Counted from the stretch's first letter, positions 1 to 42,828 are shown. The stretch: 42,828 bases of DNA from a virus (IMGVR_UViG_3300019872_000006:1-42828), one strand, 5' to 3'. Program-made: numbers and translations. The notes: generated by a model not told the origin, from the letters alone.

Positions 1-138
1 TGGAGTAACTGGCTAACATGATCTCCGCCTATTAGCACAATACCGTGCTATGTTATTTGAAGGGAACTAAAACTATGTCTAATGACAATGCCCTCGCATT
101 GACCACTTACGACCCGAAATCCATCCAGACTTTCGGCA
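1..138 (+). repeat. Terminal overlap, identical to 42691-42828 except at positions 8, 9 and 12; probably a circular assembly overlap
   Basis: Direct comparison of both ends; bases 13-138 match exactly and the repeat cuts through the start of gene 75..998. Confidence 0.9.
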
Positions 139-998
139 ATTCCATCATGACCGCCCTTGTTGCTCAAGCCGGTATGGAAGAAGAGGCCCAGAAGCTAGCC
201 GCTACTGCTACGGAAGCCAAATCCTTTATCTCCTTTGAGATGACACGCGCTGTTTTCGACCTCTCCGATCGTCTTGATGACATTGATCCTTATGCCATTT
301 TCGGCAAGGCAAAGGAAGTGGAACGCCTGAATACTCGTGTGCTTATGCATATGGGCGCTCTTAAGCGTACTGTCACCAGTGACGACGAAATCGTCTATGA
401 GTGGACAGACAAGAATATCGAAAATATGTACTCCTATACCAAGGAGCTACAGGACGAGGATAAGGCCGAATATACTCGCCGCTTCAACAATCGTAAGCGC
501 CTGAATATGAAACTCAGTGAAGCTTACAAGGCTGTTGCAGCGTTGAAGGATCAGGGTCTTAAACCTGCTGATCTATTCTACTCTGAAAACGAAGCTGGCG
601 AACAGGTGCCAACTATCCAGAATGCTCCTAAGGAACTAGCTGGCGACAGCAAGTCTATTCAACTTGGTTCGCGTAGACCAATTGTAGGCGCTACCATGTC
701 GCCTACTATGTCTTCACTCATCAAGCTTGCTGAAAAGGCTCACAAGGTTGAACCTAAGACTGAGGAACGCAAGGACAAGGGTGAAAACCGTAATGGTGTT
801 GCCCAAATCGGAATGTCCGATGAAGACTTCGGTTCAATCTGCAATACAGTAATCCGTGCTGTCAACGCGCAGGAGAATGTATTCAGTGAACAACAGATTA
901 AGACCTTGAAGGCTCTTACATCTGTTATCGCTCCTGTAATCGCCGCAGGTGCAACCAAGGCAAAGGCTGCAAAGCCATCCACCGCTAAGGCTGCTTAA
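75..998 (+). CDS. Hypothetical early protein (307 aa), helical, with Lys/Ala-rich C-terminal tail; possible DNA-binding protein
   Basis: AAGGGA RBS before ATG 75; own terminator; tail ATKAKAAKPSTAKAA. Confidence 0.85.
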   Translation: MSNDNALALTTYDPKSIQTFGNSIMTALVAQAGMEEEAQKLAATATEAKSFISFEMTRAVFDLSDRLDDIDPYAIFGKAKEVERLNTRVLMHMGALKRTVTSDDEIVYEWTDKNIENMYSYTKELQDEDKAEYTRRFNNRKRLNMKLSEAYKAVAALKDQGLKPADLFYSENEAGEQVPTIQNAPKELAGDSKSIQLGSRRPIVGATMSPTMSSLIKLAEKAHKVEPKTEERKDKGENRNGVAQIGMSDEDFGSICNTVIRAVNAQENVFSEQQIKTLKALTSVIAPVIAAGATKAKAAKPSTAKAA

Positions 999-1004
999 TA
1001 CCTC

Positions 1005-1040
1005 AATAGCCTGCTACAGACCTTGTAGCAGGCTATTTTT
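1005..1040 (+). terminator. Rho-independent terminator built around a palindrome copy
   Basis: AATAGCCTGCTACA-GACCT-TGTAGCAGGCTATT followed by T-run, right after stop 998. Confidence 0.85.
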
Positions 1041-1062
1041 GTATCTGGCTAGAATATAGTTG

Positions 1063-1092
1063 TTGATATCTCCCCTATTAATATGGTACACT
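1063..1092 (+). promoter_or_regulatory. Sigma70-like promoter
   Basis: TTGATA-N18-TACACT with extended -10 TG. Confidence 0.55.
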
Positions 1093-1214
1093 ATGTGTAT
1101 GATAACAACAAAGGAGGATTATAACTGAAACTATTTGGACTTAGCATGGTAATGAGGAGATGGCTGTAATCTGATCCTCATTATCGAGCAAGCCCGCTCT
1201 AAGGACAGCGACCC

Positions 1215-1379
1215 ATGTGTAAGATCATAACCAAAATCCTCAATATTCCCCATGACCTGCCCCCCGGTACATATACCATGACCACTACAGACCCTGTAGT
1301 AAGACTATCCCGCAATCGTCATGACATGGTAGTTACCATGCGTTGCCTATCAATCATCGCGCTAGCTAGCGCCAAGTAG
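1215..1379 (+). CDS. Small hypothetical protein (54 aa, not in ORF track)
   Basis: AAGGA RBS, ATG 1215, MCKIITKILNIPHDLPPGTYTMTTTDPVV..., stop TAG 1379. Confidence 0.6.
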   Translation: MCKIITKILNIPHDLPPGTYTMTTTDPVVRLSRNRHDMVVTMRCLSIIALASAK

Positions 1380-1389
1380 GATACATCTT

Positions 1390-1611
1390 ATGCACAAAAT
1401 TACTCAAATCACCTCAGGCCCTGGCTTCTTTACAGCAGAAGCAATGTCTATAGCATTTGTGAAAATGCTCAACACACCTTCTCGTAAACTATTCCCTTCC
1501 GTATTTGAACATGACCGTGACCGCGCCCGCTATGGTAGCATCGGTAATCGATATCAGGTTACTTTAACCATTACCCCGATTGATGAGAACGGGAATGTAA
1601 TCGATGAGTAA
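1390..1611 (+). CDS. Hypothetical protein
   Basis: AGGA RBS, overlaps next gene start. Confidence 0.7.
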   Translation: MHKITQITSGPGFFTAEAMSIAFVKMLNTPSRKLFPSVFEHDRDRARYGSIGNRYQVTLTITPIDENGNVIDE

Positions 1612-1819
1612 CGCAGTTACAGACCCTGTAGTAGAACTGGATATTACAACCCACATCGTGCCTTCGGCGCCAATCTATGATCTTGAATTCGACAAGCAAA
1701 TAGCCGCGCTATCTAAATGGTGTAATGCCACTAATCAAGAAGTTCACACCAAGCTGAAAGGCGGCTCGTTTATCGTGGTTAAGCGCAAACAAAAGGTATC
1801 CTCAAATGTCAATTCATGA
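1604..1819 (+). CDS. Hypothetical protein
   Basis: Overlapping operon arrangement; palindrome in the usual frame (VTDPVV). Confidence 0.7.
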   Translation: MSNAVTDPVVELDITTHIVPSAPIYDLEFDKQIAALSKWCNATNQEVHTKLKGGSFIVVKRKQKVSSNVNS

Positions 1820-2102
1820 TCACAACTTTGACCCTTGGAATGGACACGAACCTTCTCAACCTCACTTCTATGCCTGTTATATCAAACACCGTCATTCCCG
1901 TCGAATGTCGCGAGTAATGATAGGCGCTTTCAGTAAAGCCCAAGCCAAGGAAGGCTGCGGTATATTCTTACGCATGAACGGTCTCGATGATGTGTTCGAT
2001 TACTTTGCCATATACGATTATGACACTCCAACCCTACTTATCTTTTACATAAAACTACTAACCTCAGGAGGATATGATGTTTCGTTTTCCAATCGCAGTT
2101 AG
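1806..2102 (+). CDS. Hypothetical protein
   Basis: AAGG RBS, contiguous operon. Confidence 0.65.
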   Translation: MSIHDHNFDPWNGHEPSQPHFYACYIKHRHSRRMSRVMIGAFSKAQAKEGCGIFLRMNGLDDVFDYFAIYDYDTPTLLIFYIKLLTSGGYDVSFSNRS

Positions 2103-2265
2103 CCATATCGCCAATACATATGGAATACTTGTCGCAATCGAAAGTGCAAAGCGATTTGCTACAGAACCTGTAGATGATGCTTCTGCTCGTGAGTATATCT
2201 ATATTGCACATAAATATACTGCCGATTACAACTCATCGTTGAGGGTTAAACATGACCGAAGCTAA
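2074..2265 (+). CDS. Hypothetical protein
   Basis: AGGAGG RBS; ATEPVD motif frame. Confidence 0.7.
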   Translation: MMFRFPIAVSHIANTYGILVAIESAKRFATEPVDDASAREYIYIAHKYTADYNSSLRVKHDRS

Positions 2266-2983
2266 AACTTCACGACCGACCGAAGCTAAAATACAACGCG
2301 TTGATATACGTCTTGATTTTCGTGATGGTTGTAATGGCTACACCATCGCGCCTGTGGCGGATGGGAGACTTGTAACATATAAAGACCATGTAGACGCTCT
2401 CGAAGCCGTGAAGGCGACGGTGAAGCCGCGCTCGTGGCCTTTAACAAAGCAAGGCATGGCAGATTTTTCCGCATCTATCGCCACGGAAGCTGAAGTGCTG
2501 AGAGCAGAGAGAGCAGAGAACTCTTTGGTTGTCGCTTCATCTGACGAATTAACGGCCAAAGACCTTCTGTTTTCTTTGGACAGGAATCGTATCGCCGAGA
2601 TCATTGGAGGAAGCAATGCGCCAGCAGATCCTTTGGTGGCGGCTGACCAGATCATTACAGCCATTCTTCTCCAAGCCCGCGCCATCGTTCCATCTCCCGC
2701 TCTCGAAGCCAATCAGCAGCAGCCCGCCATGTCAGACCACGCTCGCGGATGCCAAGGCAGGGAATACACATGCACCTGCGGTTACGACGAAGCCAATCAG
2801 CAGGTTATCGAAACACTGCGGGCGGCGATCAAGCTTACTATTCCGATGATTACTGCTGATAATATCTTGGATCAAAAAGCCAAGGGCGATCTGACTGGTT
2901 GGTGTGAAAGAACTCGTAATCGGCTTCAAGCCGCCCTTTCCCCCACACAACCCGAACCAACTAGAGGCACAGCTAATGACTAA
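2252..2983 (+). CDS. Mosaic hypothetical protein with H-x3-C-x6-C-x-C putative metal-binding module
   Basis: GAGG RBS; 243 aa; DHARGCQGREYTCTCGYD. Confidence 0.75.
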   Translation: MTEAKTSRPTEAKIQRVDIRLDFRDGCNGYTIAPVADGRLVTYKDHVDALEAVKATVKPRSWPLTKQGMADFSASIATEAEVLRAERAENSLVVASSDELTAKDLLFSLDRNRIAEIIGGSNAPADPLVAADQIITAILLQARAIVPSPALEANQQQPAMSDHARGCQGREYTCTCGYDEANQQVIETLRAAIKLTIPMITADNILDQKAKGDLTGWCERTRNRLQAALSPTQPEPTRGTAND

Positions 2984-3263
2984 CGTTACAGAGCCTGTAG
3001 TTGCTCCTCAAACTCACGAGGAAGCACTAAAAGTATTCGCCAATTGGACCCACTCCCTGAACCAGATCGAGCCCAATTCCATCCGAACCAAGTCATTCAA
3101 TCGTATCCTACGAGATATTAAGAAAATGTATGGCCTTCTTGATGCTTTAAGTGCTCAACATGACAAAGGTGCTAATGAATATCTAAAGAAAACAGGAAGT
3201 TATTCTCAATTTGACGAGCCATCGTGTGTTCGTATGGTCAGAGAATTTGTACAGGAGTTGTAG
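2976..3263 (+). CDS. Hypothetical protein
   Basis: GAGG RBS before ATG 2976 (MTNVTEPVV). Confidence 0.75.
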   Translation: MTNVTEPVVAPQTHEEALKVFANWTHSLNQIEPNSIRTKSFNRILRDIKKMYGLLDALSAQHDKGANEYLKKTGSYSQFDEPSCVRMVREFVQEL

Positions 3264-3265
3264 GT

Positions 3266-3424
3266 ATGGGAGGATATAGTGAACAATGCTCACATTGTGG
3301 CAAATGGTTTCTTAATCCTCGTGGATTACACAATCACATTGACAGTAAACATTCATACAAAGCTGCGTTGACTACAAAACCTATAGTGAAAAAGATAAAT
3401 TTGACAAATACCCCAAAAGTGTGA
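3266..3424 (+). CDS. Small C2H2 zinc-finger protein (52 aa)
   Basis: AGGAG RBS; CSHC-GKW-F-LNPRG-L-HN-H-IDSK-H matches C-x2-C-x3-F-x5-L-x2-H-x4-H. Confidence 0.7.
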   Translation: MGGYSEQCSHCGKWFLNPRGLHNHIDSKHSYKAALTTKPIVKKINLTNTPKV

Positions 3425-3430
3425 TATCGG
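3401..3430 (+). promoter_or_regulatory. Sigma70-like promoter
   Basis: Perfect TTGACA followed by TGTGATAT at -10 distance. Confidence 0.6.
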
Positions 3431-3489
3431 TATAGATAACGTAAACAGCAAGGGGACCATCCGCCACGCCCGGAACCCAGCCATAAGAA

Positions 3490-3550
3490 GAGATTATAAA
3501 TTATAATTTTTGGTTTTAATTTTAATTTGAAATTTTCAAATTTATTTACG
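3490..3550. other. Very AT-rich non-coding tract, candidate origin or unwinding element
   Basis: ATTATAAATTATAATTTTTGGTTTTAATTTTAATTTGAAATTTTCAAATTTATTTA, including inverted repeat AATTTGAAA-T-TTTCAAATT. Confidence 0.45.
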
Positions 3551-3612
3551 GTAGTAACGTACGCTCGACTATCTACACGACCTGTAGCTCATTCATGAAA
3601 GGATCACGAGCT

Positions 3613-3774
3613 ATGCCTAGTGACGAAATGGTTGATGAAATGAACAATCGACAAGATATATTCATTGGATTGCTTGATGAGTTTGCGCGAATCATAGCAG
3701 AAGGAACAGCGCAACAGTATATTAAAGCTCGTGAGAAGCTTATTGAAATGTTTGTAGAGGAGCAAGGATACTAA
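3613..3774 (+). CDS. Small hypothetical protein (53 aa, not in ORF track)
   Basis: AAAGGA RBS; MPSDEMVDEM...; TAATG overlap with next gene. Confidence 0.65.
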   Translation: MPSDEMVDEMNNRQDIFIGLLDEFARIIAEGTAQQYIKAREKLIEMFVEEQGY

Positions 3775-4055
3775 TGCGTATTGGACTCCTTCGCCACCAA
3801 CAACCATTTGCTGAATACGTGAACAACAATTGGCGAGTATGGTATATATTCAACAACGACGTGTCCTCTGGAACCTATTTCGACCTCCGCAACGACGGAA
3901 TATGTGACCGTGTAACCATCCAAGATCATGAAGTTACGCATATTGATCGTGTTTCTACACCTTTGTATGTCGGAGGTACGACAACTACACCTCCTGTAGA
4001 GAACTACGATGAAAGAGAGCGAGAACATTCTTATATAGTTGGTGCAAGTTTGTAA
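3774..4055 (+). CDS. Hypothetical protein
   Basis: AAGGA RBS; TAATG coupling. Confidence 0.7.
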   Translation: MRIGLLRHQQPFAEYVNNNWRVWYIFNNDVSSGTYFDLRNDGICDRVTIQDHEVTHIDRVSTPLYVGGTTTTPPVENYDEREREHSYIVGASL

Positions 4056-4093
4056 TTGACATGAGTTTTGTCGACAGGACACGTATTTAACCC

Positions 4094-4123
4094 TTGCTAA
4101 TCACGTACCGACCCTGCTATTAT
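4094..4123 (+). promoter_or_regulatory. Sigma70-like promoter
   Basis: TTGCTA-N18-TATTAT with extended -10 TG. Confidence 0.55.
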
Positions 4124-4166
4124 ATGTGAGTAATGAAGATCAACTACGATCAGAAAGGATAATTCC

Positions 4167-4559
4167 GTGAAAACCGAAACACTTACATCATCTGTAGTGA
4201 AGATACGTAATGATCTACAGCCTCATTTCACTGATAATACTGACATTATTTTGTACGATTATGATTTCTACACTGCCCTTGAGTCATGGGCAAAGAAGGA
4301 ACGCGAAAAGGCTAAAGAGAAAGCCATCGCCCTTAGTTCAAAACCTGCCGATTACTGCGGCATACTCCTCCGAACTACTAAACAGAAACTCACTCGTTCA
4401 ATCTCTGCTGCACCACAGCAGTTCGACTTGAACTTGTTCATTAAATCCGTGAGTGATCAATATAAGATTGATCGTTTCAAGCTGGTTGAACTCGCTGGTA
4501 ATAGTAAATCTCCCGGTACTGGTAGGACTACGATTAGAGTTGAGGAAAATGATGACTGA
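4167..4559 (+). CDS. Hypothetical protein
   Basis: AAAGGA RBS, GTG start. Confidence 0.75.
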   Translation: MKTETLTSSVVKIRNDLQPHFTDNTDIILYDYDFYTALESWAKKEREKAKEKAIALSSKPADYCGILLRTTKQKLTRSISAAPQQFDLNLFIKSVSDQYKIDRFKLVELAGNSKSPGTGRTTIRVEENDD

Positions 4560-4884
4560 TACAGAACCTGTAGCTACCGACCTTGACCCCGAAGGTATCA
4601 TCTACACCCACCCTAAAATCCGAGAAAAAACTCACCACGAACTGCTTGAACGTCTCGATCAAATCCGTGGTCGACGCCTCGTTGCTGCTATGGAATTTAA
4701 AACCGCCGAGCGTTCTCGCCTCGACAAAGAGCACGACAAGCTCTCAGACCAGTGGACTAAACTGGCTGCGAAACTATCCAAGAAGGAATATTCAATTCGT
4801 GAGGATATTGAGAAGTTCGAAGCTGACGTGAACAAACTCATTCAAATTCATAACCAAGCCAGTGTGCTTGAAACCGGACAGTAA
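4549..4884 (+). CDS. Hypothetical coiled-coil protein
   Basis: GAGGA RBS; heptad-like charged sequence. Confidence 0.75.
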   Translation: MMTDTEPVATDLDPEGIIYTHPKIREKTHHELLERLDQIRGRRLVAAMEFKTAERSRLDKEHDKLSDQWTKLAAKLSKKEYSIREDIEKFEADVNKLIQIHNQASVLETGQ

Positions 4885-4888
4885 CGTC

Positions 4889-5080
4889 ATGAATAAATGG
4901 TTCTTCGACTATCAACGAGGTGTGTCGTCCATTACCGATAACAATAAGTTCCGTGTCTATGTTGACTTGCTCGACCAAGCAACAGTAAATGCAATTATCT
5001 CTGAACATAACAAAGGAGTAGTTCCCAATGGCCAGCAGCAAGACCACGATCTACCGGACGATCCTCGCGATGTTACGTGA
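4889..5080 (+). CDS. Hypothetical protein
   Basis: Fills gap in operon; ATG 4889. Confidence 0.55.
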   Translation: MNKWFFDYQRGVSSITDNNKFRVYVDLLDQATVNAIISEHNKGVVPNGQQQDHDLPDDPRDVT

Positions 5081-5210
5081 GAACGGCATGTCTGCTACAG
5101 ACTTTGTAGTGGAACATATGAAACGATTAGAGGCCGCTCGTGAGGTTGCTGAAATGCATCGTAAAGAAGCTGAAGATCGTGCCTTCGGCGGGGCTAAAAC
5201 TAATGAGTAA
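5028..5210 (+). CDS. Hypothetical protein
   Basis: AAGGAG RBS. Confidence 0.7.
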   Translation: MASSKTTIYRTILAMLRENGMSATDFVVEHMKRLEAAREVAEMHRKEAEDRAFGGAKTNE

Positions 5211-5448
5211 TGATGACAACATAATCGATTTCAACATTCGAGCCGTAACTCGTGACCTTGCTCGTCGTCCGGAAATCCGCCAGTTGGCCAAAGTACTCGC
5301 CATGCTTGGACCTCGTGAACTATCCTCTCCCGATAACGACCCTGCTCCGATCTACGTATACCAAGCCTATCAACTTATTGAGAAACGTAACCTTGCTGAG
5401 TTGTTAATGATCACTATTCAAGTTTGCAAAAAGGAAGAACGCAAATGA
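5203..5448 (+). CDS. Hypothetical protein
   Basis: Overlapping operon; MSNDDNIIDF. Confidence 0.65.
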   Translation: MSNDDNIIDFNIRAVTRDLARRPEIRQLAKVLAMLGPRELSSPDNDPAPIYVYQAYQLIEKRNLAELLMITIQVCKKEERK

Positions 5449-5768
5449 CTACACAGTCTGTAGACATGGAACCTAAAAACTACATCCTTAATTGCCAGTA
5501 CAAAGATACAAAACGTGTCTACGAGTATCTTGCATTTGGTGTTCTCTCTGAACTTCAACAGTGCTCACATGCTGTAATCAGTCGTGTACCACATACAACT
5601 GATCGTGGTATTGAGACTGCTCTCTATCGTGATGAGTTGCAGTTGGTCCAGATCGTGGGAATTAGTACTGAACAGAAGTACAACGGCACCCTTAAATATG
5701 TAGTGGACACCATTGATCCTTCATATTATCTCAAGATGACACAGGAGTATCTCGATAATGTACGATAA
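5445..5768 (+). CDS. Hypothetical protein
   Basis: ATGA overlap; AAGGA RBS. Confidence 0.7.
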   Translation: MTTQSVDMEPKNYILNCQYKDTKRVYEYLAFGVLSELQQCSHAVISRVPHTTDRGIETALYRDELQLVQIVGISTEQKYNGTLKYVVDTIDPSYYLKMTQEYLDNVR

Positions 5769-6276
5769 CTCGCTTCAACAAGGCCATAAAGATGATACCA
5801 AAAAGGTCGAAATTCATCTTATTGCCCCGGAATTTATTACAACTACAGCAGCTGTATTAACATTTGGTGCAAAGAAGTACGCACCATATAACTGGGCAAA
5901 AGGAATTGTGTACTCACGGTGTTTTAGTGCAATGATGCGGCATATGTGGGCATGGTGGAAAGGAGAAACACTCGATCCTGAAACTGGTATAACCCACCTT
6001 GGTCATGCTGCTTGCTGTTTGATGTTCCTTATTGCTTATGAGGAACGAGGTATGACTGAGTTTGACGATCGATTTAAACGTACCATTCCTATGACTAGTT
6101 CCCACTTCATCCCTGCAATTAAAGCTACACGACCTACTACAGAGCCTGTAGCAGAAGCCTATCTCATCAACCAAGCTGAAATGGCTGAGGATATGAAGCG
6201 AGAAGCGGATAACGAATTCGTTCCTGTTGATCCTCGTGTTGATAATATTGATCCGTTTCAGGGACAGAAATCATGA
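5758..6276 (+). CDS. dATP/dGTP diphosphohydrolase-domain protein (DUF5664-like)
   Basis: KDD-K...VLTFGAKKYAPYNWAKG...AMMRHMWAWWKGETLDPETGITHLGHAACCLMFL family signature. Confidence 0.85.
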   Translation: MYDNSLQQGHKDDTKKVEIHLIAPEFITTTAAVLTFGAKKYAPYNWAKGIVYSRCFSAMMRHMWAWWKGETLDPETGITHLGHAACCLMFLIAYEERGMTEFDDRFKRTIPMTSSHFIPAIKATRPTTEPVAEAYLINQAEMAEDMKREADNEFVPVDPRVDNIDPFQGQKS

Positions 6277-6560
6277 GCATAAATATTCTCTCCACCTTCA
6301 TAGCCGAGATCGAACGTGAATTTCGTGGTCACTTGCCCCAACGTTGTATCAACATCCTTGCAACCATGTGTGAGGAACAGCGAATGCTTCAACGTGCGAT
6401 CAACGATCAAATGGCAATCATTGAGAAGTTGAAAGACGTCATTGCACTATCCGCTGTTGCTGATCAAATGATCCTTAAACAGATCAAAGATTATAACCAT
6501 ACCAACTCGGATCAACACAATGACATTATCAAATCACAAGACATGGGGGAGGATGGTTGA
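6273..6560 (+). CDS. Hypothetical protein
   Basis: ATGA overlap. Confidence 0.7.
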   Translation: MSINILSTFIAEIEREFRGHLPQRCINILATMCEEQRMLQRAINDQMAIIEKLKDVIALSAVADQMILKQIKDYNHTNSDQHNDIIKSQDMGEDG

Positions 6561-6693
6561 TGCAGTGGCAGTTTTATTGGCCTGATTGGTACAAGTTATA
6601 TCCATACTACACCGAGGACAAACAAGATTATGAAGGCATTCCTTACGCAGCTTTCACATTCTGTTTTGGCTCATTACAAATAAGGGGCTACCG

Positions 6694-7743
6694 ATGAAAT
6701 TTCGACTAGCTACTCCCAATGACTCCCACCTCCCGTACTACTCGCACAGCATCGCCGAAGCCATTTCTACTTGTCCAAAATGGGGACTTATACGTTATAA
6801 GCAACGGAAATACTTCAAATCTAATTATCGAGCAATGGCATTGGACGCCGGGTCAGCCATGCATGAAGTGTTTGCAGCCTTTAGATTGTGGCAGTTGTAC
6901 CGCATCCAAGGACTTGAGGACCACTTCAAATTTCACGGCCGTCGATTGTTCAACGCAGATTTGAATGAAGGGGAAGGTCGGTTTGAACGATCCTTTAAGC
7001 CACGAACCGATCCGCGTGATGAGTTGCTCGCGTTTTGTTTTGAAATCCTGAACTCTGGTTCATTCTACGACGACCCTTCCGACTCCATCCGTACCATGTC
7101 CAACATGGAAAATACCACAATCCGCTATTGCGACACTATGCTCGCGATTGCCGATCGAAATCCTATATGGGTCAGGGATGTAAATGACCCTACAGCACTT
7201 GTAGGCATAGAGCTTGCATTCGACATGGTGATCGATGATGAGATCAGATACATTGGAACAGTGGATGGCCTCTCAGAGCGTACAGAAGGAATACGGCTTG
7301 AGGAAAACAAGACCGCTTCTCGTCTTGATGAGGCATGGCGTGATAGCTTCCAAGTCAAGTTCCAACCTACCGGATATACGGTGGCTGCGCGTTTGCTTAC
7401 GGGCCGAACTGACATTGAGAAAACCAAGATCATCGGAGTAAAGTTGAAGCAAACCCGTTCTATGGAAGACATGCTCTCATTCGAGGTGTATAGAGATAAT
7501 GATGCTATTCGTAATTGGTATAACTTTATTCGTTATATTCATCGTCTTACTCTTGAGTTTGAACGTAACCCTCTCGACGCTCCACAATTCACCCATTCGT
7601 GTAATCGGTATTCTCGTCCTTGCGGTTTTATTGACCTATGTTCTGCTTCGCCTGATGACCAACTAGCAATGTACGAGTCAATGGAAGAGACACCTCTATC
7701 TCCGTCTGAGGAGGCTATTTTAAATGGAAAGGCTGTGACATGA
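6694..7743 (+). CDS. Cas4-like PD-(D/E)XK exonuclease
   Basis: TCPK, GSAMHE, GTVDG, ENKT, Q-x3-Y and C-terminal C-x6-C-x5-C, consistent with a four-Cys Fe-S staple. Confidence 0.8.
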   Translation: MKFRLATPNDSHLPYYSHSIAEAISTCPKWGLIRYKQRKYFKSNYRAMALDAGSAMHEVFAAFRLWQLYRIQGLEDHFKFHGRRLFNADLNEGEGRFERSFKPRTDPRDELLAFCFEILNSGSFYDDPSDSIRTMSNMENTTIRYCDTMLAIADRNPIWVRDVNDPTALVGIELAFDMVIDDEIRYIGTVDGLSERTEGIRLEENKTASRLDEAWRDSFQVKFQPTGYTVAARLLTGRTDIEKTKIIGVKLKQTRSMEDMLSFEVYRDNDAIRNWYNFIRYIHRLTLEFERNPLDAPQFTHSCNRYSRPCGFIDLCSASPDDQLAMYESMEETPLSPSEEAILNGKAVT

Positions 7744-8120
7744 AAATAACCATTCAGCCAGACAACCAGCCTGAACAATACCTAGAATGCCAACGTTGTT
7801 TTGTCTTTACAGGCTCTGTAGCTGACATGCCAAATTGGTTTCAGGACAAGATAGTGCACATATCTCAGCCTATTGACATTGGCGAAGTATGGACTGGTTG
7901 GAATAAACGTAAGTCATTAACCATTCGTTGTGTTGATGGTTATAAAATAGCCGATGTAGGTTCGCTTATCATCGACTTAGGGAAGGACAGATGGCACATC
8001 CTTCCTCTCACACATCCCATGTGGGGTGATGAGTCACATAGAGCCGTTGCTGATAGGAAAGCTATGGGTACTGCTGACGATGGCACAGAAGACACGCAAG
8101 CGAGTACACGTAGGAGTTGA
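7740..8120 (+). CDS. Hypothetical protein
   Basis: ATGA overlap. Confidence 0.7.
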   Translation: MKITIQPDNQPEQYLECQRCFVFTGSVADMPNWFQDKIVHISQPIDIGEVWTGWNKRKSLTIRCVDGYKIADVGSLIIDLGKDRWHILPLTHPMWGDESHRAVADRKAMGTADDGTEDTQASTRRS

Positions 8121-8268
8121 ACTGGATGTAGACGTTCGTGTCACCAGAGACGAAATGCGTGATTTTGTTAACCTCGCGTTTAAGTTAGCTCGAATAGAAA
8201 TGCCACAATGGCACAAACTATCTACTACAGCGAGTGTAGAGATGCTCTCGTTCAAACAAGTTAGTTAG
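8080..8268 (+). CDS. Hypothetical protein
   Basis: MAQKTRKRV...; palindrome in usual frame (TTASVE). Confidence 0.55.
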   Translation: MAQKTRKRVHVGVELDVDVRVTRDEMRDFVNLAFKLARIEMPQWHKLSTTASVEMLSFKQVS

Positions 8269-8277
8269 GAGAATAAC

Positions 8278-8607
8278 ATGAAATACTTCTTTACTGGGAC
8301 ACTGTCTCAACTACTTGAACTAGTATCCCCGTTCGAACAACAGGGCCGTTTCGTCGATGGTGAAAAGACTTATGAGATCAATATTAAGGATGTATCTGAA
8401 CATCCTCAAGTTGATCAAGTTGCCGAAGCTGAGAAGAAGGCTACAGAACCTGTAGTTGAGGAGAAGGTTGAACCTGCTCTTACAGCTAAGGAACAGAAGG
8501 CTGAAGCTAAGGCGGAAGATACACCCAAACCATTGTTTGTTAAAGAACAGCCCGTTGATATCGCCAGTGCTGAGCAAGAGTCTCAGTCCGACGATACAAA
8601 GAAATAG
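8278..8607 (+). CDS. Hypothetical protein with acidic low-complexity C-terminus
   Basis: AGGAG RBS. Confidence 0.75.
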   Translation: MKYFFTGTLSQLLELVSPFEQQGRFVDGEKTYEINIKDVSEHPQVDQVAEAEKKATEPVVEEKVEPALTAKEQKAEAKAEDTPKPLFVKEQPVDIASAEQESQSDDTKK

Positions 8608-8619
8608 GGAACATTCTTT

Positions 8620-9441
8620 ATGGCCTCTGGCGAACTCGAAATCGAGCAATCGAGCGAGAGAAAGTCACGAACAGCAGGAGTTATATGGGGCATAGCAAAG
8701 TGTGGTAAAACTACCTTCCTCACTTCTCTGCCCGGTAAGAAGCTGTTCGTGATGCTCGACCCCGACGGTGACATGTCTCTACCTGACTCACCGGATATTC
8801 ATATTCTCCGCCTCTACGAGCAACCGGATGATTTGATCATTCGGTATCTCACAGATAAACTTCCAACCCTTCTTCGTCGTAACGAACAACAGTTTGATAG
8901 TTGTATTGTCGATAGTCTCTCCACACTTGGGCAGATATGTCTTAATGAAGCTATCCGAACAAACGTCGGTGAGTCGTCGAAGAACGGTGAAAAGTTTAAA
9001 CCCACTATCGATGCTCCGGGACTATCCGCATACGGCTCTCGTACTGCTCGTACTGTAGATATTGTGAACAAAGTCCTACGTGCTACAGGGTCTGTAGGGA
9101 TGCATTGCTGGTTCACTTCTCACGAAGACGAGCCTAAGACCAACGCTAAGGGTGACTTCCTCGGCAGTACCATGACTTTGAGTGGTAAGGCCATTAATGG
9201 CGTAGGACTTAACGTTAGTGAGATATGGTACATGTCACAACACGACGGCAAGTGGAAGATAGCAATCTCACCTTGCCGTGGGCGATCGCCAATGGGGTCG
9301 AGATTATTCGACGTCACTGGTGATATCGAATTCCGTCTCAAGTTCAATCCTGAGCTTGGTACGGATCAACCGCACTCCATCACTACTTGGTATAACACAT
9401 GGGTAGCCAGTGGACGTGCAAAATTAGAGGTTCCGAAGTGA
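8620..9441 (+). CDS. AAA_24/Sak4-like P-loop ATPase (recombination or annealing)
   Basis: Walker A GIAKCGKTT, Walker B IVDSLS, HE motif; located between exonuclease and SSB. Confidence 0.8.
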   Translation: MASGELEIEQSSERKSRTAGVIWGIAKCGKTTFLTSLPGKKLFVMLDPDGDMSLPDSPDIHILRLYEQPDDLIIRYLTDKLPTLLRRNEQQFDSCIVDSLSTLGQICLNEAIRTNVGESSKNGEKFKPTIDAPGLSAYGSRTARTVDIVNKVLRATGSVGMHCWFTSHEDEPKTNAKGDFLGSTMTLSGKAINGVGLNVSEIWYMSQHDGKWKIAISPCRGRSPMGSRLFDVTGDIEFRLKFNPELGTDQPHSITTWYNTWVASGRAKLEVPK

Positions 9442-9704
9442 TAACATTACACAAAGGACTGCCTGTGAAGGGTTATGGCGATCAGTCTACAGAGGCTGTA
9501 GCACAGGACAATTTGAACAAAGAGAACGAAGAACGACTTCTTCGTCTCATTGATCTTCTAAATGATACGGGAGACTACGATGGCCGGTGGTTGTCGATTG
9601 CTCGTACTCATTTTCAAGAGGGATATATGGCACTGAATCGTGCTATATTCCGACCGAGCCGGATTAGTCTTCCAGAAGATACTCCTTCGAAGGTGGAAGA
9701 TTAA
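9438..9704 (+). CDS. acb2: Anti-CBASS cyclic-nucleotide sponge, Acb2/Vs.4-like
   Basis: KGY...N-x2-KE...GRWLSIARTHFQEGYMALNRAIFRP resembles Acb2 KGY...N-x2-KE...[25 protein letters not shown]; GTGA overlap start. Confidence 0.8.
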   Translation: MITLHKGLPVKGYGDQSTEAVAQDNLNKENEERLLRLIDLLNDTGDYDGRWLSIARTHFQEGYMALNRAIFRPSRISLPEDTPSKVED

Positions 9705-9736
9705 TTCAAACTGAACCTTAATTAAGGATAACCACT

Positions 9737-10222
9737 ATGGCTAAGGCCGCTGCTAAAACTACCAACAACGAAACTGCAACAAAGGAACGTAACGTGAGCA
9801 ACAACGAAAACATTCTTGAACTGGATATGGACCTTGAAGAGTTCGACGATTTCGAACCCCTTCCCGCTGGTGAATATCCTGCAGAAGTTCGTTCTGCTGA
9901 AAAGCGTATCTCGGATAAGGGAAATGAGTACTACTATATGGTGCTCAATATCCACCCCGACGACTTCCCTGCTGACTACGCAATCGAAAATGCACCAGAA
10001 GGTATGAACCTTATCTATGCACGCCTGCAGGTTCCTACTGCTGCTAACCGTCGTTCTATTACCGCGGTTAAGAAGTTCTACCGTGCAATCGGCCTGACTC
10101 TCAAGACTTCGATCATCAACCCCGGCGAATGGGAAGGCAAGAAGACCAAGGTTCTTCTCGGCCGTTCGGAATATAATGGTGAAGATCGTAACGACGTCAA
10201 GGGTCTCGAAGCCCTCGACTAA
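9737..10222 (+). CDS. Single-stranded DNA-binding protein (DUF669-like)
   Basis: DFEPLPAGEYPAEV...EYNGEDRNDVK; position after the AAA ATPase. Confidence 0.75.
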   Translation: MAKAAAKTTNNETATKERNVSNNENILELDMDLEEFDDFEPLPAGEYPAEVRSAEKRISDKGNEYYYMVLNIHPDDFPADYAIENAPEGMNLIYARLQVPTAANRRSITAVKKFYRAIGLTLKTSIINPGEWEGKKTKVLLGRSEYNGEDRNDVKGLEALD

Positions 10223-10246
10223 AGCTCTCGACTAACTACAGAGTCT

Positions 10247-10275
10247 GTAGGAGGCATTCGTGCCTCCTACTTCTC
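10247..10275 (+). terminator. Stable hairpin or possible terminator after SSB
   Basis: GTAGGAGGCA-TTCG-TGCCTCCTAC perfect 10-bp stem; weak U-tract. Confidence 0.55.
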
Positions 10276-10304
10276 CTCCTGCAACCCAATCGAAAGATTT
10301 CCCA

Positions 10305-11480
10305 ATGCAATTTAGCGAAGAGCAGGAAGCTGCGATCGATCTCGCCAGTGACCGTAGTAAGAAACTCGTAGGTGTAACCGGTGAGGCCGGAACTGGTAAG
10401 ACTACTATTCTTAAAGAAGTAGAACGTAACCTCGAAGGCGATACGTGTCTTTGTGCTCCGACTGGTCGTGCAGCTAAACGTATTCAGGAAGCTACTGGTG
10501 TACGTGCCATGACCATTCATCGTATGTTGAAAATCGGCATGCCCGATGAAGATGACGACCCTTCTCTCCCCGCGTACGATAAGTTTAATAAGATGCCGTA
10601 TGACAACATCCTTGTTGATGAGTCATCCATGGTTGCTGATGATCTATATAGGATGATCATTGATGCAATGAAAGCTTCCGCTTGTGTGAGGTTCTTTGGA
10701 GATGCTAACCAATTGCCGCCTGTTACTGGTGTATCTCCATTTTTGGCTCTTCTCGAAAAATGGCCTTCTGCCATCCTTACCCACAACTATCGTAGTGATG
10801 ACGGCGTTGTTAGTGCTGCTCGCTCTATTATACGTGGACGTACCCCACAGGCTAACGGCCAGTTTCAAATGATAAATCCTGGTACTGGCAACCTTCTCCC
10901 TGCTGCGGATAAGTTTATCGATGACACGTTTCGTGGTATGAATTCGCAAATTATCATTCCTACGAAAAAAGGTAAATACGGAACCTTTGCTGTTAATCGT
11001 TGGGTTCAAAACAAACTCAATCCCTCTGGTAAATCTCTGCGTCTCAAGTATAAAAATCAGTATGATGAGGTTGAGGAATTCGTTTACCGTATTGGTGATA
11101 AAGTCATCTGGACCAAGAATGACTACCAGCTACGTTTAATGAATGGTGAGATTGGTTGGGTCGTGGACTTTGATACCGACTCTGGTGAAATGGTTATCAA
11201 TTTTAGTGGTAAGGATAGGCTTATTCCGCCACTTTTGGAGCAGTTTGATGCTAAACGAGGAAGAAATATCTTCTCTTATGATCCGCGTAAAAACCTTGAT
11301 CTCGCTTACGCAATTACCACACACAAGGCACAAGGTTCAGAGTTTAAAACTGTACTGTTACTTCTCAACCGTTCCTATGTGCTTAATAGAGCTAACTTCT
11401 ACACGGCAGTTACACGAGCTAAAGATAACGTTACCTGTTTGTTTGGACCCGGAGGTCTTCACGCCGCAATGAGCAAATGA
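10305..11480 (+). CDS. RecD/Dda-like SF1B DNA helicase
   Basis: GEAGTGKTT, APTGRAAKR, VDESSM, GDANQLPPV, AYAITTHKAQGSEF, YTAVTRAK. Confidence 0.93.
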   Translation: MQFSEEQEAAIDLASDRSKKLVGVTGEAGTGKTTILKEVERNLEGDTCLCAPTGRAAKRIQEATGVRAMTIHRMLKIGMPDEDDDPSLPAYDKFNKMPYDNILVDESSMVADDLYRMIIDAMKASACVRFFGDANQLPPVTGVSPFLALLEKWPSAILTHNYRSDDGVVSAARSIIRGRTPQANGQFQMINPGTGNLLPAADKFIDDTFRGMNSQIIIPTKKGKYGTFAVNRWVQNKLNPSGKSLRLKYKNQYDEVEEFVYRIGDKVIWTKNDYQLRLMNGEIGWVVDFDTDSGEMVINFSGKDRLIPPLLEQFDAKRGRNIFSYDPRKNLDLAYAITTHKAQGSEFKTVLLLLNRSYVLNRANFYTAVTRAKDNVTCLFGPGGLHAAMSK

Positions 11481-11517
11481 GCTACAGAGTCTGTAACTAC
11501 AAGCTTAGGAGTTGTAG

Positions 11518-11769
11518 ATGAAAACACGTCTATCTCGTACCAACTATCCCCATGTTCCTTGCACTCATCCCGATCCTCTTATCAAACAGCTATTCGACAT
11601 TATCGATGATCGTAAGCTATCCTTTCGTTCGATATGTCGAGTGGCCAAGATCGATAACCAAACTTTGGAACGTATTCGCTATCGTGAGCATTTACCAAAC
11701 TATGCTACGCTAAAGAAGATAGCTGAGACCATTGGTTATCAACTTACTTTGGAGAAAACACATGTCTAG
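11518..11769 (+). CDS. XRE-family helix-turn-helix protein
   Basis: LSFRSICRVAKIDNQTLERI...PNYATLKKIAETIG; AGGAG RBS. Confidence 0.75.
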   Translation: MKTRLSRTNYPHVPCTHPDPLIKQLFDIIDDRKLSFRSICRVAKIDNQTLERIRYREHLPNYATLKKIAETIGYQLTLEKTHV

Positions 11770-11935
11770 TGAAATACGTATAGTTGCCATTTGGGCAATC
11801 GTGGTAATCACATTGGCAATACTTGCATCTATATTCTTGCATGGTTGTGCTCAGCCACCACATACAGTCAACAAGGGAGAAGATCAGCTATGGACAGTTT
11901 TGAAATATCACGAAAATCATCCAACAGTACCCTAA
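11762..11935 (+). CDS. Small membrane protein or lipoprotein
   Basis: GGAG RBS; hydrophobic helix ending LHGC. Confidence 0.6.
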   Translation: MSSEIRIVAIWAIVVITLAILASIFLHGCAQPPHTVNKGEDQLWTVLKYHENHPTVP

Positions 11936-12336
11936 GCGAACGTGAGCTACAGGTCCTGTATCATGTACAGCAGGGTTCGCCGAACAAGCGTATTGCTCAT
12001 TTGCTTGGCATTTCTGAACACACTGTACGAGTTCATGTTCGTGTGATCCTTCGTAAGACTAATTCACTTAACCGCGTAGAGGCTGCCCTGAAAACTCTCG
12101 GTAAAGATACTGCTGGTTCTACACATTCTCCAACTTTGCAGTTTTGGTATACAAATCATCGTGGTGAGGTTGCTCAAAGGAACGTAGTAAATCCTGTATT
12201 CTTCTATGGAGCAACTGAATACTATCCCGATGTCCAATGGCTTATTCATGCATTCGATCTCGACAAGGATGATACACGTACTTTTGCCGTTCGCAATATT
12301 GACTCGTTTAAGGGAATTGATAATGCACAATCTTAA
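11890..12336 (+). CDS. LuxR/NarL-type HTH fused to a WYL-like domain
   Basis: LSERELQVL...GSPNKRIAHLLGISEHTVRVHVRVILRK plus FWYTNHRGEVAQRNV...WLIHAFDLDKDDTRTFAVRNI. Confidence 0.8.
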   Translation: MDSFEISRKSSNSTLSERELQVLYHVQQGSPNKRIAHLLGISEHTVRVHVRVILRKTNSLNRVEAALKTLGKDTAGSTHSPTLQFWYTNHRGEVAQRNVVNPVFFYGATEYYPDVQWLIHAFDLDKDDTRTFAVRNIDSFKGIDNAQS

Positions 12337-14809
12337 GGAGCTTCAAGATGAGTACAAAGCCCGAGCCCGAGACCTTGGACTCCATGTCCAAGTCGGTGGA
12401 GACGGAAACTTTAATGCTGAATATGCTATTATTGGCGAAGGCCCCGGCCAAACTGAACTCAACGAAGGAAGGGCTTTTGTCGGTAGTTCAGGTCGAATGC
12501 TTTGGGATGGTCTCCGTCCTTCGAGACTCCTCAGAACCGATTTTTATGTCACGAACGTTTGCAAACGCCAAATATCCTTGGCTAAGAATACCAAGCACCC
12601 TGTTAATGCAGACGAATGGGCTAAGTGGCAGCATATGGTACAATGGGAGTTGGAACAACTTCCCAATCTTAAATACATACTATGCCTCGGAAATGCAGGT
12701 CTTGCTGCCTTGTTTGGCTGGACAGGAGTTTCTAAATATCGAGGGTCGGTTTATGATTACAAAGGTCGCACGACCCTTATTAGTCTTAACCCCGCAGCCG
12801 TACTCAGAGAGCCCAAGGATGAAATCATCTTTAGGCTTGATATGGCAAGATTTGGTACAGTGGTTAAAGGAGATTATAAACAGCACGAGATAACCACGAT
12901 CATTAATCCGTCATTCAAAGAGGCCAATGAGTATATCGACATGCTCATTGGTGAAGATCGTCCTGTCAGCTACGACATTGAAACCATTGCTCGTGAAACC
13001 GCTTGTCACGGAATTGGTAATACTGCACATGAAGCAATGTGTATCAATCTCCGTACCAGATTTGACAACTTCTACTCTCCACACGAGGAGCTACATATCC
13101 TGTATCACTTGCAGGAAATGTTCGACAAGAAGAAGATAATCGCACAGAATGGAAATTTCGATGCACATTGGGTTGGCTATAAAGACCTTCTATCATGCGA
13201 TATTTGGTTTGATACAATGCTCGCACATCACACACTCTATCCTACCCTTCCCCACGGTCTCGGCTTCCTTACTTCTCAGTACACAACCCATCCATACTAC
13301 AAAGATGAACTTGCGATGTGGAAAGAAGGAGGGGATATCGATGACTTCTGGAGGTATAATTGTAAAGACGTGGCAATCACATACGCCTGCCACGAAAGAC
13401 TAATGCGAGAACTACAGGAACAAAAACTCAATAAATTCTTCTTTGACCATGTCATGCATCTCGATAAGTACCTAGTCCAAGCCACAGTAGACGGTCTACT
13501 TACAGACCCTGTAGCCAAGGAGCGTGTTGCTTATAAACTGAAACATGGGTTTATTGATGACGAAGGGCAGTTTATCGATGGTCTGGATCAGATCACTGAG
13601 AACATATACCGTCTTGCCCAAGAAGAACTGCGGCTTCCTGAAACTTACCGCCCCAATCTCAACTCTGGCCCACAAATGAAAGAGCTGTTCCTTACTAAGC
13701 TCAATCTAAAATCAACGGATGGTTCATTCGATGCTGGAACAAGAACAAAGATACTTAACGACTCTCGCACTTCCATGGCCGCTCAACAACTGGTCCTTGA
13801 GTATAATAAGTACCAGAAAGCCGCCAAGTTCTTTTCTACGTATGCAGAGGGTAGGGTCGATCCTGATCAGCGTACACGATATACATTCAAACAACAAGGA
13901 GTTGCAGCTGCACCGGGGCGTCTATCTTCATCGGGAAACCTTTGGGGAACTAGTCAAAATATACAAAACCAACCAAAAGCGGCATACGAATTCTATATAG
14001 CAGATACAGGTCCTGTAGCTACAACTCACATGTTCTACTTTGACTTGTCTCAAGCAGAAGCCCGTGTTGTTGCATATCTTGCTGACATTGAACATTGGAA
14101 GGAGGACTTTGAACGTGCCCGACTTGGTGGTGATTACGACGCTCATAGATCATTGGCTTCGACGATGTACGGAATTCCCTATGACCTCGTGCCGAAAGAA
14201 GACCATGACGAATTTGGCGCTTTTACAGTCCGGTACAAGGCCAAGCGTTGCCGTCACGGTCTTAACTATACAATGCAATGGCCGAGGCTTGCAGAAACTA
14301 CTGGAATGTCTCCGTACGAGTCCAAACGTTCGTACATCCTATATCATAAAGTTAACCCTGAGATACAGCGATGGTGGAAGCAGCTTGAACTTATTGCCAG
14401 ACGAGATAAAGAATTATGGTCTCCCTTGGGTCGGCGACTACGTATCCTACAACGCATCGATGAGGATAGTTTGGGCAACTTGGTCGCGTTTGTCCCCCAA
14501 TCAACAATTGGTGACAAAGTAAAACAGGTGTGGTATCAGTGTGCTGAGGATGATGATTGGGACAACTCTAAAATGCGTCTCAAGATTAACGTTCACGATG
14601 CCCTAATTGGCCTCGGTGCTAATCGAAATTACGCAGAAAAAGCCCTGCGTATTGCAAAGAAGTATGCCGAAAGTCCTATTATGATACAGGACATATACAA
14701 ACGTAAGACTGAACCACTCATCATTCCTGCTGATGTGGCAATATCGGTCCCCGATGAACAAGGAATACACAGATGGTCGACACTAAAAAAGATCAAAAAC
14801 TTCACCTGA
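12323..14809 (+). CDS. polA: Family A DNA polymerase with N-terminal UDG-like domain and 3'-5' exonuclease
   Basis: IGEGPG..E..G..FVG (UDG family 4-like); YDIET, NGNFD, YNCKD (exo); GRLSS, DLSQAEAR, VHD (pol motifs). Confidence 0.93.
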   Translation: MHNLKELQDEYKARARDLGLHVQVGGDGNFNAEYAIIGEGPGQTELNEGRAFVGSSGRMLWDGLRPSRLLRTDFYVTNVCKRQISLAKNTKHPVNADEWAKWQHMVQWELEQLPNLKYILCLGNAGLAALFGWTGVSKYRGSVYDYKGRTTLISLNPAAVLREPKDEIIFRLDMARFGTVVKGDYKQHEITTIINPSFKEANEYIDMLIGEDRPVSYDIETIARETACHGIGNTAHEAMCINLRTRFDNFYSPHEELHILYHLQEMFDKKKIIAQNGNFDAHWVGYKDLLSCDIWFDTMLAHHTLYPTLPHGLGFLTSQYTTHPYYKDELAMWKEGGDIDDFWRYNCKDVAITYACHERLMRELQEQKLNKFFFDHVMHLDKYLVQATVDGLLTDPVAKERVAYKLKHGFIDDEGQFIDGLDQITENIYRLAQEELRLPETYRPNLNSGPQMKELFLTKLNLKSTDGSFDAGTRTKILNDSRTSMAAQQLVLEYNKYQKAAKFFSTYAEGRVDPDQRTRYTFKQQGVAAAPGRLSSSGNLWGTSQNIQNQPKAAYEFYIADTGPVATTHMFYFDLSQAEARVVAYLADIEHWKEDFERARLGGDYDAHRSLASTMYGIPYDLVPKEDHDEFGAFTVRYKAKRCRHGLNYTMQWPRLAETTGMSPYESKRSYILYHKVNPEIQRWWKQLELIARRDKELWSPLGRRLRILQRIDEDSLGNLVAFVPQSTIGDKVKQVWYQCAEDDDWDNSKMRLKINVHDALIGLGANRNYAEKALRIAKKYAESPIMIQDIYKRKTEPLIIPADVAISVPDEQGIHRWSTLKKIKNFT

Positions 14810-14915
14810 CTACAGAGTCTGTAGTTACGCGTATCAAAGACAACCTAGAAACAGCAATGTATATCCTCATTCCATTCGGGATTATTTTGTTCGTAATCTT
14901 TAGAGGACCAATTGC

Positions 14916-15131
14916 ATGAAAACATCACGCGACCCTCGACATGAACAACGTAAATATCGTTGTGAACACGATCCCGATGATGACTCTCCGAAAGCCTATC
15001 GTGTTCAAATGGAAATTGATGGAGAATGGTATTGGTTTCCAAAGTCACAATGTGATATCCAAGTACTCGGTGGAACTACTTGGATATTCATGCCCAAATG
15101 GCTTGCTGATGATAAAGGATTTGAAGAATGA
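14916..15131 (+). CDS. Hypothetical protein
   Basis: GAGGA RBS; WFPKSQ...MPKWLA-x2-KG, a pattern common in small phage proteins. Confidence 0.75.
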   Translation: MKTSRDPRHEQRKYRCEHDPDDDSPKAYRVQMEIDGEWYWFPKSQCDIQVLGGTTWIFMPKWLADDKGFEE

Positions 15132-15541
15132 ATAAGCCTACAATCGCAGTGGATTTCGATGGCGTCATCTACCAACGCCCTAAATCAGAACGTGGAAACA
15201 TGGTTTACCTTGCCCCACCTGTTGCCGGAGCGATGAATTTCATTCGGTTCCTTACTTCTGCATTCGAAGTTGTGATTTTTAGTTCGCGTTTTACGGGTGA
15301 AAGAGCGGAAGAGTCAATTCAAAGTTGCAAAGATTGGTTCCTTCGACAACTGCATCATGAAGTTCTCATATGCATAGCCCAAGATAAACCGAGATTTGAT
15401 CCTCAAGAAATCTTCGATAAACTGCAATTTACAGCCATTAAACCAATTGCTCGTGTATATCTCGATGATCGAGCAGTTAAGTTTAGTGGGCAGTTTCCGC
15501 GTATTCCTGATCTTCTCAATTTTAAGACGTGGCTAGAATGA
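15128..15541 (+). CDS. HAD-superfamily phosphatase/nucleotidase-like protein
   Basis: IAVDFDGVI, SSR, KP, YLDDRA motifs. Confidence 0.85.
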   Translation: MNKPTIAVDFDGVIYQRPKSERGNMVYLAPPVAGAMNFIRFLTSAFEVVIFSSRFTGERAEESIQSCKDWFLRQLHHEVLICIAQDKPRFDPQEIFDKLQFTAIKPIARVYLDDRAVKFSGQFPRIPDLLNFKTWLE

Positions 15542-15762
15542 AATACTTCTTCTGTTATCAACAAAATATGACTGGCCAGTGGCAACCAGTTCTATTCCAC
15601 AATGATCCGCCAAATCTTAAACATGGTATTGAACAGTCATCGAATGGTGAGAAGTTCCCTACTACAGCCCCTGTAGCCATTGAGTCCGATGAAGAACCGG
15701 GTTTTCGATGGCTGCAAATTAACTATCCATTGGAGAATTTTATAAATGCCCAGACCAGTTGA
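15538..15762 (+). CDS. Hypothetical protein
   Basis: ATGA overlap; TTAPVA motif frame. Confidence 0.65.
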   Translation: MKYFFCYQQNMTGQWQPVLFHNDPPNLKHGIEQSSNGEKFPTTAPVAIESDEEPGFRWLQINYPLENFINAQTS

Positions 15763-16126
15763 AGGTTTCCACACAAAGGATGGCAGGTTCTTTGAGGATG
15801 AACAAGAAGCAATCATTCACGAAGTTATATATGTCCTCACCACTCGTCTCATTGAATGGAAAGATGACGAAACCGAGTTTCCTGAAACCAAATCTATCCC
15901 CAACGAAGTGCTTAGTTCACTACTTCTGAAAGCACTTCAGTTTATTGAGGTAAACAGAGATGAGGTTCTCACGTACCTTGCGGCTTCCAAAGCCATCGAA
16001 GACCGTATTACCACTCCACCTGTCCCTAGTGGAGAAAGCGAAGGAGCAAGCGAAAGCAACTCAACGTCACAAACTGTTCAACCTACTGGACAGCCTGCCC
16101 CGAGAGTGCCGAGACTTCGTAAATGA
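15746..16126 (+). CDS. Hypothetical protein
   Basis: GGAG RBS; F-x-TKDGRFFEDEQEA N-terminus. Confidence 0.7.
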   Translation: MPRPVEGFHTKDGRFFEDEQEAIIHEVIYVLTTRLIEWKDDETEFPETKSIPNEVLSSLLLKALQFIEVNRDEVLTYLAASKAIEDRITTPPVPSGESEGASESNSTSQTVQPTGQPAPRVPRLRK

Positions 16127-16265
16127 ATATGGACCTGTAATATTTCTAAAGTGGTACTTTAAAACTACGCCTAAAGTACCACTTTCCGCCCTAAAGGAGC
16201 AATTAATTAAGCGTAGGCATGAGGTAGAAAGTGGTAAGATTAGCGATCCCACTGACAAAGGATAG
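15960..16265 (+). CDS. Hypothetical protein overlapping the previous gene
   Basis: GAGG RBS; bridges the 16127-16230 gap. Confidence 0.55.
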   Translation: MRFSRTLRLPKPSKTVLPLHLSLVEKAKEQAKATQRHKLFNLLDSLPRECRDFVNEYGPVIFLKWYFKTTPKVPLSALKEQLIKRRHEVESGKISDPTDKG

Positions 16266-16692
16266 AATTGCGTGGGTTGATGAAAATGATTTCGATCGTG
16301 TTATGCAATTCAAATGGATAGCATGGACAAAGCGAGGTCTTTGGTATGCTCACAGTAATCTTGTAGGATATATGCACTGTTTCATTTTAGGAAGAACAGG
16401 TATTGACCACAAAGATCGTAATGGACTGAATAATGTACGTGATAATTTACGTGACGCAACAACACAACAAAACGGGCGTAATCGATCATTTACCAATTCA
16501 AATCATTACAAAGGAGTAAAACGAAACGGAAAGAAGTTTGGAGCAAGAATACAAATCGATGTAGGTCAAAGCCTTTGGTTAGGCTCTGCTACAGACCCTG
16601 TAACAGCTGCGAAAATGTACGACGAAGCAGCAATTAAACATTTTGGAGAGTTTGCTAATTTGAACTTTCCAAAGGAGGTGTCCCATCGCTAA
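16231..16692 (+). CDS. HNH endonuclease with C-terminal AP2 domain
   Basis: IDHKDRNGLNNVRDNLR; YKGV...LWLGS...AAKMYDEAAIKHFGEFANLNFP. Confidence 0.92.
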   Translation: MVRLAIPLTKDRIAWVDENDFDRVMQFKWIAWTKRGLWYAHSNLVGYMHCFILGRTGIDHKDRNGLNNVRDNLRDATTQQNGRNRSFTNSNHYKGVKRNGKKFGARIQIDVGQSLWLGSATDPVTAAKMYDEAAIKHFGEFANLNFPKEVSHR

Positions 16693-17026
16693 TTGGATTA
16701 ATCATCACCGATACACAGCAAAAGTACGTCGCACACTTCTAGGAGGAGGAGTTAAAGGTGTCAGTCAATACGACCTAAACCAAGCAGTCAGAACACGTTA
16801 CTTTAACGTATCCGACCTGCTCTTCATTCTTAACGAATGGGAAAAACGTCAATGGGTACAAAGGTTTAAAGTAAACAAATTGGCAAAGCGGCCGACCACC
16901 ATTTGGCGAGCGACCACTTTGCTTAGAGATAATTGGAACAACATCACTTTCGACAAACCGCTTCCAAGTCAACAAGATGCTACAGATGCTGTAGCCACAC
17001 CTATCACTGAGAAACGGGCGTTTTAA
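16685..17026 (+). CDS. Unannotated 113-aa ORF with probable ATC start; winged-helix-like
   Basis: AAGGAGGT RBS 6 nt before ATC; open frame IANWINHHRYTAKVRRTLL...GVSQYDLNQAVR...LLFILNEWEKRQWVQRFKV...RPTTIWRAT; in-frame stop just upstream. Confidence 0.65.
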   Translation: MANWINHHRYTAKVRRTLLGGGVKGVSQYDLNQAVRTRYFNVSDLLFILNEWEKRQWVQRFKVNKLAKRPTTIWRATTLLRDNWNNITFDKPLPSQQDATDAVATPITEKRAF

Positions 17027-20000
17027 AGTCCGACGGTACTAGTGGAGACAAATGTTTCTCCACATCGAACTGCACATTGGGAGGCAACATTCCATTTGCA
17101 TGGAGTGCTTGCGTCATCTTATCCTCTAATGACTTCACCAAACCCATCTGTTCGTCGACACTCTGTCCACGTTCTTGTTCCAAGTAATTGATTAGTTTGT
17201 TTACATCATTTCGTTTTCCTAAATCAATCTTCATACTGTTAATGAGCCGTTCCAACTTTGCAGGCTCACCGAGATCGAACTCTATTCCATTCAACGCCTT
17301 GTTGTATTCTTTGGAATTCATCTTAGGCTTGTTCGTCTCCAAATCATCCAAAGCAGTTGCATACCTATCCTGAGCACCCTTGATAACATTCTCCTGATAC
17401 TTGTGAAAGTTCGCCGCATTTCCAGCGGTGTACTGTCGCAACAGTCGAAGATTATTTGTCAGTGCTGAATAGTGAGATATAAGTCCTGTCATACCGTCAG
17501 AATTCGTGCCAATTGTAGCCTTGATCTGATCTCCAAACATTTTGAATACAGGGTTTGTAGGAACTGGTGTTAGATTTGGTCCCATCCTACTTACTGTTGT
17601 TGCATCGGGGTCGATCTGTGATCCTTCTGGCAATTTAGTGAGCTTACCAGAATTCCACCTGTCCTGCTTGTCAGGATTAAAGAACTCGTCATAAGCATCG
17701 AGAAAAGTATGTAGAGCATCGAGTTTACGTTCCTTCTCATTACTTTGTGGAGTGAACGAAGAAGTATTAGTTTTATACCCCATGAGGTTTTTAACGATCG
17801 GTATCTTTTTAGCCCATTGATATCCGAACTCCTTGGCAAATGCAGCAGGTCCACCTTCGTAGCCAGCAGCCGCAGAATTCATAACCAAGTCACTAACTCC
17901 ACCGAATGTACTTCTGATCATTTGATCTACATTCTGTGGAAGATAACCGACTTTCTTATCATCGAGTTTATAAACATCACTCCATGGAGTCATTACTGAC
18001 TGTGGAGCATGATATCCTGCAGCATTAAATGCCTGTGTAAGTGCTACTGGATAACCAAGCATTGAACCATTCTCAAGAATTGTCCCTGCAATATGCTTAA
18101 CTGCTTCTCCAACATCAGTATCACCACGAGACATGTGATATAATGCTGTAGAGAATGGGCTTGCCCAAGGTTGCATTTCCTGTGAAAGAGGTATTTCTAT
18201 CCCTTCTTCAGGAGGTCTACCGGGAATTCCTAGGTATATGGTCATTGCTTGGTCGTAAGCATTACGGTTCTTGAATGCGTGGTCGTTGTACTCCTTACCT
18301 AGCATCTCATTCCAGCCATAAGCACCGAGTGATGGCAATCCTACATACTTCCATGCTCTAAGGTTAGTGCCTACAGGGTCTGTAATGAACCCATTAGCCA
18401 ATCTCCTCAAGCCTTGTATCATTGGATTTGTGTATGGGATCATTTCACGACTAAGTTGTGCCCCTGCAGCAGTAGCCTTAGCCCCTAAGAGCCACGGCTT
18501 GTCAACAGCATCAGCATCAACCCTTTTACCACTAGCAAGATAGCCTCTACCACCTCTTCCGGTGTCGCCACTAGACAATCTTGCTTCGACTGCTGCTTCG
18601 TCGGGATTGAGGTGGTACTTATCAACTGACTGTCTAAATGCAGCCATTCTTGGAGAGTCGGAAATTGCTCCGAACATTCCTTCAATTCCATCCCACATAT
18701 GTCTGGCTGAATGTCCCAAAAAGTTGGCTCCGGGAACTTTTCCAGCAGTATCTGCGAGGGACTTTTTGACTTCTGCGATTGCACCTTTATAGCCTCCTGA
18801 CATAGCTGTTTTCATCAATGATGCGTCAACACCACCTTGGTTATTTGCCAATGCGAGCATTGAATTCTGATACGCGGAAGCCATCTTCTTTGCGAGATCG
18901 AACTTCTGTTGTGGAGGTAGAAACGGCACGGCTTGAAGTGAGTTATTCACGATATCTGACAATGCTTGGTTCAGTTTAGGATGTACCATTAGAGCTTGTG
19001 AAGCTTCACGTGAGAATTTACTAGCCATCATCGTAGGAACTTCAGCAAGTGTGCGAACAATTCCCGGTGTGCCGAGACCTTGTTGAGTAAGAACATTGCC
19101 CATGATCGCATCTCGGATCATGTTCACAGGTGCAAACGTCAAACCCATTGCACCAGTTGTACCCATCTCAAACATACGTTTCGTTGCATACAAAGCAGGC
19201 CACTGAGCGATATGTGGATCAAACTTTAACAAGTCGGCTTGTAGTTGTGAAGCTACGTATGGGGTTTTCACTCCATCCTTGTAGATATCAACCGTTCTAC
19301 CACCGTATTTACCAATCTCATCCTTAGCCAAAGGTCTCATTGTATTTTGCCCAAATGCCGATTTCTCCATGCCGTCGGCATACAACCCACGAACATCATT
19401 ATGCATCTTGGCTTGTAGTGCATTTTTGGTATAGTTGAGCAAAGTTTCAAATGAGTCCTGTCGACCTTGTAGTGTTGGAGCAACGGTGAGATCACGCTTG
19501 TGGAGAAACCAGTCATCGAGTTTGTTCTGATCCACAACCCTATCTGCATCGATCATTCGTGACCATAGAGGATCAGTTGGATCAATGCCGTGGATATCAA
19601 TTGGAACATAGTTAGCCCTCTCTTGCCCCAATGCTGCTAGTGCCTTTTGAGACAACATCGCATTAGGTCCTTGAGCAAGGAAGTCTCTTACAGCCCCTGT
19701 AGTCTTTCTATACTTATCAGCCATGTCGAGGGCAACTGGGGTACGTTGTGAGATAATGGCCATCGAGTTTTGTGCATCGTTGAGCTGTTGTTGCGATGCA
19801 GCAACGTCAATGTTCTGTGCAATGCGAAGTTTTAGATCATCGGTCATATCACCGAGCTTCACATACTGATCAACATCCTTCTGAGCCAGTGGAGGGAGGG
19901 TTTTATATTCGTAAAACAGTTGTTCTGGTGGAGTTGATACGACAAAGTGGCCTTGATTTGTGTCAAGTCTACCCGATTTTAGGGCATTATTGACCTTCAT

Positions 20001-20786
20001 CATGCCTGTTAGCTGTGTATCATTGTTGATTTGTGACTTCACCTGCTGCAAATTTGGAACACCAGCACGTTCAGCAATGTCTCCAAGAGCACTTTTGTCA
20101 TCGAGAACATAGGTTTTATACAAATCCTTAGCTTTTTCGAGAGTTTCCAAGTCCTTAGGAGCATCCATTCCGGTACCAAAAACCTTCTTTACCGTTGGAG
20201 GTTGCGGTGCCTTCGTGAATTTCATTGCAGATTTTACAATTGCTGGTAGTGGTATACCAGAAGATGGTTGAAAACCGGGAATTGCATTAGCAAACATCTG
20301 CCCACCCGCTCCTGCTCCTTTCATAACCGATGGAATTGTTACTGTACCAGCAATTGCGGTACTATCACCGATCTGTTGTGGAGTTACATCCGGTACGCCT
20401 TGAGAGAAATCCTGTCCACGACCACTATCAATGAAACTCATCATAGCGTTTACAGGCTCTGTAACCAACTTCGGCAATGCAGGGACAAGATTTCCTTGTG
20501 CATCCTTTGCAACTGGGAGTAGATTACTCCTCTGCAATTCAGGAGGTGGCAAGATTGGCTGTTCATGAGGAGGAATAGACATATCAACCGGTGCTACTAC
20601 AGGGTCTGTAGCTACTGGTGTTGGTGGTGCAATAGGATTATTGGCCTGTTCGTACAACTGTGACTGTACTGCATCAGGCAAGTCTTGAAGCCTCTTCGGA
20701 TCAGGTTGCTGATCCATCGTGACATTATAGTTTGTAGCATCAGCTTCGGCCTTACCGATGAGAGCTTCAAGTTCTTGCAGGTTCAT
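17004..20786 (-). CDS. Large internal virion (ejection) protein
   Basis: 1260 aa; last gene of the late operon, after smaller ejection-like proteins. Confidence 0.7.
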   Translation of the reverse strand: MNLQELEALIGKAEADATNYNVTMDQQPDPKRLQDLPDAVQSQLYEQANNPIAPPTPVATDPVVAPVDMSIPPHEQPILPPPELQRSNLLPVAKDAQGNLVPALPKLVTEPVNAMMSFIDSGRGQDFSQGVPDVTPQQIGDSTAIAGTVTIPSVMKGAGAGGQMFANAIPGFQPSSGIPLPAIVKSAMKFTKAPQPPTVKKVFGTGMDAPKDLETLEKAKDLYKTYVLDDKSALGDIAERAGVPNLQQVKSQINNDTQLTGMMKVNNALKSGRLDTNQGHFVVSTPPEQLFYEYKTLPPLAQKDVDQYVKLGDMTDDLKLRIAQNIDVAASQQQLNDAQNSMAIISQRTPVALDMADKYRKTTGAVRDFLAQGPNAMLSQKALAALGQERANYVPIDIHGIDPTDPLWSRMIDADRVVDQNKLDDWFLHKRDLTVAPTLQGRQDSFETLLNYTKNALQAKMHNDVRGLYADGMEKSAFGQNTMRPLAKDEIGKYGGRTVDIYKDGVKTPYVASQLQADLLKFDPHIAQWPALYATKRMFEMGTTGAMGLTFAPVNMIRDAIMGNVLTQQGLGTPGIVRTLAEVPTMMASKFSREASQALMVHPKLNQALSDIVNNSLQAVPFLPPQQKFDLAKKMASAYQNSMLALANNQGGVDASLMKTAMSGGYKGAIAEVKKSLADTAGKVPGANFLGHSARHMWDGIEGMFGAISDSPRMAAFRQSVDKYHLNPDEAAVEARLSSGDTGRGGRGYLASGKRVDADAVDKPWLLGAKATAAGAQLSREMIPYTNPMIQGLRRLANGFITDPVGTNLRAWKYVGLPSLGAYGWNEMLGKEYNDHAFKNRNAYDQAMTIYLGIPGRPPEEGIEIPLSQEMQPWASPFSTALYHMSRGDTDVGEAVKHIAGTILENGSMLGYPVALTQAFNAAGYHAPQSVMTPWSDVYKLDDKKVGYLPQNVDQMIRSTFGGVSDLVMNSAAAGYEGGPAAFAKEFGYQWAKKIPIVKNLMGYKTNTSSFTPQSNEKERKLDALHTFLDAYDEFFNPDKQDRWNSGKLTKLPEGSQIDPDATTVSRMGPNLTPVPTNPVFKMFGDQIKATIGTNSDGMTGLISHYSALTNNLRLLRQYTAGNAANFHKYQENVIKGAQDRYATALDDLETNKPKMNSKEYNKALNGIEFDLGEPAKLERLINSMKIDLGKRNDVNKLINYLEQERGQSVDEQMGLVKSLEDKMTQALHANGMLPPNVQFDVEKHLSPLVPSDFKTPVSQ

Positions 20787-20790
20787 AATA

Positions 20791-21759
20791 TCACCATAGT
20801 CCTGTTTGAGCTCCCGGTTTCGATGGGAACTGTTTCATTTGGAACATGTACAACTGCTGTCTCAGTTTATCCTGTTCAGTTTGTGCATCTTGAGCACCCT
20901 TAAGACCACTCAATATACTCGAAGGATCAAACTGAGTATTTGCAGTACTAGCTCCTACCCTTGCAAGTGCTGCTTGAGTAGATGCATTACCCTGTTGTAG
21001 AACCCCACTCAACTGTTGCAAAGCAGTATCAGCACGACCGGTCAAATCACTATTAATACTGGACCCCTGTACAGGGCTTGTAGTTGTCTTATCTGCAATC
21101 CCCTTGAGCGTCGAAAGCCAATCCAATTTCGGTTGATCATTTGCTTGTGTTTCTTGGTGATAGTTCTGTCGACCAAGTTGATCCGCCTTAGTATTAACAT
21201 CCGCAAGTGAGTTTGCAAATTCGTCTCCGGCCTTCTTATAAACCGCCCCTACATTGCTGCTTGAACCCGTTCTCAACAACTGCTGAGCAAGAAGGTTGGC
21301 TGCACTATCCAGTCCTTCTTTCCTGCTATTCATTAATTGAGTGCGTGCATTTGCAATGTAATTCGCCTCAGTATCCTGTGGTCGATATTTATATTTGTTA
21401 TATTCTTGTTCGAAGTCGTCAGCAGCGACCTTGGATCGATCATCCATTCGTACTGCCGCAGCACGGTTACGCGGTGCATCTTGCGTGAGACTTGCCAATC
21501 GCTCTTTTTGATCGGCGGATAGTTCTGACTTAGATTGCGGAGTGAGTTGGTAAGACCAACCTTGTCCGGGGACATATACCAATTTATTGCCAAGAGCGTC
21601 ACCCCGAGGAGCTGTTTGTAGCTCCTCTTGTTTTCGAGTGTTAGCTTCGGAGTCAAGAACAGCTCGCCAATTGATATTGTTGGCTTGCTGTTGCTGGCCC
21701 ATGTTTGCAATTGCAGATATGCCACCAATCCCCGCAGAAAGTAGGGATAACGGATCCAT
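20791..21759 (-). CDS. Internal virion / DNA-transfer protein
   Basis: MDPLSLLSAGIGGIS N-terminus, Q/A-rich helical composition, synteny. Confidence 0.65.
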   Translation of the reverse strand: MDPLSLLSAGIGGISAIANMGQQQQANNINWRAVLDSEANTRKQEELQTAPRGDALGNKLVYVPGQGWSYQLTPQSKSELSADQKERLASLTQDAPRNRAAAVRMDDRSKVAADDFEQEYNKYKYRPQDTEANYIANARTQLMNSRKEGLDSAANLLAQQLLRTGSSSNVGAVYKKAGDEFANSLADVNTKADQLGRQNYHQETQANDQPKLDWLSTLKGIADKTTTSPVQGSSINSDLTGRADTALQQLSGVLQQGNASTQAALARVGASTANTQFDPSSILSGLKGAQDAQTEQDKLRQQLYMFQMKQFPSKPGAQTGLW

Positions 21760-22202
21760 TATTGGCCTCCCATGATCTTCTGAAGTAGCATTTGACGCGG
21801 ATCTTGTGAAGGCATTGGTCCATTAGTTGGAGGAGCTACAGGAGGACCACCTTGTGGGGCTGCTTCTTGTGCTGCTACAGGACCTGTAGAGCCTTGAACA
21901 GTACTAATTACCGCAAAACGATCATTGGGTTTAAGAGTTTCCCAAAGTTTTGCAAGTTCAGGACTTGGCTGTGGCAACCCTGCTGCTTGAAACGCATCAA
22001 CGGCAGGCATTGTAACCATTTGTGACAAATCTGGTCCTGCTTCGTTGGCATCAGCTGCAGCTGATTCATTATCTGCACCATCATTAGGCTCGCCCATCTT
22101 CTGCATAAGCTGCGTTTCGACATCGTTCTGTGCTGCCACTTCGGCACTATTCTTTGAACGACTAGGGGAAACTCGTGCTGTCTTCTTACTTGCTTTAGCC
22201 AT
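21759..22202 (-). CDS. Hypothetical virion-region protein, P/Q-rich
   Basis: AAGGAG RBS; TAATG coupling. Confidence 0.7.
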   Translation of the reverse strand: MAKASKKTARVSPSRSKNSAEVAAQNDVETQLMQKMGEPNDGADNESAAADANEAGPDLSQMVTMPAVDAFQAAGLPQPSPELAKLWETLKPNDRFAVISTVQGSTGPVAAQEAAPQGGPPVAPPTNGPMPSQDPRQMLLQKIMGGQ

Positions 22203-22214
22203 AGTCGTATCTCC

Positions 22215-23117
22215 TTAGAATGGTGAAGTGGTTTGTGTTGTGTCGTCTTTCTTAGTATCATCGAAGATACCAGCAATTGCAGCAGGATTAAATGCTGTAT
22301 TCTGAGCACCTTGTGATGCACCCGCAACACCAGCCAATCCACTTGTAGAGAACAGATCAGTAGGAGCAGCAGCTTTCAAGCTATCTCCAAGTTTGCCCAA
22401 CCAACCAGTGAAGTCAGTATCTACTGTTCCTTGGTAGGAATAAGGATCGAAGACATCTCCAAGATCAAGAGTTGAAGCCTTCGAACGTCCTCCATTGATA
22501 ATGTTGTTGAGCTTTGTACGCTCTCCTTCAAGGAGTCCAGATCCGATAGTATCAAGTTTTGATTGCGCACCAGCTGTTTGACCGTTAACATTATTCAGTG
22601 CCCCATTATAACCAGACTGTGTAATAACTCCACGATCAAGCAAGTTCTTTACATATTGTGTAGCTGTGTTCTTTTGATCACCGAGAATACCGGCAATAGC
22701 ACTATCATCGAGTTCATTACCAACTCGTTTGGTGCTATAATCATCACTGAACTGAGAATTAATTGCTCTCAGTGCTTTGTTTTGTTCAGCAGCCTGTTGA
22801 GCCTTATAGACTTGATCACCAAGATCACTGAAATACGTTCCCGGTGCTGCATCGCCCTGTGGAACTGACCCACGAGTATTGTTTGCTGCACTAGTGATTG
22901 CCCCCATGTAGTCATCAGGGTTCAATCCTCGTTGTGTGAAAAAGTCTCTAGCTGAACTAATGCCAGTATTATAACTGTTCCCCAATTGACCTTCAAACGC
23001 CGCCTTATCAGCAGCCGCCTTTGCATCGGCAGTGACTTGTGCATCTCGTGCCGCTTGGGCATTAATTGCTGCTACCTTGTCACTTTTGTCTTCTGGTGCT
23101 TTACCGCCACCACACAT
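22215..23117 (-). CDS. Internal virion protein
   Basis: MCGGGKAP start, typical of podovirus ejection proteins that follow a GNAT gene; GGAGG RBS. Confidence 0.7.
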   Translation of the reverse strand: MCGGGKAPEDKSDKVAAINAQAARDAQVTADAKAAADKAAFEGQLGNSYNTGISSARDFFTQRGLNPDDYMGAITSAANNTRGSVPQGDAAPGTYFSDLGDQVYKAQQAAEQNKALRAINSQFSDDYSTKRVGNELDDSAIAGILGDQKNTATQYVKNLLDRGVITQSGYNGALNNVNGQTAGAQSKLDTIGSGLLEGERTKLNNIINGGRSKASTLDLGDVFDPYSYQGTVDTDFTGWLGKLGDSLKAAAPTDLFSTSGLAGVAGASQGAQNTAFNPAAIAGIFDDTKKDDTTQTTSPF

Positions 23118-23118
23118 A

Positions 23119-23571
23119 TTAAACCTCCATGGAATAGATTGAACCGAGTGGCTTAAAGCCAACATATTCACAGAGTTTGTTAAACTTTTCAGTCTTCACC
23201 CCTGTCGTACTAGCTAAGCGGATTTCTCTCAATCCACGATCTTTACCCCATTGGATATAGCTGGCTACAAGCTCTGTAGCTAGGCGTAACGATCTCTTGC
23301 TTTCAGATATGTAGAAAAGCAAATCCATTCCGTATACTTCGTTGCTGAATGTATACGAACATACAGTAGCACACAAACCACCAACAACTTTATCATTATC
23401 ATCCACGGCAACATTACAAAAAAACGACTTAGAGTTAATATTATGCTTTAACAGCAAAGATATCTTCTCACGGTCATAAAGTATGTCTTTAAATGTCACA
23501 CTTTCTTTCAAAAACATTCCTAATTGAGTAGTCATCACTTCAAGATCGCCGAGAGTATATCTCCTGATCAT
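23119..23571 (-). CDS. GNAT-family acetyltransferase-like protein
   Basis: IRRYT..D start, FYI...RS..LA..L, GF..LG end; typical position in podovirus late operons. Confidence 0.75.
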   Translation of the reverse strand: MIRRYTLGDLEVMTTQLGMFLKESVTFKDILYDREKISLLLKHNINSKSFFCNVAVDDNDKVVGGLCATVCSYTFSNEVYGMDLLFYISESKRSLRLATELVASYIQWGKDRGLREIRLASTTGVKTEKFNKLCEYVGFKPLGSIYSMEV

Positions 23572-24110
23572 GACTTGTTCCTTCTATAGTAAGCCCGAAC
23601 AATCGTAAATCCCGGCTCAGGTAGTAATCCACACTTTGAACTTTCCTGCTCAATAAAAGGAACAACTTTGATTTGCCTACCTTGTCCACTATCACCAATT
23701 GGTACAAAGTATCTGCTAAACAAGTTGCATCCATATTCAACGTCACTCCTTACAAGAGCATTGCCGTACGGAATGGCATCACTGACAGGTACACGTACAA
23801 TATATTGGACCCTTTTATCAGCAATTACTTCTTTCTCTTCTTCTTGAGCCAGATACTGTACTCCATCATTGCCAACAATAATCCTGCGAATACGTACATT
23901 ACAGGACTTACTGAATGATAAATCGAAGGAGAGAAAGAAATATCCACCGCGAACAACCTCCTTAGGATATTGTGTTTGTGAAAAGATTGTAACCGTTGGC
24001 GGAGACTGCAAAAGGAACATGTAACCGGCGTATATAAATGCACCTGTTAGAATTGTCATGAGTAGCCACTCTGTACGTTTACCACGCCAGCGTAATCTAA
24101 ACTGTCTCAT
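23568..24110 (-). CDS. Membrane-anchored protein
   Basis: GGAGG RBS; one N-terminal TM helix. Confidence 0.7.
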   Translation of the reverse strand: MRQFRLRWRGKRTEWLLMTILTGAFIYAGYMFLLQSPPTVTIFSQTQYPKEVVRGGYFFLSFDLSFSKSCNVRIRRIIVGNDGVQYLAQEEEKEVIADKRVQYIVRVPVSDAIPYGNALVRSDVEYGCNLFSRYFVPIGDSGQGRQIKVVPFIEQESSKCGLLPEPGFTIVRAYYRRNKS

Positions 24111-24111
24111 A

Positions 24112-24417
24112 CTACTTTCCTCCGAAAAAGAGTTTCCAAGCTCCTGCAACAGAAATCACAATACCTGCAATTACTCCTGCTCGAAGAAACATAGTGCCAA
24201 TCCATCCTAAATGATTGGCTGTCGAAACCATTTTGCTAATTGCAATTTGTTCTTCAACTAGCGTGTACAAACTGCGTCTTTTGAGAGGATCACTAAAGGA
24301 CTCGGCTAGCTTGTTTAGTGCTTCTTTTTCTTCTGGTGCTAACCGTTGCCAGTCCTTTATATGTTTAGCATCCTCATCGCTGAGAACGATGCGTTGCATT
24401 GCCTTCACCTCGATCAC
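24112..24417 (-). CDS. Membrane protein, possibly holin-like
   Basis: C-terminal TM helix. Confidence 0.6.
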   Translation of the reverse strand: MIEVKAMQRIVLSDEDAKHIKDWQRLAPEEKEALNKLAESFSDPLKRRSLYTLVEEQIAISKMVSTANHLGWIGTMFLRAGVIAGIVISVAGAWKLFFGGK

Positions 24418-24440
24418 TTCCCGCCCTTACCCATGCTAGA

Positions 24441-24473
24441 GAAAATTGCCCTACAGGTTCTGTAGGGCAATAG
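24441..24473 (-). terminator. Rho-independent terminator centred on a palindrome copy
   Basis: - strand ATTGCCCTACAG-AAC-CTGTAGGGCAAT-TTT, right after stop 24478. Confidence 0.75.
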
Positions 24474-24477
24474 TTAT

Positions 24478-24840
24478 TCAGGGAGTTGGTGGCTTCTTAG
24501 CCTTTAGTCGACCATAGATTGTAATCGCTGCTCCAACAAGTGGAATGCCAAGTGTTGGGATCATGACTGCCATTGATGCAGACAAGGTTACCCCAAGCAT
24601 GTTGAGAAGAATGCCAATGATAACTACGAACTGTCCCCATAGTACCTTACTCTGATACCAAGGTTCGTTGTTTGTTGCATTAAGCAAAGTAGGCAAAATG
24701 CCATTAACAACTGCATCGATAATCTTGGTAGCTGCCGACATGTTTGCGTCGACTTCTGGCTTAGCAATTGTTGTTACAACTGCCGACTGTACTTGTTGAG
24801 TAACAGTTTTTTCTAGTTGGGTAGTGTTCGTATCAGCCAT
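24478..24840 (-). CDS. Holin-like membrane protein
   Basis: PWYQSK-x2-W, two TM helices, IYGR tail; lies in the lysis cluster. Confidence 0.65.
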   Translation of the reverse strand: MADTNTTQLEKTVTQQVQSAVVTTIAKPEVDANMSAATKIIDAVVNGILPTLLNATNNEPWYQSKVLWGQFVVIIGILLNMLGVTLSASMAVMIPTLGIPLVGAAITIYGRLKAKKPPTP

Positions 24841-25180
24841 TTTCGGCTACCTTTGCCTCTCGCAGGGCCTGCATAATTACACCATAAGCCTGTGCAATTC
24901 GAATGCTGGCAGTCACTGCTGTTACATGAGAAGGATCATTGCAGAGAACTTCAACACCTGCAAATGCTGCACCTTCCTTGATCACAGTTGCATTCTTGAT
25001 CTTGCCAGTAGCGGCAACAGCACTGAAGGCGATGTGAGAAATCTCAATGGCGGAACATACTTTCGGCAGGTTCTGTTGAATAGCCACGTCAACTTTTGTG
25101 GCATTTGCTGTAGTACAAGCACTGGCTACAAGCCCTGTAGCAAGAAGCAGTGCAATGGTTAGTACAGTTTTCATGTCCAT
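24833..25180 (-). CDS. Lipoprotein in lysis cluster (possible spanin component)
   Basis: Signal peptide with lipobox ASA-C; GAGG RBS. Confidence 0.65.
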   Translation of the reverse strand: MDMKTVLTIALLLATGLVASACTTANATKVDVAIQQNLPKVCSAIEISHIAFSAVAATGKIKNATVIKEGAAFAGVEVLCNDPSHVTAVTASIRIAQAYGVIMQALREAKVAENG

Positions 25181-25184
25181 TCCT

Positions 25185-25643
25185 CTATTTTGTGTATGGT
25201 TGACACAGTTTTGCGTAGTCTCTCCAATGATGGAGTTCATAGTGGCCCGTATCCCACGCATCACTGGTAGTTTTTGAGCCGTCCATATTGAAGTCTCCAC
25301 CCCAACGAAGCACAACGACCTTACCATCGATTGGTGAGATAAGATTGAGCTTCTTTGGGATTGCGAGGATTACCTTAGACAAGTTGATAAACGACTGTTT
25401 ATTGTTCCAGTCATAAGGTGCAGGAAACAAATCCATAGCGATAGAAGGTTTCCAGTTATGTGCAGATTGACCAAAGTGAACTTTCGAAGTTCCATTAGCA
25501 AAGAACTTTTCCTGTTCTGCCTTGGTACGGCTGCCATCAAGGATCATAAAATCGATTATTTTGATTGCTTCATCCACAATCTTTTCGAGAAGTGGATGAA
25601 GCTCGGAACGATTTTTGAGACTTTCACTTCCAAAGTGGAACAT
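25185..25643 (-). CDS. Endolysin, M15 L-Ala-D-Glu peptidase
   Basis: G-x-RT...Q, SAH, AMD, RWGGDF, D-x2-HYEL zinc-peptidase motifs. Confidence 0.9.
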   Translation of the reverse strand: MFHFGSESLKNRSELHPLLEKIVDEAIKIIDFMILDGSRTKAEQEKFFANGTSKVHFGQSAHNWKPSIAMDLFPAPYDWNNKQSFINLSKVILAIPKKLNLISPIDGKVVVLRWGGDFNMDGSKTTSDAWDTGHYELHHWRDYAKLCQPYTK

Positions 25644-26087
25644 TTAAATCACCGGTTGAGTTGTTAGAAGGGTTTGGTATGCATTAACCCAAATTGGAGA
25701 AACGATTGTTTGCCAATCAACTCCGTATACTTTGGGCATTACCAGATTAACGACAATCATGTCCCATGTGAATTCAGTTGAATTGTTAAACTGATTTCGA
25801 CATGTAAGTTTTTTCGACGTTGGAGTAACAGTTTCAATTGCTGCAATAAAAGGATCAAGTTTTCCTTCATTCTCCAACATTGTATAAAACTGATCTGGTG
25901 TAAGTGGTGTAATTATCGGTGTTAATACAGGAGCTGTATAAGGAGTTATAACATTCCCTTCAGCTTCCCATTCATAAAGTTCCTGCCGATCTCGATTAGC
26001 AGGGTCATCAGGAACAAATTTAATATCACCATCGTCAGTTACTACTTTGATAGATGAACTATCAATCCATTCTGCTGAAATAATCAT
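25644..26087 (-). CDS. Probable tail-fibre assembly chaperone
   Basis: VPDDPANRD-x-Q...WEAEGN motif; directly downstream of the fibre gene. Confidence 0.7.
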   Translation of the reverse strand: MIISAEWIDSSSIKVVTDDGDIKFVPDDPANRDRQELYEWEAEGNVITPYTAPVLTPIITPLTPDQFYTMLENEGKLDPFIAAIETVTPTSKKLTCRNQFNNSTEFTWDMIVVNLVMPKVYGVDWQTIVSPIWVNAYQTLLTTQPVI

Positions 26088-27868
26088 TATAACCTCGCAT
26101 CTGCTATCCAATGATACCCAAATAAATTATTGGCTGTCATTGCATTATTAGAACAACCAACTCTAAAGCTTGTTTCACTTTGGCTTGAAACACCTGCGTT
26201 ACCTTGGTTACCTGCTATCGAAAAATTATAAAGAACACTTAAAGTTCCGGTAACTCCTGCATAAACAGTTACAGAAGGCACACCTCTCTTACGAACTTTA
26301 AATGTATTAAAACCTGCTCCATGAAATGTTGCTGAATCAAGTGATGTCTCAAACTTTACTCCACTGCCAGCACTCCCTACATATACTAAGTAATCATAGG
26401 ACTTCTCAAGAAATCTCTGGCACCTAATCAACTCAACATCAAATGGAACCGTTGGGAAAGGATCAGCTTCAGCCGACGCATCACCATCAACCAAGCAAAA
26501 CCTCGCAATATCAAACGTACCGCTTTGTTGGATAAGTGAAGCAGTTCTAGCATTAAAGTTTGCTCCTGCATCAAACCACCAAACAGGGATCAAAGCACTA
26601 TTACCATTCGACCCAAAAGTTTTACCGCTAACTGGTGGAATGGTGAACACCAACGCAATCTTTTGCCAAAGAGTTGACAGCCCAAACTTCTGTGCACCAA
26701 TTCCAGTTACGTCTGCCGATGGTGAACCACCAGTGCCAAAAGTTTGCCGCATATCAAATGCAATATTCTTAACTGCATCTGCTTTTGCCCAAAAGACTGC
26801 TGTAACAGTTCTCCCTGCAAACGTATCTGCCCCTTCAATTATCGAAGATTTATTACAATAGTTAGCTGCATTTGCCACACTAGTTACAACAGTTCGTGAG
26901 TAGTAATGAGGATTTCCCGGAACAGCTGTTTGGCCAGCGGCAAATGCTTGTTGCGTGTGAACTTTTGTAGACCCATTATGATCATTTCGATATTGATCAT
27001 CTGATCCATAACCACTTGTCGACTGTGTAACGTTTTCTTGCCACACATCGAACCCACCATTCACAACTGGACTGCGAAATGTATTAGGCTTAACAGCAGC
27101 AGCACTTGCTGCGGCACTTGCAGCACTGGTTGCCGCAGCATTCTGACTCGCCAAAGCAGCAGCAGCACTCGTAGCAGAGTTTCCTGCTTGAGTAGTTGCA
27201 ATGCCTGCTTGAGTAGTCGCCGTTCCTGCACTTGTGGATGCATTACCTGCTTGTGTGGATGCCGTTGTAGCACTTCCACTTGCTGCAGTAGCTGACCCAC
27301 TAGCTGCTGTTGCACTACCAGCCGCAGCCGTTGCACTCCCACTTGCCGCAGTAGCACTTGCTGCAGCAGCAGTCTGTGCAGCTACAGCCGCTGTAACAGC
27401 CGCCTTGCCATCCATAATGATGCCAAAGTTAGCAATATCAGCACGTAAATTTCCTGCTCCCGGTGAAGTATGTGCAATCAAACATACACAATACAAATAA
27501 TCGGCAGTGTCATAAACGACATCACCGATATTATATGCTAAGTTGTTCGCAAAAGCTCCACGAACACTCCAACCACTAGAACTCAGTATCCAATAAGTAG
27601 GATGTGCAACCCTATCTGCAGCAAACAAACCAGCAACAGCAGATGTATGGTTTGCTGCACAGTAAAATATCTGAGAAGTCTGTGGATCAACAACACGATT
27701 TCCGACTACATATGCCGTATTGTTTGTCCAAGTACCGATCAAACCACTAAACCCCGTTGCAGCTTTGATAGCTGCATCGAGGATCGTAAAGTTACCGTTA
27801 ACTGGATCATGCCATGTCACAGTATTAAAATCGACAATCGCAAGACCAAGATTAGGTGTCTGTGTCAT
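26087..27868 (-). CDS. Tail fibre / receptor-binding protein
   Basis: TPNLGL N-terminus, two CBM5/12-like repeats, Ala/Ser/Thr heptad stalk, NGGFDVWQ...ELIRCQRFLEKSY C-terminal domain. Confidence 0.85.
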   Translation of the reverse strand: MTQTPNLGLAIVDFNTVTWHDPVNGNFTILDAAIKAATGFSGLIGTWTNNTAYVVGNRVVDPQTSQIFYCAANHTSAVAGLFAADRVAHPTYWILSSSGWSVRGAFANNLAYNIGDVVYDTADYLYCVCLIAHTSPGAGNLRADIANFGIIMDGKAAVTAAVAAQTAAAASATAASGSATAAAGSATAASGSATAASGSATTASTQAGNASTSAGTATTQAGIATTQAGNSATSAAAALASQNAAATSAASAAASAAAVKPNTFRSPVVNGGFDVWQENVTQSTSGYGSDDQYRNDHNGSTKVHTQQAFAAGQTAVPGNPHYYSRTVVTSVANAANYCNKSSIIEGADTFAGRTVTAVFWAKADAVKNIAFDMRQTFGTGGSPSADVTGIGAQKFGLSTLWQKIALVFTIPPVSGKTFGSNGNSALIPVWWFDAGANFNARTASLIQQSGTFDIARFCLVDGDASAEADPFPTVPFDVELIRCQRFLEKSYDYLVYVGSAGSGVKFETSLDSATFHGAGFNTFKVRKRGVPSVTVYAGVTGTLSVLYNFSIAGNQGNAGVSSQSETSFRVGCSNNAMTANNLFGYHWIADARL

Positions 27869-29664
27869 CGGTGAAAATTCCCTCTCTTGTATAGTACAGT
27901 TAACGTGCTGAACTTAACACGTCTATGAGAAGCTCCACTAATCTTGAGTTTAAACAACTTAAACTCCAATGGAAATCCCCACAATCGTTCATCGATAGCA
28001 CGTCTACCACCACCATAAGGTTGATCTCCACCACCATAACCCGGGGAGTCGCCAGCAACGAAATCCATTGTAACGATCGGATTAGGTGTGCCATCGGGCT
28101 TTGTATAAAAGTGATCAACGAAACAACTCAGAGTAAATGTACCTGCACCTTCTGTATCCATGCCGATATACTTAATCTGTTTCTTCTTCATTCGAATATT
28201 AATATCTGACCAAGGAAGTTCCCAATCAAAGTTAATATCCAATCCAACATAAATCTTCCACAAATTTGCGGCTAAATCATCCACAAACACTCCACTCGTA
28301 TGGTTCACGAGACATATGTAAAATTGCCCACCTTGTGTTACACGGGTTCCAACTACATACGCTGTAGCTGTAAGCCATGCAGACTCAAAGTTAGCAACTT
28401 CATCGGCTTCGTAGTTCTCATTAGAAAAGATGTTATTTCCATACTGGAAGATTTTAGCTCCCTTAGCAAAGTACACCCTATTCCTACCAGACAAACATCC
28501 ACACGTGAAAGTCCAGTCAAGTACTTGTGACCATGCAATTTTAGTCATCGCAGAGTTATACGACAACGTATACATTGACCACGAACTACCATTCCATAGG
28601 AAATAACTAATCCGTTGCTCAAGCTTATTATGTACACAGAAACTCTTCTGCCTATCTGCAAGTGCAAATGGTGTGTCACCAGCATATTGAGGAACAATCT
28701 TTTCACTCAACGAAGTTGCATTAAAACCTGTTGAATAAACATTCTTCTTTACGCTATTCACACCTTGCTCATCGGCAAAAATGAAACTTTCGTTCAACGT
28801 CACTGCCATTCTATGCGAGATAATCCCAAAATCAGCGATAACATCATCGGGTTTTGGTGTATGATTACCAGCAGCATCATATTGTCCAAGCTCTACAGGA
28901 ACTGTAGCCTTAGCAAAATGGACAAGCAAAGTATTCCGGAAGCTGCTGATACCCCTAATGTCGCCACCCGCAGAAGGTGCGTAGGTACCGATATTGATAC
29001 TTAGAGCATCATTCGGAGCAGGATCACCAGCCCATGTGCCGCTAGTGCCTTTTGCTGAAATATGTATCTCAAATGGGGTAGCAGCAACGCCGCCAATAAC
29101 AGTATAATCAGCTACAGTAGTTACAAATCGACCAATAGGAACGAAAACGTTTGAACCAGTTGGGATATCCTGTAGATACGTGACAACAAATGTTGCACTT
29201 ATAAGTATCGGTTTGTCCACACCATTGACACAAACCATTTGGCCCTTAAACTCAGTAGTATCGATGGTAGTTAATCCACTACTCCAAGGCCCGGGAGCAC
29301 CAACAAGTGCAGCAGCAATAGCTGTATTCCAAATAACAACCCTTGTTCCAGCACCATCGATTGTCATTATCTGGCCAGTGTCGGTAAAAACTACCAACTT
29401 GTCACTGAAATAGACCATTTCAATAACGTTACCAGTTACAATTCCTGTAGTGGTATACAGATATTTCGTTCCCCACCGTAAACTCATGCCGCCATCAACG
29501 TCTCTATGCATATTCTTTAGTACTTTTGCATAGTTACTCTTAATGGCTACGTCGTTATCGACAAGATTAAGCCCTCCTGAGAAATCTCGGAGGGTTGCAT
29601 CTTCCAACTGCGGTGGCGATTGAGCTTGTGATTTGAACTGCACCTTACCAAACGGTGTTAACAT
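27865..29664 (-). CDS. Tail nozzle / stabilisation protein (beta-propeller type)
   Basis: DFSGGLN N-terminal motif, size and synteny. Confidence 0.75.
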   Translation of the reverse strand: MLTPFGKVQFKSQAQSPPQLEDATLRDFSGGLNLVDNDVAIKSNYAKVLKNMHRDVDGGMSLRWGTKYLYTTTGIVTGNVIEMVYFSDKLVVFTDTGQIMTIDGAGTRVVIWNTAIAAALVGAPGPWSSGLTTIDTTEFKGQMVCVNGVDKPILISATFVVTYLQDIPTGSNVFVPIGRFVTTVADYTVIGGVAATPFEIHISAKGTSGTWAGDPAPNDALSINIGTYAPSAGGDIRGISSFRNTLLVHFAKATVPVELGQYDAAGNHTPKPDDVIADFGIISHRMAVTLNESFIFADEQGVNSVKKNVYSTGFNATSLSEKIVPQYAGDTPFALADRQKSFCVHNKLEQRISYFLWNGSSWSMYTLSYNSAMTKIAWSQVLDWTFTCGCLSGRNRVYFAKGAKIFQYGNNIFSNENYEADEVANFESAWLTATAYVVGTRVTQGGQFYICLVNHTSGVFVDDLAANLWKIYVGLDINFDWELPWSDINIRMKKKQIKYIGMDTEGAGTFTLSCFVDHFYTKPDGTPNPIVTMDFVAGDSPGYGGGDQPYGGGRRAIDERLWGFPLEFKLFKLKISGASHRRVKFSTLTVLYKRGNFHR

Positions 29665-30301
29665 ATGGACGACCTCCCATTCCAATTACACCATCATTAA
29701 GGCTCGTAACAATATCATTGTATGCTATCTGAAACATATTGTTTGCCTTATTTGCATTACCGGGGTTCATACCATCGGTCTCAAGCATTAGCCAAGCACC
29801 AGCCCATTCCATCATGTCGGCTTGCATCGGTACAATATCCGTATCAATAAATTCATTTGGACACGTACGAGCATAAAACCTTACAGAGCCTGTAGCTGTT
29901 GCTGGCAGAAACTTAATTACCTTCGTTGTGAAGTTAACTGTATCCTTGAACTGGACAGGCTTATAATACAAAGCTGCAGAACCAGTTACGATCTCACCTT
30001 GAATATCTAAAGGTGCAGTAAGTCGTTGGCGAAAAGTGGTTCCACCCCATATTTCTCTGATATCTTCAATAGATTTCACAATGTTAGTCAAATCTGCAGT
30101 CACAAATCCATTCACACCATCGAGAGCATACGTATACCAGTCACTTAAATGTTCCCAATAGCGTTTTCTGAATACCATATAAAAAGCATCCTGAACCGCA
30201 GTTTGTACTTGCGGTTCAGTGTATGTTTGCACAGCTGTGCCGTTAACAAGACCGATCTTCTTAATAACACCTTGTACGATATCAACGCGTTTCTTATACA
30301 T
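29645..30301 (-). CDS. Head-tail adaptor (tail tubular protein A-like)
   Basis: Size and synteny between capsid genes and nozzle. Confidence 0.65.
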   Translation of the reverse strand: MYKKRVDIVQGVIKKIGLVNGTAVQTYTEPQVQTAVQDAFYMVFRKRYWEHLSDWYTYALDGVNGFVTADLTNIVKSIEDIREIWGGTTFRQRLTAPLDIQGEIVTGSAALYYKPVQFKDTVNFTTKVIKFLPATATGSVRFYARTCPNEFIDTDIVPMQADMMEWAGAWLMLETDGMNPGNANKANNMFQIAYNDIVTSLNDGVIGMGGRPYVNTVW

Positions 30302-30320
30302 CGATCGATCTCCTTAACGA

Positions 30321-31025
30321 TTAACCGTTGAACTGAGGAATTCCGTGAAGTCCGCCATTGTTTGCTGCGTTCACGTAAGAACTGAATTGAGCATCAATAG
30401 CAATTTTCTTCACGCCATCCAAAGTTGTAGTAGGAATATACGTACCACGAACATCACCAGTTGTGGTTGTCTGTGGATCAGTAAGAACCCCTGCAACCAA
30501 AGTACCGGCAGCAGCAACTACAAAGTCTGCATACTCACGCTCTACAGCACGAGTATTATACGGCAGACCAAGCTTACCACCAAAGCCAAGCGATGCAGTA
30601 ACCGCATTCGAAGCACCACCGTTATGTACGATCTTATCGATGTACTTGAACGCCTTAAGACCGACGATCTGTGTGGTACCATCACCGTTTGCAACAGTGA
30701 TTGTTTCGTTCATGGCCTGACCAAGATAGTCACGCCCGAACACTTTCGTAACCAAGTTTGCACCAGTAGCACCAGAAGCCTTAACACCAACGTTACGGCC
30801 AAAAGGTGCATCTGCTACATTGGCTGTAGAGATCAGCATGGTTGTCGAAACACCAGCATTTGCGATGATAGTGGCATTAAGAATGTCATTACCAGTTGCA
30901 GATGCAAGTTTCGGCGTACCAAACTCAACCCGCATGTCAAGTTGCTGACCTAGTTCTGCACCAGCCTGCATTGCCGGTACATAATACTGTAGACCAGTTT
31001 GAAAACTACGCTGCGCTTTGCCCAT
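30321..31025 (-). CDS. Probable capsid decoration / minor structural protein
   Basis: G/A/T-rich beta-type sequence, G-x-D-x2-G-x4-ETI and G-x-KAFK motifs; downstream of MCP. Confidence 0.6.
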   Translation of the reverse strand: MGKAQRSFQTGLQYYVPAMQAGAELGQQLDMRVEFGTPKLASATGNDILNATIIANAGVSTTMLISTANVADAPFGRNVGVKASGATGANLVTKVFGRDYLGQAMNETITVANGDGTTQIVGLKAFKYIDKIVHNGGASNAVTASLGFGGKLGLPYNTRAVEREYADFVVAAAGTLVAGVLTDPQTTTTGDVRGTYIPTTTLDGVKKIAIDAQFSSYVNAANNGGLHGIPQFNG

Positions 31026-31419
31026 GAGACATCTCCTCTTCTGAATGTTCAGCAGGACCTTGCTTACGACGGCAAAGTCGGATCACTTCATCTTCAAGAG
31101 CACGCCATGCTTCTTGGCGGGCCTCATCATTGATTGCAAACTTGAACTTGCCAGCATTGGTTTCAGCATTGTTGACACGCTCAAAGTTCATGATCGATGG
31201 CTGCTTGTCGAAGCCCTTCTCAATTACCTGCTTGTGAGTCAACCGATAGCTATGACCTGTAGGTAGGTACAGCATATAAGCATCCTTCACAGCTACAGTG
31301 TCTGTAACGATGTGCTTCAACTTGGCATCCCACTTACGCTTCAACTGCGTAACAGGACCATCCACTTTCCGAAGCACGTACGTTAAACGTGCTCCTTGCA
31401 TTACGGTTGATACAGCCAT
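31006..31419 (-). CDS. Hypothetical protein
   Basis: TAATG coupling with the capsid stop. Confidence 0.7.
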   Translation of the reverse strand: MAVSTVMQGARLTYVLRKVDGPVTQLKRKWDAKLKHIVTDTVAVKDAYMLYLPTGHSYRLTHKQVIEKGFDKQPSIMNFERVNNAETNAGKFKFAINDEARQEAWRALEDEVIRLCRRKQGPAEHSEEEMSHGQSAA

Positions 31420-32372
31420 TATGAGTTGGTCCCATAAGCATGAGTGCGGTAGTTTTTCCACGAGCACAGCTGATATTCCATAATGTACCGACGACCGATA
31501 GCATCTTGGTTCCATGGAGCGGTTAGTTCTTTAACCTTCATGTTAGCTGACTTGAGGATGTGAATAGAAAGGTACTCATCGTTGATAAAGTAGAAGTCAT
31601 TGGGAGCCAATGCTTCGTCGTAAATCACCGGAATACCTTGGTGGGTCGTTCCCTTGATACCAAGGTTCACAAGTTTCTTACCAAAGCCAGACGAGTCCAG
31701 CTGAATTTGAGACTTGTCACGAGCGGCTGCACGATGCATACGGAAGATATTCCGTCCTACAAAGATAACATCCGGGGACTCGTCGTCGTGGGTAAGATCG
31801 AGAAGAATGTCATCGAAGGCTTCTTCAATGTTATTCTCATCAAGTGCACCAGAGAACTGATATGCTGAAGGTCGGAACATCGGAGTATTTGCGAGGTTCA
31901 AACCACCAATAGTACCAGCAGTGGGATCAAGTGGGAACAAGTTCGGCAAGCCATTGGGGCTAGAACCGGTAGTCAGTGAAGCAGCATCAACACGTTGCTT
32001 CTTCTTGATGGCCTGTTCAAGGGCCTTCAGTTTACCTTCAATGATCTTAATGATCACTGCATCGCCTTGGTTTTCGTCGGCTTCCTGATCTGACATGATC
32101 AGTGTGCCTACAAGACGAGTCATGAAATACTGAACAGTATCGAATTCGTTGGTCTCGTCTACGGGTACTGTATCATAGTACGTAGCATTGACCACGTTGG
32201 GATTTGATCCAGTGATCAAAGGGTTCTCGATCTCGGGACCGCCATCTTCCATCTCTACCTTACCAGCAGCGGCAAGATAGGTATAGATACCGCCACTAAG
32301 TGTAGCAGCAAGGATGAGTTTCTTTCGGCTACGTTGTGCCATAGCGTGAAGAATAGTCTGTGGAGTTGCCAT
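31419..32372 (-). CDS. Major capsid protein (HK97 fold)
   Basis: 317 aa; GG-x-EI..PL, N-x-G...I..K, GTIGGLN patterns; synteny after the scaffold. Confidence 0.85.
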   Translation of the reverse strand: MATPQTILHAMAQRSRKKLILAATLSGGIYTYLAAAGKVEMEDGGPEIENPLITGSNPNVVNATYYDTVPVDETNEFDTVQYFMTRLVGTLIMSDQEADENQGDAVIIKIIEGKLKALEQAIKKKQRVDAASLTTGSSPNGLPNLFPLDPTAGTIGGLNLANTPMFRPSAYQFSGALDENNIEEAFDDILLDLTHDDESPDVIFVGRNIFRMHRAAARDKSQIQLDSSGFGKKLVNLGIKGTTHQGIPVIYDEALAPNDFYFINDEYLSIHILKSANMKVKELTAPWNQDAIGRRYIMEYQLCSWKNYRTHAYGTNS

Positions 32373-33394
32373 TATTTTTCCTCAAGAGCTTTGAGATCGG
32401 CCAGCAATTCTGCACCGATGTCTCGATAAGATGAATTTGGGGCTCTTGCTTGCATATCCAAACCACGACGATTTGGTACATGCTCAACATTCGAGGAGTT
32501 ATGAGGTACTACCCTTTGCGGGGGCTTCTTTTGAGCTTCGGCTTCTTTTGCAGCCTTTTTCTGGTTAGCGATGTAGGTTTTAATCCTAATCCAGCACTCA
32601 TCCAGAGTCAAATGAGGGAATTTTGTCTTGGCATCGGCTACTGCTTGCAGAAGATTACTGTTTTCCTTAACTTTGAGTTCAGGATAACGGTCAAGGAATT
32701 CTCTAGCATCCTTAACATGAGGTTCTTCTACAGAGTCTGTAGCAGCAGGTACAACTGGCTTCTTCGCCTCTTGCAGTTGTAGAACATGTTTTGCTACTTC
32801 GGCAGGATCAAGCGGTCCTGTAACGCCAAGTGATGACAAATCATTGCCCGCGAGGTGTGCTTTTGTCAAGATTGCCTTGAGTGCCCCCATAGGATCGATC
32901 TTAGACTTGGCAAAAAGCTCCAAAGCTTCCCTTTGTTCAGGCGGTTCTAGACCAAGCTTGTCGCCATAAGACTTTTCCTCAGAGAGAGCCTTGTATTTAT
33001 CCATCAATTCACGTGCAGATTTGGCAATTGTGCCAAGTTGACCATAAACACCAGTCAATTCCTGCTCTTTGGTGTTTAGTTTACGCTTCAATTTCTCAAA
33101 AATACCACGATCCTTGCCAGCTTTGACAACTACCTTACCATTTTTGACCAAGTTGCCAGCTCTATCCTCTGGCAGCTTCTCTTTTATCTCTAGATCGTCT
33201 GCTTCATCTTCTTCTTTTTGTTTAGCAGCAGTATCATCGGGATCACCATCTTCTTCTTCCTCAACTACAGGGCCTGTAGCTGAGTCATCATCTAGCTTTT
33301 CCTCATTATTTCCAAGCTGATCTTGGTCCTCATCGTCACTAATGAACTGCTTGAGGATGTCGTCTGTATTATCTTTGTCCAGTTTGCCCGGCAT
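32372..33394 (-). CDS. Capsid scaffolding protein
   Basis: Acidic N-terminus, helical; between portal and MCP. Confidence 0.75.
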   Translation of the reverse strand: MPGKLDKDNTDDILKQFISDDEDQDQLGNNEEKLDDDSATGPVVEEEEDGDPDDTAAKQKEEDEADDLEIKEKLPEDRAGNLVKNGKVVVKAGKDRGIFEKLKRKLNTKEQELTGVYGQLGTIAKSARELMDKYKALSEEKSYGDKLGLEPPEQREALELFAKSKIDPMGALKAILTKAHLAGNDLSSLGVTGPLDPAEVAKHVLQLQEAKKPVVPAATDSVEEPHVKDAREFLDRYPELKVKENSNLLQAVADAKTKFPHLTLDECWIRIKTYIANQKKAAKEAEAQKKPPQRVVPHNSSNVEHVPNRRGLDMQARAPNSSYRDIGAELLADLKALEEK

Positions 33395-35369
33395 TGGGTG
33401 GTACTCCTTGTTGGTTCGCTGCGGGAGGCTGACCGGGAACAGATTGTCCCTTGGTTAGGTTAGCCTGTGCTTCTGTATCAAGTTCTTCCCAGTCTTTCTT
33501 CTTCATTACGAAGTTCGAGAATGCTGTTTGGAACATCTTAATGATCAATTTCAGCGTTGTAGCTGGTGCTCCTTGACCAAGTTGGCCAAGAGCCTGAGCA
33601 ATTTGAATTGCTTCCTTCTTTTTAAACTCAGTAGTTGGCTTCTCAATTGAGCCTGCAGCAATTGTCATCCTGAACCGTTGATTAAACTCAATCACAGTCA
33701 TTGGTTGAAACTTTGCTGCGTACTCTGGCCCTACAAGTTCTGTAATGTCCTGTACTGTGTACTTCGACACGATAACTTCTGCCATTGACCAACCAAGGGC
33801 TTCGAAAGAGTCCTCAATATTATCAATGATCATGCCGGTGTTGGCTTGTTTATTCTCTGCCATATAGTCCACGGCAGAAGTATTAGTATTAGTCTTAAAC
33901 TGTTCACCCTGATCAACATCGCTAAGACCATTTGTCTTATTAATAACCGATCGTAGGTTCTGAGTTTGGAACACATCAGCATATTGCATAGCAGGAGGAG
34001 CAAATACCTCCACCATATCGCTGATCTTCTTCTGTTCACCATTACCTTTCTTTACAGCAAAGGCTTCAACTTCTCTAGGATTGTTAAGGTGGTGAACTAG
34101 CTTCTTAACCTCATCCTTATCAATCATAGAAGGATCATACAACAAAGCACCAAACACACTATTCCGTATCTGTTGTGCCTTTGCATTGATCTGGTTGATT
34201 GTGTTTACCTGACCTACAATGAATGATGCTTCACCCGGTTGAACAATGCCATCAATTGCCTCAGAGAAGGAAATGATATAGTGCCTAAAGAACCGAGACA
34301 GCTGAAGATCGTCATCATATACCCATAGCGGATACTTCCAGTCTTCAGAATTGAACAAATAGATACGACGAGTAATCTTATCATAAACGTACCAGCATCT
34401 AACCTTATTCTTGTTCACATACTTACGTCGTTCATCGGTCTGATCATTCATTACCTTAGCAATAATCGTATCTTCAACCGAGTCACCAGCATTACTGCTT
34501 TCTGGCTTTTTATGTTTTTCATTCGATCGCATGACCCATTCTTTATCGCCAGTCTTCTTATAGAATTTCTGGTCAACATAATCACGGTCAAGAAAGCACT
34601 CTTCAGCAAGCCATTTAGCATCAGACAAGTCGATATGTGTGCAGTCTGGATCAACGATAACTCTATGAGGAAGAACGTTGCTTAACAACATCCCTTTGCC
34701 TTCGAGCAGAGGCATTTGGTCATACAGAAGCTGTAGCTCGGCCATGAGCTCGTCGATTTCGTCTTTTGACTTGGCACTTTGAAGTTTCGTTTCAATCTCA
34801 ATAAGATTCGCACGAGCCTCTTCAAGACTTCCTTCCTTTGGTTGAAAGTCGAGCCTCATAATACCAAAATTAGTCATCTGACCATGCATGATCCAACGAC
34901 GTGCTTTAGGTTTAACATTCAAACCCGGATGAGTTTGTTTGTTCATGAGAAACGAAATGATATACTGCAAAGTTGTGGTTAGATCGTCGTCGGTATCAGA
35001 AGCAGTGAACTCAAGATTTGGATTACGCATATACGTAGTACGCATAATTGTCCGAATATTGGTCCTAATAATGTTCTCATCGGTGGCATTCTTATGGTTA
35101 TACTTGTACGTATATCCATTACCATCTTGAGCTTTGCCTTCATCACCGCAACGACGATAGTGATCAAAGATATCATCCCACTTCTGATGCTCTGGCTTAT
35201 AAACTGCCTGAGCCTCATTTATCTTTTCATGCCAATATGAGCCCATTTTACTAGGCACAGGAATACTCATACCAGAAGCCATTGCGAACGATGGCTCTTT
35301 GTAGTCTACAGGGTCTGTAGCAGTTATATTATTAACAACTGCATCCTGTTCTATCGTGCTTCTTGCCAT
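33369..35369 (-). CDS. Portal protein
   Basis: About 666 aa directly after TerL. Confidence 0.8.
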   Translation of the reverse strand: MARSTIEQDAVVNNITATDPVDYKEPSFAMASGMSIPVPSKMGSYWHEKINEAQAVYKPEHQKWDDIFDHYRRCGDEGKAQDGNGYTYKYNHKNATDENIIRTNIRTIMRTTYMRNPNLEFTASDTDDDLTTTLQYIISFLMNKQTHPGLNVKPKARRWIMHGQMTNFGIMRLDFQPKEGSLEEARANLIEIETKLQSAKSKDEIDELMAELQLLYDQMPLLEGKGMLLSNVLPHRVIVDPDCTHIDLSDAKWLAEECFLDRDYVDQKFYKKTGDKEWVMRSNEKHKKPESSNAGDSVEDTIIAKVMNDQTDERRKYVNKNKVRCWYVYDKITRRIYLFNSEDWKYPLWVYDDDLQLSRFFRHYIISFSEAIDGIVQPGEASFIVGQVNTINQINAKAQQIRNSVFGALLYDPSMIDKDEVKKLVHHLNNPREVEAFAVKKGNGEQKKISDMVEVFAPPAMQYADVFQTQNLRSVINKTNGLSDVDQGEQFKTNTNTSAVDYMAENKQANTGMIIDNIEDSFEALGWSMAEVIVSKYTVQDITELVGPEYAAKFQPMTVIEFNQRFRMTIAAGSIEKPTTEFKKKEAIQIAQALGQLGQGAPATTLKLIIKMFQTAFSNFVMKKKDWEELDTEAQANLTKGQSVPGQPPAANQQGVPPNAGQTGQR

Positions 35370-36841
35370 TGCATCCACTCCGGTTCCGGTTTAGGTATCT
35401 TGTAAAGCAGTGTACTTGCTTCAGGAACTTTTGATAGCAAATATTTCAAGCTATCCATGGCATGGTCTTTGTGATCTCGTGGCTCATCGAGTCGATTACC
35501 TTGACCATCTGACTTCCAGAAATAGCCAGTAAACTCCTCTTCAATCCAATCTAACTCATCGCAGAAGTAAATCCCGGGACCAAACGGTTCTTCTTTATTA
35601 TAGTGAAGACCGGGTTTCGGAGTAAGATACTCAGCAACCTTCATTATTCCCGACGCAATATTGTTTTGCCCTGCAACAACATTAAGGTCGTGATTTTCGC
35701 GTAGCAACCGAGCAACTGTTGCAGCTCCTTTTCCTGTTCCATCGACAACTGTTCTTTTGAATATCGCAGGGTCACAGTAAATCGGATCGTCGTACTCGAA
35801 ATAGTCGTAGTACTTCTCTTGCAGCTCAAGTATTTTCTTGCCCAATGTCGAAATGTTCGGCGTCGGTTCGTAGAAACCATCAACAATGAAAATCCTCCCT
35901 AGTTCATCCGAGAATGCTAAGAGATAGCAACTCGGAGAGGACATGCCGAAGTCTAAAGATTGGTATGCATTGAACTTCACACGATGATCAGCTGCCTCGT
36001 ATAGTACCTTAGCAAAGTGACCACGAGGTATCATATGCACATGAGTACTAAATGCAGGATACACTAATCCTTCATAAGCAGCCCATTCACCGAGAAGAAA
36101 ACGATCTCGCATTTGGCCGACATACGCAGCTTCAAGACCTTGGAGGAAGTCTGGCTCAAGGTTATGTTTGTTCTCATAAGTCGAACCTTCAAGCACAGTA
36201 ATGAGTGGTTCCATTGTGTGGCGATCATGGAGAAGGTCTTCACCTACAGTACCTGTAGCTATAAACTTGTGATAGGGGCGGACAAGTTTCTTATAAACCC
36301 AATTTGCAGTAGGATTACACGTGAGAATAAGCCAACGAGGGCCAGTCATTGGCATAGATTTATCGTTACCCTTGTAACTAGCAGAACCACGAAGACGCCC
36401 AAGCAAGTCAAGAAAATCCTTGTGCTCAATCCCTGGGTCTTCAACTTGATCCACAATAGCCCAGTCATAAGTAGCGGATAGCAGATTAGAAGTGCTAAAC
36501 CCATCATCGGTCTGTTTACCTCTTTGTGATAGATAACGAAAGTTAATCACACTGCCATTTTTAAAGATCAGTGTGTTGTCATCCTTTGTAGGCCAACGTT
36601 TAACCTCATTTCGTGGAACCCATTTATAAAACTCCTTACGAATGGTGTCGTTGAGTTTCGGATAAGTTTCACGAGCAATTAGGCCATTAGAACCGGGATA
36701 GTCCATAGCAAGACCTACAGCTTTCACACATGCAGCTGCAGTCTTACCATTACCAAACCCACCACCGAGAAGCTGGACCTTAGTCCTACACTCCAAGAAG
36801 CGTTGGTGAATGCCTCCTTTAACAATTTTATACTGAAGCAT
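35351..36841 (-). CDS. terL: Terminase large subunit
   Basis: GGFGNGKT Walker A, IVDQVE Walker B, TCNP, DFG and DHAMDSLKY nuclease motifs. Confidence 0.93.
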   Translation of the reverse strand: MLQYKIVKGGIHQRFLECRTKVQLLGGGFGNGKTAAACVKAVGLAMDYPGSNGLIARETYPKLNDTIRKEFYKWVPRNEVKRWPTKDDNTLIFKNGSVINFRYLSQRGKQTDDGFSTSNLLSATYDWAIVDQVEDPGIEHKDFLDLLGRLRGSASYKGNDKSMPMTGPRWLILTCNPTANWVYKKLVRPYHKFIATGTVGEDLLHDRHTMEPLITVLEGSTYENKHNLEPDFLQGLEAAYVGQMRDRFLLGEWAAYEGLVYPAFSTHVHMIPRGHFAKVLYEAADHRVKFNAYQSLDFGMSSPSCYLLAFSDELGRIFIVDGFYEPTPNISTLGKKILELQEKYYDYFEYDDPIYCDPAIFKRTVVDGTGKGAATVARLLRENHDLNVVAGQNNIASGIMKVAEYLTPKPGLHYNKEEPFGPGIYFCDELDWIEEEFTGYFWKSDGQGNRLDEPRDHKDHAMDSLKYLLSKVPEASTLLYKIPKPEPEWMQWQEAR

Positions 36842-37449
36842 TACTTCTTACCTCTTACATCAATACTAATTGATGTCTTTCCTCGGTGATCTTCTTCCTC
36901 AAGTATAACTACCTTAAAGCCCTGATCTTCCATATCAGCAGATTTGCCGTAGAGAGTTTCATGATTAAGCCCTGCACGGTCGGCCAAATCTTGTGATGCT
37001 TTAAGCTGCACAAGCTCAGTCTTAGCATTCTTGTGCAAATGAGCAATTTGATCCACTGCAGAATGTGCATATTTAGAGATTGTTGCTTGAAGTGAGTTGC
37101 TGTTCACGTTAATAATTTCGTTAAACAGCATCTCAAAGGTGGTCTGAAAATCACTTCCCATCATAATGTTCTGCACAACAATGACGTCGAGATGCAACAT
37201 ATGTGCAGTCTCGTTCTGTGTAAGCCCAAGAAGGTGATACATAAGAATAGCATTAATGGCGGTTTGAGTGCCGGTATCAGATGAAGGCATCTCATTCATA
37301 TTACGACGTGACGATATCTTCATATTCCGTGCAAGTGGAACTAGTAGAGTAGTCTCACCATGCTGTGAAGCGGGCGTCTTATTCTCGTCCACTTTCACTT
37401 CACCACGAGGACCGACATAAGGATCACCGGGTTTTGCTAAACTTCCCAT
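36841..37449 (-). CDS. Probable terminase small subunit
   Basis: HTH-like GLTQNETAHML; TAATG coupling to TerL. Confidence 0.65.
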   Translation of the reverse strand: MGSLAKPGDPYVGPRGEVKVDENKTPASQHGETTLLVPLARNMKISSRRNMNEMPSSDTGTQTAINAILMYHLLGLTQNETAHMLHLDVIVVQNIMMGSDFQTTFEMLFNEIINVNSNSLQATISKYAHSAVDQIAHLHKNAKTELVQLKASQDLADRAGLNHETLYGKSADMEDQGFKVVILEEEDHRGKTSISIDVRGKK

Positions 37450-37484
37450 TTCATTCTCCGTGGGTTCAACTACAGACCCTGTAG

Positions 37485-38657
37485 CTACACAAGTGCAAGT
37501 ATTTGATCTGCAACAAAGTTACCCCAATTGAGATAACCAAGTGTATTGGGGTGGTTCTGGTTATAGATTTCACCTTTAGCATTCATCGTATTCCAGTCAA
37601 TAGAGCGATCAGCCCAAGCAAACATAGCACGATTGTTCGCAATAGCTTTTGCCTTAAGATCGTTAAGAAGACGATCTTGAATTGCTTGTGATACTTGAGC
37701 AAGGTTTGAAGGAATACCGGTACCATACAATACACTAGCCCCACCAGCCGCAGCAGCCACATCAAGAGTCTGATAGTTAGCATTGTATGTCGCATCAGAC
37801 ATATTCAAAATACCATCATTAATGGTTGAGCATAGAAACACACCAGAAGCAATTGAACAGATGTCTTGCAGTGATGGAAGTGGTGACCAAACATTTGCAT
37901 TCACAACCCAATCGGTTGTTGAAGACGAACCACGACCAACATTTAGAATTTGGCACTGCTTAATTGTAGAATTCCAGCAACGATAGCCACCAAAGAAACC
38001 GGGACTTGTAACGTTCTTAATGACAATTGTATGAAAACCAACTGACCCAAGGGAAACGATTGTTCGCTTTTGTGTATTAGTACCAGTCTCAACAATGTTA
38101 ACCGCTGATCCACCGTCGATTGTATACGAAATCGTACCGGCTGTTGTGATTTGTGGATACTGAAATTCAATAGTATCACATTGATCTTGTGTAACAATTG
38201 TAATCGTGGATGTGGTATCAGTCGTGTTGGTCCATAAACAACCACCGAGAGTTGTAGAACCAGAGAAAACCCAGCCACTGCCGGTAAGTGACATCCCTAC
38301 TTTGTACACATTATTAAAATCAGAAGGGTTTGTTACTGTAGCATTGGCACCAGAAGCATATAAATTCTCATAAGTTGATGGAATTCCATTTGCTGCAAAA
38401 CGTTTGGCCATAATAGTAGGCCAGCAACGTTCTTTCGCATTGACTCGGTTATTACCACCAGAGTCGCCACCACCTTCACCCCAAATATTACTATCACCCT
38501 CACAAACAATAATACAATTACCGGTTCCAGCCTTCACAGCTCGAAGATCGGTAAGCATCTTTGAAATACGAGCAGCTGATAGGTTAAAAGTTCCCGGTGC
38601 CGACTTGTTTTGATGGCAAGCTTGATATCGGAACTTCCTATAAGCAAGCCTCTGCAT
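37485..38657 (-). CDS. SGNH/GDSL esterase-domain protein, probable head spike/fibre
   Basis: GDSN (block I), G (block II), IND (block III), NHPN-x2-G (block V); TGATG coupling to the spike base gene. Confidence 0.8.
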   Translation of the reverse strand: MQRLAYRKFRYQACHQNKSAPGTFNLSAARISKMLTDLRAVKAGTGNCIIVCEGDSNIWGEGGGDSGGNNRVNAKERCWPTIMAKRFAANGIPSTYENLYASGANATVTNPSDFNNVYKVGMSLTGSGWVFSGSTTLGGCLWTNTTDTTSTITIVTQDQCDTIEFQYPQITTAGTISYTIDGGSAVNIVETGTNTQKRTIVSLGSVGFHTIVIKNVTSPGFFGGYRCWNSTIKQCQILNVGRGSSSTTDWVVNANVWSPLPSLQDICSIASGVFLCSTINDGILNMSDATYNANYQTLDVAAAAGGASVLYGTGIPSNLAQVSQAIQDRLLNDLKAKAIANNRAMFAWADRSIDWNTMNAKGEIYNQNHPNTLGYLNWGNFVADQILALV

Positions 38658-38917
38658 CAGAAGCCACCGACAAGGCCAGCAGCAGCAGTTCCTGTAGCCC
38701 AAACCTTCTTAATCTCACAATAATTCCATCCAAAGTTGGCAAGAAGAGTAACTTTATCACCAAAACTGTTCTCAATTGTGAGATTTCCTGCAGTTCCTAC
38801 ATAAATTCCCTGTAGACGTGGTGCATATATAGTAACATCCGATGCAGTTACAGGAATTAGGTTCAAAAACGATGCACCAAGACGTGTATGACGGCGTTCA
38901 TAAACATTATCAGCCAT
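38657..38917 (-). CDS. Head spike base protein, RcGTA Rcc01079-like
   Basis: VTASD...GIYVGTAGNL...G..VT...KKVWATGTAA signature; 86 aa; GGAG RBS. Confidence 0.75.
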   Translation of the reverse strand: MADNVYERRHTRLGASFLNLIPVTASDVTIYAPRLQGIYVGTAGNLTIENSFGDKVTLLANFGWNYCEIKKVWATGTAAAGLVGGF

Positions 38918-38948
38918 TTTAGTTCTCCATTTGTTGAGAAAACATACG

Positions 38949-38980
38949 AAAAAGGCCGCTACAAGGTCTGTAGCGGCCTA
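38949..38980 (-). terminator. Rho-independent terminator centred on a palindrome copy
   Basis: - strand AGGCCGCTACA-GACCT-TGTAGCGGCCT-TTTT after stop 38986. Confidence 0.85.
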
Positions 38981-38985
38981 TTCTA

Positions 38986-39321
38986 TCAACCAAACCAACC
39001 TGCTTTTGAAGTAAACACAGCAGTTCGTGATGTACGAGTGAAAATCTTGAGATCATCAGCGATATCACCAGCAGTAGTAACACGATTTACATCGTAAACA
39101 ACTTCCATTGGACGATATCCACCCTGTTCAACAACGTTTGCAGCCACACGCTTGTGACTATCGGCTGCTGTACTACCAGCAACCACGCCATTCAACGCCT
39201 TCATGATAGCCCGACGCTTCTTGGTCTGCTTCAGCAACTTGCTGATCGTAAACTCAAGAGGAGTTGTCGAAGTATTAATGGGAAAGGCGTTGTTGAACAG
39301 AGGAGAGTAATATGAAGCCAT
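38986..39321 (-). CDS. Hypothetical protein (111 aa), first gene of the leftward arm
   Basis: GGAG RBS before ATG 39321; own terminator. Confidence 0.75.
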   Translation of the reverse strand: MASYYSPLFNNAFPINTSTTPLEFTISKLLKQTKKRRAIMKALNGVVAGSTAADSHKRVAANVVEQGGYRPMEVVYDVNRVTTAGDIADDLKIFTRTSRTAVFTSKAGWFG

Positions 39322-39349
39322 GTGCGCATCTCCATTGTTAACAACAACT

Positions 39350-39381
39350 ATATAGCTACAGATGCTGTAGGAGGATGTCAA
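39350..39381 (-). promoter_or_regulatory. Leftward promoter with a palindrome copy between -35 and -10
   Basis: - strand TTGACA-TCCTC-CTACAGCATCTGTAG-CTATAT. Confidence 0.5.
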
Positions 39382-39406
39382 TATAAGTACGTAACATGTA
39401 CGCGTG

Positions 39407-39470
39407 TATATATAACTAAAACCAATAACTATAATATATAATAATAAATAATAAATTATAATATATTTAT
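39407..39470. other. Very AT-rich non-coding tract, candidate origin or unwinding element
   Basis: TATAACTAAAACCAATAACTATAATATATAATAATAAATAATAAATTATAATATATTTAT. Confidence 0.45.
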
Positions 39471-39539
39471 CCTTTTGGGATGAGAAGAGAATGAGACCGC
39501 GCTCCAGAGCGGTCGCATATACCTCGCTCACTAGGTATA

Positions 39540-39568
39540 TACATATCACACTATCACGTGTTTGTCAA
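39540..39568 (-). promoter_or_regulatory. Leftward sigma70-like promoter
   Basis: - strand TTGACA-N17-TATGTA, including TGTGATAT as in the 3401 promoter. Confidence 0.6.
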
Positions 39569-39607
39569 TATATTTATTTATCTACAGCGCTTGTAGTCAA
39601 CTATCTA

Positions 39608-39636
39608 TTTACAATTACTACTTCACCACGTATATC
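39608..39636 (+). promoter_or_regulatory. Rightward sigma70-like promoter
   Basis: TTTACA-N17-TATATC. Confidence 0.55.
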
Positions 39637-39642
39637 TAACTA

Positions 39643-39744
39643 GTCGATGCTTCAGGCGGACGTCGACAGTACGCTGAGGTGACGCTCCTCTGACTCACGC
39701 AGAGTTGGGTTTCTTCCTTTACCACGCAGCTCCCTCAGCGTACT
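39643..39744 (+). ncRNA. Candidate structured leader or ncRNA
   Basis: Stem GTCGATG/CGTCGAC followed by perfect 12-bp stem AGTACGCTGAGG/CCTCAGCGTACT enclosing CTCTG/CAGAG; starts at the predicted +1. Confidence 0.4.
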
Positions 39745-39787
39745 TCAATTCCAGGGCTATGTGGATATCAACAATCAAGGAGTTTTC

Positions 39788-39985
39788 ATGACTACTACAG
39801 TAACTGTAAAGGCTAACCATGGTTGGCCAGTTAAAGCTACCGGTGTCAAAGTTGGTACAATGGAACCAACAAACTATGGTGGAGTTGTTCAACCCGGTGA
39901 ACAGCGCGACTTCCATTGCCATTCGACAATGGATTTGATCGTTCATGAAATCCAACCAGAGGAAACCAACGCCAATCCCTCATGA
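39788..39985 (+). CDS. Hypothetical protein (65 aa)
   Basis: AAGGAG RBS. Confidence 0.7.
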   Translation: MTTTVTVKANHGWPVKATGVKVGTMEPTNYGGVVQPGEQRDFHCHSTMDLIVHEIQPEETNANPS

Positions 39986-40104
39986 ATACGCCGTCAAGGC
40001 GCGATGCACTACAGTACACTGTCCAACTATACTGTAACTATCGTCCTTTACAACTACAGCCTCTGTAGCTACGGTAAATATGCCTCCCAATGGCAGCGAC
40101 TCCT

Positions 40105-40149
40105 AGCCCTAGGATCATGGTTTCAATACCGTGCCTAGGGCTTCTTTTT
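40105..40149 (+). terminator. Rho-independent terminator
   Basis: AGCCCTAGG...CCTAGGGCT followed by TCTTTTT. Confidence 0.6.
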
Positions 40150-40546
40150 GCCTTGGTCGTAGCGCCGATTATTCATCCCACCTAGCGCACGTACGTGCAC
40201 GATGGACTACCGTACGGATACGTTAGCTACAGGATATGTAGTAGTGGTGGTTTGAACTAGTTTCAGAGGACGCTGGACCTCCTTCGTCGCCGCCGGACCA
40301 GCTGGCTCTACAACCAGGGGTTTTGGAAAAGGCCGGGGAGTACCGGGGGTTGAACTACAGGAAAGCCTACTCATTAGTAGGATGCTAATGATTATGGCCC
40401 TAGTCGCTAGGCCGCGCGCAATGCAACTAAAAAATGTATGAATGATTGTACGTTTCAACCATAGATAAGTAGTATCTGGCTACAGGGTCTGTAGTATATA
40501 GTTGTGGCGCCATATAGGCGCAGATCATCGAAAGGGGTTAATAAAT

Positions 40547-40753
40547 ATGGGTCGCTTTACTGCCGATGAGGCGCTAGACTTGAGATATAGCGATGAGGCA
40601 ATCATGCTCGACTTTGTATCAGGCGCAAAGATATGCGAAAACCATGATACATATGTACGTGAATTCATTCGTGATACCTATCCCAACAAGGGGTGGAATG
40701 CAGAAGAGGAATTCATTAACGCTGGCGATTTGTTCGCTTGGTTGGGGTATTGA
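40547..40753 (+). CDS. Hypothetical early protein
   Basis: AAAGGGG RBS. Confidence 0.7.
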   Translation: MGRFTADEALDLRYSDEAIMLDFVSGAKICENHDTYVREFIRDTYPNKGWNAEEEFINAGDLFAWLGY

Positions 40754-40963
40754 ATATGAGGCGCGAGCTAACACTTCTGATCATTTGGCCAATGTTCTGC
40801 TTACTGGTGATTTATATCGCAGAACCGTTAGTTCAATGGCTCGTGTGACTCTGGACAAACGGGAACGCGTCTCGTCGCCAGTACAACACTCACTAATCTG
40901 CCCAGAATACACTCATAATCGTGCATAAACACACTAACTACAGACAATGTAGCACATTTTCAG

Positions 40964-40993
40964 TTGACAATAGGAGTGAATTGAGCCTATAGT
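40964..40993 (+). promoter_or_regulatory. Strong sigma70-like early promoter flanked by two palindrome copies
   Basis: TTGACA-N18-TATAGT; copies at 40938 and 41026. Confidence 0.7.
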
Positions 40994-41073
40994 ATAGGAG
41001 TAATATGGGTTTAGAGTGTTATCTACTACAGATGATGTAGTAGATAGCGAACTAAACAAGGGAATATACAACC

Positions 41074-41271
41074 ATGGAGCAAGCAAAAGATCATATCGAG
41101 CTAGCTACACACTCAATAATGGTGATTAATCGCTTTATTAATGTGTGTAAAACACTCCAAGACGTACATGGGGTACGTCATTGGGAGATGCAACGGCAAA
41201 TGTACGTTGATCAACGTGACTATTATCGTACATTGTTGCCACTACAGAAGGTGTATCAGGATGAAAACTAA
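41074..41271 (+). CDS. Hypothetical early protein
   Basis: AAGGGA RBS. Confidence 0.65.
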   Translation: MEQAKDHIELATHSIMVINRFINVCKTLQDVHGVRHWEMQRQMYVDQRDYYRTLLPLQKVYQDEN

Positions 41272-41473
41272 CATCACTAAACACATATATGACCTAGTTG
41301 CTCACGCTAGGAAAGAGTACAAAGATACTCGCAATGCTCACGGTAAAGCAGTTGAGTATGGGGAACAGGTAATCAACAGTCGTTACCGTTCTGATAGTGA
41401 AGAAATACAAGCAATGGTTGCAAACAGAATGTTGAAAGCAACCAATAGTCACATTTATATCCTGTTAGTGTAA
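41261..41473 (+). CDS. Hypothetical early protein
   Basis: AAGG upstream; overlap with previous gene. Confidence 0.6.
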   Translation: MKTNITKHIYDLVAHARKEYKDTRNAHGKAVEYGEQVINSRYRSDSEEIQAMVANRMLKATNSHIYILLV

Positions 41474-41573
41474 TAACATAAGGATTGAAGTAATTACTAC
41501 ATAGTCTGTAGCTATACAACTATGTAGTAATTGAAGCAATCCTGCTTCAAACCGATCTCGAAAGGATCATATA

Positions 41574-41882
41574 ATGAAATTTGCTATCATTGCTCTATCC
41601 GTAGCCATGTTGTCTTCTTCTGCATTTGCACAGGAAGTTGTTACAGAACCTGTTACAAATGTATCATTGCCAACTGCTACTGATACCGTTGTTGTACCAG
41701 ATGACTTGAAAGCACAATTTGAAGCTGTATGTACTTCAAAGGCCATCAAGAGCAAGAAACTTACCTCCGCTTGCGAGACCCACGCCTATCCCAAGCTGAA
41801 CAAGAAGGGCACAAAGTTCACACAAGCTGGCGTTGGTAAGGAAATGCTTATCCTATCCGTCAACATCGACTTCTTGAAGTAA
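41574..41882 (+). CDS. Secreted/periplasmic early protein
   Basis: Sec signal peptide MKFAIIALSVAMLSSSAFA; two Cys; AAAGGA RBS. Confidence 0.8.
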   Translation: MKFAIIALSVAMLSSSAFAQEVVTEPVTNVSLPTATDTVVVPDDLKAQFEAVCTSKAIKSKKLTSACETHAYPKLNKKGTKFTQAGVGKEMLILSVNIDFLK

Positions 41883-41960
41883 CCTTAGCTAAGGTGTCTG
41901 CTACAGATAATGTAGCAGCATCCTTAACTAAAGGTATACGTCACAACGGAGGAACTAACT

Positions 41961-42098
41961 ATGACTAAGCTGCATGATTGCTTGTACTACTTCTTCATAC
42001 TTGTAGCTATCGTGTGTTATATTGATCTATTCTATCCATATGTACTAAATTCTATCGTGCATGTACATGCGCCAACGAGGATTGAATTCTATGTCTGA
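41961..42098 (+). CDS. Small membrane protein (45 aa, not in ORF track)
   Basis: GGAGGA RBS; YYFFILVAIVCYI. Confidence 0.55.
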   Translation: MTKLHDCLYYFFILVAIVCYIDLFYPYVLNSIVHVHAPTRIEFYV

Positions 42099-42273
42099 AC
42101 CATTGATCGCTAATCGATATCGTGTTGTGCCATATATCCATAACACCTCGCGCCAATATATCGTATACGACACCCTTAAGGATAAGTATGTTCCTCCTCT
42201 ACATCAGGATGAGATAAAGGCGCAAGAACAGGCTAATGAATTGAGTGCGTATCATCGCATAACAATGGGCTAG
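42091..42273 (+). CDS. Hypothetical early protein
   Basis: GAGGA RBS before ATG 42091. Confidence 0.65.
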   Translation: MSEPLIANRYRVVPYIHNTSRQYIVYDTLKDKYVPPLHQDEIKAQEQANELSAYHRITMG

Positions 42274-42286
42274 GAGGAATAACGTT

Positions 42287-42379
42287 ATGATTACAGCACT
42301 TGTAGGAGGAATAATTATATGGTTTGCTGTGCTTATCGTATGTTCATATTTAGTTGTGCATAATGGAAATCGTGATTGA
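42287..42379 (+). CDS. Small membrane peptide (30 aa, not in ORF track)
   Basis: AGGAGG RBS; MITALVGGIIIWFAVLIVCSYLVV. Confidence 0.55.
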   Translation: MITALVGGIIIWFAVLIVCSYLVVHNGNRD

Positions 42380-42405
42380 CAACCTCGCGCTAGCTAGCGT
42401 AATGT
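42376..42405 (+). promoter_or_regulatory. Sigma70-like promoter
   Basis: TTGACA-N18-TAATGT. Confidence 0.55.
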
Positions 42406-42432
42406 CATCACTTACGAAAGGTATCCGCCCGG

Positions 42433-42684
42433 ATGAAACAGGTACACATACCGCTTGAAGGAATACGTTATCGTCATTACGCCCTCCTTAGTTCACCTAC
42501 AGAAGTTGTAAAGCAGGGTGAAACTAAATACGGCGAACGAACTATCCCCATTGAAACAATTCGTGATTATCACCCCGGTCTTTATGGCTTCCAATCCGTA
42601 CAATCTCGTGATAAATTCGTCAGTAGGATGAACGCATCTAATGAACTCCGCCCATGTGTTGCTGTCTTGCTACAGGGTCTGTAG
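42433..42684 (+). CDS. Hypothetical early protein
   Basis: AAAGG RBS; stop TAG is supplied by a palindrome copy. Confidence 0.65.
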   Translation: MKQVHIPLEGIRYRHYALLSSPTEVVKQGETKYGERTIPIETIRDYHPGLYGFQSVQSRDKFVSRMNASNELRPCVAVLLQGL

Positions 42685-42690
42685 CAAGAT

Positions 42691-42828
42691 TGGAGTACAT
42701 GCCTAACATGATCTCCGCCTATTAGCACAATACCGTGCTATGTTATTTGAAGGGAACTAAAACTATGTCTAATGACAATGCCCTCGCATTGACCACTTAC
42801 GACCCGAAATCCATCCAGACTTTCGGCA
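42691..42828 (+). repeat. Terminal overlap, second copy of 1-138
   Basis: Direct sequence comparison. Confidence 0.9.

Follow-up and report, generated by a model that had tools for sequence, protein, structure and literature searches.

Why a small phage should carry one 15-bp palindrome throughout its chromosome, and which protein might read it, is the question raised by this locus. The window, that is, the whole stretch of 42,828 nucleotides analysed (IMGVR_UViG_3300019872_000006), holds the circular, podophage-like genome (42.7 kb) of an uncultured soil phage. A lattice of 72 dyads, with the core TACA-N5-TGTA and the consensus CTACAG-N3-CTGTAG, extends over positions 1014..42684 and belongs to neither strand; 23 sites match the consensus exactly, 35 have one mismatch and 12 have two. 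An earlier note on this DNA had counted about 68 copies, and the lattice proved real with a corrected number of 72. When up to two mismatches are allowed, CTACAG-N3-CTGTAG is matched 73 times versus 1.19 expected (maximum 4 in 100 shuffles). The enrichment also survived codon-preserving shuffling: 46 of the 72 copies are intragenic in the curated gene set, compared with 1.56 ± 1.23 (maximum 6) in 300 synonymous-codon shuffles, and a looser two-mismatch pattern occurs 48 times in these genes versus 12.2 after such shuffling. The spacing within the site is fixed, as the note had claimed, and spacers of other lengths within 0-15 give 0-4 copies each, while the reversed order TGTA-N5-TACA is found 3 times in the window. 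The centre does vary but is not as free as had been thought, with ACC/GGT and AGT favoured and a sense-strand skew of 17:15 (plus arm) or 16:6 (minus arm). The motif is private to the phage, since YTACAG-N3-CTGTAR, found 36 times in the window, reaches at most 4 copies per genome in the 401 bacterial genomes with which it was compared.

The site is a two-fold element of double-stranded DNA and not an RNA or single-stranded DNA hairpin, because its arms do not covary. Across 537 sites, no compensatory pairing between the arms was found, and at positions 1/15 (319 vs 333), 6/10 (286 vs 319) and 7/9 (123 vs 184) pairing is rarer than with shuffled partners. Both the non-compensatory mismatches described in the earlier note and its preference for a site read in double-stranded DNA over an RNA hairpin are supported by these counts.

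The distribution of the sites is even. In the window, the mean gap is 587 bp, somewhat below the previous estimate of about 630 bp, and the gaps range from 72 to 1489 bp, the upper value agreeing with the 1.5 kb given before. The coefficient of variation (CV) of the spacing is 0.60 versus 0.98 for random placement, and none of 5000 random placements matched it. In the structural and lysis arm (17004..38700, minus strand; terminases, portal, scaffold, capsid, tail and internal proteins), the 26 sites have a CV of 0.41, and none of 20000 random placements was as even. Among 17 genomes, gaps are depleted at both extremes of length: of 827 gaps, 9 are very short where 79 are expected, and 4 are very long where 36 are expected. 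The longest gaps in genomes of the TACA clade are 1.1-2.7 kb. Evenness is not significant in G018 (P 0.45) and G014 (P 0.15), and the gaps have no helical phasing (period 10.5, p 0.33). The sites also turn over: when 17 core genes were compared, 57 of the 98 site columns proved private to one of 8 genomes. Protein sequences have been bent to hold the sites, as judged from the reading frames: 174 of 187 coding sites, and nearly all of those in the structural arm, lie in a T-x-x-V frame, which occurs 45 times in the window (28-36 for other spacings) and only 18 times in G004, whose motif differs. In most of the 17 genomes, site density peaks near the early region. In the window, the densest sites, with gaps of 88-458 bp, lie in a divergent region with few genes and in the first early genes (39300..42690). 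Internal sites per kb are 0.12 in gp1, 0.12 in SSB, 0.06 in int1 and 0.49 in the capsid gene, compared with 0.6-1.0 in most genes. As the earlier note had argued, this is not an ordinary set of operators.

Lattices of the same or of different motifs were found in related phages, the motif switching within the clade between TACA-N5-TGTA, TAAA-N5-TTTA, TGTGTGA-N-TCACACA and TGTTTGA-N-TCAAACA. The candidate reader is gp1 (75..998, plus strand; 307 aa, no internal site). This gene is encoded in all 17 near-whole lattice genomes, gp1 and lattice are both missing in the two complete lattice-free relatives, and their gain is a single event on a quick TerL tree. Two subfamilies of gp1 are homologous (hhalign 98.3%, E 1.4e-14) and follow the motif classes: the TACA dyad is present in 8 of 8 A1 loci and in none of 25 A2 loci, of which 24 have a TGTG or TGTTTGA dyad. 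(Duplicate TerL/gp1 rows had been dropped, as had any locus under 6-7 kb and a metagenome record identical in sequence to the window.) Among 17 gene families, the partial correlation with motif distance is highest for gp1 (0.61, 16 genomes), and the basic helix of gp1 gives 0.68 (16 genomes). This covariation comes from the one deep A1/A2 split. Within A2 the motif does not covary with gp1 (0.09) or the helix (-0.18); within A1 the values are not significant for gp1 (0.36, P 0.12) or the helix (0.52, P 0.06), and tail protein A also reaches 0.52. G006, near-identical to G005, was left out of the partial-correlation, gene-family divergence and charge comparisons, and L168, which has a 4-base spacer, out of the window scan in the partial-correlation analysis. 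The between/within divergence ratio is higher for the capsid protein (2.27) than for gp1 (2.03), and the GTGTGA motif is common to two different helix sequences (G004 vs G017). Within 150 bp of gp1, a site is present upstream in 12 of 17 genomes and downstream in 15. Flanking sites are nearly as frequent at the gene for the capsid protein (11 and 13 of 17) and at orf81 (12 and 12 of 16).

The structural model of gp1 has a long N-terminal helix, a compact core (48-228) with a basic helix (130-159), a flexible linker (231-241) and a C-terminal helical hairpin. The predicted homodimer scores 0.81, compared with 0.00 for the best of 3 controls; among proteins of solved structure, 20 of 30 pairs and 1 of 23 single chains pass the mark used for this score. 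Separate dimer runs share at least 78% of contacts, with pLDDT of at least 79. The net charge of A1 proteins is near zero (-11 to +7). PHROG, Pfam and PDB-sequence searches gave no family of note for 57 gp1 members, the A2 query matched none of 50,697 phage records, and neither the whole model nor its core had a Foldseek match at E <= 0.001. The best VIA Z scores, 5.0 for helical hairpins (50 aligned, rmsd 2.0) and 3.5 for the core (49 aligned, rmsd 3.8), are not proof of a new fold. In the model, residues ~49-110 form three helices followed by a beta-hairpin, the order of a winged helix, and matches such as that to SmtB (Z 3.2, rmsd 6.9, 64 aligned) are at background level. The models and searches point to gp1 as a protein of ~300 aa that belongs to no known family and is predicted to dimerize.

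It is very improbable that the sites are programmed for nicking or modification, as the earlier note had also considered, or that they act as single-strand hairpins. Two sites do lie within longer stems: the one at 1014, 16 bp past the gp1 stop codon, is extended by complementary flanks (1007..1035), and the one at 38959 is inside a terminator-like hairpin of 12 pairs with a T tail (38953..38979, minus strand). However, the arms pair less than shuffled partners, sequence profiles gave no nuclease or methylase match in the 57 gp1 proteins, and one Arg is the sole residue invariant across the gp1 subfamilies, no acidic or His residue being conserved between them.

In our preferred explanation, to which we give a probability of about 0.45, the palindromes are docking sites for a gp1 dimer that coats and organises the phage chromosome and marks it as self. 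Coating and self-tagging were both among the options listed previously, and gp1 can now be named as their candidate reader. The protein would be made early and in quantity, and one dimer would occupy each dyad, with the basic helix 130-159, the helix-hairpin 79-110 or both as its probable reading surface. Sites could be bridged by the C-terminal hairpins, which a flexible linker joins to the core. The amount of gp1 may be set by a site at its own promoter; in the window, a site at 42670..42684, which ends ~77 bp upstream of the gp1 start codon once the circle is closed, is placed for possible autoregulation. Selection would act on coverage, allowing neither long bare stretches nor clustering, rather than on individual positions, and motif and gp1 would drift jointly to give each lineage a private code. 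Such a coat would give no freedom from restriction, because avoidance of 6-bp palindromes persists in lattice phages (-0.41 to -1.66); avoidance in four outgroups, two of them fragments, is -1.59 to -1.77, so that the relaxation in lattice phages is only a trend.

The position of the site before gp1 also bears on another explanation, which we regard as possible but unlikely, namely that gp1 is a repressor. The sites would then be orientation-free 'stoperators' that silence the genome in a dormant or delayed state and confer immunity against kin, and drift of the motif would be drift of immunity groups. In G003, G015 and G018, a site lies between a sigma-70-like promoter, recognised by eye, and the gp1 ribosome-binding site, and the early region has the highest site density in most of the 17 genomes. 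The scarcity of internal sites in genes that are likely highly expressed (gp1, SSB, int1 and capsid) fits a roadblock to transcription. In Cluster A phages, repressors and stoperator motifs diverge jointly, according to the part of the literature considered here (PMC6550527). On the other hand, silencing has no obvious need for even spacing through late genes, and neither an integrase nor a partition gene (parAB) was found among the 64 window ORFs compared with PHROGs, from which a remote family could escape. No clear prophage was found in GTDB, where the capsid query gave 0 loci and the TerL query one MAG contig, of a lattice-free relative; an episomal state is possible. As a separate observation, G132:C122 has two sites, and the 12 kb of it that were compared show no similarity to the lattice phages. 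The host search gave no RNA holder among the matches listed. The repressor c of the temperate phage phiC31 acts on dispersed conserved inverted repeats, but gp1 has no profile similarity to it. A weak language-model lead to this family (0.80, both subfamilies) was rejected, with hhalign giving 0.1-0.4% and no PF25746 match in the genome.

A role in replication has also been considered, because the clade has lost a DUF3987 ATPase in addition to having the lattice. DUF3987 proteins are probably replicative helicases. The replication module of the window (6694..14809, plus strand) encodes an exonuclease, a Sak4-like protein, SSB, a RecD-like helicase and UDG-PolA, and no primase, integrase or DUF3987 ATPase was detected in it. 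Both complete lattice-free relatives keep a protein of 423-495 aa after PolA (DUF3987, E 2e-10 for G011), whereas all 17 lattice genomes retain only its 75-130-aa C-terminal domain. Here gp1 on its lattice might have replaced the ATPase as a distributed platform that recruits helicase, primase or restart proteins, which we consider improbable. The longest gaps in the TACA clade, 1.1-2.7 kb, are in the size range of Okazaki fragments. However, the coincidence of ATPase loss and lattice is one branch and two outgroup genomes, and neither an AT-rich unwinding element nor strand asymmetry was found beside the sites. A primase was not seen in the outgroups either, and its absence is not linked to the lattice. 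A broader version, in which the clade dropped the replicative ATPase and a new-fold gp1 dimer bound every 0.5-1.5 kb serves as both nucleoid and distributed replication platform, with genome and proteins rewritten for evenness, is doubtful.

The C-terminal domain left from the ATPase is itself one of several other possible readers, together with orf126 and a host regulator decoyed by the sites; that any of these is the reader seems to us hardly more than a slim chance. In the window, the domain is a stand-alone winged-helix-like frame (16685..17026, plus strand), a remnant of the C-terminus of the outgroup ATPase. The remnant stands alone in every one of the 17 lattice genomes and is mostly basic, and orf126 is also confined to the clade. 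However, the predicted recognition helix of the remnant is acidic and varies among genomes sharing one motif, and its partial correlation with the motif, 0.22 overall, is negative inside each of the two classes. The window copy has no ATG, GTG or TTG start, only an ATC after a ribosome-binding site, and the lattice there is intact. Orf126 does not follow the motif (-0.46). For a host regulator, the motif of G014 contains TTAA-N7-TTAA (24 copies), which we take to be the CtrA box, but the window has 0 boxes of this type. The host decoy raised in the earlier note is unlikely, since changes of the motif go with those of a phage gene and few copies occur in any of the 401 bacterial genomes searched. 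Further candidates were rejected as readers: a Cro-like HTH protein (11518) and a LuxR-WYL protein (11887), each matched in fewer than 2 of 10 relatives; a 110-aa coiled coil with homologs in 3 of 3 outgroups; and an 83-aa ORF before gp1, confined to part of A1.

Compared with known systems, the lattice has a close counterpart in the Cluster O mycobacteriophages. The earlier note did not recognise a described site, which holds for the sequence and not for this kind of array. The parts of the Cluster O report drawn on here describe 17-bp dyads with inverted arms and a 3-base centre, in more than 30 copies genome-wide, many intragenic and most at similar positions; they have no meaningful orientation, the phages have no integrase, and a dimeric protein of unknown function is predicted (PMC4351075). 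The window shares the 6-bp arms, the N3 centre, the copy number above 30, the many intragenic sites and the lack of integrase and parAB genes. It differs in sequence and in density (72 copies in 42.7 kb vs 34 in Corndog). Evenness, turnover, protein recoding and motif switching are found here and not reported in those parts of the Cluster O paper, which likewise name no reader, whereas a candidate of no known family is named here (PMC4351075). Tblastn with window proteins gave no Cluster O record among the matches listed, and the best identities to cultured relatives are only 21-26% (TerL, capsid, PolA). The Cluster A stoperators of the temperate mycobacteriophages L5 and Bxb1, in the portion of the source considered, are 13-bp, asymmetric, oriented with transcription, present at 20-30 per genome and bound by a monomeric repressor, Rep (PMC6550527). 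Both systems have many genome-wide sites, mostly off promoters, and one phage protein, here a candidate. The present lattice differs by its 15-bp palindrome, its 72 copies, its predicted dimer and the lack of a detected integrase, and the Cluster A relation between motif and repressor distance appears here across the deep split (0.61) and not within A2 (0.09). In systems of the ParB/KorB-parS type, a dimer likewise binds dispersed palindromes, but by sequence profiles no ParB family was matched in the 64 window ORFs (PHROGs) or the 57 gp1 proteins.

Bacterial MatP/matS and Noc/SlmA, in which a sequence-specific dimer has an architectural role on dispersed palindromes, are host systems whose sites lie tens of kb apart in one portion of the chromosome, and MatP has a C-terminal bridging coil. 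In comparison, gp1 matches none of these proteins by Pfam, the MatP fold is not among the matches listed in its fold searches, and the sites studied here are much more closely packed and private to the phage.

Arrays of dyads across whole phage genomes have been in print since 2015, with neither reader nor function in the parts of the Cluster O report used here (PMC4351075), and what is new is gp1 as a candidate reader family. The clade provides a pair open to direct testing, in which a single gene, outside every known family, has two subfamilies that match two motif classes, and its several natural motif variants and lattice-free relatives can serve as swap material and controls. If gp1 is the reader, it would represent a new family of sequence-specific DNA-binding proteins whose specificity has been re-coded in nature. 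It would then also illustrate how a small phage can mark or organise its entire genome with neither base modification nor a shell. Through the T-x-x-V frame, the lattice shapes protein sequence and so forms a second code over the genetic code.

The core TACA-N5-TGTA occurs 72 times in the window between positions 1014 and 42684, and it is specific to this spacer, with 0-4 copies at other spacers in the range 0-15. At up to two mismatches, CTACAG-N3-CTGTAG gave 73 matches versus 1.19 expected. Curated genes contain 46 core copies, compared with 1.56 after synonymous-codon shuffling (maximum 6 in 300 shuffles), so the enrichment that the earlier note had set beforehand as its test was confirmed; 41 of these 46 lie in a T-x-x-V frame. 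One further copy falls within an ORF whose start was wrongly set, and 25 lie outside the curated gene set, some within small ORFs found later. The gaps (mean 587 bp, range 72-1489) have a CV of 0.60, and the regular spacing was borne out, as none of 5000 random placements was equally even. This evenness does not come from intergenic spacing, because the structural arm by itself showed a CV of 0.41.

The proposal that the sites are read as a two-fold dsDNA site rather than as a hairpin was also favoured. Among 537 sites from 8 genomes, arm pairing never exceeded that of partners shuffled within genomes (319 vs 333 at symmetric positions 1/15, 286 vs 319 at 6/10 and 123 vs 184 at 7/9), and part of the deficit arises because the centre is asymmetric and the sites were not oriented beforehand. 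On the side of hairpins, longer stems contain two window sites, and one of six flank positions was mildly positive for pairing (z 2.5). For nicks, no conserved catalytic set is visible in gp1, and we regard sites acting as nicks or hairpins as very improbable.

Related phages, which the earlier note suggested searching for the same or a different motif, carry both. TACA-N5-TGTA was present in all seven near-whole relatives of the same subclade (40-87 sites, CV 0.47-0.61 each), with lineage-specific flanks. In the relative G014 the dyad is TAAA-N5-TTTA, with 31 copies where 1.6 are expected and without significant evenness. The eight sister-subclade genomes all carry a 15-bp dyad, TGT(G/T/A)TG(A/T)-N-(T/A)CA(C/A/T)ACA, at 18-42 copies versus 0.2-1.6 expected, evenly spaced in seven (P <= 0.026) and not in G018. 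Neither type of lattice was found in the complete relatives G011 and G012 or the fragments G009 and G010. A quick tree of TerL (76 rows) placed every lattice row in a single 51-row clade (SH-aLRT 99); the other 25 rows had no dyad at the set threshold. Within the clade, four rows were initially scored as lacking one (L136, L101, L102 and L158), of which L136 has a mixed-half-site lattice, L101 14 sites and L102 5. Across 17 core genes, 57 of 98 site columns had a site in a single one of 8 genomes; where an orthologous position lacked the site, T..V was kept in just 18 of 459 cases. Since sites turn over in this way, position is free while coverage is kept. Among the gaps pooled from 17 genomes, the very short and the very long alike are depleted.

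We consider it probable that gp1 (75-998, plus strand) is the reader of the lattice. It has 55 homologs, itself included, in the protein collection, and a second subfamily of at least 100 members, defined by the same-position gene in the relative G004, is homologous to it (18% identity, hhalign 98.3%). With loci fetched by subfamily and several being near-duplicates, the TACA dyad occurred in 8 of 8 loci of the window's subfamily (A1) and in none of 25 of the second (A2), which carried TGTG-type (15), TGTTTGA-type (9) or weak (1) dyads. All 17 lattice genomes have gp1; it was not found in G011, G012, G009 or G010, nor in nine out-of-clade TerL rows whose upstream sequence extends for at least 7.4 kb. 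Among 19 traced families, only gp1 and orf126 were clade-confined, and orf126 does not track the motif. AlphaFold2 modelled gp1 with a pLDDT of 90 and the core with 95. A homodimer was predicted with a score of 0.81 (best of three controls 0.00; pLDDT at least 79; runs agreeing in at least 78% of contacts). The threshold that this model passes was also passed by 20 of 30 proteins with structures solved as pairs and by 1 of 23 known as single chains. Across A1 the basic helix 130-159 hardly varies, and it contains R140, the sole residue invariant in both subfamilies. With start codons picked by script, 12 of 17 genomes have a site no more than 150 bp upstream of gp1, and 15 of 17 have one equally close downstream; flanking sites at other genes are nearly as frequent. 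The joint presence of gp1 and lattice represents one evolutionary event. In partial correlation with motif distance (16 genomes), gp1 was highest (0.61; capsid 0.42, SSB 0.35, winged-helix remnant 0.22) because of the deep A1/A2 split, with no signal within A2 and none significant within A1, and the divergence ratio placed capsid above gp1.

Several variants were also observed. L168 and L095 have a TACA-type dyad with a 4-base rather than 3-base centre (25 copies in L168, which carries an A1-type gp1). Mixed half-sites, for example TGTGA opposite TTTGA or TATGA, occur in G013, G015, G018, G019 and G020, as if caught between motifs. GANTC lies at the centre of most A2 dyads. The G014 dyad TTAAA-N5-TTTAA includes TTAA-N7-TTAA (24 copies), which we take to be the CtrA box, and in its gp1 helix Val replaces the Asn of TTACAA-type relatives. 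G012 (L243-L245), without gp1, has about 10 unevenly spaced copies of the palindrome TTATACGTATAA.

Loss of a DUF3987-type protein falls on the same branch as the gain of gp1 and lattice. This protein follows PolA in G011 (11017-12288; DUF3987 E 2e-10) and G012 (9559-11046) (L240, L243; 423-495 aa), and in all 17 lattice genomes just the C-terminal domain of this protein, resembling a winged helix, survives as a small stand-alone frame. The loss of this ATPase is the main reason for keeping open a replication role, and we consider a lattice serving as a replication platform improbable. In the window the conserved frame (16685-17026, plus strand), missed by ORF calling, overlaps the end of an HNH gene and has no standard start; ATC directly follows the ribosome-binding site where relatives have ATG, and three runs belonging to two studies have contigs with the same letters. 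The gene either uses a non-standard start codon or is silenced. This remnant is a poor reader candidate because its third helix is variable and acidic, and a reader other than gp1, or a decoy, seems quite improbable.

The two ends of the record share 138 bases, 3 of them mismatched, indicating a closed, circular genome of about 42.7 kb; the mismatches, near the overlap start (1-20/42691-42710) and immediately 5' of gp1, are probably an assembly edge. The minus arm encodes terminases, portal, capsid, tail fibre, endolysin and large proteins taken for internal virion proteins, together with a GNAT acetyltransferase (23119-23571) and, by eye, an esterase-like protein adjoining the terminases (37485-38657). 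The plus arm encodes an exonuclease, a Sak4-like protein, SSB, a RecD-like helicase, a dATP/dGTP pyrophosphohydrolase-like gene (5758-6276) and a family A polymerase with an N-terminal uracil-DNA glycosylase domain (12323-14809), common to the relatives checked. A LuxR-type HTH fused to a WYL-like domain (11887-12336) and the adjoining Cro-like HTH (11518-11769), both on the plus strand, are not conserved in relatives. G004 has a small TacA1-like ribbon-helix-helix gene (21222-21497, minus strand; E 6.5e-6) between SSB and helicase, which was not seen in the window. No integrase, partition gene or primase was detected among 64 window ORFs, nor a primase in G011 or G012. The runs in which the phage occurs are soil metagenomes, of which the best-matching one may be its source, and tblastn found no cultured relative. 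GANTC is depleted in the window (50 vs 124 expected) and more strongly in G005, G007 and G011 (1-6 vs 105-121). Such depletion is typical for most Alphaproteobacteria (PMC8919816). It points to this class as a hint only, because restriction avoidance would give an equal pattern. YTACAG-N3-CTGTAR occurs 36 times in the window; in 401 genomes of the phylum of G021, presumably Pseudomonadota, 91 had a match (maximum 4 each), and the true host may lie outside these 401. As far as searched, the lattice motif is not a host site.

We propose, with a probability of about 0.45, that the lattice is an architectural self-mark of the phage DNA bound by gp1. Dimers of gp1 would be made early and in abundance, each dyad would be bound by one dimer, C-terminal hairpins on a flexible linker may bridge bound sites, and the gp1 level could be self-set via the promoter-proximal site. 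Spacing that stays even across late genes, freedom of position and the lack of orientation suit DNA coverage better than promoter control. The strongest rival, stoperator-like silencing, is less likely; the two roles could coexist. Comparison systems include MatP, Noc, SlmA, the CtrA box and the phiC31 repeats. Cluster A stoperators are described as asymmetric and oriented (PMC6550527), whereas the window sites are palindromic and without orientation. The closest published case we found comes from Cluster O mycobacteriophages, whose 17-bp dyad occurs 34 times in Corndog and has no reported function or reader (PMC4351075). Our literature search, with most subscription journals and supplements outside it, found no paper on the window motif, the clade or gp1. 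Genome-wide dyad arrays have thus already been published, though unexplained, and what is new here is a named, testable candidate reader of no known family.
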